A DNA stretch of 61,640 bases, the filler included, from Sanchytrium tribonematis (Eukaryota), in NCBI GenBank assembly GCA_018985235.1. It is 4 parts of 4 records of this genome, joined end to end, with 100 filler letters (N's around TTAATTAATTAA, not from the genome) between each part and the next. Parts side by side here need not be neighbours in the genome. Positions count along the whole stretch, not along the records: positions 1 to 15,391 come from JADGIG010000151.1; positions 15,492 to 30,880 come from JADGIG010000152.1; positions 30,981 to 46,302 come from JADGIG010000153.1; positions 46,403 to 61,640 come from JADGIG010000154.1. One strand, 5' to 3'. Both the position numbers and the translations under genes were made by a program. Every line of letters starts with the position of its first letter. Position 1 is the stretch's first letter. The notes under the pieces were generated by a model, which was given only the letters and a program-made list of their open reading frames with translations, was not told the DNA's origin and did not search any database. Below, in pieces: positions 1 through 61,640 of the stretch.

Positions 1-129
1 TGGAAACAGCATTAAAAGATTCTAAAACGACTGACTTGAAAGATGATAACCCAGTGGATGATCCAATTGAATAAATTACAATCATTTTGTGATTTTACAA
101 GTTGCGTGATTTTGTTTGATCCCTGTTAA

Positions 130-717
130 ATGTTGATGTTGATATTTGCCATTCTTTCACAGATCCAAAAAACACTCGTATTAGATCTAGACCATACCCT
201 CATTCACGCTATCCCATTCCAATTACCTCCAAATACTAAAATGAATCAAATGACACTCATTGACGATGTCATTATATACTTAGATACCAGTCCCGTTATC
301 CAGATCGATTCCAATTCATATCTATTATGCATAGATCATGAGTATTATAAAGTATATATTCGTCCATTTGCAAGAGAATTGATTGAAATCGCACATTCAA
401 ATCAATATGAAATCATCATTTATACTGCTGCATCACAATATTATGCAGATTTAATCATCCCACTTCTAGATACCCATAATCGAATCACTCTCAATTATTA
501 TAGACAAGATTGTCATGCTTTGTTTTATCAACATCAATTTCATTATTATAAGTACTTGACTGTATTAAATAGAGATATGGATCATTTAATCATGTTGGAT
601 GATAATCCACAATATGTGATGCCAAAAGAGAATGTAGTGGGAATTATTCCATATCAATATGATCAAGAAGATGATGAATTAGAGAAATTTGCAAAAATAT
701 TGGAAAACGTGGGATAA
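130..717 (+). CDS. FCP1/SCP-like (NIF) HAD phosphatase with N-terminal hydrophobic leader, copy 1
   Basis: KTLVLDLDHTLIH (DxDxT motif I), VYIRP, IYTAA (motif II), YYRQDC, K, IMLDDNP (motif IV); leader MLMLIFAILSQ. Confidence 0.9.
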   Translation: MLMLIFAILSQIQKTLVLDLDHTLIHAIPFQLPPNTKMNQMTLIDDVIIYLDTSPVIQIDSNSYLLCIDHEYYKVYIRPFARELIEIAHSNQYEIIIYTAASQYYADLIIPLLDTHNRITLNYYRQDCHALFYQHQFHYYKYLTVLNRDMDHLIMLDDNPQYVMPKENVVGIIPYQYDQEDDELEKFAKILENVG

Positions 718-733
718 ATTCAAGACTATTTAT

Positions 734-1420
734 TTAATCAGTTAATGGATTAAGATTAGGGAGGGTTTCGGCTATCGATTTACCACTTTTCAAGTTATTA
801 GCAATTATCTTAATTAGAGTTTCAACTCTGTTCAAAACATCGTCATTTTCTTCTTTTTCTGTCCAAATAAATGACTTGACTTTTATACTATTCTGCCCTT
901 CAACGAATGAATCTGGATTATCATCAATTAATAGCACATTATCGACATTATCATCCACTATTGATAAATCTTTTTGAAACTTTGGAATGTCAACATCTCC
1001 TATATTTGTACAAGATTCTCTGTAATATTTCACATCAAACAGATCCTTATTAGGATCAAACAGATCATTACTAGGATCAAGATATCGAATAATATCATCT
1101 GCATATTCTCGATTTGCTGCTGTAAAGATACCCACTTTGAATCCCAATTGTTTCGTAAATTGCAGCAATTCTCTGGCATATGGTCTAATTTCGACAATAA
1201 ACTCATTAATTGCAAACACATGAGAACTTCGTTCTTTTGCATTTTCATTAAGCTCATTCAACATCTCATCAGTTAATGCTGACCCACACACTTCAAATGA
1301 CACAGTGCGAATTAATGTAAAGTCTAAATCAAACATGATAGTTATTTGATTCAATGGGTTATTTACATTGACTGCATTGGATGTATACATTGCATAAATT
1401 GCAAGTAAAATGGACAACAT
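734..1420 (-). CDS. FCP1/SCP-like HAD phosphatase with hydrophobic leader, copy 2
   Basis: FDLDFTL, IRPY, IFTAANREYAD, YRESC, KDLS, LLIDDNP; leader MLSILLAIYAM. Confidence 0.9.
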   Translation of the reverse strand: MLSILLAIYAMYTSNAVNVNNPLNQITIMFDLDFTLIRTVSFEVCGSALTDEMLNELNENAKERSSHVFAINEFIVEIRPYARELLQFTKQLGFKVGIFTAANREYADDIIRYLDPSNDLFDPNKDLFDVKYYRESCTNIGDVDIPKFQKDLSIVDDNVDNVLLIDDNPDSFVEGQNSIKVKSFIWTEKEENDDVLNRVETLIKIIANNLKSGKSIAETLPNLNPLTD

Positions 1421-1640
1421 TTGTTTGAAGAGGAGAGGGCTCCTTTTGCAAGGTCTTCAAATCACATGCATTTGTGATTAATTTGATCCAATCATCAAAG
1501 AGATGGAGTCACACGCGTGTCACCATCAACATGACAGAATTCTATTCGTTCAATTTTGTTGGATGTGATTTGAATCACGTGCTGTATCATGAGATGATTT
1601 GTGGTGTCATTTTGTCATCATTTTGAATCCCTCAAAACAA

Positions 1641-2261
1641 ATGTTGTTTCTACTATATTTATTCAGTCTATTAATCAAACGCAATACTGATAAACACGTC
1701 GTCCATTCACTTGCATCCAATATTGAAAATGAATTCACTATTGTTTTAGATTTAGATGATACCCTCATATATGCAGAATCAATATCCAAATTACATTATT
1801 ACTCCCATATTCTACATAAATCAAAAGGAAATGCATTGCAAATTGATGATGAATATTATATTGTGCATATTCGACCATTTGCACTTGAATTTATTCAAAA
1901 TTTACATGCATTAAATTACGAATTGATTTTATTTACAGCTTCATTACAGCCATATGCAGATGCTGTTATGAAATTAATAGATCCAAATCAATTGGTAAAA
2001 AGACGATATTATAGATCAGATTGTACACCCGTGTATTTAAATGGTAAATTGAGTTGGCATCAAAAAGATTTGACGAAATTGAATCAAAATATAGATAATA
2101 TTTTACTCATTGATGATAATGACTATTCATTTCTTGAAACACAACAAAATAACAAATGTTTGATTCCCAAATATTCTGAATATTATTTGAATAATAAAGC
2201 AGATCATACCTTGTTGAAAATGTATGAAGAATTTCGATTTTTAACGAGTTTACATCAATAA
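1641..2261 (+). CDS. FCP1/SCP-like HAD phosphatase with hydrophobic leader, copy 3
   Basis: First ATG at 1641 (MLFLLYLFSLL); LDLDDTL, IRPF, LFTASLQPYAD, YRSDC, KDL, LLIDDN. Confidence 0.9.
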   Translation: MLFLLYLFSLLIKRNTDKHVVHSLASNIENEFTIVLDLDDTLIYAESISKLHYYSHILHKSKGNALQIDDEYYIVHIRPFALEFIQNLHALNYELILFTASLQPYADAVMKLIDPNQLVKRRYYRSDCTPVYLNGKLSWHQKDLTKLNQNIDNILLIDDNDYSFLETQQNNKCLIPKYSEYYLNNKADHTLLKMYEEFRFLTSLHQ

Positions 2262-2280
2262 ATAATGGATATTTGCAAAA

Positions 2281-2818
2281 ATGATGATGATTTTAATGAT
2301 ATTTGCATTATTTAGCAGTCGATATAAATCACCTATTGATAAAATGTCAAAGAAATACATCAAGACACTCGTATTAGATTTAGATTTGACTTTAATTAAT
2401 TGTCAATTCATTTCTGAAGAAGATTATGAAAAATACAAATATAAAAAAGTGGAAATCTCGTTAATCAGCCCAAAGGTTGATAATATACAATATTATCTCC
2501 GTGTATATATCCGGCCATATGCTATAGATCTCATTAAATCAGCACATGAATTAAACTATGAAATCATTATTTTTACAACTGCATTGGGGTTTGGGGAATA
2601 ATGTATTAATAATTGATGATGATGCATTTGTCATAAAATATCAACGAGAAAATGCTATTCAGGTTCAACAATATAATGGGGTTAATGATGATGAATTGAA
2701 GAATATCATTCCACATTTAATAAAATTAATGGAATATAAAAGGACAGTCCCAGAATATTTAAAATCAAACAATTTGATTGCATGTGATGATGCAGTCAGT
2801 GGATGTGCTATTTCATAA
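2281..2818 (+). pseudogene. FCP1/SCP-like phosphatase copy 4, internally deleted and frameshifted
   Basis: Frame 1 has LDLDLTL...YIRPY...IIIFTTA, then jumps at about 2590-2600 to NNVLIIDDD in another frame; the roughly 50 aa YAD..YR..C..KDL segment seen in sister copies is absent. Confidence 0.75.
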
Positions 2819-2951
2819 TAAATTGTTGCAAATGGTCTCACATGATCACCAAATGACACGTCAAATGATGTATCACGGGATACAATATGGTGTCATTTTG
2901 TACACAGTTGTGACGTCATTTGTTTGATCCCATTTCAATCCCTGTATTTTG

Positions 2952-4124
2952 ATGTTGCTGCTTTTAATTCATGTCATTTCATATTTGGCACCGACTCCTG
3001 CCACATTGCTGCCAGATTTAATTGATAAATCCAAAAAGACAATTGTCATTGAATTACTCGATACATTACTCTTCATCAAAAACTCTCCTATACCCAATCC
3101 AAATACTCATTTGGTTATTATATTTGAAAATAAGCCCATTTATGTCTATGTTCGCACTTATGCAATGCATCTAATTAAAACAGCATACAAATCAAATTAT
3201 GAAATAGTCATATTTACAAGACTCTCTAAAGTGAAAGCATTGCAACTCATGCAGAGATTAGAAATACAAAAACATGTTCATCATTTATTAGCACAAGAAT
3301 CTTTAACATCGTACAATAACTTCGATGGTAGTACCTCTCTGATCAAAGATTATTCCCGATTAAATAGAAATATGAAAAATGTCTTGATTTTAGATAATCA
3401 ACCCAATGCCCTTACAAATTATCCTGTAAATATGATTATAGTCCCTAGTTATACAATGATTAATAATACGGATAGTATATTAAATGATTATGCTAATGCT
3501 TTAAACAAAACTATTCCTTATATTGTAGAATTATTTCGTAAAATAGTCGTATTTGATTTAGATGATACCTTGTTTCACGCGCAACAAATTGAAGAACAGG
3601 ATTATAATCCAAATAATAGTCATCATATTAAAGACGGTGATTATTATGTCAATGTGCGCCCAGATGCCATTCATCTTATAGAAGCAGCATATGCATTAAA
3701 TTATAAAATAGTTGTATTTACTGCTGCTGAACAAACTTATGCAGATCAAATGATTGAATTAATTGATCCAAATCATAGAATACATCACAGATTATATAGA
3801 GACAGTTGTTACATTAATGAATCTGGCAATTTTATAAAAAACTTGTCAGAATTGAAGAAATTAGACATATTTGTTGATTCAATGTATAACAATGTCATTA
3901 TGTTTGATGATAATCCATGGACTTTATCAACAAATTCAAATAATGTCGTATTGGTGCCACCCTACTCAGTTAGCTTAATAGAAGGGAAAAAAGATAGAAT
4001 CTTACAAGTTTATATTCAGTTATTAAAAATGATAGTCTCTAGCAGAGAAAGTATTCCATCACTACTTAAACGATATAAAATAGTACCAAGAAGCAAGATC
4101 AATTCTAATCTACTTAGTAAATAA
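2952..4124 (+). CDS. Two-domain FCP1/SCP-like phosphatase, copy 5 (degenerate N-domain plus intact C-domain)
   Basis: Domain 1 IELLDTL...IFTRL...KDYS...ILDNQP; domain 2 FDLDDTL...VRPD...FTAAEQTYAD...YRDSC...MFDDNP; leader MLLLLIHVISYLA. Confidence 0.88.
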   Translation: MLLLLIHVISYLAPTPATLLPDLIDKSKKTIVIELLDTLLFIKNSPIPNPNTHLVIIFENKPIYVYVRTYAMHLIKTAYKSNYEIVIFTRLSKVKALQLMQRLEIQKHVHHLLAQESLTSYNNFDGSTSLIKDYSRLNRNMKNVLILDNQPNALTNYPVNMIIVPSYTMINNTDSILNDYANALNKTIPYIVELFRKIVVFDLDDTLFHAQQIEEQDYNPNNSHHIKDGDYYVNVRPDAIHLIEAAYALNYKIVVFTAAEQTYADQMIELIDPNHRIHHRLYRDSCYINESGNFIKNLSELKKLDIFVDSMYNNVIMFDDNPWTLSTNSNNVVLVPPYSVSLIEGKKDRILQVYIQLLKMIVSSRESIPSLLKRYKIVPRSKINSNLLSK

Positions 4125-4169
4125 TTGGGGCATCAAATGATCCATCACGCGTTTGATCCCTGTATTTTC

Positions 4170-4460
4170 ATGTTGATGATTTTATGGGATGGTACCAAAA
4201 ATGATCCAGATGAATATGTTAAAGATTTATTGCAATTAAATCGAGATTTGAGAAATGTGATTTTTTTAGATGATCATCCGTCTTCATTTCGATATCAACC
4301 CAATTATGCCATATTGGTGCCAAAATACTCGATAAATTTGAAGAATAATGTACGGGATACTATATTGGATCTATATAGCAAGTGGTTGACTGAAATAGCT
4401 GATAATCCCAAAGATATGGCAGATTTAATACTCGATTTCAAATTAAAGCATTATTTATAA
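4170..4460 (+). pseudogene. FCP1/SCP-like phosphatase copy 6, N-terminal catalytic half deleted
   Basis: Same upstream GTTTGATCCCTGT motif as copy 1 and an MLMIL start, fused directly to YVKDLLQLNRDLRNVIFLDDHP; no DxDxT motif. Confidence 0.75.
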
Positions 4461-4692
4461 TCAATCTACATAATAAATACGCTATCACGATGTCATTTAC
4501 ATGGCAATCACAATCATTTTAGTATCGACTCCTTTTATTTGTTGATTGGTTCTTTTAAATTGTGTATTCAATTGCCATGTGTGAGATGGTCGTACATGAT
4601 ATTACAAATGAATGTGATTTGTAGAGATTAATGATGTACTCTGATCATTGAATACAAATTAATTCGAGTGAGCTCCTATTCAAACAGAAAAA

Positions 4693-5424
4693 ATGTTGCT
4701 GATTTTGATGATGATGTTTGCAGTGCCAATGAAGGACGAACCTGATGATTCTGTTTTTACTGAAAAAAATGTGGCTCCTCCAAATGATGGCGACGAGTGG
4801 GGACCGTTGTCTGAAGAAGACCAAATTGTTCAATTAGGAAAGACAGTCATATTTGATTTGGATTATACACTAGTAAGGAGCAAAATTACTTTTGTTGAGG
4901 ACCGCAACAATGCAAATCGAATTTTTGTCATAAGATTAATTGATGGCAAATATACAAAGTTGTGGTATGATGTTCAAATAAGACCATACGCCATTGATTT
5001 ACTTAAAACTGTTAAAAATTTGGGATTCAATGTTGGTATTTTCACAGCATCTGAGCAGGATTATGCAGATGAAATCATTAAATTGTTGGATCCAGATAAT
5101 GATATTATTACGCAGAGATTGTACAGAGATAGCTGTATTCCTGTTTACAATGATGAAATCAGCACTAAAGTTGATTATTACATGAAAGATTTGACTAAAG
5201 TGAAGGGAGACTTGGATAATATGGTGTTGGTAGACGATGACGATCGTGTGGTGTTTAAAGGGCAAAACCATATACCAGTCAATTCATACTTTGGTGAAAA
5301 TGGCGACCATGAGTTGCGTCAGGTTGGAGTATTGCTCAATGAAATTGCCAGATCAAAAGAAGAATCGATTTCAGAAACCCTTGCAGAATTGTGGGCACGA
5401 CGCGAAAGATCAAACACCATTTAA
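4693..5424 (+). CDS. FCP1/SCP-like HAD phosphatase with hydrophobic leader, copy 7
   Basis: FDLDYTL, IRPY, IFTASEQDYAD, YRDSC, KDL, VLVDDD; leader MLLILMMMFA followed by an acidic linker. Confidence 0.9.
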   Translation: MLLILMMMFAVPMKDEPDDSVFTEKNVAPPNDGDEWGPLSEEDQIVQLGKTVIFDLDYTLVRSKITFVEDRNNANRIFVIRLIDGKYTKLWYDVQIRPYAIDLLKTVKNLGFNVGIFTASEQDYADEIIKLLDPDNDIITQRLYRDSCIPVYNDEISTKVDYYMKDLTKVKGDLDNMVLVDDDDRVVFKGQNHIPVNSYFGENGDHELRQVGVLLNEIARSKEESISETLAELWARRERSNTI

Positions 5425-5452
5425 TTTAATAAATCAATGAATGAAATCAATT

Positions 5453-6746
5453 TTATTTATGAAAACATCTATCAATTTGTTCATCTGTTTCACCATCCAT
5501 TATTTTCTTGACAGTCAATAAAGTACAAATACCCATACTCAATAATGCAAATATAATTAATCCGATATTAGATATCCTTCTCATATTACTATTATGACAT
5601 GCTTTTAAATGTAATAGAGGGGGGAAAATGAAACTAATTGGAATGCAAACAAATACGCCAGTTAAAGAGACAAATAAATCTAAAATACCACTAAAACACC
5701 ATGCAGCTAAACAGACGACTATAACGACACATATTCTAAAGACGGATCTTTGTAATTCGGTGGATTTGGATGTTTTGTGGCCTAAATGGGGATCAGGGAA
5801 TAATGGGGCTTCCATGATTTCCATAGCGGGAAATAATTGGAGTGGGACACTGACTGAGATGGCAAATACATAACCAATCTGTAATACTTGCAGGAAGATG
5901 CCATTTGGCATATTGAGGAGAATGATGGTTTCAGTTGATTTGCCAAATACTAGAGATGAAAAGGAGCCTACGACGCAGTACATGATGGTGAGAAATATGA
6001 TGGATATTTTCAGACATTTGCCGAATTTGGAAGGATCTGCCATTGCTTGACGAACCGGAACGACTAAATAAATAAAAATGACCTAAACCGATGCCTTCAA
6101 ATGCACTGATTGCAATACCGTAAAATAAGACCATACTAGAGATATTAGAAGACATTTTCCATTCTAAATCATGGTCGGATACGCCTTTAATGTCATTCCA
6201 AAGCACATAAATGATACTTAGAAAAATAGCCACATTTCCAACTAATGCGACATTTGCAAAGTTCTTCATCTGTCTAATGAGAACTAGAGGAATGTAAATG
6301 ACTAATTGAGCCATAATCAGCAGAAAGAAGTCATGTACTTGTGTTTTACATTGAGATAATGTAGAAATTAAATCTTTTAAATTACTGGCTACAAAGATAA
6401 TGTAGATCATTGCAAATGAGAATTGAGCAATGGCAATACTAAGGAGGACTATGCCTTTGAATTTGGGACCATATAAAGTGGCTGCAATGTCTTGATAACT
6501 GCCAGGAACCACTGATGCTGCTTCTGCTAATAATAAAAGACCCCATAAACTCACAGATGCTGAGAAGACTAGAAAGAATAGAGATGGGATTAATCCGGCT
6601 ACATAGAATGCCTTTGGAAGGAATATAATGCCAGTGCCTAGAAAGGATTTGATTAATAAAAACAGAGTTTTGTTAAAACTGGCTCCACCTTCTTCTGCTA
6701 TAAAACTACCATTAGTTAATCGTTTTTGCTTGGTGTCAATGATCAT
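5453..6746 (-). CDS. AAAP-family (AVT3/AVT4-like) amino acid transporter; 19-nt intron 6064-6082
   Basis: LIKSFLGTGIIFLPKAF; splicing gtcatttttatttatttag gives AFEGIGLVVPVRQAMADP and joins the two ORFs; PLQLFPA, FIFPPLLHLK. Confidence 0.9.
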
Positions 6747-7177
6747 TTTGTATTTTCAATTTGCCAATTGGATTTGGGAGATTTGAGATTATAAAATATT
6801 TGTCAGTCTCACATGATGTCGCAGATGTAACGTGACCCGCTTTGTACCCCATATTGGCCAATCACGTCATTGTATTTGCCATTGTGATCTGTTGGGGGTA
6901 TTATCCCTGTTATCTAGTGACGATTAATTTATTTTAGAGAATGTTGTGTGAAAATGGTCAAAATGAGTCACTTTAACTAACAAATTAGGAAAATGCACGC
7001 ACCAGTAATTCCATTAATCAATAGCAACAAATTCGATCCATTTCAATGAGGGTCATTCATTTGCCCATCTGACAAATATCGCCATCAGATGATTCACGTG
7101 TTCAAAAACAGCACATCCAAATTGCGCACCTATCTCATCATCCTTTTCTTTTTAAACTAGCTAGTCACACATTCTAA

Positions 7178-7768
7178 ATGATCATCTTCACACTGTTACT
7201 CGCAAATCTAAACACACAAAGTCGTTGCCCATCTTCAATCACAATTCATTCTTCTGAAATGTCTCCTAAGCAATATCAACTTCTCCAATTCATCCAATCT
7301 GTTCTTGATGATGTCCCAGAAGACCAAATCAATCATGATTTACAATCTTTTGATGCTTATCGATTGTTAAATGCAATTAAAGATCAAGATTCTGCAATTG
7401 AGAAATTAGTAAGTCAATCGCATTTAGGTGATTTAACCAGTATCAAACATGTCACAGAGGCATTAAACCAGTTCACTGCCACTAATACTGTCCGCCAAGT
7501 GAGTCGATTCAGTAAACGACAAAATAGAATCACCGTTCTTGGAGTTACTCGATTTACAATTGTCATTGCTGGTATTGTTTTTTATGCAGTTTGGTCGGGA
7601 CATCATGGAGAAAAGGGTAAAAAATTATCTTATGGTGGAATGGGTGCCTATTTAACAATTCTAGCTGAATTACTTGCTAGTTATTTAGATCAAAAATGTT
7701 TTAGAAAAAGACCACTTGTAGATAATTCAAGCACAGAACAGGCACAAAACACCGAGTCTGAAGCATAA
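7178..7768 (+). CDS. Hypothetical protein with short hydrophobic leader and two C-terminal hydrophobic segments
   Basis: 196-aa ORF; MIIFTLLLA leader; FTIVIAGIVFYAVW and GAYLTILAELLASY segments. Confidence 0.6.
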   Translation: MIIFTLLLANLNTQSRCPSSITIHSSEMSPKQYQLLQFIQSVLDDVPEDQINHDLQSFDAYRLLNAIKDQDSAIEKLVSQSHLGDLTSIKHVTEALNQFTATNTVRQVSRFSKRQNRITVLGVTRFTIVIAGIVFYAVWSGHHGEKGKKLSYGGMGAYLTILAELLASYLDQKCFRKRPLVDNSSTEQAQNTESEA

Positions 7769-8076
7769 GTAAAACAAATTTTTTGATTTGAAAATCAAAA
7801 GGCCATTTGGGAAGCCTTTTATGGCACACAGATCTCTGCACGGAAATATCTATGACATTAATGATTTTAATGACACAGATTCTTTGAATACAATCACCGA
7901 TTATGATTGATATAAAATTGTTCTGTGTCATTGATAAAGAGGCCTCTGCACGGAAATTCTGCCCAATAAAAGGCTCTAAAATATTTGCCAAAAAGTATAA
8001 ATACCCACGCTGCCCCATTTATTATCAATGAAGTTCTACAATTCACCAGCATATCTACCAAACGCAATTAGTTATC

Positions 8077-8784
8077 ATGCTTCAAGTTCTTACATTTGTG
8101 CAACTGATATGCACACAAGCTCCAAATCAAAATGACTGGACTGGAATCAAATTACCAAGCAAGGTGAAATATGTCAACTCATTCACCGTTTATGGCGAGG
8201 AAATTTACATTCTTGATGACACACACACATTGTGGTACAAGAAGGATATGGGAGATTTGAGAAACCAACAAGATGATTGGATTTTGAAACCTCACATTCA
8301 ATTCACGACAATCAATGTGGCTCCAGATATGCTTGGTGGCATTACTTTAAATGGGACATTTATGGCGTTTAACTACAAGACCAAGGAAATGGAAAATCCG
8401 TTTCTTGGCGATGTTGCCACTCAATCCTCCATTTCTTCGGTGGACTATTTTTGCGCATTAGTACATCCAAAACTAAAGAGCGGAAGAGCCAGATCATCCT
8501 CCGCTCAAAGTAGTGTGAAATGTCAATTTGGACACGGGACAGAAATTCAGACTTTGGAATCCAAAGTACAATTTATTCAAATTCAGTATTTCCATAACGT
8601 GGATGATAGAATGCTTATTTTTGCATTAGGAATCGACGGAAAGATCTATGTTTGGACTGATGGTGGATGGGTTGCAACGGAAAATGAAAAAATTTATAGC
8701 CAATTCCATATCGCAGCTTACAAAAAGGATGATTTTATTGTTTACGGCGTTGAAAAGTCAGAAAATACCAGAGTGCTTAGTTGA
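8077..8784 (+). CDS. Hypothetical secreted beta-rich protein, possibly a tectonin-like propeller
   Basis: Short leader; blade-like motifs IYILDDTHTLWYK and IFALGIDGKIYVW. Confidence 0.55.
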   Translation: MLQVLTFVQLICTQAPNQNDWTGIKLPSKVKYVNSFTVYGEEIYILDDTHTLWYKKDMGDLRNQQDDWILKPHIQFTTINVAPDMLGGITLNGTFMAFNYKTKEMENPFLGDVATQSSISSVDYFCALVHPKLKSGRARSSSAQSSVKCQFGHGTEIQTLESKVQFIQIQYFHNVDDRMLIFALGIDGKIYVWTDGGWVATENEKIYSQFHIAAYKKDDFIVYGVEKSENTRVLS

Positions 8785-8927
8785 GAATAAATTGGATCAG
8801 GATCATTTTATATTGTTTTTTACTACTTAACTGACTTCTAAATTTAGAAACAAAATCCAAGCCACATCAATTCCATTGGTTTAAAAATGCTATAAATAGT
8901 AAACTAGTCCCTCATGGTAGGCCACAA

Positions 8928-9934
8928 ATGTTACTGACTACTCTTTATGGGAAACCAGTGATTTCTGATGCACCATTCGCACTCAGCCAATGCTCTAATA
9001 CACCCTATAAAGTCCAACAAACCAATTCATTGACATTCATAACCACGAGTTATAGCTATAAAGCACTCCCAGATGGATTATACGACATCTACATGGATTT
9101 CCAAAATACTGAGAATGTCAATATCACTTTAAAAAACTGTGATTTGAGTAATCAGTGTGATTTAATGAAAGCATACACGTATACACAGTTGAAGAGTGGT
9201 GTGACTGTTAATTTCACTGCATTTGAATATGATTCCAACTTTATTGAGTACGATTTCCAATCATCCAGTAGTTTAAAAGTAGAAACGACGCGTGTAGAAG
9301 TGTGTCAACATGGCAAGACAGATTTAGATAGTTGTTACGGGATTAGAGTGTGTTCTGTATTAGATTTGACTGTTTTTGACTATAGCAGTGTCAAATGCCG
9401 GGTGAGTCAAAAATTATTAAATGTAGATTATAAGACCAGGTATAAATTCAATTTAACAGAAAATAATGGACCCATTCAAGGTGATCCACAATTAACACAT
9501 GTCTTCATGTCATTTTCAAACGATTCTTTCTCTGAAAATGAGATGCAAGTCTCTGCTGATGCATTTGGTGGTATTGAATTATTAGATGATAAAAGTGGAT
9601 ATTATTATCCAACATTAACTGATTTAGCCATGGGTGTGCGCATGACATCCACGAATGCATCCTCCATCACATTTGATTTTGGATTATATTCTGAAAAGAG
9701 AAATTTGACTCAAACCAGTCAAGTCGTGTGTAGCAATAATAAATGCATTGGATGGATGAGTCAAGCTTGTCCCGTCAATTATGTGGCACCTGGACCTGTA
9801 AATTATTATTTATTTAGACTGGTACTGGCAATAATGGATTAGTTTCAACCACTTCTAGCCCACAAGTCACACAGACATCTGGAGTAGCTCAATTGACTGT
9901 ATTATTGACTGTGTTGACTGTGTTATTGTTTTAA
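8928..9934 (+). CDS. Putative GPI-anchored Cys-containing surface protein; 20-nt intron 9798-9817
   Basis: Splicing gtaaattattatttatttag extends the ORF into S/T-rich TGTGNNGLVSTTSSPQVTQTSG plus hydrophobic tail VAQLTVLLTVLTVLLF-stop. Confidence 0.75.
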
Positions 9935-9948
9935 TTAGTAAATATGTG

Positions 9949-11975
9949 TTAAATAGGGATAGGTGGAGCAGGTGCCCGATAGAGTGCTTCTTCATAAGAT
10001 GCGGTAGCCAATGCATTACTAGCATCGTCCAAAATGATTTGATCTGGTTGATTGTGAGTACTAGATGCACCAGGTTGCTTTCTTTTCTTACTTCCTATTA
10101 GATCAGTAATACTTCCAGATAACATCGAAATATCTTTCAGCGATTTTTTACCAATATTACCAGGATCGTCCAGACCGATTTGATCTGGTTGAGATGCGTC
10201 AGGTTGCTTTCTTTTCTTACTTCCTATTAGATCAGCAATACTTCCAGATAACATCGATATTTTTTTTAGTGATTTTTCACCAATGATATCCATAAAAGGA
10301 AATGAAATCCTAGGATCTGAATTTTTAATTCTAGATATTCCCAAATTTCGAATTTCAATCAAATGCTGATTTAACAATGTTTTATCTCCTTTTTGATTTG
10401 CAAATTCCACCAATTCATTTATAAAAGCGTGCCATATCTTTAAGGGTGCTGTAATAACATCATTCTTATAAATCTCAAATAAATTGACCAATGGTGTTTC
10501 CCAAATCAGAGTTGGATCTATAATATTCCTCCAATTCATGATATCATTGTAAAATGGCTTAGATAAATAGTACTTCTTTTTATTCTTGATTCCAATCGAG
10601 CTATACAAGCTGCATAAAATGCTCTATTTTCGACAGTATCTATTCGAGGCAAGCTTTCAAGTGCTGGTATTTCAATAGTGCCTAATAATTTCATAAGCAA
10701 GTAAACTTGATCATCTGGCTCTTTAAACGCAGATTTCTCAATAATTTTGTTGCCTTTATTTTGGATTGGAGTCAATAAATTGAATAAAAAACTATATTTT
10801 GTAAATCCCTCTGTCACACAAATACCCAAATCATCAGAGTATTGCAACAGATTGTCTATTAGAGTGTTGAAAATAAACAAGGGTGTTTGATCATCTGTTG
10901 CTTTTCTTATAAAACGTTGAAATAATATTTTCATAGGAGTATTTCGAAATGAAGCAATTTCGTCTTGATTTGGAACTGGTAAATCAGGTAATTCAGATAA
11001 TAAACGATAAAGGTCTTCATTCACTTCAGACTGGTCATCTACGGAACCATTTTGAATCGAATCTTTGCTCGTTGGAGAAGGCTTTTTACGCTTCTCATTT
11101 TTTCTATCTCTAATTTTTTCTTTGATGGGTTCATTACAAAGATCTCTCAATTTTAACTTGACTTCAGGTACATTTTTTAATTTGGTCACTGTATATTTAA
11201 TGGCACGATTACCTTTAACCCGCAAAACACGTAAATTAGAAAATAAAATGTCTTTCCGACTCGATTCATTATTAAATAAAGATGAATCTGCATTTTCAAC
11301 TAATTCGACCAGTTCATTTATAAATGCGTACCATGACTTCAGTGTAATTTTTGCGTACTTTGCAAATAATTGAATAATGGAGAGTTTCCAAAATTGAGTT
11401 TCATCAATCGTATTCAGCAATTGATTTTCCCAATTCATTTTATCATTTAATATGACTTTAAAAGATTTCTTGCTCAATCCAGATATCCTGTTAAACCAAG
11501 TACGATAAAACTTCTTGCTTTCTGGTGTATCTTTTGTTGCAAAATCTTGAAGAGCAGGTAATTTAAATGTACTTTTGTAATTTATATCTTGAAGTAAACT
11601 GATTAGTATATAAAACTGATCATCTGGATTTTCATGGTCTTGAATCATCGTACATCCAATTCTTTTCATTAGTTCCAAATTATGTTTTAAATGATTTTTG
11701 GGATTTGTTTTGCCTTTAACTAGTCCCAATCCAACTTTCTGTGTAACTTGTATGAGTTGATTCATTAATACATTCCAGACATCATTAGGTGATTGATTCG
11801 GTTGTCTATTTCTTGCATGTTGTTGAAATAATTGTAGAATTGGAGTGGATAGTAATTCATGCTCTAACTGTGGATCTATTGGTAGACCCATGGGTAGATC
11901 TGTCGATGTGGTTGCCATGATTGGGAATGTCAAAGCAGTCAAAAGAAAGAGAATCATGTGTTTCCTCCTATCCAT
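9949..11975 (-). CDS. Secreted helical-repeat protein with NLS-like motifs; split by a frameshift near 10560-10600
   Basis: Leader MILFLLTALTFPIMA; the internal repeat (ND.MNW...W.AFINELVE) continues across the two overlapping ORFs; EKRKK and two SKKRK motifs. Confidence 0.6.
10025..10285 (-). repeat. Two diverged coding tandem repeats of about 130-140 nt
   Basis: IGEKSLKKISMLSGSIADLIGSKKRKQPDA...QPDQI vs IGKKSLKDISMLSGSITDLIGSKKRKQPGA...QPDQI; near-identical DNA. Confidence 0.9.
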
Positions 11976-12008
11976 CCCCCTTTAGCAGCGAAATATCTGG
12001 CAACTGAT

Positions 12009-13130
12009 TTATTCAAATTTAGTAGATTTAATCACTCTATCATTGATACCACTCAATTCACCCTGATAAAATAAATGTCCTTTATAAGTAGCATGACTGG
12101 ATTGATTCTTTTTAGTGGCTTTATCAAATTTAGCCTTTTTACGCACACGTGGATTACTATTTAATGATCGTTTACCAGTTGTAAATTGCTTATTTTTCTG
12201 AATAGAATAATTAATATTTCTAGTTTTAGGGATTTCACGATTAAAATGAGCACCAGGTTTCAAATTGGCCAATTGTTGTTCAAATGTCAATTCATCTTCA
12301 GAGGCATCACTAAATGCATCTGCTTGTTCATTTAGTTGATTTAATTGGGATTCATTGACTTGGCTGTTTAAAATGGGTTGTGGTTTCTCAAATACCATTT
12401 CATGTTCTAATGGGGCAGTTTTAGTGGATTTTGGGATGATATTGTTGATTAATCTTTTATAATTACCATGAGAGGGTCTGATTTCGGATGTATTGCTGTC
12501 TGAATCCGTTTCTACAAGTTCATCAAAATTGATGGGTTCATCTGGATCACTCATTTCTAGAGATTCTTGGTCACTTTGAGCATCACTGTACTTACTAGTG
12601 GCATCATTGAATGGATCATCATCCATTTCATCAGTCAATTCACCCTCAGAGTCATTTTGTGGATCATTTTGAGCATCATTTTCAATTTTTGCCATTTCTT
12701 TTGTGTTTTCCAACTCATCCACTTCAGAGTCATCTTTAGCATACCTCTTGTTGTATTTACTCATATATGACTTGATTTTAACCATTAAATCGACTATAGG
12801 ATGATATTCAATCCCAACACCCTCAGAAATCAATTTAATCAAAACACACAAACATTGACAATAATATACTTCAATTGGATTTAAATCTTCCTTTTTCATA
12901 TATATCATCAATTCATCTTGCCATTCTTCACTAGATTGCTTCATTGGAGTGGCTTCTTCATCTGAAAAATCAATAAAATCAGATTCATTCATTTTTGCAA
13001 TTTGTTGTTTGTGAATGTCAAGTGCTTGTTGTTGTTCTAATTGATCTGGTGTTAATTCATGATCTACTTCATTGGATAATTCCATAATGGGTTCTACATC
13101 GGATATTTCTGAAAATTCAAATTCTGACAT
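12009..13130 (-). CDS. SAS10: Sas10/Utp3 small-subunit processome protein
   Basis: Acidic body; C-terminal RNINYSIQKNK...NPRVRKKAKFDKA...YQGELSGIN...KSTKF Sas10 C-domain. Confidence 0.85.
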   Translation of the reverse strand: MSEFEFSEISDVEPIMELSNEVDHELTPDQLEQQQALDIHKQQIAKMNESDFIDFSDEEATPMKQSSEEWQDELMIYMKKEDLNPIEVYYCQCLCVLIKLISEGVGIEYHPIVDLMVKIKSYMSKYNKRYAKDDSEVDELENTKEMAKIENDAQNDPQNDSEGELTDEMDDDPFNDATSKYSDAQSDQESLEMSDPDEPINFDELVETDSDSNTSEIRPSHGNYKRLINNIIPKSTKTAPLEHEMVFEKPQPILNSQVNESQLNQLNEQADAFSDASEDELTFEQQLANLKPGAHFNREIPKTRNINYSIQKNKQFTTGKRSLNSNPRVRKKAKFDKATKKNQSSHATYKGHLFYQGELSGINDRVIKSTKFE

Positions 13131-13198
13131 CCGTGTTTGATCCAAGTTTTAAAATATTTAGTGTAACCAAAAACGTTTTTAAATACCTTTTTATTGTG

Positions 13199-13854
13199 TT
13201 ATGGAGAACGAAAGAATCTTTTATAATATCCTTTTAAAAATGTTTTGTCTTGAGGTGTCAATGTATAATCACATGATTTACCCTCATCCCAATTTTTAAA
13301 GCACTTTGCGGTATTTTTGTCATCATTCACACAGACACCTTTAAGCGCACATACTTGTCCCTTTAAACAGTGAATTTTTTTTTTCTAAATGGACCGCAAT
13401 GACCATTTTTACTTGTTTCCAGTTCTCCAGGATTCCCACCAGGTGGGCAATCAGGTCGAGATGGATCTAGTCCACATGGTACAGGATCAGGAACCTCTCC
13501 AGGATTCCCACCAGGTGCGCAAGCAGGTAAAGATGGATCTAGTCCACATGGCCCAGGATCAGGAATCTCTCCAAAATTACCAACATGTAGGCAACCAGGT
13601 CCAAATGAATCTCCATTGCAATCATTTGGTTGTACTGGTGGTGGTGATGGTGGATCACTGTCGCCTTTGCAAGTGCCATCAATATCGAATCCAGGTTTAC
13701 AGCCACTTTCATAAGATGGCCCTGAGCCACACCAACCCCATGAACTGCAAACAGTACCAGTTGGGCAATAAGTGTCAATACCACAGGTCATACCAATACT
13801 TGGTGTTCCAGTTGCACCAAATGTCGATTGAATCAAAATGTAAATCATTGACAT
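13199..13854 (-). CDS. Secreted hevein/CBM18-like chitin-binding protein with two Cys domains and Pro/Gly repeats; frameshift in an A10 run at 13375-13384
   Basis: CGIDTYCPTGTVCSSWGWCG...C; repeats GNxGExPDPxPCGLDPS; second domain SKNGHCGP continues in the shifted frame as IHCLKGQVCALKGVC...KCFKNWDEGKSCDY to a stop at 13199. Confidence 0.7.
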
Positions 13855-13986
13855 TTGATGGTATGTCGGTTTAAATAGAAAACGAGTGGTGAAATAATTT
13901 ATGTATAAAGTATTTCCTTATTGGCACTTGCAAATGAGCACAGACTTGCTGCACGGTATTTGTTTTTCAAGTTTAGTGACATCAAT

Positions 13987-15391
13987 TTATTGTAAATGAA
14001 TCCAAATGATCCCAAATAGTGCCATCTTTATTACATTCCCACCACTCTTTGAATCATTAAATACATCTGCCTCACTCGGTACCACATTATTCAACAAACT
14101 ACTCTGCATAATTCTCTCAAATTCACTCTCAAATCCCTTTCTTTTATCCATTGTCACATTCATCTTATTAAACCAGTCATCCAAACTACCAGGATCCGTC
14201 ACAGTCGTATTCTCGCCTCCAACTGCCTTGTCATAAGTATAACATAATTTAGAATAATCTAGAATATCTGTAGCAGATACCCCTACATATTTCATTTCTC
14301 GAGTCATGTCCATGTACGCATCACTATATTTCGCATTGGGATGCTTAATATGGAATTCAATATGCATTTTTTCAACCCACGCATGATGTAACCAAAATAC
14401 AATATCTCTTGGACTCGATGGCCCACTCATATCTCCACCAATTCGAGCATGGGGCGTGGCATGTGGAAACAATTCAAAATCGAGCATGGGGCGTGGCATG
14501 TGGAAACAATTCAAAATTGGTACTAAATTGATGAAATGTATTGTAATTATCAATCATTTGGTACACCGTCTTCACATGCACAAATGGCGTACGTTCAAAT
14601 TGGCGTCGAATACATTGCCCATGAATGCGCACATTTGCAAATGGACCATCAATACACTGATTCATTCGATTCCCATCCCCACCAATCATTTCCCATACTT
14701 TAGATTGCCATGGATTCCCTGCTTCTCTATCATGAGACCAATACGGCACACAAATCGAGGGATCTATGGTTTGCAATGCTTGTTCAAATACACTCACAAA
14801 TGCACGATGCCATGGTAAAAAGTAATCAGTAAAATGGGCATAGGACCATACGCCAATATGCCATGTGACGAGACTATCCATCACGCCATTTTCTGCCAAT
14901 TTAATAAATGCATTTTTGAATTTGTTCCATTCTTCATCTGATAAATGATGGATTTCCTTACGCACACATTGATTTGTGCATTTAATATTGGCAATAGATG
15001 GTATATTCGAATTGGAATTGGAATTGGAATTAGTGGTACTAGAAGATTGAGACAATTGGGAAACTGCATTGTTATTTGCAATAAAATTGGACCATGGATT
15101 GGATTGACTATTGTTGCCATTGTCATTGGATTTGCCGGATGAATCACTCTTTTCATTGGATTGTTTGTTGGATTTATCAGTAGATTTATCATTGGATGAC
15201 TTGTCCGTAGATTTATCATTGGATTTGTCAGTAGATGATTTATCAGTAGATGACTTGTCGGATTTGTCTGCTGTAGTCTTTTCATTCTTATCTACTGTTT
15301 TGCCATCTCCATTGACTGCAATAGATGTGCCAGTATTAGGTGCATTCGTCATATCAGGGCCATTTAAAATAAAGACAGGTGATTTGCCTTT
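13987..15391 (-). CDS. Tyrosinase (type-3 copper protein), 5' truncated by the gap, interrupted by a 37-bp tandem duplication
   Basis: VRKEIHHLS, CuA WH...AH...FLPWHR, PYW, DGPF, CuB PHATPH...GGDM...SPRDIVFWLHHAWVEK; S/D/K-rich N-terminal linker; hydrophobic C-tail. Confidence 0.88.
14443..14516. repeat. Exact 2 x 37-bp tandem duplication
   Basis: tcgagcatggggcgtggcatgtggaaacaattcaaaa at 14443-14479 and 14480-14516. Confidence 0.95.
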
Positions 15392-15491
15392 NNNNNNNNN
15401 NNNNNNNNNNNNNNNNNNNNNNNNNNNNNNNNNNNTTAATTAATTAANNNNNNNNNNNNNNNNNNNNNNNNNNNNNNNNNNNNNNNNNNNN
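15392..15491. other. Artificial contig spacer (44 N + TTAATTAATTAA + 44 N)
   Basis: Six-frame stop linker within an exactly 100-nt spacer. Confidence 0.98.
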
Positions 15492-15946
15492 CTAAAGGTG
15501 TGAACAGAAATCAAATCGTATTAGGCATACCGTTATATGCACACCAATACAATGTAGCACCAAATGATCCTAAAAATGGATTGTTTAGTCCAAAAACTTC
15601 TAGTACAGATTCCTGGATTACCAACAAAGACATTGTAAGTTTATTGAATACTGGTAAATACAAGCAATTTTATGATGGTACTTCTCAAGTTCCATATCTC
15701 TATAATTCACAAGATGGCTTATTCGTGACATATGACAACGTACAATCGGTGACGGCCAAAGTTAAATATACAAATTACAAAAAATTAAGAGGCATTTTCT
15801 TTTGGGAGATTAATCAAGATTTTTTGACAGATCACTTAGAAGTCGCCATATTGCCACACGCACAGGAAACAATCTCGGGACTAACTTATTGGCCTGCTAC
15901 AAAACTCTGCTCACCGACATCTATTTATTGTAATATAAAATGTTAA
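15492..15946 (+). CDS. GH18 chitinase, C-terminal fragment
   Basis: IVLGIPLYA, QVPYLY, FVTYDNVQSVTAKVKY, LRGIFFWEINQD. Confidence 0.88.
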
Positions 15947-15957
15947 TAAAGCTTGTT

Positions 15958-16941
15958 TTAATATCTTGGTCTTTTATAATGATCTCTCTCTGAATTCCCT
16001 CTTCTTCTGTCATCATCAAAGCTTCTTCTATCTTGATACCCGCCATTGTTTCCTTCCCTACGTTCATAGCCAACTGACCTTGGATGACGCGTATCTCTAT
16101 CATTCCGGCTGTCTCGATATCCACTATTATAATTTCTGCCTTCTCCTCTATCCATTCTTTCAGGTCTATCTATACTACCGCGATAATTTCGACCATAATC
16201 TCTGTCACTTTCTGGTCGGCTCATATTTTCACGATGGTTCCTGTCTCGATGCTGTGGACGGTCGCTATTTCTTCTATCTTGATATCCTCCCCTATCATTT
16301 CTACCTCTATCATCTCTATTTTGGGGACGACCACCGCTATTTCCAAAATTCATTTCGTTAATATCTCTTCCTCTTATATCCAGATTTTTACCTTTTTCTC
16401 GGTACATCAACACTTGAGCTTCTTTCAAATCACGTAATAAATTTAAGCTCGGGCGCTTTAGATGCATGAAATTGCACATTTTCCCTCTTGCACAAGCATT
16501 GTCATCGTGTTGTTTACAAAGAGCATCCCTGAAGGAAACCACTGGCGAAAGTTCTGCGAATATGGGTCTTGCGGCATAAAATCTATTATTTATGTCCAAT
16601 TGCGCTTTCTTGGCATCTTCGTCAAACCTATATTTGCAAAATACGTCTCCCACCAAATGGTCACAAATATTGTCTGTCACTATTAATTCATCGATGTATC
16701 CGTAATTCGATAGTTCAATAAACATATCTGTGTAAAACATGTCAAAATGTTGTTGAAGTTGATCCTCATTTAATTTAAATTGGTCATTTTTTGGATTTGC
16801 ATAAATATTGTAAAGAACTACAGTGGGTGAGAAATTTGGGCGGGTATGTTTTCTGGCACATCTATCACCATGTCTACATGCTCCTATTTTGTAATAAAAA
16901 GAACAGTTATTTTTGTCTGATTCTGTTCCATAAGAATTCAT
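15958..16941 (-). CDS. U2AF1: Splicing factor U2AF small subunit (U2AF35)
   Basis: GTESDKNNCSFYYKIGACRHGDRCARKH, UHM domain, second CCCH finger CARGKMCNFMH, R/D-rich tail. Confidence 0.95.
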   Translation of the reverse strand: MNSYGTESDKNNCSFYYKIGACRHGDRCARKHTRPNFSPTVVLYNIYANPKNDQFKLNEDQLQQHFDMFYTDMFIELSNYGYIDELIVTDNICDHLVGDVFCKYRFDEDAKKAQLDINNRFYAARPIFAELSPVVSFRDALCKQHDDNACARGKMCNFMHLKRPSLNLLRDLKEAQVLMYREKGKNLDIRGRDINEMNFGNSGGRPQNRDDRGRNDRGGYQDRRNSDRPQHRDRNHRENMSRPESDRDYGRNYRGSIDRPERMDRGEGRNYNSGYRDSRNDRDTRHPRSVGYERREGNNGGYQDRRSFDDDRRRGNSERDHYKRPRY

Positions 16942-17219
16942 TCTGATTTCAAGGAGTTTTATCGTGGATAAATTTATTAAATAGAATAGGTATCGCAAAG
17001 ATCAAGTATTTCTTGCTGCTTTTTCAACGCTTGTTCAATTTCATAATAAAAATCTTCTGAATCCATTGATTTATTAATAATCTTTTGATATAAGAAGATG
17101 CTAAAAAATTAGATCAAATCAAGATAATTCTAGATAGGTCGCTAATGAAAAAGGAACAAATAGGGTAGCCCAGATCTAATTTTTGTTTGTATATAAATGG
17201 GACACCATACTGCTACATT

Positions 17220-17636
17220 ATGTTATCAACAAGAAGCTACTTTGATGATTTTTTCCGAGATATTGAACAAAACAACTTGGTAAATCGAGGACATACAACA
17301 AGTTGGCATCACATGAAGTTGGATGTTATGGAAAAGCCAGATAAGGTCGAAGTCATTGCTGATTTGCCGGGTGTTTCGAAGCAAGATATTGATGTGAAAC
17401 TGGACCACAATGTTTTGAAAATTCGTGCAGAAAGAAAAGAAGAAACAGAACGCGCCGATGCTAATACCATCGTGACAGAGCGCAAATTTGGCTCATTAGA
17501 GAGAAGCTTGTTATTGCCAGAATCGTGTGATGCCACGGGTGCCGCAGAAGCATCTTTTGAGAATGGTGTGTTAAAACTCTGTTTTCCCAAGAAGAAAGAA
17601 ACTGATCAGGGCATCAAAAAGATTAGCATTGGATAA
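17220..17636 (+). CDS. Small heat shock protein (HSP20/alpha-crystallin)
   Basis: LDVME, ADLPGVSKQDIDV, ERKFGSLERSLLLP, ASFENGVL; TATATAAA just upstream (about 17190). Confidence 0.93.
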   Translation: MLSTRSYFDDFFRDIEQNNLVNRGHTTSWHHMKLDVMEKPDKVEVIADLPGVSKQDIDVKLDHNVLKIRAERKEETERADANTIVTERKFGSLERSLLLPESCDATGAAEASFENGVLKLCFPKKKETDQGIKKISIG

Positions 17637-17704
17637 AATAAATTCGTTCTCAAATTATCATCTAAATATAGAGAGATTCGTATCCGAAACCCGATTCTTT
17701 TTCA

Positions 17705-18268
17705 ATGATTCTGCAATCACTCATTTTTCTAATTGGTTTCCTTATTACTGTGTCATTGCAATTTGAACAAGAGATTTCCAACTATTATAATTATTCAAAT
17801 ATATATGGAATTGCTAATGACACACCGATTTTTACTCTTTCAAACTTTCGAAAATCGATATTTGGCCTATTTGATAGCAATTATAGCGCCTCTAAGATAG
17901 AAGATACATTCGATAGCGCCAATTTTAATAATCCAATCAAGGATATGGAATCCATATCATCATTATGGATTATATTTTTATGGTTAATGTTACTGTTCAC
18001 AATTCCTTTTATAATCAAGGCAAAAAAATCTTTCAAATTGATTTCTTTTAATTTCTCGCAATCACAATTGCCGGCCATCGTGGAGCAGCCAGGAAAAGCA
18101 CCATTCAAGGAATTTTATAAACCAGCTAACACCTCTAACACAAAAATAATTCACAGTGCGTTTCCTACTTCTAGAAAACACAGTATGGCAGATGATAGTA
18201 GTTGCAGCTCCGACACTTTGGTATCAAAAATACCGAAAAGAACGCGTAAAGATTCCTTCTTTGAATAA
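17705..18268 (+). CDS. Hypothetical single-pass membrane protein
   Basis: N-terminal hydrophobic leader plus TM segment LWIIFLWLMLLFTIPFII; fills the space between neighbours. Confidence 0.55.
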   Translation: MILQSLIFLIGFLITVSLQFEQEISNYYNYSNIYGIANDTPIFTLSNFRKSIFGLFDSNYSASKIEDTFDSANFNNPIKDMESISSLWIIFLWLMLLFTIPFIIKAKKSFKLISFNFSQSQLPAIVEQPGKAPFKEFYKPANTSNTKIIHSAFPTSRKHSMADDSSCSSDTLVSKIPKRTRKDSFFE

Positions 18269-18288
18269 AATTAATAATTTCTCCTTTC

Positions 18289-20052
18289 ATGTCAACAATT
18301 GAGATAAATCTGATTGAATCATTAAAAAGTCCATTAAAATACAACCATATCGATCCTAACGATATTGTTTACGAAAACCATATGCAAATGTCACACATTA
18401 TCATGTTGATTTTTGAATTACTTACTAAAAATTGCCCTAAGACCACATTTAAAAATCTAAAATCAGTTTTATTGAAATGCATCATGTTACTGCCACACAA
18501 GGAACTTTGTCATCTATCTCCAGGTCTTATTTCTAAAATGACAAAGCTTTTAATGACTTTTAAAGATAAAACTATTGTATATCCTAGTTTGGAAGTCGTT
18601 TTAATTAAAAGCATCGGGTGTGTAGACAATGATAAATTATGTGACTATTTGCAATATTTACCATTCAAAATAGACATGACAAATTTACTCGATAAAATAA
18701 TTAAATATCAAAACGTAAATCTTTTAAAATCAGTCGCAAATGCCTTCAAATACAATCTATACCAATTCAGACTTAGCGAATCACAACAAGAAATACTTTA
18801 CTTTTCATTAATTCCAGAAGTAGACACCAATATTGTTGTGGCAATTAACCTTCATCGGTTTAAAATGATCAATGATTATGAATTGATACTGTCTCAAATT
18901 CAAGATCATTCTTATGTCAAAGAAGTTATGGATTTGATTCCAAGTGAGTACATTTATAATTATATTGAAAAAGACTCATCTGTACTATCCTTTTTAAGCC
19001 CTTTTTTAGAAAATGATCAAATTTACAAACATTGTGATGATTTATATTGGAAGTCGCAAACAATTGGAACTGCTGATTTTTTAAATGATGATATTTTATG
19101 GAAATGCTTACAATCGAACAACATTGTGGCAATTGAAAACATTGCGAGACACTATGATTTGTCTGAAAATGATCTAATTGCAGAGAACTTTGATTATATT
19201 GTAGATCAAGCGAGTTTGGCTTTGCCAGAAAAAGATTCAATCACCGTTTTGTGCAATGCCCTGTCTTTGATGAAAAATGTGGACGTTTCTAAAATTGCAA
19301 TGTTAATGGATGATTCCATTGACTTTTCCATAGAAATCCTACGCGCTTTGCCCAAATCTGCTATTATTTTGGATGTAGGTGCTTTACTTTACAGGTATAC
19401 AAATCTAATGGCGATGAACACAAATATAACAAAAATTGGTCATTTTGAAAAACAATTTCCATACTTGTCAATTTGGTTGCAACAACATCAAATTGAATCA
19501 AATATTGAAAAGTCTGATGTTGTTGTGAGACAAGAATATGAGACTGATGATATACATTTGCTGAAAATATTTAAAACCGCAATGCATTTTATCAGTTTTG
19601 AAAATTTAAAAATTCGTGCCATTTATCTTTCTATTATTTACAATTGCCTTGAACTTATACGAGATCATAAACTATTTTTGAATAGTATATACTTAATTTG
19701 GGAACAGTTGATAAATAGAATTGAAGATGAGAATGAGCAAGTTGTTTATTTTGTATTTAAAATATTAAAAAAAGTGGCCATTAACGCTACAGATTTTATG
19801 GCACATAAATTTGACTCATTATGGTTGAAAATGAAAAGAGTGATCTTGTTTTATATCAATGAACGCGAAGAGAAAATGGTTTCTGTCGCTAAACAATGTT
19901 TGATTGCATTTATAGAAAATTGCAACTTAAAAAAGGCAGATTTGCGTGAGTTAAGAAGACTTGGAATAAAGGAAATCTCAGATTCTGTAGATGTTCTGCT
20001 ACCAGAAGAAGCATACCTTTTAAAACAATTGAATAAGCCTGAATGTATTTGA
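18289..20052 (+). CDS. TTI1: TTI1-like (TTT complex) HEAT-repeat protein, shortened
   Basis: SPGLISKM, LIAENFDYIVD, FLNSIYLIWEQLINRI, DFMAHKF resemble TTI1 conserved blocks. Confidence 0.65.
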   Translation: MSTIEINLIESLKSPLKYNHIDPNDIVYENHMQMSHIIMLIFELLTKNCPKTTFKNLKSVLLKCIMLLPHKELCHLSPGLISKMTKLLMTFKDKTIVYPSLEVVLIKSIGCVDNDKLCDYLQYLPFKIDMTNLLDKIIKYQNVNLLKSVANAFKYNLYQFRLSESQQEILYFSLIPEVDTNIVVAINLHRFKMINDYELILSQIQDHSYVKEVMDLIPSEYIYNYIEKDSSVLSFLSPFLENDQIYKHCDDLYWKSQTIGTADFLNDDILWKCLQSNNIVAIENIARHYDLSENDLIAENFDYIVDQASLALPEKDSITVLCNALSLMKNVDVSKIAMLMDDSIDFSIEILRALPKSAIILDVGALLYRYTNLMAMNTNITKIGHFEKQFPYLSIWLQQHQIESNIEKSDVVVRQEYETDDIHLLKIFKTAMHFISFENLKIRAIYLSIIYNCLELIRDHKLFLNSIYLIWEQLINRIEDENEQVVYFVFKILKKVAINATDFMAHKFDSLWLKMKRVILFYINEREEKMVSVAKQCLIAFIENCNLKKADLRELRRLGIKEISDSVDVLLPEEAYLLKQLNKPECI

Positions 20053-20299
20053 TTAAATATTGGAAAAAAGTCTAAATAAGTAATAAAAGCAACTATCGAT
20101 TCAGGTATGTTGTGTTTTTGCTTTTATTTTTTCTATACAGATGTCGAAAGATTCACAAAATTGACTATTTTTGTTGACAAAATTTGAAATGAATACTTCC
20201 AATTATATTTCAGTCTTTAAAAAATATACAAAGGACAAGAATGCAATAGAACTTTACTACATCAAAATTGAAAGAGGAAGAATAAGAAATCAACCTTGA

Positions 20300-21654
20300 T
20301 TAACGCTGTCCAAATTCCCAAAAAATGATTCGATTATCCTCAGCCACACTAACTATTTTATCATCTGACATTGCAACATTGAATACTCGAGAAGTGTGTC
20401 CCATACCTCTTTCCAAAGATTCGATCATTTCAGTTTCTGTATATTCAGCGACTTGGTATGGCTGTTTTGGTATCATCACATTACTATTTGGTAAACTAGT
20501 TGTAAAATCTGTAGCCACAACTTTGCAATCGTAGCTTCCACTAACAACGACATTTCGAGAAGCATTGACTGAGACAGTTCTTACAAGCTCGTCATGGGCT
20601 CTGATCACATTGAAGCAGGTAGCCATTCTTAAATCATGAATTCTAATAGTTTTGTCACTAGAACCAGATACCAGTATATTTAAATCAGCATCTAAACAGG
20701 CTATACCCCTTTCATGGCCCGGGATATTCATGACTGATTGGCCATTTCTTTTGTCCCAACACTTGATGATCCTGTCCCCACCCGCAGAAATAACCATATC
20801 TTGAAGTGCCACGACACTATTTACAGCTGCTTGATGCCCATCCATGTTCACAAGTGGTGTTTCGAGATTGTTAATATCCCAGAGCCTAACGTGTCTATCC
20901 TAAGTGAGAAAAAATTTACTTTTGAGCAAGTAGCAAAAGTCTCAAAGTTGCGATATACACTTACATTTAACACCGCTTCTCGATGTGCATTGAATCTAGT
21001 TACTAGTTTCATATCGCATGCATCCCAAATTCCAACTGTGGAATCACTGCTCCCTGTTACTATTCGATTTTTTGTTTGAACTGGATGTAGATGTTCGGGT
21101 ATATGTTCGTATTTTGGGTAATGAGTAGGAACTAATTCTGTACATAAAACGCTTGCTGTATGGCCTTGTAATTGGCATAGCAATTTTCCATTTAAGTCAA
21201 ATATTTTTAAAAGCTGATCCCTGCCACCACAAACAATGATATCGCCCACATCCACGCAATATATACCTCTAGAGTGGACTTTTGTAGCATGAGTGTTATA
21301 ATTAAGGCTTTTCCAATTTTTGTCGAGTTTATGCTCCTGAACATAATAAAATTCAAATTTTGAATGATCCATTTGTCTTTTTAATCTATAATGACGAATA
21401 TATAGTCTATACCATATCAAGTCATCTTTGACAAGATTGTAATAATGATTATTGACTGATTTAAGGTTTAATAGATCTTCATAATTCATAAATTCTAAAA
21501 TATGTAAAATAATTTCTTTTGGAAGTATTTTTAATGGGTCCAATTTAAGTGATTTTTCCAATAGTTCTAGAGTTAAAATTTTTTCTCTCATAGTTAATTG
21601 TGAAAATGTAGTCAAAATTGTCTCAATCGAAGAGTTATTTGATCTTCTTTGCAT
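20300..21654 (-). CDS. F-box/WD40 protein (beta-TrCP/Met30-like); 20-nt intron 20900-20919
   Basis: LPKEIILHILEFM F-box; multiple GH...WD repeats; splicing gtaaattttttctcacttag yields TCSKDRHVRLWD. Confidence 0.9.
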
Positions 21655-21928
21655 ATAAATTATCTGATTAGTGCGTGTCAAGGGACATTTTCAGCAGATA
21701 ATATTTATGAGCAAAAGATTTAATAAGGGAGGCAAAAAGCCGCCTTTGAGTTCATCTTAAGGTTTGTAAATATCTGCAGAGTCTGATGTAAAGACTTTAA
21801 AAAAAGAAAAAATAATTGCAACAAGATTGCCAGTTATATTACTAGAATGCATGGTACTTTAATACTCTGACCGATTTTCAGATTTATGCATATCATAAAA
21901 CGTGTGGTGTATTTATTCTTTGTCAATC

Positions 21929-22567
21929 TTACTCGGACAATATTAGGAAGCATACTTTCTCGCACGAAATTTTAGCATTTTGAGTCAACCGGTTGCTAGT
22001 ACTGATAAAATGGCCAAAATATATTATATCATCGATATCCCATTGAAAACCGAAAGTTTGAATGCGATTTTCTTCGAATGAAACTAATCCAACAGAATAG
22101 TCCTTGTAGGTCTCATAATCGAGGTAATGTTGGCCACTTGAAAGAATCATTATTATGTTTCTGGTATCAAACAAAGTCACTTTACAATCAAAATGGTACT
22201 GTTGCAATGTATGTAAAATACTCAATGTATGGTCAAATCTTCCATCTAATCCTCCGAAAATCCGTATTTCGTCAACATTATTATATTCTTCTTTGATAAA
22301 ATTGAGGCACTTTTGAAAGTCAGTTGTATTTTGGCATGGATTAGAAATTACTTTCAAATTGCCTAAAGTCCACGTTTTGCCTTCGTATTTGTTATTTGCA
22401 ACGCTGTCGAAACTTGAAAGTGCATGAAAGGAATCCATATCACCAATTATAAAATCTGGATTCAATGTTTTTCTCTCATTTCCAGCTCCATCTGCACAGA
22501 TCCTCACATTCGATTCAAAATATTTCTCGTTGATGCTTTTTGGATTGAGTACAACACTAAAAATCAT
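21929..22567 (-). CDS. THI80: Thiamine pyrophosphokinase
   Basis: CADGAGN, PDFIIGDMDS, QNTTDFQKCL, GGLDGRFDHT, FGHFISTSN. Confidence 0.93.
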   Translation of the reverse strand: MIFSVVLNPKSINEKYFESNVRICADGAGNERKTLNPDFIIGDMDSFHALSSFDSVANNKYEGKTWTLGNLKVISNPCQNTTDFQKCLNFIKEEYNNVDEIRIFGGLDGRFDHTLSILHTLQQYHFDCKVTLFDTRNIIMILSSGQHYLDYETYKDYSVGLVSFEENRIQTFGFQWDIDDIIYFGHFISTSNRLTQNAKISCEKVCFLILSE

Positions 22568-22597
22568 ATGTATGAAAGTATTGTCCCTTTTTAAAAT

Positions 22598-23569
22598 CTA
22601 TCTCAGATGTTTATTACGATTTAGTTTTTTTGAGCTAAGACTTTTTCTCGCCTCACTTTTGGGAATTAATTCGACTTTTTGAAAAGATTTTATAGCCACA
22701 GAATAACCTTTGTAATCGTATTTTTCTTTTAATTTCTCTTTCACTTTCTTCAATAAGTCCGGCTTCGATGGGTCTTTGCATAATTTTAAAGCTTTTCGAT
22801 GAATGTAACGAAGCTTTTTCTGCACTTTTCCGCTACTTTCAAATGTATTCAATTCATTAAAAATTACTTTCGTCTTTTTTAAATCATGGTCTTGCAGTGG
22901 ACAATCTGGTACATCTACCTTTTCCCCATCATATACAGGGCCGGATTGAGTAAGTGTTACATCCGAATAATATTCTATCAAGGAGCTCTCTTTCTTCGCA
23001 TCATGCTGTTTGATTATTTCTTTCAGCTTCAATTGAATTTTTTCATTATAAGGGCAATCTGGATTCTGTTCCAAATAATTACTTCGATGGAAACCAGGGT
23101 AAACATGTGAAAATGGCCGCTCCGACTCTTTTGCGTTTAAATTCTGAATTCGCTTCAGTTGCTCTCTGTAAGCATCCAAAGATTGTGATCGATAATAACC
23201 TGCAAATTCTCTAGGACTGTCCACTAACTCAATCAAGGTCTCATCTTCGCTTCTTTTATTTAAACCTAATCGGAGCAACCTACAATAACCTCCAGCACGA
23301 TTTTTGTAACGCTGTCCTAGCACGCCAAATAATTGTGGTAATACAATGCTGGGTAAGAATACATCCGCTTTGGCAAGCTCATAAGATCGGGGAGTACCTA
23401 TTTTGGCTTTTGTAATTAGTGGCTCTGCAAATTTTCTCAATTCTTTGGCCTTGGCTGTTGTTGTGACAATTCGGTCTCGAAGAAACAACTGCGTTGCCAA
23501 ATTTCTTAGAAGAGCTCTACGGTGCTCCGCGTCTCTGCTCAATTTGGCAAATCCTTTCCCATGTCTCAT
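22598..23569 (-). CDS. MRPL17: Mitochondrial ribosomal protein L17 (bL17m) with C-terminal extension
   Basis: MRHGKGFAKLSRDAEHRRALLRNL, TTTAKAKELR, RYKNRAGGYCR. Confidence 0.9.
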   Translation of the reverse strand: MRHGKGFAKLSRDAEHRRALLRNLATQLFLRDRIVTTTAKAKELRKFAEPLITKAKIGTPRSYELAKADVFLPSIVLPQLFGVLGQRYKNRAGGYCRLLRLGLNKRSEDETLIELVDSPREFAGYYRSQSLDAYREQLKRIQNLNAKESERPFSHVYPGFHRSNYLEQNPDCPYNEKIQLKLKEIIKQHDAKKESSLIEYYSDVTLTQSGPVYDGEKVDVPDCPLQDHDLKKTKVIFNELNTFESSGKVQKKLRYIHRKALKLCKDPSKPDLLKKVKEKLKEKYDYKGYSVAIKSFQKVELIPKSEARKSLSSKKLNRNKHLR

Positions 23570-23573
23570 TCTT

Positions 23574-23894
23574 ATGTTACAAGGGATCAATAGAAAAGTA
23601 CCATTGTACCATCAAAAACCTCTTCGCAATCAGATCTATCTTACTCGCAAGCATCCTAAAAGATACTGTAATGAAATATTAAGGCTTTTAAAAGATTTTG
23701 ACACTGTTGAACTGTTTTCAAGTGGGGCGGCGATTCATACATTGTGCTGCGTCAAAATGGAGATAGAGAGACTGATATATCTACCAGTCAATGTTCCAAA
23801 TTTATTGATCGAGATTTCTTGTTCGATTAAGACCTACACAATAGACCAGGATAAAAAACTAAATGGTGTTGTGCTTGAAATTACTAAAAAATAA
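23574..23894 (+). CDS. Alba-fold RNase P/MRP subunit, Rpp20/Pop7-like
   Basis: NQIYLTRK...ILRLL...VELFSSGAAI...TYTIDQD...NGVVLEI follows the Pop7/Rpp20 pattern. Confidence 0.6.
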   Translation: MLQGINRKVPLYHQKPLRNQIYLTRKHPKRYCNEILRLLKDFDTVELFSSGAAIHTLCCVKMEIERLIYLPVNVPNLLIEISCSIKTYTIDQDKKLNGVVLEITKK

Positions 23895-23907
23895 ACTTTT
23901 GCCCCTT

Positions 23908-24991
23908 ATGGCAACTTACTATGCTTCCGTAGATATCAACGGTATTGATGTGGAGGAAGATTTGGCAAAAGCAATAGTAGATCCAATTTTCAAGTCCAGC
24001 GACTTGCATAGAACAGCACAATATTTACGATCTTTAGGAGTCCAAGCAATTTTTACAAAAGATGGTGATCATTTGGACATACAATGCAAAGAAATGAAGA
24101 AATTGAAATTGGGTGTTGGTACGGAGGTATCCCAACAAGATGTAACTCTTGGACTCAGCTTAGTTGCAAATAATTTAAGAAAAAGACTAGATAATCTTCA
24201 ATTCAAAGCCAATTTTGGTCAATGGACAAGGGGCCTATTTGAGTTGCAATACAAGATACCATTGCAGAGCAATCTTCTATCCAGAATGGTACACTCATTA
24301 AGATTTGGTAATATCACCATGCCTACTAAAATGTATGAAAGATCCGTAACTTCCAAATACATTGTTGAACATGAAAGCCTCCCACTTACCTACTCCATTG
24401 GGCCCGAGATCAGTTTGAGGGATCATTTAGAGTATTCTCAAATGGGTGGTGTTGGTCATGAAGTAGCATTTGACTCTAGGGATAAAGCCTTGCCATCAAA
24501 GGGAATTAATTTTAAAATTGGTCAATTCATCGGAATGTGGGAGCCTCACACCTTTGTCAAAAATTATTGCTATTTTTCTATCACAAAATCGTTATTTAAT
24601 CTAGTACCTCTTTTTCATTTAGAGTTTGCAAGCCACTATTCGAGCAAATGATGTAAGTGGCAAACATCATGTAATAGACAAAATATACAGTGGAGGTCCT
24701 TGTTCTATAAGAGGATACCCTGTTGGAAAAATTGTAAAAGATCAATTTATTGAAAGCGGACTCAATTTGTTTGGACCCTGGCTGGCTTTTATTAGACCAT
24801 TTGGATTTCTTAATTATGGCTCCTCTCTGAATCAAATCAAATCTTCTGAATATGGGTACGGATCCTATGGCGGTGGAATCGCAATTGGGTTTGGTTTGAT
24901 AAGAGGAGAAATATACTATTGTAAGAAGCTAAATGTGAAAGATGAGTTAGAAGAGCGTATCCACATTGGGCTTGGAATGGAATTTCTCTAG
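23908..24991 (+). CDS. SAM50: Sam50/Omp85 mitochondrial outer-membrane beta-barrel; 19-nt intron 24604-24622
   Basis: FDSRD..PSKG, DKIYSGGPCSIRGY, C-terminal beta-signal IHIGLGMEFL; intron gtacctctttttcatttag joins the frames. Confidence 0.88.
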
Positions 24992-24995
24992 TAAA

Positions 24996-25523
24996 TCATT
25001 TTTTCGATGAGTATTCAGGAACTGGATCTACATCCTCCAGATTATATAAATTGTCATATTGTGGTAGCTCAGTTGGATTTTGCGGTCTCGACTTAAGTTG
25101 AATCATCATTGCATGAAATTCGAATGATTTCTTATCGTGGAAATAGAGTTTCATAAATGCGTTTCTGTCTAACATATACACTTTAGGGGACTGAATCACT
25201 TCCTGTTGCGTAGGTTTGATGCTGCAAGTAAGAAGTTCCACTTTCGAAAAAATACCTTCAGATGTTAGCGTGGGCGACTCAATAAAATGCAGGGGAACTG
25301 ATAAGGATTGAAAATACTCATTTGAGGTATTAGGAATATAAATGATTCTTCTATTGGTCAGAAAGAGTGTTCCTAAATTTGCAAAATAATTGCCCTTTTG
25401 GCCGGGAAAACCTTCACCAGAAACTAAATCCAATTGGACTTTTTCAGTAGTGTTGTAGATCTTCTCCATATCCCCCATTATAGGCAATTTGGATGAATTC
25501 AACGTAACAGAATTGACTGACAT
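24996..25523 (-). CDS. WBP2-like GRAM-domain protein
   Basis: GTLFLTNRRIIYIP, FQSLSVPL; PxY-like tail motifs LPQY and VPEY. Confidence 0.7.
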   Translation of the reverse strand: MSVNSVTLNSSKLPIMGDMEKIYNTTEKVQLDLVSGEGFPGQKGNYFANLGTLFLTNRRIIYIPNTSNEYFQSLSVPLHFIESPTLTSEGIFSKVELLTCSIKPTQQEVIQSPKVYMLDRNAFMKLYFHDKKSFEFHAMMIQLKSRPQNPTELPQYDNLYNLEDVDPVPEYSSKK

Positions 25524-25672
25524 TTTCACGTTAGAAAAACTCCTTGTTTTTTGTGCGCTACTCAAGTGTAAAAGGGCAGGTCTCAATTTTGCTAAATTTT
25601 CTAAAACAAAAATAAATCCAGATTTGGTCTTGATTTAAGTGAAGAGATGCAACTGCAAAAGTTTATTATGGA

Positions 25673-26110
25673 TTAATTATTACTTCTTCGTCTTGTCACT
25701 TTTGATGCTGCTTCAAAAATTTCATTTTTGTCATTTGTTCCTATTTGCTTTAAAAACACATGACATCTGATTAGGTGGGATCTCATAGCGTCAGCTCTAC
25801 CTTTAGTTTTAAGGCTTTTCCCGCAATATGGACAAGGCTCTCTGGCGGAGTGTACATTTCTAAGGTGCCTAACGACAGAAGATCTCTCTGTGAATGCGGT
25901 ATTACAAATAGAGCACAAAAATTGACGTCGACTTGCATCCATAGTGTATTGAGACTCAATATCAGTCAAGCTTGTAGTTCTTGTATTAATATTTGGTGTA
26001 CTAATGGTATTAAAACTACCTGTATCATCTGGGTATGAAGCTCTTCTTCTTTGTTCTTCTGGTATATTGTCTAATGCGCTTGGATCTTCCAAAATATCGC
26101 GCAAAGACAT
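25673..26110 (-). CDS. C2H2 zinc-finger protein
   Basis: FLCSICNTAFTERSSVVRHLRNVH and CPYCGKSL...MRSHL..C. Confidence 0.85.
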   Translation of the reverse strand: MSLRDILEDPSALDNIPEEQRRRASYPDDTGSFNTISTPNINTRTTSLTDIESQYTMDASRRQFLCSICNTAFTERSSVVRHLRNVHSAREPCPYCGKSLKTKGRADAMRSHLIRCHVFLKQIGTNDKNEIFEAASKVTRRRSNN

Positions 26111-26182
26111 TTGCAACGGGATTGAAAGGGTGGAAACAAATAAAAATATATTGGACCCCTCGTACTCTCAGCACTGCCAAAT

Positions 26183-27376
26183 TTATTCATCTCTGGAGGT
26201 TCCAGTCATAATATCCTCGTCTAGCCATTCTGGGGCCATTACTTGGATTTTTAAAGAAGGCGAAACAATTGCACATAATTTGGAGTGCGGCATGAATTCG
26301 CCATCAAGATCCATGAGAGTCTTATTCGTTGTAGGAGTAAGTGTGTATTCAGTCGTTTTGACATAAGTCCATTTAATAGATTTAAACTTTTTAGCATCCC
26401 GACCATCTAGTAACATTTTTAAGCCATTTTTGATGCTTAATTTGTTATGCAAAATATGTATATAACCATCACTCAGTCTTGCATATGGGCACCCAAAATG
26501 TTCTTCATCTAGAAAAGGTAAGCTCAACGCTAGAAAGCAAGTCATATTAATTTTTTCTTCTTTAAAAGTGTTTCCTTGACGATAAGATAGAACTCCTTCA
26601 TAGTTCTTCTTGCGTAAAAGGTAGTAGACCGCAGCGATTTCTGTCCGCAACCTTCCCATGCATCTAAATTTCTCACTGCCTAAATCTATGTCGCTTAAAA
26701 GTCCCCAGAAAAACCCAAGAAGCGAATAGTACTGTAATGTATTAAATGTGTACTTGGTTAAATCCAACTGTTTAGTTTGGCCGAAAATTGCTGTCAAAAG
26801 CGCTATTTCAAAGTCTAAGCAATCTAGACAGGTTGCTAGTGCATTACCAGTTCCAGCTTTAATGACTGCAATAGGTATATCAAGGGTCTGCTTTTTGACA
26901 GATACTTGCAGGTAATCAAATATTAAACCATCTCCGCTAATGAAAATAATTTTGGAATACATGGCAAAATTAATTTCGTCTATATGTCTTTGAGACTTGG
27001 TGATAATTATAGTGAAATTCAGATTCATTAGTTTCAACAATGGCTCGACTTTATCGATTATCTTCCGACCTTTTTTCTTTCCGCTTTTAGGATTAACCAG
27101 AACAAGAATATGATTATTTTGATTTTGTAGCTCAGAAGTTCGGTTTGAGCGAATTTCAATGAGATTGTCTGAGTTTTCACACTGTTCAACTGTCTCCAGG
27201 CTGTATCTCTTGACTGCGGCCTTCCTATTAGTATTTTTTACAATAAATGAAAATTTAACAATTTTTTTTGAAGTTTCGTCCGTGATAGGTAATAAGTCTT
27301 TCAAAGCTACCTCTAGTGACTTGTATTCGTTGTTAACTGCAGTGGAAACCCCAAAATAAGTCAAAAAAATTTTCAT
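26183..27376 (-). CDS. Sphingosine/long-chain-base kinase (DAGK family)
   Basis: LVLVNPKSGKKKG, SGDGLI, AGTGNAL, WGLLSDID, SEKFRCMG, DLDGE. Confidence 0.9.
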   Translation of the reverse strand: MKIFLTYFGVSTAVNNEYKSLEVALKDLLPITDETSKKIVKFSFIVKNTNRKAAVKRYSLETVEQCENSDNLIEIRSNRTSELQNQNNHILVLVNPKSGKKKGRKIIDKVEPLLKLMNLNFTIIITKSQRHIDEINFAMYSKIIFISGDGLIFDYLQVSVKKQTLDIPIAVIKAGTGNALATCLDCLDFEIALLTAIFGQTKQLDLTKYTFNTLQYYSLLGFFWGLLSDIDLGSEKFRCMGRLRTEIAAVYYLLRKKNYEGVLSYRQGNTFKEEKINMTCFLALSLPFLDEEHFGCPYARLSDGYIHILHNKLSIKNGLKMLLDGRDAKKFKSIKWTYVKTTEYTLTPTTNKTLMDLDGEFMPHSKLCAIVSPSLKIQVMAPEWLDEDIMTGTSRDE

Positions 27377-27569
27377 GATTGAAGCCGTAAAAAGGGAGCG
27401 TTTTAGACCAATATTTTGGTTGTTTTATTTAAAAGAAATCCGTAATGCCAGGATAAAAGCCATTGAAAACATTGAGCAAGTTCCGCCTTGTTCCCAAGTA
27501 ATTTAATTTCACCAATCAAATGCTCCTTGAGACTATTTTAAGAATTGGGACTCTCCGAACTCAACACGG

Positions 27570-30413
27570 ATGCTGATTCAAATCCAACCTGCCCACTATT
27601 CAATTCAAAACGATGAAGTTATATTTGAGATCAGACTATTGAAATTATTAAATCTTTACAACGATATCACAGTATCAAGAGACCTAATTGAGTGCGATCA
27701 GTTGCACGAGCTACTTGGCAGGCTAAAGGAGCATGATTTCGAATACAATACTATTGAAGTTATTAAACTAAGAATATTTGGGATGACATGTACAAGTTGC
27801 AGTGGGGCCATTGAGGAAAATGTCGGAATTATGGAAGGAATTTACAATTGTGTCGTGAACTTGGCACTAGAATATTGTATTGTTAAATTTAACAAAAAAA
27901 TTATAGGGGTGCGTGATATTATTACTAGGATCGAAGAACTTGGGTTTGATGTTTTAATGATGGACATGAGCGCCTCAATACAATTGGAGCACCTACAAAA
28001 GACTAAGGACATTATTGAATTAAGATCTGCATTTCAAAAAAGTTTAATCTTTTCTATACCTAATATGTTATTAATGTTTATAAACAATGGCCCAGAGTTG
28101 TATCACATTTATGTCACCCATTTTATACAATTTATTTTAGCAACAATTTCAATGTGTACAGTCGGAAAAAGGTTTTATTATCATGCCTACAAAGGTCTGC
28201 TAAACAACTCATTTACAATGGATACCCTAGTTTCGTTAGGAACTCTTTCTGCCTATTTATTCAGCGTAATTATGATGATACACAGGATATCTCATTCAGA
28301 CGAGCATTTAATTGTGTTTTTTGACACAACCACAATGTTAATTACTTTTATTTTACTGGGCAAATTTCTGGAGACTAGTGCAAAAGCTAAAACCAGCACA
28401 GCTTTGGGAAATTTGTTGCAACTTAGGCCTGAAAATGCTACTCTAGTTGAATGGAACGAAAAAGGAAAGCTCATGAATTTCGATTACAAGCCAGATTTTA
28501 ATTACTGGTTTAACATCTGGGAAATGTGCTCAATTGACCAGCTGGTCCACAAGCAAAAATCGATATCAACAGATTTAATTCAAAATGGTGATATTATTTG
28601 TGTACTTGCGGGAGAAAGAATTCCTGCAGACGGGTTCGTAATTCATGGTAATACCAGTGTGGATGAAAGTTTAATAACTGGGGAAACCCTCCCGATTGAA
28701 AAAAATATTGGGGATCATGTGATAGCAGGTAGCATCAACGGAAATGGTGTGTTTAGAATGTATGCTGATGCAGTTGGTAATGACACAACGCTAAGTCGAA
28801 TTATTCACTTGGTGGAGAAAGCCCAAAGCGTTAAAGCACCTATCGAATATGTCAGTGATGCAATTGCGAGTATCTTTGTTCCTGTAGTTGTCTCCTTGGC
28901 TATTTTAACTTTTATTTCTTGGTACATAATCTTGAGTGTGTTTACACCAGCAGATAGTTTTTTCGAACATCTTGGAACGCACGGTAGAGCAGACACTTTA
29001 TTTCTTTGTGTAAAAATTTGTATATCTGTGGTAGTGATAGCTTGTCCTTGCACTCTTGGTCTGGCTACTCCAACTGCAGTCATGGTCGGTACCGGTGTGT
29101 CTGCTAATTTAGGCATCCTTATTAAGGGTGGTAGTAGTTTGGAAGGCGCAAACAATATTACCACTCTCGTATTTGATAAAACTGGAACTTTGACATCCGG
29201 CAAAATGAGTGTGCAACGCTCTTTTATTCTTGAAAATAAGGATAAAATATCAGAGAGACTTTTTTGGACTTTATTGGCTGCTGCAGAACTTAATAGTGAG
29301 CATCCTATTGGCAGATCCATTGTGGAATATAGTCGAAAATGCCTGAACCTAGCAAGAAATCAGATAAGGCAAGTTGTGAATTCTACCAAAGTGGATATAC
29401 TTCCAGGGCTCGGTATAAAATTAATTTGTAAGGTTGATTCGAATTACAGCAACCCATCCAGTCCTTTGAATTCCCCTAAAATATCTAAAAAAGCAGATAC
29501 AGCTTTTTCTGATCACCACGGTGAACATTTTGAGGTTTTAGTTGGTAATGCGAAATTAATGAAAAAGTCGGGAATTGATGGCAGCTTATTGCAAAGTTTT
29601 TTCGAAGATGAGTCTATGTTGGGCCATACTGTCATATTTGTTGCGCTAAATAATAAGCTAGCTGGATGCGTGAGCGTTGGTGACGAACTAAAGCCATTTG
29701 CGAGGGAAACTGTTGAAGGACTAGAGATGATGGGAATTGAGGTAATAATGTGCACTGGAGATAATTCGATAACCGCCAATGCTGTTGCCAGTAAGTGTGG
29801 GATCACCGAGGTTTTTGCTGAAGTAAGCCCACAAGGAAAAGCCCAGATTATAAAAGAAATTAAGTCAAGAAAATCCTATCGTAAAATCTCTTATTTCGAT
29901 AAATTTCTGAACAGGTTTCGTCAAGATGTGGATGATAGACAAGTTGTCGGCTTTTGTGGCGATGGAATTAATGATTCCATTGCATTAGCTGAATCAGACA
30001 TTGGAATCTCGCTAGGAAGTGGATCTGACATTGCAATGGAAACTGCAGATATAATTTTGATGAAATCAGAGCTTTTGGATGTTGTGACGAGTATTGATTT
30101 AAGTCGAAATATATTTAAAAGGATTAAGTTGAATTTTCTTTGGGCATTTTCATACAATATGGTGTCCATTCCTCTGGCCATGGGAGTAGGTATTCCATTT
30201 GGGTTATTTTTACACCCAATGACTGCTGGTGCTGCAATGGCGTTTAGTTCTGTGAGTGTCGTGACATCCTCATTGATGTTAAAATTTTATAAAGTCCCAA
30301 CCTGGATATTAAAGCTCAAAGGTGAAATTGTACATTACTACTTGTTGGAAAGAACAGTCATGAAATTTAATGGCTTATTTTCTAATAATAGCGAATATTA
30401 TCCTTTACAATAA
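27570..30413 (+). CDS. P1B-type copper-transporting ATPase (Ccc2/ATP7-like)
   Basis: GMTCTSC, TGE, CPC, DKTGT, SEHP, TGDN, GDGIND, YN, M..SS. Confidence 0.96.
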   Translation: MLIQIQPAHYSIQNDEVIFEIRLLKLLNLYNDITVSRDLIECDQLHELLGRLKEHDFEYNTIEVIKLRIFGMTCTSCSGAIEENVGIMEGIYNCVVNLALEYCIVKFNKKIIGVRDIITRIEELGFDVLMMDMSASIQLEHLQKTKDIIELRSAFQKSLIFSIPNMLLMFINNGPELYHIYVTHFIQFILATISMCTVGKRFYYHAYKGLLNNSFTMDTLVSLGTLSAYLFSVIMMIHRISHSDEHLIVFFDTTTMLITFILLGKFLETSAKAKTSTALGNLLQLRPENATLVEWNEKGKLMNFDYKPDFNYWFNIWEMCSIDQLVHKQKSISTDLIQNGDIICVLAGERIPADGFVIHGNTSVDESLITGETLPIEKNIGDHVIAGSINGNGVFRMYADAVGNDTTLSRIIHLVEKAQSVKAPIEYVSDAIASIFVPVVVSLAILTFISWYIILSVFTPADSFFEHLGTHGRADTLFLCVKICISVVVIACPCTLGLATPTAVMVGTGVSANLGILIKGGSSLEGANNITTLVFDKTGTLTSGKMSVQRSFILENKDKISERLFWTLLAAAELNSEHPIGRSIVEYSRKCLNLARNQIRQVVNSTKVDILPGLGIKLICKVDSNYSNPSSPLNSPKISKKADTAFSDHHGEHFEVLVGNAKLMKKSGIDGSLLQSFFEDESMLGHTVIFVALNNKLAGCVSVGDELKPFARETVEGLEMMGIEVIMCTGDNSITANAVASKCGITEVFAEVSPQGKAQIIKEIKSRKSYRKISYFDKFLNRFRQDVDDRQVVGFCGDGINDSIALAESDIGISLGSGSDIAMETADIILMKSELLDVVTSIDLSRNIFKRIKLNFLWAFSYNMVSIPLAMGVGIPFGLFLHPMTAGAAMAFSSVSVVTSSLMLKFYKVPTWILKLKGEIVHYYLLERTVMKFNGLFSNNSEYYPLQ

Positions 30414-30434
30414 ACTTTTTAATTTTTAAAACAC

Positions 30435-30880
30435 ATGCACCCTTCTATCACAGACCAACTCTCCAGAATTCAAAAGCATAAGTACCAGCGGTGGTTAATT
30501 TTCTTTTTATTAGAAGGAGCTTTTGCCTTGAGAATGATACTGTATCAAGGATTTTACGTAATAGGATATATTCAAGGATTGACAATTTTAAATCTATTTT
30601 TTGAAAGTATATACAGTGCTACTTCTTCGGATGGTCAAGAGAATCAAGAGGAGAACGTAAGAGAGATTCCTCTGCATTCTATCAAAGAGGTCGAGGAGCC
30701 AATAAGTCCCATCCAGACTACTCCTGGTTCAATTGAACTAAGTGGTGATGTCAAACTTTGGTTTTCTTGTATGGTTACCGTTGTAATCTCCTTGATCTGT
30801 GCTTTTATTCCTGGTCTAGACATACCTGTATTTTGGCCGCTTTTATTAGTTTATTTCTTATTAATATTTTTCTTTACCAT
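30435..30880 (+). CDS. RER1: Rer1-like retrieval receptor, 3' truncated
   Basis: QRW, QGFYVIGY..GL.ILNLF, KLWFS, DIPVFWPLLLVYF. Confidence 0.85.
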
Positions 30881-30980
30881 NNNNNNNNNNNNNNNNNNNN
30901 NNNNNNNNNNNNNNNNNNNNNNNNTTAATTAATTAANNNNNNNNNNNNNNNNNNNNNNNNNNNNNNNNNNNNNNNNNNNN
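30881..30980. other. Artificial contig spacer
   Basis: 44 N + TTAATTAATTAA + 44 N. Confidence 0.98.
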
Positions 30981-31123
30981 CCCATTCCAACCATAATACC
31001 TTGGTGTCTTGGACGACCGACGATAGATGGGAAAACAGCTCTTGGTGCGTCATCACCAGCAAAACCGGCTTTACACATACCAGATCCGTTATCAATAACC
31101 AATGCAGAAACTTCTTGACTCAT
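30981..31123 (-). CDS. ACT: Actin paralogue A, 5' part only (runs into contig end)
   Basis: [47 protein letters not shown]; two synonymous differences from the 31781 copy (GGTTTT vs GGATTC). Confidence 0.93.
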
Positions 31124-31149
31124 TGCGCACGGACTTCGACGCGTCCACT

Positions 31150-31159
31150 TTTATACCCC
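31150..31159 (-). promoter_or_regulatory. TATA element of actin A
   Basis: GGGGTATAAA ending 27 nt before the ATG, same sequence and spacing as in actin B. Confidence 0.65.
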
Positions 31160-31272
31160 ATCAATGGCCGATGATTGGTATACAAATTTTAAATATAAAA
31201 ATTCAAAAATGTTCAAGTCTAATCGAAGTAAATAGCGTAGTGAAATTTTTATTTGATATTTCAAACAAAAAC

Positions 31273-31539
31273 TTATGTCAGGTCTGAGGTTGCAATTAGC
31301 GGCTGAATCAATGTAATGCATTCACCTTTAAGCAACAATTGCCCAAGTTCTTTTCGATCGTTCGTCTTAGCATTTATCTCGAGACATTCATCTACTACCA
31401 CGTTCAAAAATTCATCAAATCCTTTTATGTAACCCTGGAGCATTACGTTTGGGTTGTCGTATAGCCAAATCTGGACGTGTTCTTTCTGTTGCAAATAATT
31501 AAATAGTACATGAATTGGTTGAACGAGTTGTCGTGACAT
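31273..31539 (-). CDS. SNRPE: snRNP core protein SmE
   Basis: VQPIHVLFNYLQ..VQIWLY..GYIKGFDEFLNVVVD..LGQLLLKGECITLIQ. Confidence 0.93.
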   Translation of the reverse strand: MSRQLVQPIHVLFNYLQQKEHVQIWLYDNPNVMLQGYIKGFDEFLNVVVDECLEINAKTNDRKELGQLLLKGECITLIQPLIATSDLT

Positions 31540-31744
31540 TTCTCCCTTTGTATCGACGCTCAGAATTGGCGAAGCTATTCAATATTTGCAAATTATTTCC
31601 AAAAAAAATTAAAATTTCCAAAATTTCAACCGCATAAAGGTATCAATTAGAGGAACGCTTTCTGTTAGGTTCAATTCAGAGGTTATTAAACGTGATCAAC
31701 GTGCTTGAAGACAAAACATGTCTAACCAATCAACAAAAGGATTC

Positions 31745-32928
<1,184 letters not shown>

Positions 32929-32964
32929 GTCGTTTTGCAAATAAACAGTGTCATAGCATTGCAT

Positions 32965-33204
32965 TTATTTTGATTTTTGTTCCAGTGTATTAACGTTGTG
33001 AGATACCGAGGTTACACTTGTTCCTCTAACGATCAATGAGCCTACTTGTCTCCCATCAAATATACCATTCTCAATATTCAAATTTAGTAATTGATCGAAG
33101 CCACGTAACGTTCCCTCTACCACATGATCCCCTAAACAATCAACAAAGACAGGTTCATTCAACAAATTATCCAACTGAAATACAGAAGATTTCTGTTTTG
33201 ACAT
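32965..33204 (-). CDS. Sm-like protein (Lsm7/SmG-like)
   Basis: VEGTLRGFDQLLNL (Sm1) and VGSLIVRGTSV (Sm2). Confidence 0.85.
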   Translation of the reverse strand: MSKQKSSVFQLDNLLNEPVFVDCLGDHVVEGTLRGFDQLLNLNIENGIFDGRQVGSLIVRGTSVTSVSHNVNTLEQKSK

Positions 33205-33212
33205 GGGGTTTA

Positions 33213-33533
33213 TTAAACAGCTAGAACCAATATCAAAAGCACAATCAAAACGATGGTCAATATAAATATTTTACAATTTTGTTTATCCTGTATTAGTACC
33301 TGGTCAATTCTTTTCATCGCGACGCCAACTTTGCTCTGGGTTTGAGTTGTTTGATGGTCTAAATTTTCAAGTAATAAATGTTGGTCGTCTAATTCACTAT
33401 TCATGTCCACTGCAATTTGTCTAATGTTTTTGATAGTTGAACCAAGCTGGTTAATGTGCTGACTTTTTTCGAATTCTTGCTGGTTCATGGAATGGGTAAT
33501 TTTGTTTGAAGCGCGAGAAACAGTCTGAAACAA
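33213..33533 (-). CDS. Small Qc-type SNARE with C-terminal TM anchor (start uncertain)
   Basis: LGSTIKNIRQIAVDMNSELDDQHLLLENL heptads with zero-layer Q; TM IFILTIVLIVLLILVLAV. Confidence 0.8.
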   Translation of the reverse strand: MFQTVSRASNKITHSMNQQEFEKSQHINQLGSTIKNIRQIAVDMNSELDDQHLLLENLDHQTTQTQSKVGVAMKRIDQVLIQDKQNCKIFILTIVLIVLLILVLAV

Positions 33534-33541
33534 AAATTAAT

Positions 33542-34534
33542 TTATTCTATTATTGGCAAGTCCTCTTTGAGTTTGGCCATGTGATATTCAATTTCATTGA
33601 GAGGAAGATACAATTCAAATTCCAATTGTGAGAAAATTGAGAATTCGTTATCGAGAATGTCTTTAAAATCTATATCTAAGATGTCATGAACAGCATCAGC
33701 AACTGATTTAAAATCAGTGCCTTTAATCTCGTGAACTTTTGCAGCTAAAAACAAGCAGACTCCTCCGTACAACCTTCTAGTATCTTTGGCAACTAATCCA
33801 CCCAAGCAAAGTTTCTCAAAATAAACAAGGGCCGATGCTGTCGTCACCTTTTCTAGATCCAACTGAACTCCTATTTCCAAAATTTTTCGCTTTATATTTC
33901 TAATTTGAGTTAATGTAAGATTAGGATCAACACTCAATTCAATGTCAGATCTTGTCGCCATTTGCTTAAACACCTTGTTCATGTCTTTGATAAGATCATC
34001 TGGCTTTGTGTAAGAGATTACCGATCCGAGCATTCCGTTCAAACCATAGACAGTTTTCTTGGCACTATTTTTCAACGTAATTTCATCAAAAAAAGCAGGA
34101 TCATAAGTTGATCTTTTTAACACGCCTTTTTGTGTAGCATCACTAAATTCGGGCTTAGTCAAAAAAGCACCGCTTGGCTGTAAGTGGTGCTGAAAGCTTG
34201 TAGCTCTTCTTAAGGAATTTTGTCGACTGCCGCCCCTTTTGAGGAAAATACTTGATTTTTCGGTTTCTAGAACTGGAGCAGAAATGTTTACTGGTATAAT
34301 GCTACTCAAAGTATACGGTATAGATCTAGTTGCGTAAAACGTGGCTCTTGTATTGGGTAAATGCGTTTGTTTTGAAGGATACACTGGAGTACGTTTTGGT
34401 GAATTAATAGATGTCATATCATTTTTGCTTAATGGAATAGAAGACAAAAAATTCTGAGCTTTGTCAAGCTTTTCTTTTCTTGCCGTTTGTGAGCGAAATG
34501 TGCTTTGTTTCATACTAAATTTTATTTTTTTCAT
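33542..34534 (-). CDS. CABLES-like cyclin-fold protein
   Basis: YDPAFFD, SVISYTKPDDLIKDMN, LTLTQIRNIK, ALVYFEKL, CLFLAAK, EF.IF..LEFEL. Confidence 0.85.
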   Translation of the reverse strand: MKKIKFSMKQSTFRSQTARKEKLDKAQNFLSSIPLSKNDMTSINSPKRTPVYPSKQTHLPNTRATFYATRSIPYTLSSIIPVNISAPVLETEKSSIFLKRGGSRQNSLRRATSFQHHLQPSGAFLTKPEFSDATQKGVLKRSTYDPAFFDEITLKNSAKKTVYGLNGMLGSVISYTKPDDLIKDMNKVFKQMATRSDIELSVDPNLTLTQIRNIKRKILEIGVQLDLEKVTTASALVYFEKLCLGGLVAKDTRRLYGGVCLFLAAKVHEIKGTDFKSVADAVHDILDIDFKDILDNEFSIFSQLEFELYLPLNEIEYHMAKLKEDLPIIE

Positions 34535-34643
34535 TTGATTACAGTATCAGAAATATTTGACGTGAACAAAATTTTTGCATCCATTTATTCAGCCTTGGTT
34601 TAAACATACTGTCATAGAAATTGGTTTACTACATATCCCCATT

Positions 34644-35627
34644 ATGAAACGGCCTGAACATCTGGAAATTTCAGTAGATGAGCAGAATGTCGAAAGTTTG
34701 CTTTCGAGACTCTTCGATCAAAAATACACAATACAAATGTCTTCAGGAATCACAAACAAATTAATAAAGGCGACATCACTAGTTCATCCAAGGGTTTTAC
34801 TAATTAGGCTTTATGGAAACAAGTCAGAGCTTATGATTGATAGAAAGCAAGAAATTGAATATTTGTGTTTTCTTAGCGAGCACGACGAAGCAGCTCCTAT
34901 ATACTACACATTTACAAATGGAATGATTTATGGATACCAAGATGGATTCCCACTGATTTCATATGCTGAGCAAGAAGAAGAATCTCTGACGAGCTCAGCT
35001 GATATCTATCCACTGGTGGACCTTCCAGTCTCAATTATGAAACTGGTTGTTGAGAAAATGGCTAGATTTCATAATTTACCTGTATCTAATAATCAAAGCC
35101 AGTTTGTAGCCACCATGAAAAAATGGCTGAAGGAACTTAAAGATCCAGTCATAAACGATGTTAATGCGGATATGGCCTCGGAGTTAGAATTTCTGAGTGG
35201 CATCCTCCCGGAGCATGCTGTAAACTCACATAATGATTTGCTATTGGGCAACATCATTTTAGAACCTTTAAACAATAGTTACAAGGTTCATTTTATAGAC
35301 TTTGAATACGCGTTTCCTAACACCCGAGCATTTGATATTGCTAATTTTTTAAACGAATTGTGTGGATTTGAATGCAATTGGTCTAAATTCCCTGATAGAC
35401 CCGTCATTATGGAGCTTATTGATGCTTACATCACAGAATCAAAGTGCGAAATCAACAGAGATAACTTCTACGACGAAATATGTGCCAATGTCTTAGCTAG
35501 CCATTATCTGTGGGCTTTATGGGCCACTATTCAGTCCGATATATCCGAGTTAGATTTCGATTATAAATCCTACTCTGTTAGGAGACTCCAGCGTTACCTT
35601 GTACTAAAACAAGAATTTCGAAAATAA
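34644..35627 (+). CDS. Ethanolamine/choline kinase
   Basis: GITNKL, LIRLYG..SELMIDR, HNDLLLGNII, FIDFEYA, FDIANFLNE. Confidence 0.92.
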   Translation: MKRPEHLEISVDEQNVESLLSRLFDQKYTIQMSSGITNKLIKATSLVHPRVLLIRLYGNKSELMIDRKQEIEYLCFLSEHDEAAPIYYTFTNGMIYGYQDGFPLISYAEQEEESLTSSADIYPLVDLPVSIMKLVVEKMARFHNLPVSNNQSQFVATMKKWLKELKDPVINDVNADMASELEFLSGILPEHAVNSHNDLLLGNIILEPLNNSYKVHFIDFEYAFPNTRAFDIANFLNELCGFECNWSKFPDRPVIMELIDAYITESKCEINRDNFYDEICANVLASHYLWALWATIQSDISELDFDYKSYSVRRLQRYLVLKQEFRK

Positions 35628-35644
35628 ATTTTGGTGAACTTGTC

Positions 35645-36373
35645 TCATTCTTGAGCCTTTTTATTATTCTGTTCAATGAGTATATAAACCAACTTCTTCA
35701 GCCACCCAAGCCATTCGACTCTGTAAACGGGCATATAACCATGAATTAAACGGATTAGTATTAATATAGGAATTACTAATAATTGATAATAAAGCAGAGA
35801 ATCCTCAAAACTTCCGGTGCATGTCATATAGGATAATGGTGCCACTAGCACCAAAAAGGAAGGATGAGTTTGCAATAAATCAATTGCATTTGACATGGGA
35901 TATATGGATGATAAGCATGCTATGCCATAATAAAGCTGCCAATAAATAAAAAGTAAAATGTTCAATACAAACCCCAATTTCAGAAAGCCAAAAACCATCA
36001 GTAACAAATAAATAGAATATAATAACGAATATGTATAAATAGAATAGAAGATATTTTTGACTAAAAATCCCATTGATACAGACAATTTTTGAAGATTAAA
36101 ATGCTCTTCCACTAGCGACACTAGTTTGGAGTAATAAGGTATTAGTAACAATGCCGATAAAATGTTGTAAAAGCATAAGAACATGTATTTCGTAATTAGA
36201 AGTAAATAGAACAGCAAAAAACCAAGATTACTGTTTTCTGAGACCAAACTCATAAAATAGTTTAATAGATATACAGGAGCGATAAAAGTTGTCAAACAAA
36301 TTAAATAGCCTTTTGCAATATGCTGGTATATCATTAGTAAATCGCTAGTGTTGTTTGAAGGATCTAGTTTCAA
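35645..36373 (-). CDS. Hypothetical multi-pass membrane protein (start uncertain)
   Basis: Long hydrophobic ORF with several TM-like segments. Confidence 0.55.
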   Translation of the reverse strand: MKLDPSNNTSDLLMIYQHIAKGYLICLTTFIAPVYLLNYFMSLVSENSNLGFLLFYLLLITKYMFLCFYNILSALLLIPYYSKLVSLVEEHFNLQKLSVSMGFLVKNIFYSIYTYSLLYSIYLLLMVFGFLKLGFVLNILLFIYWQLYYGIACLSSIYPMSNAIDLLQTHPSFLVLVAPLSYMTCTGSFEDSLLYYQLLVIPILILIRLIHGYMPVYRVEWLGWLKKLVYILIEQNNKKAQE

Positions 36374-36712
36374 GAATTAAATTTAAATACATATGGAAGC
36401 GAATTAAGTCTGGAGGATGCGACTGCTCGTAAATACAAGTCAAATTTTGTGCAAGCATTTTTTATGATCTTAAAACTTGCCAAAATTTATTGAAAATTCT
36501 GAATATAATCTTAATCGTGCAAACTTCAATTTAAGATGAAGCGTCGAGCCGGGAGATTCATCTTAGTTGTATCAAAGACTGAAGAGCAATCACCATGGAA
36601 AAGCCTGAATCTAGTTTGACTAAAGTTCCTTGCCGCACCATACAAGGATATCACAGTGATCACATGTTGATTGATTTGTTAAAATAACGTAACCCCTCAA
36701 ACAGCTCAAAGG

Positions 36713-37582
36713 ATGGATACTAGTATTCCGTCTAGTCCATTTGAGACCGGCTATGTCTGCGCACAAATCAAAAAATACTCTATTCAACCGTGTTTAGTGT
36801 CCCAAAAAGCGCCGCTGTCAAAATTTGTTAACAGTTGTTATTACGGGAAGATCGAAGCCATGCAACAATATTTTTCACCTAAACAGCTTAATAAACGGTG
36901 CTCCGATGGTGACTGTGCTTTGATTAAAGCATCAGCATCGATGTCTTTAGAAGCTGTTGAATGGCTTATTAAAAAGAAAGCGAGCGTCTTGGTCCGTTGC
37001 AAAAACGGATTAAATGCACTTCATGTGGCATGTGCCTATGGCCATGTACCACTGATCAAACTTTTGGTGAGTAAAGGCATTGATCCTTTACTCAGTACAA
37101 TTGATACATATCACTCACCTCTGCACGTCGCATTGATTAATGATAACCCGGATTGTGCGTTTGCGGTCCTATCATATATGAAAACAGTCGATTTACCCGA
37201 TGTGTATGGCATCACGCCATTGCATTTGGCTGTTTTAAGAAATATGACGGGACTCGTCATCAAATTGCTGAAAATTGGCAGCAAAGTTGATCGTCAAACA
37301 ACTACTCCATGTTGTATTCAGGGAATTTATTCTTCTGCATTACAAGAAACTCCTCGTTACGAACAAGATATTCTCTCAAAAGGGATTTCTGCACTTCATA
37401 TTGCCGCTTGGCAAAATAATGAAGAAATGATTTTGTGCTTATTGCAGAGTGGGGCAAATCCCACTCTTAAAGATGCTAGTGGCAGATTGCCAGAGCATTT
37501 TTGCAAAGACTCGCAATTAAAATTGACGATTCAAAAATGTCGATTTTTCTACCAGGATTACATTCAGGCAATTTCTGAGTAA
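36713..37582 (+). CDS. Ankyrin-repeat protein
   Basis: GLNALHVAC, SPLHVAL, GITPLHLAV, GISALHIAA repeats. Confidence 0.9.
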   Translation: MDTSIPSSPFETGYVCAQIKKYSIQPCLVSQKAPLSKFVNSCYYGKIEAMQQYFSPKQLNKRCSDGDCALIKASASMSLEAVEWLIKKKASVLVRCKNGLNALHVACAYGHVPLIKLLVSKGIDPLLSTIDTYHSPLHVALINDNPDCAFAVLSYMKTVDLPDVYGITPLHLAVLRNMTGLVIKLLKIGSKVDRQTTTPCCIQGIYSSALQETPRYEQDILSKGISALHIAAWQNNEEMILCLLQSGANPTLKDASGRLPEHFCKDSQLKLTIQKCRFFYQDYIQAISE

Positions 37583-37663
37583 CCTAAATAAAATTTTAAC
37601 CAAAATTGTGCTTTATTATCTTTCTATGTGGTATCTGATTGAAAATATTTCAAACCTCCTTTT

Positions 37664-38632
37664 ATGAGTCAAGTTGATCCTTTGCAGGTAATTCGGGACT
37701 ATCTGAACAAAACTACATGCTTTGATACCCTATCAGAATCTATGAAAACTGTAATTCTCGATTCTGATTTATTGTTGACAAAAGGTGCTGCTGCTTTGAT
37801 ACAACACTCAACTTTGGGTATTCCAGTTGTTGAAAACGGTTCATTTGTAGCTGTTCTTGGTACGAATGACATTCTGTTATTAATGCACCATTTTTATCAT
37901 AATTATGATAAGGAGCAAGCCAGAGAATTGTTGAAAAGCTTTAGAATCGCCGATGTGTTTCAATTGAAAAGACCTCCCAAGCTGCAGCATTTAAAAGCTT
38001 CCTTTCATCCAGATTTGTCATTATTAATGGCTTCCAAATTTATGTTGAATCTTAATCAATTTCGTGCTGCCTTGATTGCGATTCATCCTAACCCAGACCA
38101 GGAAGAAACTGAAAATTATCTGCCAAATGGAGAAAGAAGCCCATCGGGCTACCATTCTGTTGTATCAGTTATTACCAACTACAAAATACTAAAAAGCGTT
38201 GCTGAAAATTGCCCAGTGGAATTATTGAACATTCCTGCAAAGCAACTTATGACTCAACCTCAATATACCGCGCATATGTCTACCACAATCATAGAATTAA
38301 TAGAAATGATAATAAGTTGTGGCGCAAATGCTATACCGATTTTAGACGATAGCGGTAAAGTTGTCAATGTGTACGAGAGTCCGGATATCTTACAATTCGT
38401 GACGGAAAGTTCAGAATTTGATTTGAATATTAGTGTTCAAGGAGCCTTGTCTAAGAGGTCGCCTGATTTTGAGGGGGTTCATACTTGCAAAGAGGTAGAT
38501 CAATTGGGATATTTGTTGAAAGGATTTACAAAATCGACTGTCCATAGAGTTTTAGTGGTAGATGAAAACAAAAAGCTGCTCGGAATAATAAGATTGGTAG
38601 ATATTATAAGATTTATAATTTTTAAAGAATAA
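37664..38632 (+). CDS. SNF4: Four-CBS-domain protein, AMPK gamma/Snf4-like
   Basis: YLNKTTCFD.L..S.K.VILDSDL, AIPILDDSGKVVNVYE..D, SVQGALSKRSPDFEGVHTC, VHRVLVVD, LLGIIRLVDI. Confidence 0.85.
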   Translation: MSQVDPLQVIRDYLNKTTCFDTLSESMKTVILDSDLLLTKGAAALIQHSTLGIPVVENGSFVAVLGTNDILLLMHHFYHNYDKEQARELLKSFRIADVFQLKRPPKLQHLKASFHPDLSLLMASKFMLNLNQFRAALIAIHPNPDQEETENYLPNGERSPSGYHSVVSVITNYKILKSVAENCPVELLNIPAKQLMTQPQYTAHMSTTIIELIEMIISCGANAIPILDDSGKVVNVYESPDILQFVTESSEFDLNISVQGALSKRSPDFEGVHTCKEVDQLGYLLKGFTKSTVHRVLVVDENKKLLGIIRLVDIIRFIIFKE

Positions 38633-38638
38633 ACAGAT

Positions 38639-39334
38639 TTATAAACGAGACCATCCCTTGTGTAGCCTTTTGATAATTTCTGTTAGCCGAGTAGGATCTT
38701 CTTTCAAAATCGACCTGATTTGTTCCAAAAGCGGGTTTAGTGTAATCCCTTGAATTAAGTCATTTATATCACTTGACAAGGCTGGCAATTGAGGAATGGA
38801 AGGATTGATCTCAACAGCATGCAAAACTTGGTCCTCAACTCGAAATCTAAAATAAGCTTTTTTGAGATTGTTTTTAAATTTTGAAAATTGAATTCGATAG
38901 TATCCATTACCTTCGAAAAGCATATCAATGCCAAAATTGGTTTTATATTTGAGCCTCAGATTCTCTATCTTTTCTCTTTGACCTTGATTTTCTCGCTGAC
39001 GGTCACTTATGAGTACTTTTAGTTCTCGAATTTCATCTTCTTTCTTAGTTTTCTCTAAATATAACGATTGTTCTTCTTTTTGACAGTTACTGTAAATTTC
39101 ACTGAGCTGCTGCTCTTTTTCAAGATATTCTGAATTCTTTTTTTGTAGTTCTTCATAGCTACGTTTTTTTACTTCGTTATCTTCCAAAATTGAAATCGAC
39201 TTTGCATAATTTTTGTTCATTTGTGCAATATATCTCTGTGCCATATCATCGATGTCCCTGGCCAGTGGTGGTTTGTTTTGTTCTGAAAATTTCTTCAACA
39301 AATTAACTGTTGGTCTCAAACTCAATTCTTCCAT
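38639..39334 (-). CDS. Coiled-coil protein, probable kinetochore Spc25-like
   Basis: Long coiled coil followed by YKTNFGIDM...RIQFSKF...YFRF RWD-like region. Confidence 0.5.
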   Translation of the reverse strand: MEELSLRPTVNLLKKFSEQNKPPLARDIDDMAQRYIAQMNKNYAKSISILEDNEVKKRSYEELQKKNSEYLEKEQQLSEIYSNCQKEEQSLYLEKTKKEDEIRELKVLISDRQRENQGQREKIENLRLKYKTNFGIDMLFEGNGYYRIQFSKFKNNLKKAYFRFRVEDQVLHAVEINPSIPQLPALSSDINDLIQGITLNPLLEQIRSILKEDPTRLTEIIKRLHKGWSRL

Positions 39335-39348
39335 GTTTGAAAAATAAT

Positions 39349-42300
39349 TTATTTTGTACCTTTTATAGTTGCTGCTATAGTTTTCTTGTTTAAATCGATT
39401 GCTGGCAGTAAACTACCCACAACTGCAAATAAGCAAGATAAAGCAATGATTATTATGTAAAATATTACTGGAAAGCTGAAATACCAAGGCAATTCCAAAA
39501 ATACGTTGCTCTAAAGGCAGAAAAATACACCTGTCAAGCATCCGATAGTAGTTCCAAGTGCAGCGCTGCTTAAGACAATGCATAATGCTTCATAAATATA
39601 TAGTCGAAGTAAAGTGGCTTTTGTAAAGCCAAGCGATCGCAAAACACCATATTCCCAACTATTATCTTTGACATTTGACTCGAATGATATTATTAAAACA
39701 AAGAAACATAAAATCATTGCACCGATACTCACGGCACTAAGGGCATACTCACCTTTGGCTTTTGAATCATCTGTATCTTTTTTAGCCTTTCTGGCATCTT
39801 GTATTTGAGTGTTCTGATTTATGATCGTATTGAGTTCATTCATGAAAGATTCTACTTGCAGGTCAGAAGCTCCAGATTCTATTTTTATAAAGCAGTCTTT
39901 AATTGGAATACTTTGCGATGAATACAAGCTGATGTTAGTCTTGGCAAAAGAATCTACAGTTTCAAGCAATTTTTTAAAGTCCCCCATCTGCACAAACATA
40001 GCAGTACTCGAACTAAAAGAGCTGATTTCTGTGTATCCTGGCATCTTTGAAACTAATCCTACAGGCTTCATAATAAATCTTGTAGAAACTGTGTTGATTT
40101 CATTCACTGGTAAAATATACAAAATTAACTCACCCTTGCTATTCATGGGAAAGTACATATTATCTAAAGACTGTTGGCTTCCAATAAAAGGTATTGTATA
40201 TCTTTGAATTTGATTAGTTCTACCGTACACTTTGGATACTGAGATTAGCGAGTCATCTGGTTTATAATTTCTGTCTGTGAAATCGTATAATTCATTGAAT
40301 ATATTGATTTCTTTTAGTATATTTATGGGTTGAGTGACCATGATGTAGTCTTTGAATACACTAGAAGAAAACTGCTCTTCAATCCCAAATATACTACTAC
40401 TTAACGGCAGAAATCCACTTAAACTAGATAGGGTTCCATCTGCAACTGGATAGTAATCTAAAAGATCAAATGTAGCAAATGAATATCCTTGAACGACATG
40501 TGAAAATCCTGGAGTCGATGTGGTTTTGTTGGATAGAAATTCTTCTAAAATATCTCGTTGTAACGGCTTTTCATAAGAGAGTGAATACAACCTGATGTCG
40601 CTACCATATACGTTTTCAGTCAATTTGTTTAACGAATCAGCTTGAATATTAAACATGACCGATACAAATATGATGTAACTCAAGCACAATGTAAATACCA
40701 ATGATGTGTATCTATTTTTGCTTCTGTGAGCGCTAAGATTCTTCAGTAATATATCGGTAATTAAGCGATCATATAATTTGGTGATAAGGTATGCAAAAAT
40801 GATTTCTAATGGGGCAAGAAGAAACTGTCCAATAATTGTGAGTCCAATTATAAGCCCCATTAAAATCAAGGTGAAGACCCGAAAGAACAAGGTGAAATCT
40901 TGAAAAACGAATGCTAAAGGTATCATCTATATTAGTTGGTAATACATAATAAACTAAAAAACCAAAAATGACAAACAGAATTGACATTGTAGTCTCAACC
41001 GGACTGAGTCCATACGATTTTAATTTTTGTATCGTTATTTTAGTTTCTTCCACACTCGAGTGATACAAATCCAAGGCGTCTCTAAGCGTTGTACCTAAAG
41101 CTCGTCTTATAGGCAAAATAATTCCAAGCAGTGGTAAAAATATGCCTATTACTACACCTAATACTACACTCCAGCCTTGAAGGGCGCTAGCGATATCATT
41201 CCCCACACTTTGAGATACATAAAATGCAATAGGTAAATTGAATATATATGAGAACATTAAGCTAGTTAAAATACCAGGGACTGCAAACAGAAGTGACTTT
41301 TGTAGCAATAATGCAATAAGAGAGCTTTGTTGCAGACCAAGCGACCTAAGCATTCCATATTCGTATGTTTTTTCATGAACATCTTTGTTCATTAATGAGT
41401 ATATAACCGCAATTGCGAGTATAATCAATATAAATATAATCGAGAAAAATATTTCATTAAATATAAAAGACAAAAATTGAGCGTTGTCAAGGGCTAAACT
41501 GATAACTGGTGTTAATATTGCAGAACTGTAAATACCAATATTTTCTGCTATAGCATTTGCCAAATTGATTATACTCCCTTGCCTTTCTTTAGTGCTGCTA
41601 AGATAAATGTCATATCTGTCCTTCATTATTATATTAATAAAAGCAACAAATTCCTCCATGTTGACTTGAGATGTTATGTTAGAAGCTAAGTCATTAACAT
41701 TATTTGAGCCCCCAATAGCCAAAGAAGCAGCCGACAAAATACTTTTCACAATATAACCCACAGCCGACTTGTCTAATAACACAACATTTCCTAAAGCACT
41801 TGCGTATTTACCATCGGTTTTGGCAATTGCATCAATAACTTGAAATGATATACTTGTAGCACCAAAGTTTGTCACAAATGTATTTGGGACGACAAGAAAT
41901 GTCTGGTTGCCAGTATTTCTTAAAGTTAGTCCTAACTGTAATGCATTTAGTACCTGAACAGTTGTATCGGGGAGCAAACCGTTTCCTAGAGGAATTGTAA
42001 AATCTGCGTTTTTTGAAATATTAGCTTGTTGAAATCCGGTCAGGTTTAAAGTAATATCCAAAGTGTTGCCACTGTTTGGTAAGAGATTTAAATTTCTAAT
42101 TAGGGAATCAGAGCAATGCATTTCATTGCTCCCAAGTGGTCGCTTATTCCAAAGAGGAGCAATTTCGTTATCATCTTCTAATGTGCTATCAATAATCACA
42201 GCGATTGCTTTGGAGGTTTTTTTGTTTAAACTATTAACTACGTTGATCGGTAAAATCCAGCGTGGTGCAATTTTGTCAATGCCAGAGGTATTTAATAGCT

Positions 42301-42796
42301 GTCTTTTAAGTTGTGTATAATTTAAAAAAGGACTATTTGTGACGTCGTTCGAACTAACAACCACATCTGTTGAACTTACAAGATCTTCTATAGATTTTAA
42401 ATTAAAGTACTGCAAGTGGGTTTGTAAATTATTAATTAAAATTACAAACAATACTACAAGAAACACAGCAGAAAGTCCAATCATAAATGACTGAATTGAT
42501 CTTGATAACGAACTCACATTGTATTTTAACAAGAGTTTAAAATTTACCCAAATTTTTTTCCATTCTAAACCAATATCTGATTCTGGCACGAGCTCGTCAC
42601 CGGTACTAAATCTTCGAAACATAAACGGTAACAAATTCAGTACATTGATATTTCCAAATGATTCTTGTCTTTCCCTAAAAAACTGAGATTCTTTTGAAGG
42701 CTGCGATCTGTGTTTCGATTCTCTAGATGGCTGCGATTTGTGCCTTGATTCTCTAGAGGGTTGTGATTTATGTGTGGGATTTTTCTCTTTATTCAT
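39349..42796 (-). CDS. FtsX/MacB-like (ABC3) duplicated permease; 19-nt intron 40927-40945; in-frame TAG at 39513-39511
   Basis: Two FtsX signatures EKTYEYGMLRSLG and DNSWEYGVLRSLG; intron gtattaccaactaatatag joins the ORFs; the frame stays open after the TAG through a final TM (GSLLPA) to TAA at 39349. Confidence 0.85.
42685..42775 (-). repeat. Three 30-nt coding tandem repeats
   Basis: HKSQPSRESR / HKSQPSRESK / HRSQPSKESQ. Confidence 0.85.
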
Positions 42797-42854
42797 TAGA
42801 ATTGACGACGTCACTTAAATTTTGACCTATCAGTTTTATCTTTGTCTACAATAA

Positions 42855-43694
42855 ATGGACACTATGCCATTCCTGGGCTTCCCAGTCTATCCAGTCCAGC
42901 AATTTTTTACACAAGATTATATGGACTTTATAAATGTTGCACCACAATTGTGCTTGTCATCAACAGAGAGTGGTGTTCATGGCAAAAGCAGATCGAACAA
43001 AGACATTGCACTTAAACTGGATGAATGTCCATTTAGACCATTCGGAAGAAAAAGAAATACCCTTTTTTATTTAAAAAAGTATTTAAATGGGAACTCTATC
43101 TCATCCATGGATCCAAAATATATTTATGAAATAAGGTCATATGAGCATGACATGAGCGTCGGAGTATCTCTAAATGATGATGGCACCTGGGTGGCGTGGA
43201 ATGATAATCAAGAATATGCCTATCTGGTTGACAGAGAATTACCTAATGATTCAGCTACGATAAAAATAGATACCATCGAAAAACAATCCATTGCTTTTGA
43301 AGCTATAGGCTTTGAGAACGATTTAAATGTTGTATTGACCATGTCACCGGAGATATTAATGGGCTTCAGAAGCCTGCTACTTCGCACACAATGCTTTTAT
43401 TTGGACCAAAATAATTATGGAATGTTTGCTGATTGTAATCAAGGAACGGTTTGGACATCAATTGCACTACCAATCTATAATCCGCCGGGAATGGTCATTA
43501 ATAAAAACCGAAACTACGATAAGCGATTAAATTATGTTAACACTAAGGAACGGCCGATACCTCCATTTATAACAGGTTTTCCCTTCAGAAACGGAATTAA
43601 TATATTTTATAATGCCTTTCCTGGATGTCTTGTTATAGCTACAGATACGAACGGAACTTGGTATGACTTTGACATAGATAAAGCACTCAGTTAA
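42855..43694 (+). CDS. Hypothetical protein
   Basis: 279-aa ORF filling the gap between neighbours; no recognised motif. Confidence 0.55.
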   Translation: MDTMPFLGFPVYPVQQFFTQDYMDFINVAPQLCLSSTESGVHGKSRSNKDIALKLDECPFRPFGRKRNTLFYLKKYLNGNSISSMDPKYIYEIRSYEHDMSVGVSLNDDGTWVAWNDNQEYAYLVDRELPNDSATIKIDTIEKQSIAFEAIGFENDLNVVLTMSPEILMGFRSLLLRTQCFYLDQNNYGMFADCNQGTVWTSIALPIYNPPGMVINKNRNYDKRLNYVNTKERPIPPFITGFPFRNGINIFYNAFPGCLVIATDTNGTWYDFDIDKALS

Positions 43695-43749
43695 TTAATC
43701 AATAAATTTTTGGTTTGATTGCAATTAAGGGGCCCTGAAACTTCTGTCA

Positions 43750-45247
43750 ATGAATCATGAAGAGTCACCGAGGCAAATATCCAAGAAAGACACAAAAGAT
43801 CAGCCGTTCACGGCGATTGACTTGTCGAATATGGGCTTGAAAGCTATTTCAAATAATCTATTTAAGTGGTACTCCTTTCTGTCAGTTATAAATTTAAGTA
43901 GCAATAATCTGAGATCAATTTCCTCCAGAATATCAGAGTTAAATAATTTAGTTTATTTGGATTTATCTGCCAACCAGTTGCAATCCGTTCCATGGGAAAT
44001 GGGATTATTGTCACAGCTTCAAACATTGTATTTACATGATAACTTTTTAACAACCCTGCCACATGAATTTGGAATGCTTTATCAACTTAACAAATTAACT
44101 CTCGATAATAATCCATTAGCAGATGTTATATTTCAAATTGAAAAGCAATCTTGTACTCATCTAATTCATTATCTGCGAGATAACGCGCCAAAATCCTCTC
44201 CACCACCCCCAAGATCTTGGGAACCAAAAAAGAAAGACGCAAACCATTTTACTATACTCAGTTACAATATATTGGCACAGAAATATGCCCGTCCAAAGTT
44301 GTATGGGTATACTCCCAACTGGGCGCTGGACTGGAATCACAGGAGCGCAAACATTATAGCAGAAGTAGAGAGCTATGATCCAGACATTATTTGTTTTCAG
44401 GAGATTGAAGAAGGTGACTATGAATCATTTTTTGGGCCCAGATTATTAACGCTTCCTGGAAGAATGTATAGGGGAATGTTTTTTCAAAAATCAAGAGCTA
44501 AAACTATGGGAGAGCTGGACAAAAAGTCAGTTGACGGTTGCGCGATATTTGCTAAAATAGACAAGTTTGAGTTTATTACAGAACATCTTTTAGAATTTAA
44601 TGAGCTAGCTTTAAAACAACACTATCTTGAAAAAACAGACAGTTTATTTACACGATTGATGCAAAGGGACAATATAGCTGTAGTTGCGCAACTAAGGCAC
44701 ATATCTTCAAAAGTGCCCGTTTGGGTTGTTAACTGTCATATTCATTGGGATCCAAATTATAACGATGTTAAAGTTTTGCAAACCGCGATAATGTTAGAGG
44801 AAGTGTCGAAATTGGTAGGGTCGCATCCACTTGTTATTTGTGGAGATTTTAATTCTACTCCAGAATCTGCTGTAATCAAGCTTATGACCGAGAAATTCAT
44901 ACCTGGTGATCACCCCGAATTGCTAGGAGTCGATTATGGATCTTCCTTACGAACACATGGATTAAAAAATAGATTACAGTCTTTGTCAAACGCGTATGAG
45001 CATCACGAACTTCCTTTCACAAATTATACCCCAGGATTTAAAGGAGTTATTGACTATATATTTTATTCTGATAGGCTTTTAGAAGTCACAGCAACACTGG
45101 GCGAGATTTCGCAAGATTATTATAATAATTATGTTGGTTTTCCAAACCCTCATTTGCCGTCGGAGTATAATTTACTAATTTAGTCATATATGCTTGATTT
45201 CAGAATTTAATATCAGTCCTACAACAATAAAACTTTACCAATCTTGA
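43750..45247 (+). CDS. CCR4: CCR4 deadenylase (LRR + EEP); 19-nt intron 45165-45183
   Basis: LRRs, SYNILA, FQE, CGDFNS, IDYIFY; removing gtataatttactaatttag restores the catalytic PSDH. Confidence 0.95.
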
Positions 45248-45304
45248 AAATTCAAATTTGTGTTGTCAAGGCTAATTTTAAAGGAGTTTGTTTGAAACCT
45301 CGCT

Positions 45305-46302
45305 ATGGATTCATCTATGAATTTTAATTCTGTTGTACACTATCTGGCTTCAGAGTTTAAAAAATTCGAAAGAGAAAGGCTTGAATGGCAAATTGAAAAA
45401 AACACTTTGCTTAGTCGTATCGCAATTCTTGAAGGAGAAAAACGATCTATTGCACATTTAAATGCCGATATTTTAGAAAAACTGACATTGTCCGATTCAA
45501 AAATCGAAAGACCAGCAATAGATGTTGACAAGAAGAAAGACGACACTCGAAAATTATTACTTTCATTTATGCAGGAGGCTAAGCAGCTTTCATTATCTCC
45601 ATTAGATCCAGTGCCTGATAGATCAGAACCTGATGAATCATCTATACCAAAATCATATTACGATGTGGAGCAGCTTGAAGAGTTGTCTCAAATTAAAGTT
45701 GAGGACCTTCGTAAGGAAAAAAGGCTGTGGAGGTCGAGCATAAATTTCAGATCGCATTTTGACGCTGTCAGATCGGTTAAATTTATCGACCACTTCCACT
45801 TTATGTCTATTGGTGATGATGGTTGCGTCAAGATATGGAATTTGAAATGCGAAGATCCATATCGGTCATTTAGAACAGATACATCATTCTTATGTGGGGC
45901 AATTTTGAATAATATGGCAGTTTGCGGTGATTTGAAAGGAAGGTTGCACTTATTTAGAGTAGATATTTCCAAACCTATTGAAGACTACCCAAATTACGAT
46001 AAAACCTTCAGGCTTCACTACAGTGATGATCATTCGGACGCTATCTGGGAAATTGCTGCTTTTGAGAAAAAAAACAAGTGCGCTTCCATCAGTGCCGACG
46101 GAACTCTTAAAATATGGACCCTGGATCAAAATTTAATCACGCTTTCGCATTCCCTGACTTGTACTTTATGCTAACGTAGTTGATAATCAACACCCAACTT
46201 CTATCTGCTGTTCATACCAAAATGATGATCTTTTTTATGCTGGATTCGATACTGGTCAGATTTTGTCTCTGGACATTAATACTGGTAAAGTCGTTGATAC
46301 AA
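45305..46302 (+). CDS. Striatin/Far8 (STRIPAK) WD40 protein, 3' truncated; 19-nt intron 46161-46179
   Basis: VVHYLASEFKKFERERLEWQIEK..RIAILEGE striatin N-terminus; RSHFDAVR, HSDAIW; intron gtactttatgctaacgtag reopens the frame (DNQHPTSI...). Confidence 0.9.
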
Positions 46303-46402
46303 NNNNNNNNNNNNNNNNNNNNNNNNNNNNNNNNNNNNNNNNNNNNTTAATTAATTAANNNNNNNNNNNNNNNNNNNNNNNNNNNNNNNNNNNNNNNNNN
46401 NN
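46303..46402. other. Artificial contig spacer
   Basis: 44 N + TTAATTAATTAA + 44 N. Confidence 0.98.
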
Positions 46403-46572
46403 TCATTGAACGGAAACAGCAAATTAGCCAGTTGATTGGTAGAAATGGCGGACAAATGACGGATTATTAGCGTCTATTGGAACGGATTTGTCGGATAGAT
46501 TTTACGTGGTACTCCATTTTTCTTTATGTCAGTTTTTCTATTTTTCAATTGTATTATTTCAATAAACTGCAC
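46403..46572 (+). repeat. Direct repeat copy 1 (at least 170 bp; begins at the contig edge)
   Basis: tcattgaacggaaacagc...aataaactgcac, matches 49141-49310. Confidence 0.95.
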
Positions 46573-46753
46573 TATCCAAGGCTGTTCTTCTGGCAGCCAC
46601 CCAGCTTCAAAACTGTGATGAAATCAACACAATTGAAATCTCATCACAAAGACTTGCCTTGAAATGGAATTGATTCATCCATCAACTCATCAAGACAATG
46701 CCATTTTTGAAATAAATTAAAAGCATAGTAAAGAGACTCTTTTGAACTATAAC

Positions 46754-46792
46754 TCGGATAGATTTTACGTGGTACTCCATTTTTCTTTATGT
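46754..46792 (+). repeat. 39-bp partial third copy of the direct repeat
   Basis: tcggatagattttacgtggtactccatttttctttatgt. Confidence 0.9.
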
Positions 46793-46954
46793 AGAGATAA
46801 TAATGATAATCCGACAAAATTATCCGACCAATCATTTTTATAATCCCATGTTTTAAAAATTATTGGTATTTTATTGTTTAATTGTTTTAATTTATTTAAA
46901 TTAAAGAAACAATTGGTGGACTAGTTAATAAATAATTCATCTCTCCCAAATGGT

Positions 46955-47497
46955 ATGACTCTCTTTCTCGGAGTAGACCCTGGCCCCAAAAACTGTGGCA
47001 TTTGTCTCTTGAGACAAACAAGCAGACCATTGTTAGTTGAAAATGAATCTGGTTTCTTGGAAAAGAGTGTGAACAAATATGAGATTCTTTATAAAGATAC
47101 AATTTCTTTTCAAAAAGGAAAAGCTTTAAACATCCAGGATCTAGCTTGTTCAGTTTTTAAAATGTTCAAAAAATTGCCACAGGGGGCCTTGAAACTGGCC
47201 ATTGAAGTTCAGCCATGTTCGACAATAAGAGATAAATACACAGTTATTCTTAAATCTCATTTAATGAATATTATGGTAGAAACAGCATTTGTTTCATGTG
47301 CTGTAACTTATGGATATGAGGTTGTTCGAATAGTTCCCAAGAAATGGAGAGATTTTGTAGGTATTGGTGACAAAACAATTAAAAAGTATAAAGAAAACAA
47401 GGTATTGTCAAGCATTATTGGATACAACAACATCACAACAATTCATGAATATGATGCTGTTTCTATTGCATATTGTGCTTTTGAAACTTATGAGTAA
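46955..47497 (+). CDS. RuvC-like Holliday junction resolvase (poxvirus A22/Cce1-Ydc2-like)
   Basis: FLGVDPGPKNCGICLL (catalytic D), LAIEVQP (E), VPKKWR, HEYDAVSIA (D). Confidence 0.82.
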   Translation: MTLFLGVDPGPKNCGICLLRQTSRPLLVENESGFLEKSVNKYEILYKDTISFQKGKALNIQDLACSVFKMFKKLPQGALKLAIEVQPCSTIRDKYTVILKSHLMNIMVETAFVSCAVTYGYEVVRIVPKKWRDFVGIGDKTIKKYKENKVLSSIIGYNNITTIHEYDAVSIAYCAFETYE

Positions 47498-47508
47498 AAT
47501 GAATTTCT

Positions 47509-49047
47509 TTATTTTGGATAGTCTTTTCTTATTTTAGATCTCAGCTTTGTTATTGTTAAATGCCCCTGAAATGCAAGTTCAAAATCACCAATAGTTGTAA
47601 ATGTAGACATCACTTCTCCAATTCGGATTCGTTCTCTTACTATTTTCTTTAAATTCATATTACTAATATTTGCGATATCTAAATCACTAAAGAGTCTTAA
47701 TGGTTTGAGGTTTATTGTGCTGTCACCGTGATGTCATTGTTTCCATAGCACCTTTTAGTCTGCTCTTGGTAGTTTTATATTGGTACTAATCCCTATTGTA
47801 CTTTGTGTTGCTTTAATTACACATCCTTTTGCAATATTAGTTTGTGCTTTATCAATAAATTCGGGACTGGTTGAATTATTGAAATTTGAATGTGATTGTG
47901 ATTTCAAATGGCCTCTTTCTTCAAAACATTTGTCCAATAACTCAAATATTTGATCAATACTATAGTTGTTTACATCAATAGAAGGATTTAAACTTATTTG
48001 AGGCTTTAAAATATCCTCTGGTGCATCTTCCCTAACCAGTTTCAGATCAACTAAGTATCTTGATAAAGTCACGCTATTCTCCCATTTGACAAATCTTAAT
48101 AACTCACGCAGTGTTAACTTATTTTGAGCTTCAAACACCCTGTGGTATGCTGCACCACGTCTCCATGAGTGACAACTAAGCCTGTCTTTAAAGTGCATGT
48201 TGAATTGATGTGCTACAGATTTCAGTTTGTCCAGGAAATTGTTTTGGGACATGGCATGAGTTGGATCTATTAAAATAGAGCCTGATTGTTCAAATGATAC
48301 GCTGAAAAACAGTTTCGATTTACCCAATAAAATGCTAGATGACTCAATCACAGACTGCTCTAAATACTCCTTGTATATTCTAATAGGGTTTATAAACTCT
48401 TCTCCGGGCTGACAATAAAGCTTAAAATTATAGTTATAGCCACTCTTCTTTGCTTGGCTTTGTTTCATCCAAGGTATATGAACATATAGAAATGCTACAC
48501 TATTCTTGTCATAACATATTTTAATATCGTCAAATGTCATATCAAGCACATTTTGGATTCTAAAGCAACCCTGATAGAGAATTGCATTGATTAATTTTAA
48601 CTGTGCAAATAAAAACGAATGATTTGTTCCTTCTAATTTGGAAATCAATTGTTTTATATCGTTTAACTGTAATGGATAAGCTTGTTTGCTTATTTCCCCA
48701 CTTCTAGCACTTGATGTTTTGATTGCGCGCACCTTTTCTAAAATGCTGCAATGCCCAGCTGGATTGCCACCATTGTATTTGTTATTTGAATCTACTTGGC
48801 ATACTTTTCCTAGCTTATAAACCTCTTTATAATAGTTTAATAAACCTGCATGTACTGTTCCATAAGTACCGGCTGCATAGTTCTTTGTAGAAACCAAATG
48901 GTTGATAAATTGAACGATTATATCGGGTACATTTGAATTGGAAGGTCGAAAATCAATTTGGTTAGAGTTGCAGTATGTTACAAATGCGTTGATATATGTA
49001 CCATAACTAGTTAATGTTCTATATGATAGCAGTTGATGAGCCGCCAT
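47509..49047 (-). CDS. Tyrosine recombinase (Crypton-like); C-terminal domain 47509-47754 lies beyond two in-frame stops
   Basis: N-terminal SAM-like domain, GNPA, catalytic R (GCFRI), K (MKQSQ), HSWRRG, W, Y (SRYL); frame continues LPRAD*KVLWKQ*HHGD..LKPL..ER..F to TAA at 47509. Confidence 0.88.
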
Positions 49048-49140
49048 TTTGGTTTCAATGAAGGGATTAAAAAATAAATTAATTTATTGAAGTACTTAAA
49101 TCAGTTAAAATCCAATTAAAAAACTCATTTATCCGTCCAA

Positions 49141-49310
49141 TCATTGAACGGAAACAGCAAATTAGCCAGTTGATTGGTAGAAATGGCGGACAAATGACGG
49201 ATTATTAGCGTCTATTGGAACGGATTTGTCGGATAGATTTTACGTGGTACTCCATTTTTCTTTATGTCAGTTTTTCTATTTTTCAATTGTATTATTTCAA
49301 TAAACTGCAC
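49141..49310 (+). repeat. Direct repeat copy 2 (170 bp)
   Basis: Matches 46403-46572. Confidence 0.95.
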
Positions 49311-49739
49311 AATTTAATGCCAAATGATATTAAGACTTGACTGTAAAATAGCATTCCCTCTGAATGATCAAATAAACTATAATCAAAAGAATGAAAAGAG
49401 TATAAGTCACCTGGCAGTAATATATCGGATGCTTTTGATCTCTCACTATTTAAATTGATCTTTTTGAGTAAAAATTTGCGGGTTTTTCTTACGTGAATAG
49501 AATCAAGTGGATTGGATGACATTCGAAAATTTAGATTGATGGGAGGTGTTTCAAAAATGTCTAAAATTGTTGCGATATCGTGCTGTTCATATTCTTTTGG
49601 CCACTCAGCGACAAGAAAAGTATTGCAATGATCTGCTAATGCTGACCAAGTGTTGTACCAATGACTTTCACTGTAATAAACTGAATTTGAATTATTTGCA
49701 TCTGCAGGATGCATTATTGCAGTTTAACACAATTGAAAT

Positions 49740-50490
49740 CCAAACAAACAAGATTGTTGGCTAAACGAAAAAAGGTTGGTTCACTCAAGAATTATTTAGA
49801 GAAATACATAGAATTATTTAGAAAAATACAAAGATTATGTGTTTCCGTTTAGAAATGGAATGTTAGATTGGAATCAAGCAAGCGCTCATACTGAATCAGA
49901 AATCGAATCATACTTCCAGAATAAAAATATCGAAGTTATTAAAAATCCAGCAGGAACAACAGGTTATTGTCAACTTGCAGATGTTGGTTTGATTGAGAGT
50001 ATAAAGCAAGAATTCGAAAATCAATTTAAGACTTCTATGATGAACAAGTTGATGAATTTCAAGCAGACCCAAACAAGCCAAAAGTCTTCAAAAACCAGGA
50101 ATTGTAAAATTAAGAGACTGGATTGTCTGTGGATGGGCAAAAGTGACTCTTGAGATTATCGAAAAAACTTTAAAAACCTGTTATTTGACTGAAAATGTTG
50201 AGGAATTACATATGGCAAAAGTGACTGGCTTAGGTAGTTTTATATAGCTTAGGTTCACAATTAATTGCATCATTTGAGCGCTTTTCAGTTTGGTCTAATG
50301 TTGTGAATGCATTATTAAATGAAACAACATACTCAATGATTGCAGAAAAGTTCGAAATTGCATAATTTGCTGAAGATGAGGAAATTCCTGATGCAAATGT
50401 TCCTCGATTTGAAGCACAAAAAGAAATCATTGATTTAACTGGCGAAAATGAACAAATATATGAATTAAGTAATCATTTATTGACATTTTG
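49740..50490 (+). mobile_element. Decayed pogo/Tigger-type (DDE_1) transposase fragment
   Basis: KGWFTQELF, LDWNQASAH, PAGTTGYCQLADVG, WIVCGWAKV..IIEKT, acidic tail; multiple stops and frameshifts. Confidence 0.75.
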
Positions 50491-50499
50491 AAAATTGGA

Positions 50500-50545
50500 G
50501 GGGGGAGTTGAGTATACTGTCCTAATTACTCACTCAAGTCCCCCC
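50500..50545. repeat. GC-rich inverted repeat (14-bp arms, 1 mismatch, 18-nt loop)
   Basis: ggggggagttgagt (50500-50513) / actcaagtcccccc (50532-50545); gggggagttg recurs at 50546. Confidence 0.8.
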
Positions 50546-50907
50546 GGGGGAGTTGGCCTGTTAAAGACTTTAATTGAAAAATGCTTGTTATGGCCTAGGA
50601 TACCCAGCTCAAATGCAGCAATGACATTTTCGAAATAGACAAAGAGGATGTTGATTTGGGGCAAGTTGTTGCTCATTGTACTACGGCAGTTGCGGAATTT
50701 TTGTCTTTATAGAGAAACGATCACTAAATTTGACGTAAGCACCTGAATTCTTTTCGCATTTTTTATTTTTGTCTTTGGGCCTTATTATAATTTTGAATAT
50801 CATTTTAGAGGCAATCTCGATTTTGGCAAATTTTTAGATCAAATTTAAAATTCTTGGGCTCGATCGGCTGAGTCACTAGAAGGAGAAATTTGTGACAAAT
50901 AAATTAA

Positions 50908-51795
50908 ATGTTACATCTAGTCCATTTTCTATTATATTCTTGGGGTTATTCAGGTCATTTTGCAATCGGAAACCTAACCATGATGCTGTTAGACTCTGAT
51001 TTACAAGTCTTAGTCACCAATTTACTGTTGAATGATACCAGTGATACTGCCTTTGGTAGAAAGTATCAGGGTTCTTTAGGTAGAGCTAGCACTTGGCCAG
51101 ATTATATTAAAAGATTTGAGGAATTCCAATGGTCCAAAAAAATTCATTACTTTGATACGGAAGATGATCCTCCAAACAGATGCTCTTTAAATGATAAAAT
51201 CATAAAAGGTGATATGGATTCTGCAGTTACTGCTGTTAACTTTTTCTTTGAAAACCTTAACAATGAAGTTTCTATTAAAAACGGCCCAATATTAAAGCCA
51301 GTACAGAATTTAAAATTTTTCATTCACATTTTACAAGACTTGCATCAGCCATTGCATTTATCCGGTAAGCTTAGAGGTGGAAATGATTTAAAGGTTAGAT
51401 TTGACAGTAAATCAACGAACTTGCACTCTCTGTGGGACAGTATAATGATAAATTATCGAATTAAAAAGGACTTTAAAAATCATAGGCAAGAGTGGATCAA
51501 TTATCTATTTAAAAAATCTAAAAATATGTCATCAATATGCTTTACTAGTTGCCAAGAAATAAATTGTGAAAGGGAAGTACCCAATTGCATAGAAGCATGG
51601 AATGAATTTGTAAATTCCTTAAACTGCGAGACTGTGTGGATATTTGATAAAGAAAATTCTGATGTGCAGCTTAAACTGTCTTCCGACATTGGAATGGAAT
51701 ACTATGAAAGAAATATAGAATTGCTTGAAAATCTCATTATTTCTGCTGCTATTAGATCGGCTTCTTTATTGTCTAGTAAATTTAAATTGCCATAA
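50908..51795 (+). CDS. S1/P1 nuclease, secreted
   Basis: WGYSGH, STWPD, HYFD, HILQDLHQPLH, RGGN, NLHSLWDS. Confidence 0.95.
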   Translation: MLHLVHFLLYSWGYSGHFAIGNLTMMLLDSDLQVLVTNLLLNDTSDTAFGRKYQGSLGRASTWPDYIKRFEEFQWSKKIHYFDTEDDPPNRCSLNDKIIKGDMDSAVTAVNFFFENLNNEVSIKNGPILKPVQNLKFFIHILQDLHQPLHLSGKLRGGNDLKVRFDSKSTNLHSLWDSIMINYRIKKDFKNHRQEWINYLFKKSKNMSSICFTSCQEINCEREVPNCIEAWNEFVNSLNCETVWIFDKENSDVQLKLSSDIGMEYYERNIELLENLIISAAIRSASLLSSKFKLP

Positions 51796-53276
51796 CAGAA
51801 TCCACTTTATGGACTGTCAACACCCCTGTCTCCCACACAACCGATAATAGTGGATGTTTGTCAGAAATAAATTCCATAAAAGTTGGGCGGGCGTAAATTT
51901 TTTTAAAATGACTGTTATTTTCTAAATTATCAGACAACTTGGGACCAGTAATAAACCCTCTAAATTAGAAGTATTTACATAATAGAGCAAGTGATTTCTT
52001 TTTCTGAACTATAACCAATTTCCAAAACGGCAATTTTGTTTCTTCCTTCTTTAGCATTATCAAGTTTCAAAGTACTTTCAAGCTGAGGACTTAGCGGTGT
52101 TCCAACATGCCCTGTTTTTCTTGGTGTGCCTTGTCCAGGGTATTTTTTGCTCAAAGGTGTACTGAATACCTCATTTTCTATTAAAGGAGTTGATAACATT
52201 CTTTTTCTAACTGAATTTAACTGAACTATTTTCACCGATTCTTCTTCTTCCTCGTCGTCTTCTGGCTCAAATGAAATAGCCATATACTTTCCGTTAAGGC
52301 TAATTTTTAGCTCTCTCACCGCTCCGCCTACATGAACATTTAATGGCTGGAGTCTGACTGCTGACATTTTTAATGGGAATAATCTCAAACAATTTTCGAG
52401 TTTGTCTTGGATATTTATAATATTTAATAAATCTGAATGTTTACAGCTAAAATAAATGAACCGGGAATTATCTGACCAACTAATAGACGTTATTGATGTT
52501 TGAAACTCAGTAAACGATTTTGTTTGCATACAAATAATGTTAATCACTATGAGGGAACCTGAAAAGTCACCTACAGCTAGAAATCTATTATTTGGAGAAA
52601 ATGACAAGGTACACGGAGCGGAGCCGCGATAGGATAGTATCTCAAAAGACTGCAAGATCATATCATATAAAAACACATTGCTGCATCCAACAAAACCAAA
52701 TGCTATAAGCTTCCCATCTGTAGAGAATGACATCGTTGATAAAATTCCATTAAATGGTAGGGGTATCACATAGTACCAAGGAATCATTTTGTTCAGCGCT
52801 CGAAAATGATTATATACATCCGCATTGTCATATTCGATGCCAAACTTGAAATAAGCCATTTCTGTATCACCTACAACTAAAAAAGAATATCCATCACACG
52901 GTCTCCACACAGCTCTCTTAATCGTGCCAAGATTTGTGCAGGGAATAGGATCTCTAAACTTTTGAGACCCAATATCGTATAAATGTATTTTAGTTGTGGT
53001 TGCGACCAAAATGATTGGTAATTTTGGATGTGTGCTAATATTGACAATGTTGATATGATGCTCTGTAGGCCAATAATACCACCTCATCAATCCCCTTGTT
53101 AAATATGGAAATTTCTTGTCTAATTTTGTCAAGAAAAGATTATTATTTGTAGTATTTTTAGTGTACGGAAAGACTTTGACATTTGCTTTTTCAAACATGA
53201 TATTATTGTCTTGGATCTCTCTGTAACTAGAATGAAGGGTGGACCAGTTTGTTTCTTTGTTGCCAAACCTAAGCAT
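51782..53276 (-). CDS. WD40 protein, aladin (AAAS)-like nucleoporin; 19-nt intron 51960-51978
   Basis: HP, AVWRP, FSPNNRFL, VGGAV...G.YMAISF; removing gtaaatacttctaatttag adds IGFITGP...PTFMEF...LLSVVWETG. Confidence 0.7.
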
Positions 53277-53721
53277 TTCTTACAAGGAGTTGTTATGGAG
53301 GACAAATTTATTAACAAAGCAAAAAATCCAAGGCTGTATGTTCGATTTTTATTAAAGAACCTCCTTTATAAACATACTCACACGGTATCAGAAGTAATCA
53401 CTTTATGTAAATAATATTTATCACAGCTGAAAGATTTGCAGATGTAAACCTAATACATATCTCATGTCACCATAAACACCGCAAGAGCTACGATGATATT
53501 GATACTCTGGGCTTCGGTTAGACTAGGCGAAATATAATCAATAAATTCAGGTGTTGTGATAAACTCAGAGTGCTTTTGGTATAGTCTCTCATTTAAGTAG
53601 GGAGATAGTCGTGGTAAACAAGATGCTCAAGGATACGAACAATAGACATAACAATTGACAATGTCATAAATAGTATACTCATGTGGCAAATTATTTGCAT
53701 TTTCTATAAAAATTTATCAAT

Positions 53722-54561
53722 TTACTGTTTTTTAAAAAAGTTTCCCAAAGTCGATTGTTTTTTTGCTGATGGCAATGGTTTGGAAGTTGCAATACTTTTA
53801 AAAATTGACTTAGCTTCATTTGTAGGATAAGAAGATTCAGCTTCATCATCTGTAATCCAAATTTCTTTTACATGAACCTTGCCATTAATCATTTCAACTT
53901 TATCGATTTTTTTTCTTGGCTTTCTTGGAATGTGCGAAACTTGGATTTTGCTAGTAACAGTTGAGGCAGATTGGCACTTCGTCGCAAATTGCTCGTTATT
54001 GTTGCTATCAACATCCATAGAATCTGGATGAGGCTCAGATTCTGGGTCGCTCATTTCGACTTTGTTATCTGTACTTTGTTCATCCTCAGAAGACGAAATT
54101 ACAAATCTATCCTTATTTTTCTCTTCGGAAATTATTGATTTTTCAACTATTGGTTTAGTTTGGGGAGACGTGACTTTGGTCTTAGTAAATGTTGTTTTGG
54201 ATTTTTTTCTTTGTGAGGACCTGTTTTCGTAAGAGGGTCGCTTTTGTTGGAGACGTCTTTTTTCTATTTGATCTCTTATAGATAATTCTTGCTTCTTGAT
54301 CTCGACAATTGGCTTTTCTTTCGAACTGGCATCCTCGGAATTTATTTTTTTCTTTAAAATGGAGTTTTTGCAATTGAATAGATATTCCCTGTCAAAAAAA
54401 ATCCCGAATAATTTGCCTTTAGAATCATTATTTAGTCTTATATCCCAACCATAATTATTCGGAACGACTTCATAGTAATAAGTATTTGGTTTAAACTGTG
54501 AGGGGATATCAATATCGCTTTTATTTAACAATAGCAAATTATTTCTTGAAGCAAAATCCAT
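53722..54561 (-). CDS. Probable DNA polymerase delta subunit 3 (POLD3/Cdc27/Pol32-like)
   Basis: Charged low-complexity body, NGKVHVKEIW, terminal PIP box KQSTLGNFFKK. Confidence 0.65.
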   Translation of the reverse strand: MDFASRNNLLLLNKSDIDIPSQFKPNTYYYEVVPNNYGWDIRLNNDSKGKLFGIFFDREYLFNCKNSILKKKINSEDASSKEKPIVEIKKQELSIRDQIEKRRLQQKRPSYENRSSQRKKSKTTFTKTKVTSPQTKPIVEKSIISEEKNKDRFVISSSEDEQSTDNKVEMSDPESEPHPDSMDVDSNNNEQFATKCQSASTVTSKIQVSHIPRKPRKKIDKVEMINGKVHVKEIWITDDEAESSYPTNEAKSIFKSIATSKPLPSAKKQSTLGNFFKKQ

Positions 54562-54578
54562 AACACAGGGGCTAACTT

Positions 54579-55571
54579 TTATTGTATCATACTATCTAAA
54601 TGAACATCTGCGAAGTAAGTATGCGACATGGCTTCTTTCGCTGTCATACGTTGATGATGATCATACCGCAACAAATTTTCCAGAAAATCAATAACTTCTG
54701 ATGATGCGAAAGCTCTGTTGTCATTATTAATAAATTTGGACCAAGGTTTTTTAGAGTGTTTACCTAATATGTTATCAAAGTGAGTGTCTAATTTGATACC
54801 ATATATTTCCAAGTATTTATCAAAGTCATCAGAGCCAAGAACTTTAACAATTTTAACAAGTTGATCATAATTGTCAGATCCCTGAAAAAATGGCTCTTTT
54901 TTAAAGATCATGCTAGCCAGCATACAACCCAGTGACCACAAATCTAGAGAATAGTCATATAGCTGATAATCTACAAGCAATTCGGGTCCTTTAAAATATC
55001 TACTAGCAACTCTCACATTATATTTTGTATTAGGATGATAAAATTCAGCAAGACCCCAATCAATAAGTCGCAACTGCTTTGAAGCGTGGTTAATCATTAT
55101 ATTGTGAGGTTTAACATCTCTATGCATAATTCCCATGCTGTGACAGTAATCTAAAGCTATCAAAACCTGGTAAATGTAATATTGTATTTCTTTGTATGAC
55201 AGTGTTGGGTAAAGAACTTTAAAGTCTAGATTATCAACGTATTCAAATATTAGGGCAGGAGTTTTAGATATTGGGTCTCTTGTCATATCTAACAAATTGA
55301 TTATATTTGGGCCACCTCTCAAATTATTAAGGATAAGTAGCTCTCTTTTGATTTTCTTTTTTTTTACTGGTTTAAGAACCTTGATTACGATGTCAGCATC
55401 GTTTGATACATTTACGCCTTTGAAAACTTCACTGTATTTCCCGCGTCCCACTTTTTTTATTATTTCATAATTTGTAGGAGAATTCCATTGGATGTCAAAA
55501 TTTTCATAATCCCAGTATTCTTTTGGTTTAGCTGATAGTACGTTGGTATAAACCAGTGCAGTGGAACTCAT
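54579..55571 (-). CDS. CKA: Casein kinase II catalytic subunit alpha
   Basis: [53 protein letters not shown]. Confidence 0.97.
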
Positions 55572-55724
55572 TCTCAAAAGTTTCACCCCAACCCCGCTAA
55601 AATTAAAATATATGATTCTTTGTTCCTACTCAATTCGAAAAAAGAGCATCTGGATTGGTTTAATTCAAAAATTAAAATTATCTTGCCAAAATTTATTTGG
55701 CAATTTTATAATAATTTTTCAAAC

Positions 55725-58700
55725 ATGCTTGTAAAATTTCAATCGTCGTCAAATAGAGTTAAAAATTGCTCTTTTCATCCGACTCAGCCATTAATTTTAA
55801 TTGCACTGCATAACGGGAGTGTTCAATTGTATAATTATTTACTTGGAACCCTGATCAATACGTTTTACGCTCATAATGGTCCAGTTCGAGGGGTTGCCTT
55901 TCATCCAAAGCAGCCACTGTTTGTTAGTGGTGGGGACGATTATTTAATCAAACTTTACAACTTTAAAACAAATGCACAGCCAACTATTTTAATGGGTCAT
56001 TTGGATTACATTCGAAGTGTTTATTTCCATGATGAATTATCTTGGGTGATTTCGGCAAGTGATGATCAAACTCTTAGAATCTGGAATTACATGAATAGAA
56101 CCTGTATATCAATACTGACTGGACACAATCATTATTGTATGCATGCTGTTTTCACGCCTAGCAGTTATGGGAATTATATTATCAGTTGTTCACTTGATCA
56201 AACCATACGAATTTGGGATTATGGAATTTTGAAAAATAAACACACAACAAACAACAGTAGCGCGACATTGGGGGATCAATTCCAGATGGACTGTACTGTC
56301 AAATTTGTACTTGAAGGTCACGATCGAGGTGTTAATTGGGTATCTGTTCACCCTACTCAACCATTAATTGCCAGTGGTGCTGATGATCGCCAGGTTAAAG
56401 TTTGGCGATTAGGGGAAAGTCGAGCATGGGAATTAAGTAGTTTTCGTGGACATTACAATAATGTTTCTAGTGTATGTTTCCACCCGTTTTTGGATTTAAT
56501 TATAAGTAATAGCGAAGACAAATCCATCAGAATATGGGACACGAACAAGCGAGTGATGGTGAATACATTTAAACGAGATAATGATAGATTTTGGTGTATC
56601 AACCCTCATTCAAATCAAGCCCTTTTCGCAGCCGGACACGACAGTGGAGTTCTGGTTTTTAAATTAGAACGAGAACGGCCTTCTATCTGTAGCTATGATA
56701 CTGAATTATTTTGCATTAAAAATGAAAATATTGTAAAGTTTGACATACAGACTAATCAAGAGACTGTTCTGGGTGCATACAAAGGAAAACCGAGAGTGAT
56801 GAGCTATAACCCCATTGAAAAATCGTTCTTAATCGTTAATGCCGAGGAAAGTTTGGTGGAGTGGGTCCAGCCAAGTTCGCAACAGGTACAACAGTTTAGT
56901 GCATCATTGGGTGTGTATATTGCTAGAAATAGGATTGCTTTACTGAATGTGGCTAAAAACAAGATTATTATCAAAGACACCAAAGGAGATATTAATAGAC
57001 AAAAGGAATTGGACGTTCAGATACCAGTTACAAATATGATCTCGGCGGGGACAGCACATGTTTTATTGCTTTCGAGCCAGGTTGTTCAGCTTTGGGATGT
57101 TCAACAAGGAATTCTTATAAGCGAGGTCAAACAGAGTCAATGCAAATATGCAATATGGTCCCATGACCTCAGACATGTAGCATTATTGTCCAAACATGCC
57201 ATCACTATATGCACACGAAATTTGGTGGTAAAAACTATAGTTCATGAGACTCTGCGAATCAAAAGTGCTGTGTGGACACATGGCGTATTAATTTATAGCA
57301 CCCTGAATCATTTGAAATATTGCTTGCTGAATGGCGATGTCGGAATTATTCAAACGATTGCTGAACCAATCTATATATCCAAAGCAGAGCCTTCGAAATT
57401 GTACGGTTGGACCAGACAAAAGAATGTAAAAATTTTTGAAATCGACCCAACAGAATATTTATTTAAGCGTGCGTTAATTAATAGAGATTATGCACAAGTG
57501 AGTCATATTATAGAAAACTCGAACCTGATGGGACAAGCAATTATTGCGTACTTGCAAAAAAAAGGATATCCAGAAGTTGCTCTTCAGTTTGTTCGAGATC
57601 CCGCAACAAAATTCGAACTTGCTGTTGAATGTGGCGATTTGAATACGGCATTTGAGACTGCAAAATCTATTAATTCTTCAGAAACTTGGTTTAAACTCGG
57701 TGAAGAATCAATTTTGAATGGAAACGCGAAGCTGGCGGAGCAGTGTTATCAGCAAAGTAAGCAACTCGGGAAGCTTTCATTCCTTTATCTTGTGAACGGA
57801 AACACTGAGAGACTGCAAAAAATGCTTCAAGTACATGTCAATCGTCAGGACCCAGTAATGGCGTTTCAAACAGCCTTAATGTTAGGTAACGTCGAAAAAC
57901 GATTCGAAATTTTGAAAGATTCAAAGCAATATGCTTTGGCTTATATGCTGGCGAAAACTCATGGGCTTCAAGATAAAGCTAATGAAGTACAACAGGCAGC
58001 CAATATCACAGGTCCTGTTCTCTGGAAACCAGCAGGATTGACGCTGACAACTCCTGCTCCATTAACAGCAGAAGATCTTTTTCAATGGCCCTTAAGATCT
58101 ATGGACAAAGGATTTTTTGATGGGGAATCTAGTGTCGTTAAGAACGAAAATTCTGAAGAGGAAGTAGAAAATGATTGGGTGGAAGAGGAAGAAGAATTGA
58201 AGCTTCCAACAAAGACTTTGGCAGAGGCTATGAAAAATATAGACATAAAGTCAGATGGGTGGGGAGTGGATGATTTTGATATTCCCGCTGCGATTGTCGA
58301 AGACTCAAAAGTTAAAGCAAGCAAGCTAGACGATAGGCTAGTGAGTATTGCACGAACATCTTCTGAACCTCTACATCACATTTCTGCTGGGCTCTTTGAA
58401 AGTGCCGTGAAAATTTTATATAATCAATTTGGCATTGTCAATTTTGAAATTTTGCGACCACACTTTCTTAGAATATACGAATCAAATCATGCATCGCTGG
58501 AGTTTCTGCCAAATGCACCCTTTCTAGATATTTGCCTCAGTATCTTTCCCTATTCTTTACAAGCGCTTATTGCAGAAATTACTGAGGCTTATAAAATTAC
58601 TTCAGCTGGATCTTTTTCCGAGGCTGTGTCTGTATTTAGAGAAATTCTTCAAAAATGTGTGTTCTTGAAAGCAGATCCATCTAATGTTAACGAAGTCTTG

Positions 58701-59211
58701 ATGTTAATCAAAGTCTGTCGAACTTATATATTGGGTTTGAGTATTGAAATTGAACGCCGTACAGTAGAGCAGTCTAACCCCAAAAGGAATGTAGAACTTT
58801 CTGTATACTTTGCATCATGTGATTTACAAGCTGCTCATTTGCAACTTGCTCTAAGATCATCCATGTCCATTTGCTTTAAAGCGGGCTGCTTTTTAACTTG
58901 CTTGTACACAGCTAAGAGATTACTGGACATGAATCCACCCGATCAAATTGCCCAAAAGGTCATTCTAATTAATGTAGATTCGGACAGTAGCTATTCAGTG
59001 TGAACAAAATCCAACTGATGCAATAAAGCTAGCATGCAAACCGAATACTGCGTTAAAATTGTGCAGTAGCTCTTATTCCCCAATAGTCAATTTATTAAAT
59101 TGCAGCTTTTGTATTGCAGAATATGAAGCTTCTTTAAAAGGCAAATTGTGTCAGGTCTGCAAACTAGGCGTCATAGGTGATCAAAAACCTGGGTTTTCTT
59201 TAAGATCATAA
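55725..59211 (+). CDS. COPA: Coatomer subunit alpha; 19-nt intron 58959-58977
   Basis: MLVKFQSSSNRVK, WD40 repeats, LEGHDRGVNW, YLQKKGYPEVAL; removing gtcattctaattaatgtag adds IRTVAIQCEQNPTDA...KGKLCQVC C-terminus. Confidence 0.97.
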
Positions 59212-59485
59212 TAAATCTAAATAAGCACATACTTCAGAAAGACTAATCAGTCATCACTTTCAGGGTTAGCATGAGATCATCAGAAGTTACAACTTACCGT
59301 AGTCCTATCAACGATTACAACTTACTGTATAATATCACATGTAGTATCATCGGTAGAATATTTCCCAATCTAAATTAATTTGTTACTCAGTCGAAAGATG
59401 GAAAATCACTCAGGATTTCAAGAATTGTATTGTCTTCTTGGAAATGAACCTACCTAAAAATATTTTCAAGGAGTTCTCCTGGAAA

Positions 59486-59683
59486 ATGAAATTGATTCTT
59501 GGAAATATTCAAATAAAAGATTTCAAGAATACGTTAAATAAACTATTTGGTAAATTAGGTTCTGCTATCCCGTACCGCAAAACTTCCCAAAATGAAATTG
59601 AAATTGACGATAGAGACGAGGCGAAAATACGATGCGCTATAGCACTTTGTGCTTCTCCAATTGGCGATAGTCGAGAAAGATAG
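59486..59683 (+). CDS. Possible small RNase P subunit (Pop8/Rpp14-like); 3' end uncertain
   Basis: FKNTLNKLFGKLGSAIP...KIRCAIAL resembles the L..LFG..G.AIP...l.aAL pattern. Confidence 0.35.
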   Translation: MKLILGNIQIKDFKNTLNKLFGKLGSAIPYRKTSQNEIEIDDRDEAKIRCAIALCASPIGDSRER

Positions 59684-59739
59684 TGGATCAGCGTTGCCAA
59701 TGACTATTATTTATAGTCAGATCCTCAAAATAATACAAA

Positions 59740-60915
59740 ATGTTGTTTTGGACAGTGAATCTGGTTTTAGCTTCGGTCGCTTTCAAAAAAATGTTAGTCC
59801 GAATAGACAAAGTATTAAGAGATGTAGACATGGACGTCTGGAGTGTCGGGGAGGATCATGTAGATATATTTGCATTTCCTAATGACTTGAAAGATATTCA
59901 ATACACTGTGATCGATGCAAATCTCGAAAGTAAGGCAATGTTGGAGCGTGAAAGAATATCCAACAATGTTAGGTTGGCTTCAGCAGACCCTATCACGAAT
60001 TTCTTTCTTGATTTCTATACATTTGAAGAAATTATTTTGTGGTATGATACTCTTGCAAATAATTTTAAGACCTTTTTTAAAAAAGTAGTGATAGGAAAGT
60101 CAGTGCAAAATCGAGATTTAGTTGCTTACCACATCACAAAGCCCAACAATTTTCCTAAAAAGCAAATTTTCTTGATGTCGCTTATTCATGCAAGAGAATG
60201 GCTAACTGCTCCAGTAATAGGATTCACGGTACATAAGCTTTTGACCGAAAACGATTTACTAAACGAGATTGAGTTGATTGTTATGCCAGTTGTCAATCCC
60301 GATGGTTATGCTTACACGCATGAGAATGACCGATATTGGAGGAAAAATTTGGGCCAAAATGGATATGGAGTGGACTTGAATAGAAATTTTGACATTCATT
60401 GGAACCAAGGTGGCGCAAGTACCAATCCGAAATCTGATAGTTACCAAGGACCATCTGCATTTTCAGAGCCCGAGACTAAAGCCATTAGAGATTATTACGA
60501 AACATTGGAAACAGTAGTGGGTGCAATTGACACACATTGTTTTTCTCAGTTGATTTTGAGGCCATTAGGATGGCAGGGTACTTCAGAGCACGAAAAGGAA
60601 CTAAAATCTTTAGGTGATCTTATGGCAAGTGCGATTTATAAAAATGGAAAACAAAAATATCGCTCAATGAGGATCGTAGATCTTTACAAGACCACTGGTA
60701 GCAGTATAGACTATTTTTACGATAAAAAGAAAATTGTAGGTGGAATGACAGTTAGGCCCTATGCCATGGCTTATGAACTAAGGCCATCACAAACTGGAGG
60801 TGATTTTGTCGTATCTCCAGAATTGATTCTTCCCACAGCTACAGAGATATATGCCGCAAATCTGGAATATTTCAAACAAGTTTTAGCTAAACCATTAAAT
60901 TCAACAAATCAGTAA
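59740..60915 (+). CDS. Secreted M14A zinc carboxypeptidase with propeptide
   Basis: IHAREW, NPDGY, WRKN, GVDLNRNF, SEPET, DTH, YELRP. Confidence 0.95.
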   Translation: MLFWTVNLVLASVAFKKMLVRIDKVLRDVDMDVWSVGEDHVDIFAFPNDLKDIQYTVIDANLESKAMLERERISNNVRLASADPITNFFLDFYTFEEIILWYDTLANNFKTFFKKVVIGKSVQNRDLVAYHITKPNNFPKKQIFLMSLIHAREWLTAPVIGFTVHKLLTENDLLNEIELIVMPVVNPDGYAYTHENDRYWRKNLGQNGYGVDLNRNFDIHWNQGGASTNPKSDSYQGPSAFSEPETKAIRDYYETLETVVGAIDTHCFSQLILRPLGWQGTSEHEKELKSLGDLMASAIYKNGKQKYRSMRIVDLYKTTGSSIDYFYDKKKIVGGMTVRPYAMAYELRPSQTGGDFVVSPELILPTATEIYAANLEYFKQVLAKPLNSTNQ

Positions 60916-60920
60916 ATTGA

Positions 60921-61640
60921 CTATTTCTTTATTAAATAATTTAGTTTTGCACCAAGCGATGAGCTCCTAGCTTTTACTGCCAAAAGCTGTTTAATTCTAT
61001 TCATTAATTTTCCGTATGTATCTTGAACACAAGGATCGAGTTCCTGGGGTGAAAAATGACTCAACATGATTTTTATGACACTAACACATAAGTTCTCGTA
61101 AATGCTTTGGGAAGAAAGACATTTAAGGCACTTTGATAATATTTTAGAAATTTTGGAAGAATTTCTTATGGTCAAACCGTGAATCAACCCGCCACAATAA
61201 TCAATGTAGTCCAAAACTAACCAAAAATCATCTGAATCAATGGAAAGATCGATAGCTTTAGAAAACTGATATCTGCGTAAAGCTTTGTGAACAATTGTAG
61301 AATTTTGATTAATTGCAATACAATCTCGACTGAATCGAGCCTTGAATTGAATACTATTTTCAGCTTGTAAATGTTTAATATTTAATCGATTAGGATATTT
61401 TCTAACCATACCATTAACGAGTCCTACTGTCACGCATTTGCTTTCAGTAACTATGTCCAAAATTGGAGACACAGTTTTAAATGACGACTGTAATTTAAGA
61501 TCCTTGTCAAAGCATTTTATAGATTGATCAAGAGAAGATGCTACAATACACTCATCCTGCAATCTCAATTGAGTAATCGACTTCGTATTTTTTGACACAC
61601 AATATTTTTGTATAACTTTTCTATCTTGAAGAAACCGCAC
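60921..61640 (-). CDS. Probable Utp15-like protein, 5' truncated by window end
   Basis: Last WD repeats (ASSLDQSIKCFD, SPILDI, VGLVNG) then KALRRYQFSKAID and GLIHGLTIRN helical domain. Confidence 0.6.
   Translation of the reverse strand: MRFLQDRKVIQKYCVSKNTKSITQLRLQDECIVASSLDQSIKCFDKDLKLQSSFKTVSPILDIVTESKCVTVGLVNGMVRKYPNRLNIKHLQAENSIQFKARFSRDCIAINQNSTIVHKALRRYQFSKAIDLSIDSDDFWLVLDYIDYCGGLIHGLTIRNSSKISKILSKCLKCLSSQSIYENLCVSVIKIMLSHFSPQELDPCVQDTYGKLMNRIKQLLAVKARSSSLGAKLNYLIKK

Follow-up and report, generated by a model that had tools for sequence, protein, structure and literature searches.

Ten short inserts in genes on four contigs

The window, that is the whole stretch of DNA of the parasitic fungus Sanchytrium tribonematis analysed here (61,640 nt), consists of four contigs of 15.2-15.4 kb each with N linkers between them. 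We found ten short segments at the positions and with the lengths that the original prediction had given (10/10 checked), seven of 19 nt and three of 20 nt, with six on the plus strand and four on the minus strand (6064, 20900, 40927 and 51960). All ten begin with GT and end with TAG, in agreement with U2-type GT...AG introns, and all ten fit the motif GT[AC]...YTNAYNTAG. The predicted frame restoration was also borne out in every case: each segment joins an upstream open frame of 224-1140 codons to a downstream frame which outruns the unspliced one. The ten predicted introns are as follows.

6064..6082, minus strand, amino-acid transporter (Aa_trans) gene, 19 nt, phase 1
9798..9817, plus strand, gene without known family, 20 nt, phase 0, from frame restoration and the full motif only
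20900..20919, minus strand, F-box/WD40 gene, 20 nt, phase 0, WD40 register continuous
24604..24622, plus strand, Omp85/Sam50-like gene, 19 nt, phase 0, exact junction from frame and motif
32725..32744, plus strand, actin gene, 20 nt, phase 2, spliced product of 375 aa
40927..40945, minus strand, FtsX-type ABC permease gene, 19 nt, phase 0, junction fixed by homologues
45165..45183, plus strand, CCR4 gene, 19 nt, phase 2, PSDH motif restored on splicing
46161..46179, plus strand, striatin-like WD40 gene, 19 nt, phase 1, from frame and motif
51960..51978, minus strand, WD40 (Aladin-like) gene, 19 nt, phase 2, from frame restoration (+59 aa) and the full motif
58959..58977, plus strand, coatomer alpha (COPA) gene, 19 nt, phase 0, junction fixed by homologues

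Homologues and allelic differences at the junctions

Five of the ten junctions are set by homologues or by profile continuity, namely those of actin, CCR4, COPA, the FtsX-type permease and the amino-acid transporter. When GT/GC-AG alternatives were scored against homologues, the splice listed above was the best of 44 for actin, of 23 for CCR4 and of 27 for COPA, where it also aligned without gaps. The Pfam actin profile matched at positions 2-347 and then at 346-410 across the junction, and the COPI_C profile at 5-322 and then at 322-397 over the COPA junction; PF01490 was matched at positions 2-210 in exon 1 of the amino-acid transporter and at 211-405 in exon 2. An actin relative of 96% identity (P0064) likewise stops three codons beyond the intron site. 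The permease junction showed no gaps against 15 spanning homologues, including the continuous orthologue P0299 (62%, 1132 aa).

Partial family support was obtained at two further junctions, so that the expected recovery of family motifs in most cases held through homology in five genes and in part in two. Exon 1 of the F-box/WD40 gene ends at PF25173 position 133 and exon 2 begins at 92 or 50, which is one or two repeats of 42 residues back from 134. Exon 2 of the Omp85/Sam50-like gene matched Omp85 (PF01103, 190-325), while PDB searches gave no confirmation of a SAM50 junction; exon 1 had no match, so the exact junction at 24604 is placed by frame and motif. The other three (9798, 46161 and 51960) are placed mostly by frame and motif. 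The striatin-like gene, which is cut by the contig end, carries a Striatin domain upstream of the intron (striatin-3 E 1.5e-8) and a weakly WD40-like exon 2, whose junction found no confirmation in PDB searches, and exon 2 of the Aladin-like gene had no match in Pfam or PDB. At 9798, the weakest of the ten, splicing appends a Ser/Thr-rich, hydrophobic C-terminal tail to a gene for which searching gave no family match.

Allelic differences seen in run X1 followed the spliced frames; this run may be the source of the assembled DNA and is then not independent, so only the frame pattern of the variants was used. In the amino-acid transporter gene, four of four differences were silent in the spliced frames and none of the four in the other frame. 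In the permease gene, the frame in which differences are silent changes between 40915 and 40955: upstream, 6/6 were silent in the upstream frame, while downstream, 6/9 were silent in the spliced frame and 0/9 in the read-through frame, the other three being non-silent in both. Where both downstream frames are open, the counts were 4/5 for the spliced frame and 0/5 for read-through. Taken together, these sequence comparisons indicate that the ten 19-20-nt inserts are very likely real spliced introns.

A compact 3′ motif and spliceosomal genes

In all ten introns, positions -9 and -5 carry Y, positions -8 and -3 carry T, and position -6 carries A, the latter in both size classes (10/10). A CTAAY-like branch motif had previously been limited to five introns, which proved to be an under-call. 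CTAAY lies exactly at -9..-5 in four introns and the COPA intron carries CTAAT at -13 and TTAAT at -9..-5, while at the sequence level a branch-site-like YTNAY occupies -9..-5 in all ten. The donor is reduced to GT[AC], with G at +5 in none of the ten, and the middle is T-rich. When the intron interiors were shuffled 200,000 times, a column with A throughout appeared in 16 of the trials. At 19-20 nt we counted 10 occurrences of the strict motif, whereas shuffling gave 1.41 on average and at most 7 (100 shuffles); at other lengths within 12-40 nt there was no excess. This count is partly circular as a test, since the motif was derived from the same ten introns. U12-type (minor) introns have an extended, ATCC-containing donor and an extended branch consensus; here, donor columns +3..+8 carried no U12-type consensus.

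Three genes of the splicing machinery lie in the window.

15958..16941, minus strand, U2AF small subunit (U2AF1), S. pombe U2AF23 E 2e-67
31273..31539, minus strand, SmE, PDB SmE E 1.2e-24
32965..33204, minus strand, Sm/Lsm protein with SmG as best match, PDB SmG E 8.1e-6, Pfam LSM

U2AF1 and SmE had thus been named correctly, while the third gene, previously labelled Lsm, matches SmG best, this being its sole PDB match at E<1e-5. Residue alignment with S. pombe U2AF23 places an Ala at the Ser34 position of U2AF1. A row for Prp8 is present in the annotation table of Amoeboradix gromovi. An Rfam search of the 61-kb window gave no match of any kind at gathering thresholds, snRNAs included; two miRNA matches lay below threshold.

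Relatives and the origin of the introns

In a one-gene CCR4 tree (25 rows, quick method), the CCR4 sequence grouped with that of A. gromovi (SH-aLRT 100). Identity to A. gromovi was 76% for CCR4 and 68% for the permease, the latter against a fragment. The host genes are fungal and the clade with A. gromovi places the host in Sanchytriomycota. Three sanchytrid relatives, A. gromovi and a pair of ENA records, read through at the same CCR4 site, and their tails fit the same intron at 20, 19 and 19 nt, respectively. For A. gromovi, 20 nt is the only length among 10-27 which gives AG followed by Asp-His, and there the full motif is satisfied (13 constraints); for the two ENA tails the motif is satisfied at 19 nt (9 constraints each). 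These lengths are deduced from protein tails, and lengths of at least 28 nt would also fit A. gromovi, as would 24 or at least 28 nt the ENA pair. Among JGI metagenome contigs, none matched a degenerate actin-plus-intron pattern, and a CCR4 alignment gave no relatives, returning two unrelated LRR-only loci (~30% identity).

Protein records from other fungi showed read-through at the CCR4 site in 12 of 116 cases, and one of 34 records (P0295) bears a 17-aa (51-nt) in-frame insert at the COPA junction. Judged from these sequences, other fungi appear to have introns at the CCR4 and COPA sites as well, and the introns of the window are for that reason likely to be shrunken ancestral ones.

The homologue-defined junctions, the frame-specific alleles, the CCR4 intron of the relatives and the U2AF1, SmE and SmG genes make near-fixed minimal-length spliceosomal introns the best reading, as originally proposed; the uniformity rests on ten introns in 61 kb. 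We consider it highly probable that the inserts are, jointly, U2-type introns which are handled by the major spliceosome, use the predicted branch A at -6 and descend from longer ancestral introns.

A model for splicing at near-fixed length

In the mechanism that we propose, U2 snRNA would pair with YUNAY so that the A at -6 is bulged out for attack on the GU, which lies 14-15 nt further upstream; the product would be a lariat with a loop of 14-15 nt and a tail of 5 nt. The acceptor would be chosen by fixed distance and not by scanning, with U2AF1 binding the UAG immediately beside the branch site. There would be no room for a pyrimidine tract, because only two bases lie between the predicted branch A and TAG. 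Since the loop is the only part that differs in length, the 3′ module being constant, 19 nt is likely to be near the floor of this spliceosome. Ancestral fungal introns would have been shortened by genome compaction before the split from A. gromovi and two metagenomic relatives.

It is improbable, in our judgement, that the introns are spliceosomal but branch mainly at a base other than the A at -6, or are spliced so inefficiently that many transcripts retain them. Chlorarachniophyte nucleomorph introns of 18-21 nt are well spliced with no branch A discernible in the portion of the source used (PMC6009652), and the short introns of E. cuniculi and V. culicis are, in the accounts excerpted, mostly spliced at less than 50% (V. 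culicis median 25.3%); such poor splicing could apply here. In the sanchytrids, however, the A at -6 is invariant across both size classes and across the introns deduced for the relatives, and retention would cost actin its last 61 aa and CCR4 the His of its catalytic motif.

Introner-like mobile introns form families of near-identical introns with target-site repeats. A recent arrival of such elements, or of small duplications spliced by chance, is very unlikely: the permease intron is missing from the close, continuous orthologue P0299 and the intron at 6064 has a TTAG repeat at its flanks, but the ten introns differ outside the splice signals, a flanking repeat occurs in one of the ten, and the CCR4 and COPA sites appear intron-bearing in distant fungi. 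Despite the whole-genome amplification behind the published sanchytrid assemblies and other lesions in the window (a 37-bp duplication in the tyrosinase gene and an in-frame TAG), we give almost no credence to errors of assembly or amplification, to frameshifts in pseudogenes or to sites of translational bypass, given two lengths only and one motif across ten inserts on both strands, three independent relatives interrupted at the same CCR4 site and persisting purifying selection in the spliced frame.

Starting from shrunken U2-type introns in this genome, we lean slightly towards the broader proposal that the whole phylum Sanchytriomycota has a miniaturised spliceosome, with 19-20-nt introns only, a fused YUNAYNUAG module and a donor of two to three letters. 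If so, no other uniform class of introns in Fungi, and probably none in opisthokonts, would be as short, and the geometry would have converged on that of Stentor. Each genome would hold in the order of 1,000-3,000 unannotated introns, kept mostly within the 3′ halves of genes; U2AF1 would possibly be adapted, as its Ala at Ser34 may reflect.

Comparison with known short introns

The comparisons below draw on parts of the cited papers and hold within those parts. Tiny introns are already known from Stentor, Mikrocytos and nucleomorphs, and those of microsporidia are mostly at least 22 nt. The closest geometry is that of the 15-16-nt introns of Stentor coeruleus, which share the near-fixed length, the GT(A) donor and the AU-rich composition, and in which the branch A is the 10th of 15 or the 11th of 16 nt, that is, at -6 in both size classes with a 5-nt 3′ tail (PMC9505925). 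Stentor differs in being a ciliate, in a loop of 10-11 nt against 14-15 nt in this fungus, and in a branch consensus described as not strong, whereas YTNAY is found here in 10/10 (PMC9505925); the length of 19-20 nt lies outside its 15-16 nt. The 16-17-nt introns of Mikrocytos mackini, likewise a reduced parasite with a two-length class and conserved sequence, are shorter, belong to a rhizarian and number 224 in total; metabolic and transporter genes are intronless there, whereas two of our ten introns lie in transporter genes (PMC10245619).

The nucleomorph introns of Bigelowiella natans (18-21 nt) overlap ours in length and share GT-AG ends, but they belong to a relict endosymbiont nucleus with ~3 introns per gene and no discernible branch A (PMC6009652). 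Here, by contrast, the nucleus and the host genes are fungal, introns number ~0.2 per gene, and a branch-like motif occurs at a fixed position.

Microsporidian introns, also from holomycotan parasites, are very short, with GT-AG ends and a branch motif (CTAAYTT in E. cuniculi). As a class they are longer, at 22-76 nt in E. cuniculi (PMC3629993) and mostly 22-24 nt in V. culicis, with one predicted 19-nt intron without RNA coverage (PMC4435813), and in the accounts drawn on they have strict donors and number only tens per genome. Since microsporidia are a separate lineage, we infer that the two shortenings are convergent. In Yarrowia lipolytica, too, the branch motif sits 2 nt before AG, which puts the A at -6, and a 3′ pyrimidine tract is missing, yet the introns there are long with strong ACTAAC and GTGAGT signals, against 19-20 nt and a degenerate donor here (PMC2483917). 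The introns of myxobolid myxozoans and Dicyema (median 22-27 nt), parasitic opisthokonts as well, share a donor reduced to GTa; their length range is broader and their conserved A's recede from AG as length rises (PMC13644364), unlike the A of our introns, which is at -6 at either length.

No fungal intron set in the literature searched is, taken as a class, as short as the sanchytrid one, and we found no report there of tiny introns in sanchytrids. With these introns, a fungus joins the few lineages known to be at the smallest size that splicing allows, so that loop sizes of independent origin (10-11 nt in Stentor and 14-15 nt in this fungus) can be set side by side. Unlike nucleomorphs and ciliates, sanchytrids have intron-rich fungal relatives with model spliceosomes, and shrinkage should therefore be traceable for each intron and each protein in turn.

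Consequences for annotation and other candidates

For the published sanchytrid proteomes, proteins were predicted by running TransDecoder on genomic contigs. The expectation that gene callers miss these introns was confirmed, as the unspliced products stand as exact EukProt records (11/11 looked up). By hand count, 10 of ~56 genes in the window are truncated or split, actin included, and such truncated proteins bear on phylogenomic and gene-loss analyses which use sanchytrid proteomes.

We rejected an apparent 11th intron at 39511-39528 (minus strand, 18 nt), which lacks an internal A and in which the TAG stands one-to-one against a Gln present in 123 of 149 homologues. Nor do we accept a general TAG=Gln code, since 46 hand-picked ORF ends comprised 37 TAA, 5 TGA and 4 TAG, and long frames are without in-frame TAG. 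No fitting intron was found for the split ORFs at 2555-2601 (NIF phosphatase), 8784/8835, 10536-10623 and ~14480 (tyrosinase). At the end of the L17 gene, a candidate intron at 22598-22617 (minus strand, 20 nt) fits the motif with one mismatch.

Ten predicted U2-type introns of 19-20 nt

The four contigs of the window (15,391, 15,389, 15,322 and 15,238 bases, with N linkers between them; GC 34.6%, Ns counted) are densely packed with eukaryotic genes. We found all ten segments of the original prediction, each running from GT to TAG:

6064-6082, 19 nt, Aa_trans gene
9798-9817, 20 nt, gene of no known family
20900-20919, 20 nt, F-box/WD40 gene
24604-24622, 19 nt, SAM50-like gene
32725-32744, 20 nt, actin gene
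40927-40945, 19 nt, FtsX-type permease gene
45165-45183, 19 nt, CCR4 gene
46161-46179, 19 nt, striatin-like gene
51960-51978, 19 nt, Aladin-like gene
58959-58977, 19 nt, COPA gene

Seven segments are 19 nt and three are 20 nt long, with six on the plus and four on the minus strand. The predicted frame restoration held, as with each segment excised the open frame before it, 224-1140 codons long, continues into a downstream frame that extends beyond the unspliced reading. Splicing yields an actin of 375 aa and brings back the PSDH motif in CCR4. The interpretation of these segments as spliceosomal introns of near-fixed minimal length was supported and sharpened: judged from sequence, they are very probably U2-type introns removed by the major spliceosome, with a predicted branch A at -6 (negative positions count from the intron 3' end).

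When aligned at their 3' ends, all ten introns carry YTNAYNTAG, with a pyrimidine at -9 and -5, T at -8 and -3, and A at -6. A branch-like motif had been noted in five of them; the signal is present, and it is not confined to those five. Donors were GTA in eight introns and GTC in two, with G at +5 in none. Shuffling the intron interiors produced an all-A column in 16 of 200,000 cases. A window-wide motif scan returned seven matches at 19 nt and three at 20 nt, exactly the known ten, compared with a mean of 1.41 and a maximum of 7 in 100 shuffles, although the scan count is partly circular; at other lengths from 12 to 40 nt, matches across the window stayed at background level.

We also listed GT-AG pairs that extend frames, regardless of motif, and among these 39511-39528 stood out as the one additional strong candidate. 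It was rejected, as its TAG aligns with a Gln conserved in 123 of 149 homologues. Since this strong candidate failed, no convincing intron of a length other than 19-20 nt was found in the window. The in-frame TAG at 39511-39513 (minus strand) lies in the FtsX-type permease gene, where A. gromovi also has Gln and 53 conserved codons follow; it would be explained by a nonsense allele, by an error during amplification or by readthrough at this codon, and is neither an intron nor a general code change. A 20-nt GT...TAG candidate at 22598-22617 (minus strand), at the end of a mitochondrial L17-like gene, keeps the A at -6 but deviates from the motif by a G at -5.

All nine introns that interrupt complete genes fall within the second half of the coding sequence (relative positions 0.52-0.96), and no 5'-proximal intron was found in the window genes, actin included. 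If the window is typical, ten introns per 61,340 bases would correspond to roughly 1,800 in an 11.2 Mb genome, with an approximate Poisson range of 900-3,400.

Homologues and alleles locate the junctions

For actin, CCR4 and COPA, all nearby GT/GC-AG pairs were scored against fetched homologues, and the predicted pair ranked first among 44, 23 and 27 alternatives, respectively. The spliced permease was gap-free at the junction against 15 aligned homologues spanning it, among them P0299, a continuous orthologue from ENA with 62% identity. Pfam positions continue from 210 to 211 across the Aa_trans junction and from 322 to 322 across that of COPA, and the F-box gene preserves its WD40 register. 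For SAM50, exon 2 alone has family support. Support for the introns at 9798, 46161 and 51960 comes from the restored frames and the common motif; the second exons of these genes gave weak matches or none in homology searches.

Sequencing run X1, possibly the source of the window DNA, carries second alleles. Upstream of the permease intron, six of six allelic differences were silent in the upstream frame, while downstream six of nine were silent in the spliced frame versus none of nine in the read-through frame, placing the switch of silent frame between 40915 and 40955. The intron itself has one variant, at +4 from its 5' end. In Aa_trans, all four differences were silent in the spliced frames versus none of four in the alternative frame. 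X1 allele pairs of similar depth occur at 39250-41250, 2900-4300, 7500-7550 and 12590-12720, with patchy differences every 10-30 bases, which suggests a diploid or mixed sample.

The introns in sanchytrid relatives

The window CCR4 is 72-76% identical to three close relatives (the EukProt Amoeboradix gromovi record and two ENA records), followed by fungi at about 44% or lower. The four formed a clade with SH-aLRT 100 and a long stem in a quick one-gene tree of 25 chosen rows. The best COPA match was the blastoclad Sorochytrium. Two sanchytrid genomes have GC contents of 36.27% and 34.64%, and their ORFs were called from contigs by TransDecoder, according to the consulted parts of PMC8371127, in whose main text 'intron' appears in a reference title alone. 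Since the window DNA does not belong to A. gromovi, it probably comes from Sanchytrium tribonematis. That gene predictors would miss these introns proved correct, as the unspliced window proteins equal EukProt records in 11 of 11 cases looked up.

The CCR4 records of all three relatives end just past PSE, matching the unspliced frame of the window. When the A. gromovi tail was read as translated intron, 20 nt was the only length among 10-27 nt to yield AG followed by Asp-His, and this reading also fits the motif in full. Both ENA tails terminate in Leu/Phe-Ile-stop, exactly what a 19-nt intron requires (YTN-ATH-TAG). We infer that the relatives carry the same CCR4 intron at 19-20 nt, with greater lengths, past the known tails, also possible. 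An actin relative with 96% identity has a stop three codons beyond the actin intron site. At the CCR4 site, 12 of 116 CCR4 records from outside the sanchytrids read through, and a single COPA record carries an in-frame insert of 17 residues at the COPA junction, suggesting that both are likely old fungal introns that have since shrunk. One relative lacks the permease intron, so intron gain or loss is ongoing. P0299 and P0124, another ENA relative, are both listed with two contigs (longest 9842), which suggests that this relative keeps the permease-CCR4 neighbourhood of the window.

Splicing machinery and comparison with known tiny introns

Genes for U2AF1, SmE and SmG are present in the window, the first as follows:

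15958-16941, minus strand, U2AF1, with Ala at the Ser34 position and a shortened N-terminus

By analogy with standard U2-type splicing, U2 snRNA would bind YUNAY by pairing, and the A at -6 would branch to GU, forming a loop of 14-15 nt with a tail of 5 nt. The acceptor would be fixed by distance, a downstream pyrimidine tract would have no space, and intron length would differ on the loop side alone. The Ser34 position of U2AF1 is the contact to the -3 base and is mutated in human cancers. Against the S. pombe structure, the RNA-contacting Glu12, Lys15, Phe20, Arg28, His29 and Arg35 are retained, with Ser34 replaced by Ala. This Ala coexists with T at -3 in all ten introns. PMC7505975 describes a bond between the hydroxyl of Ser34 and the U at -3.

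Fixed tiny introns are a kind already known, because excerpts of the respective papers describe them in Stentor (15-16 nt; PMC9505925), Mikrocytos (16-17 nt; PMC10245619) and chlorarachniophyte nucleomorphs (18-21 nt; PMC6009652). Stentor, in the same excerpt, shares the branch A at -6 with the window introns, and Yarrowia shows the same -6 geometry, but in long introns (PMC2483917, in part). The shortest Holomycota sets in the literature portions examined were those of E. cuniculi (22-76 nt; PMC3629993), V. culicis (mostly 22-24 nt, plus a single predicted one of 19 nt without RNA coverage; PMC4435813 supplement) and Rozella (about 30 nt); the lowest median given for animals is 22 nt (PMC13644364, in part). 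Among sources outside subscription, searches for sanchytrids together with introns or splicing, and broader ones, returned no sanchytrid intron paper.

Other features of the window

A stretch of about 37 bp, duplicated in tandem, breaks the frame of a tyrosinase gene (about 14445-14515, minus strand), either an assembly artefact or a real lesion; an X1 contig ends at 14488, within this region. A repeat-domain protein gene with a signal-like start (9949-11981, minus strand) is split by a frameshift near 10580, for which an intron was rejected as a poor fit. About seven tandem NIF/CTD-phosphatase-like (PF03031) genes, one two-domain and two fragmentary, occupy 130-5424; several have hydrophobic signal-like N-termini, and the cluster may represent a secreted family that has expanded in this algal parasite. 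Two adjoining elements were also found, the first of which we take to be Crypton-like:

47755-49083, minus strand, tyrosine-recombinase ORF with weak Phage_integrase matches
49812-50153, plus strand, DDE_1 transposase fragment

What the first reader, a model, noticed from the sequence alone, without database searches (positions are those of the whole stretch)
46403..49310. Candidate new mobile element: tyrosine recombinase plus RuvC/A22-like resolvase within 170-bp direct repeats
Seen: a 2738-bp repeat-to-repeat unit containing two convergent, intronless genes whose ends are 11 nt apart when the recombinase is read to 47509. One is a tyrosine recombinase with R-K-HxxR-W-Y intact, the other a RuvC-fold nuclease with D/E/D acidic residues. 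Known: Cryptons encode a tyrosine recombinase alone, DIRS elements add RT/RNase H, and A22-like resolvases are typical of large DNA viruses; tyrosine recombination passes through a Holliday junction. I know of no described eukaryotic transposon with just this pair. Inference: a Crypton-like, plasmid-derived or virus-derived element that excises as a circle via the repeats and uses its own resolvase for replication or integration intermediates.
Basis: partly seen in the sequence, partly recalled or inferred. Interest (0 to 1): 0.9.

Follow-up and report, generated by a model that had tools for sequence, protein, structure and literature searches.

The report
Crypton-type transposon carrying a RuvC resolvase
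This is a damaged copy of a small, repeated jumping gene of a fungus-like microbe that carries a DNA-recombining enzyme together with a predicted phage-type cutter of four-way DNA junctions, which likely helps it finish inserting at very short target sites, a pairing I could not find in print for such elements.

Summary
The two-gene unit is real; the 170-bp repeats are not its ends. A public run holding this DNA (X1, probably the source sample) shows a ~2.45-kb element bounded by a 3-nt TGT core, three left and at least three right contexts, a head-to-tail junction, and about three times flanking depth. The window copy is dead: its 512-codon Cre-like recombinase has two stops that the run's majority contig lacks. 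The 180-aa partner is RuvC-like (D8-E84-H164-D167), closest to phage resolvases, not Ydc2/Cce1 or Fanzor. The 169-nt repeat is element end plus flank of a local duplicate cut by the contig edge. Recombinase relatives occur in Aphanomyces and Sanchytrium but lack the CryptonF and CryptonS signatures. Likely mechanism (inferred): circle excision and integration at TTTATGT, with the resolvase finishing junctions stalled on a 3-bp homology. I could not test the pairing in other genomes; this scan noted it earlier on other DNA (Rozella, RuvC; also RusA and GEN1 pairings), unchecked. New variant of a known kind.

The parts
46404..46499 (.). Right-terminal 96 nt of a second copy of the element, cut by the contig start
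   Evidence: identical to 49142-49237; linker ends at 46402
46500..46789 (.). Flank between the two copies: target DNA, itself part of another repeat, with a rearrangement point near 46697
   Evidence: four contigs of run X1 leave it with other sequence at 46666 and 46697; no long open frame
46754..46792 (+). 39-nt target stretch duplicated at both ends of this copy (also 46491-46529 and 49229-49267); starts with a 9-mer equal to the element's subterminal 9-mer and ends in the TGT core
46790..46792 (+). Left crossover core TGT, preceded by TTTA in both known insertion sites
   Evidence: joint to 46790 and loose end before 46786
46793..46954 (.). Left subterminal region with short motifs repeated inverted (10 and 8 nt) and direct (9 nt) in the right end; likely recombinase binding sites (inferred)
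46955..47497 (+). RuvC-like Holliday-junction resolvase gene, 180 aa, D8-E84-H164-D167, open in the window and no stop among the 5 differences of the run's contig
   Evidence: PHROG 1770 E 5e-4 over residues 1-175; TIGR00228 E 0.004 (68); Atlas 0.94 (28); BFVD top hit (88)
47509..49047 (-). Tyrosine recombinase gene, 512 codons, Cre-like fold with a conserved C-terminal domain; broken in this copy by stops at codons 431 and 438
   Evidence: other letters in run X1
49048..49237 (.). Right subterminal region with repeated CGGA motifs; other copies go on with 7 more element bases and TGT
49238..49310 (.). Right flank: 27 target bases in place of the 7 terminal element bases, TGT (49265-49267), then 43 target bases; this is the non-element part of the 169-nt repeat
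49311..50550 (+). Decayed, high-copy pogo/Tc1-type DDE transposase fragment, not part of the element
   Evidence: Pfam DDE_1 E 1.4e-5; many variant contigs, depth up to 929; stops in all frames

Best explanation
This is a broken copy of a low-copy, ~2.45-kb Crypton-type DNA transposon that carries a tyrosine recombinase gene and a predicted RuvC-type resolvase gene, and it likely moves as a circle whose insertion the resolvase would help finish. Shown: the two genes, the ends at a TGT core, several sequence contexts, a head-to-tail junction, and the same TTTATGT at both known left junctions. Inferred: the recombinase binds the short subterminal motifs, joins the ends into a 2455-bp circle, and pairs the circle's core (ending TTGT-TGT) with a chromosomal TTTATGT. 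Only the last 3 bases match, so one pair of strands can be exchanged but the second exchange would be blocked, leaving a Holliday junction. The resolvase would cut the other two strands and host ligation or repair would complete the insertion. The window's locus is one such insertion whose right junction formed off-register through a 9-nt microhomology (27 target bases duplicated, 7 element bases lost), was later duplicated locally as a 2738-bp block, and decayed.
For: Ends and contexts: joint 49237 to 46790 with 7 other letters, depth 74.6; another right flank after 49235 that has the same 7 letters and TGT; another left flank before 46786. TTTA precedes TGT in 2 of 2 insertion sites, against 22 of 2244 TGT in the window. 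Depth 237-350 on the element, 70-132 on unique flanks (rough). Contigs 46791-47362, 47364-48846 and 48817-49235 tile both genes, the middle one holding the resolvase 3' end and most of the recombinase. Crypton model and short cores: PMC3212892, PMC9977147. Resolvase tetrad matches T. thermophilus RuvC D7-E70-H143-D146 (PMC3592405). Precedent for recombinase-made junctions finished by another process: CTX phage, by replication (10.1101/2021.09.09.459576). In the canonical copy both junctions change over exactly at TGT, with the mismatched bases never crossing, as a single exchange point predicts.
Against: No experiment and no second genome: six locus scans returned nothing, so co-occurrence and selection on the resolvase are untested. 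Most described Cryptons have no resolvase and similar short cores. The resolvase call rests on weak hits below curated cut-offs and a poor model (pLDDT 47, best Z 5.5 to generic RNase H folds); tblastn finds no phage relative. Only two insertion sites are known, each from 30-letter loose ends, and pairing the other left flank with the other right flank is assumed. The head-to-tail junction is near single-copy depth, far above the 36 to 6959 reads reported for Starship circles, so it may be a chromosomal dimer or an amplified circle. Run X1 may be the window's source and is not independent.
Confidence: 0.5

Rival explanations
1. Same element, but the resolvase serves replication of the free circle: it would cut branched or concatemeric copies into monomers, as poxvirus A22 does, and the recombinase does both strand exchanges alone.
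For: Head-to-tail junction at near single-copy depth fits dimers or an abundant circle. Active Cryptons gain copies despite clean excision (PMC9977147). A22 resolves concatemers, and phaeovirus elements carry both a tyrosine recombinase and A22 (PMC13236599).
Against: No replication protein or origin is evident in 2.45 kb; a tandem insertion into the element's own end explains the junction equally.
Confidence: 0.2
2. The RuvC-like gene is captured cargo with no role in moving the element, or acts otherwise (for example nicking occupied or empty sites).
For: Cryptons carry varied second genes: C48 peptidase, DDE transposase, HTH, Fanzor. No relative of this protein was found among 26 candidates. 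Depth is lower on the resolvase end (237) than on the recombinase (341-350), so one copy may lack it.
Against: The catalytic tetrad is intact and the frame is open in both versions seen; a junction cutter fits the recombinase's intermediate; unverified earlier notes report three unrelated resolvase folds beside Crypton-type recombinases.
Confidence: 0.2
3. One reading: a 2738-bp element bounded by 169-bp direct repeats that excises through them.
For: The repeats are identical and the pieces between them are adjacent in the run's contig graph at depth 84-104; homologous pop-out of the block is possible.
Against: Other copies share only 46790-49237 and have other flanks; the joined form lacks the 290-nt spacer; the left repeat begins at the contig edge, so its true length is unknown.
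Confidence: 0.05
4. Artefact or host gene: an amplification or assembly chimera, or the mitochondrial Cce1/Ydc2 resolvase next to a Crypton.
For: Contig-edge position; the overlaps that support the local duplicate are 30 letters, one under the tool's bridging limit; the library type is not on record.
Against: One 1483-nt contig of depth 341 holds both genes; no Ydc2 or Pox_A22 Pfam hit at E up to 1; the protein starts at its first strand and all three upstream frames are closed, leaving no room for a targeting peptide unless an unseen exon exists; three left contexts.
Confidence: 0.05

Closest known systems
Cryptons, especially CryptonS of oomycetes and diatom (Kojima and Jurka 2011, PMC3212892; read parts 1-2 of 7, Additional file 1, parts 2 and 4 of Additional file 4)
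   Same: DNA transposon of 2.5-3 kb with one tyrosine recombinase, no long terminal repeats, short terminal core (TATGT here, TATGG in most CryptonS), conserved C-terminal region without a GCR1_C hit, low copy number; relatives in oomycetes (Aphanomyces).
   Different: Second gene is a RuvC-like resolvase rather than a C48 peptidase; the recombinase has CFRI-x-E/N and W-x-K motifs, not the FGRASD and R-x-KT of the listed CryptonS (compared by eye); perfect core only 3 nt; host is fungus-like.
CryptonF, including the active CryptonF-1_cRei of Chlamydomonas (PMC9977147, passages)
   Same: Donor motif at one terminus recombines with a near-identical target; excision and copy gain.
   Different: No Pfam GCR1_C hit in 14 proteins scanned; recombinase motifs differ by eye; no resolvase described.
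Fanzor-carrying Cryptons (PMC13565253, passages)
   Same: A Crypton that carries a RuvC-fold nuclease.
   Different: Fanzor is an RNA-guided TnpB homologue with a split RuvC domain and zinc finger; this protein is a 180-aa unsplit RuvC with no TnpB-type Pfam hit.
Bacterial and phage RuvC resolvases (T. thermophilus RuvC, PMC3592405; PHROG 1770)
   Same: Length, first-strand D, central E, C-terminal H-x-x-D.
   Different: Sits in a eukaryotic transposon; under 20% identity to any structure hit; activity untested.
Phaeovirus endogenous elements (PMC13236599, passages) and Starships (10.64898/2026.09.21.753150, passages)
   Same: Tyrosine-recombinase integration through a circle; phaeoviruses also encode a Holliday-junction resolvase (A22).
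   Different: Far larger, with virion, replication or cargo genes; this element has two genes only.

Membership tests
Crypton (broad sense: eukaryotic DNA transposon with a tyrosine recombinase) | Tyrosine recombinase with catalytic R-H-R-Y | tested here: met
   R163, K195, H293, R296, W322, Y331 invariant in 9 of 9; Cre best match by profile and fold, E 3.4e-10
Crypton (broad sense) | No reverse transcriptase/RNase H, no long terminal repeats or TIRs | tested here: met
   two ORFs only between the ends; only 8-11 nt subterminal matches
Crypton (broad sense) | Short direct repeat at both termini shared with the target | tested here: met
   TGT at left and right junctions and once in the joined form; 3 nt, shorter than the 4-6 described; two sites only
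Crypton (broad sense) | Interspersed copies | tested here: met
   three left and at least three right contexts, depth about 3 times flank; empty site not seen
Crypton (broad sense) | Free circular intermediate | tested here: inconclusive
   head-to-tail joint present but circle and tandem dimer cannot be told apart in contigs
CryptonS | Recombinase falls in the CryptonS clade | tested here: inconclusive
   reference sequences could only be compared by eye: shares HS-x-RRG, lacks FGRASD; no tree with references
CryptonS | TATGG termini (majority) | tested here: not met
   TATGT target side, TTGT element side
CryptonF | C-terminal GCR1_C domain | tested here: inconclusive
   no Pfam hit at E up to 0.5 in 14 proteins, though the W-x-x-W-x-x-G pattern resembles it by eye
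DIRS/Ngaro retrotransposons | Reverse transcriptase, RNase H and split or inverted terminal repeats | tested here: not met
   absent between the ends
RuvC Holliday-junction resolvases | RNase H fold with D-E-(H/D)-D tetrad | tested here: met
   D8, E84, H164, D167; PHROG 1770 over 1-175; Atlas 0.94 with 198-201 of 256 features; all sequence hits are below curated cut-offs
RuvC Holliday-junction resolvases | Dimer that cuts four-way junctions | not testable with these tools
   needs an assay
Cce1/Ydc2 mitochondrial resolvase | Single-copy nuclear gene with N-terminal targeting extension (features recalled) | tested here: not met
   multi-context unit; no extension, upstream frames closed; no Ydc2 Pfam hit
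Poxvirus/NCLDV A22 | Pox_A22 family match | tested here: inconclusive
   no Pfam hit; in BFVD phage resolvases lead, a Feldmannia virus protein ranks 3 and a Tetraselmis virus resolvase 36, on a poor model
Fanzor/TnpB | Split RuvC domain, zinc finger, several hundred residues | tested here: not met
   180 aa, contiguous tetrad, no such Pfam hit

The most novel reading that the evidence does not exclude
A two-enzyme mode of eukaryotic transposition: the tyrosine recombinase makes only the first strand exchange on a 3-bp core and an element-encoded Holliday-junction resolvase, taken from a phage-type gene, completes it; Crypton-type elements have recruited resolvases of three unrelated folds (RuvC, RusA, GEN1) for this, and this recombinase clade of early fungi and oomycetes is an unnamed Crypton lineage.
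Probability: 0.35. Interest if true: 0.85.

Novelty: new variant of a known kind. Interest (0 to 1): 0.62.

Why it matters
Crypton transposition has not been shown experimentally (PMC13565253), and how a tyrosine recombinase integrates at targets with only a few matching bases is open. This element supplies defined ends, a joined form, a target motif and a candidate second enzyme in 2.45 kb, so the question can be tested in vitro with two small proteins. If the resolvase is required, it is a transposition chemistry not described for eukaryotes and a route to relaxed-target integrases; it would also be a phage-type RuvC living in a nuclear transposon.

Tried and rejected
No whole genome is held, so copies were counted only from one run's contigs. 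No RNA holder listed. Resolvase relatives: 1 of 26 candidates, itself; 7 chance-level phage hits, E 1-9; none in plasmids, viral contigs (56) or PDB sequences beyond an N-terminal RuvC match at E 2. Single-sequence model too poor to name a family. Recombinase loci: none confirmed in viral contigs, JGI metagenomes (59, 62) or prokaryote genomes; none in phages; 7 weak generic integrase hits in plasmids; the profile search added nothing. These scans use short exact patterns and missed proteins known to be in JGI data, so the blanks say little. The Atlas search for the recombinase did not complete. An intron or an alternative genetic code as cause of the two stops was dropped once the run showed sense codons there. 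The tree is the quick version, 31 rows of 280 aa or more out of 54 proteins held, no reference Cryptons, midpoint root. A gag-like look of the spacer is by eye only. No complex prediction was run: the resolvase has no alignment. Sequence look-ups in earlier findings were blank.

Full report
Setting. The window is four contigs joined by N linkers; the fourth starts at about 46403. The host is a compact, AT-rich eukaryote with ordinary genes around (CCR4, striatin, CK2, COPA, actin; names partly from recall) and very short candidate introns. I call it fungus-like by inference.

Observation. 46404-46572 equals 49142-49310 at 169 of 169 bases, 2738 apart. A 39-nt part occurs a third time at 46754-46792. 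A 180-aa ORF (46955-47497, +) and a recombinase frame (49047-47509, -) converge with 11 nt between the stops. The recombinase frame has stops at codons 431 and 438. The part beyond them is real protein: it scores 18.4 bits against a profile of ten relatives' C-termini, best of 500 shuffles 4.1, and five relatives align across it. To the right lies a decayed, high-copy pogo-type DDE fragment.

What the sequencing run shows. One public run holds the stretch (70% of words); it may be the window's source, so it is not independent, but it shows the other copies. Depth is 237-350 on the element and 70-132 on unique flanks (depth is only a rough guide). The majority contigs differ from the window at 11 coding places, 10 of them changing the protein, and have sense codons at both stops: the window copy is a decayed one. 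Contigs break at 46791 and 49235. A joint runs from 49237 back to 46790 with seven other letters between, depth 74.6; another contig leaves at 49235 with nearly the same letters, TGT and a new flank; another enters before 46786 from a new flank. So the element runs from a TGT at 46790 to about 49237 plus seven bases, 2455 bp as a joined unit; both insertion sites read TTTATGT on the left (22 of 2244 TGT in the window have this context). I count three left contexts and four right ones (two of them the window's). One 1483-nt contig holds the resolvase 3' end and most of the recombinase, so the genes travel together.

The 169-nt repeat. It is 96 nt of element end plus 73 nt of flank. In this locus the right junction is off-register: the element's subterminal 9-mer is joined to an identical 9-mer in the target 27 bases before the core, which duplicates 39 bases and drops the seven terminal ones. 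Both copies at the locus share this odd junction, so they descend from one insertion by a later local duplication (inferred), with a breakpoint near 46697 where other copies of the flanking repeat go elsewhere. The pieces of the duplicate are adjacent in the run's graph at depth 84-104, but only by 30-letter overlaps, one under the tool's bridging limit; tandem, circle or allele cannot be separated without long reads.

The recombinase. Pfam Phage_int_SAM_4 and Phage_integrase; Cre is the best solved match by profile and fold (model pLDDT 71). 39 of 1.84 billion representatives match at E 0.001. Of 30 looked up, the named ones are Aphanomyces (five clusters) and Sanchytrium (two); the rest are unnamed or generically named. 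In a quick tree the protein groups with two unnamed ENA proteins (99) inside a 23-row clade (100) with the Sanchytrium and Aphanomyces proteins. No GCR1_C hit in 14 proteins. By eye against the published alignment it shares HS-x-RRG with CryptonS but not FGRASD, and its first motif is nearer DIRS/PAT and Cre. I file it as Crypton in the broad sense (PMC13465315, passages), in no named group.

The nuclease. PHROG 1770, Holliday junction resolvase, E 5e-4 over residues 1-175; TIGR00228 ruvC E 0.004; Pfam RuvC E 0.054, no Ydc2 or Pox_A22 (9); Atlas 0.94 to phage RuvC clusters; a phage crossover-junction endonuclease tops BFVD, E 3.9e-4, on a poor model. D8-E84-H164-D167 matches D7-E70-H143-D146 of T. 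thermophilus RuvC (PMC3592405, passages). All hits are weak singly but agree. There is no N-terminal extension. No close relative was found.

Mechanism. Cryptons are proposed to excise as circles and integrate by recombining a terminal motif with a near-identical target (PMC3212892; PMC9977147); this is untested (PMC13565253). Here donor and target cores match over three bases only. Tyrosine recombinases exchange strands in two steps through a Holliday junction and normally need matching across a 6-8 bp overlap (established knowledge). With three matching bases the second step would stall; CTX phage leaves such junctions to replication. An element-encoded resolvase could cut them instead. The canonical junctions changing over exactly at TGT, and one junction made through microhomology, fit a second step not done by the recombinase, but this rests on two sites. 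I give this 0.5, resolution of replicating multimers 0.2, cargo 0.2, the 2738-bp unit 0.05, artefact or host gene 0.05. That it is a two-gene Crypton-type element at all I put near 0.9.

What is known. Second genes listed for Cryptons are a DDE transposase, C48 peptidase and HTH protein and Fanzor. Full-text searches for Crypton with Holliday junction resolvase, RuvC, resolvase or RusA gave no paper describing this pairing; I read passages of the hits PMC13236599, PMC5718144, PMC13565253, PMC13465315, PMC11162782 and the Starship preprint and saw PMC10711439 and PMC10530073 only as listings. Subscription journals and Repbase were not searched, and bioRxiv supplements were closed. Earlier notes of this scan report a recombinase plus RuvC-type gene in Rozella allomycis, and RusA or GEN1 partners in other eukaryotes; I could not check them, and six locus scans of my own returned nothing.

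Verdict. Observation partly confirmed, interpretation partly supported; new variant of a known kind; interest 0.62.

Noticed in passing
window 45165-45183 (+), 46161-46179 (+), 51978 (-), 40945 (-): Candidate spliceosomal introns of only 19 nt (GT...CTAA..AG); removing the first two restores the CCR4 PSDH end and the striatin frame. The count by pattern alone (4 against 2.5 in shuffles) is not significant; the frame repair is the evidence.
   Followed up: partly
window 130-5424: Tandem family of at least six NIF/FCP-like HAD phosphatase genes (DLDxT motif, family name recalled), most with hydrophobic N-termini that look like signal peptides; a secreted expansion typical of intracellular parasites.
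   Followed up: no
window 30981-31159 and 31745-31923: Contig 3 starts with an inverted, 95% identical copy of the start of the actin gene: two head-to-head actin paralogues or an amplification chimera.
   Followed up: partly
window 49311-50550: Decayed pogo/Tc1-type transposase fragment, 5'-truncated at the junction, with many variant copies in run X1.
   Followed up: partly
window 46573-46697: Fragment of another repeat that continues differently in four contigs of the run; by eye retrotransposon gag-like, untested.
   Followed up: partly
proteins P0004-P0041: A tyrosine-recombinase family shared by Sanchytrium, Aphanomyces and many unnamed metagenome proteins that matches neither CryptonF nor CryptonS motifs by eye; fungus-oomycete sharing may reflect horizontal transfer.
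   Followed up: partly
window 14440-14513 and 13987-15352: Tyrosinase-like gene with a 37-nt tandem duplication that breaks the frame near a contig end.
   Followed up: no
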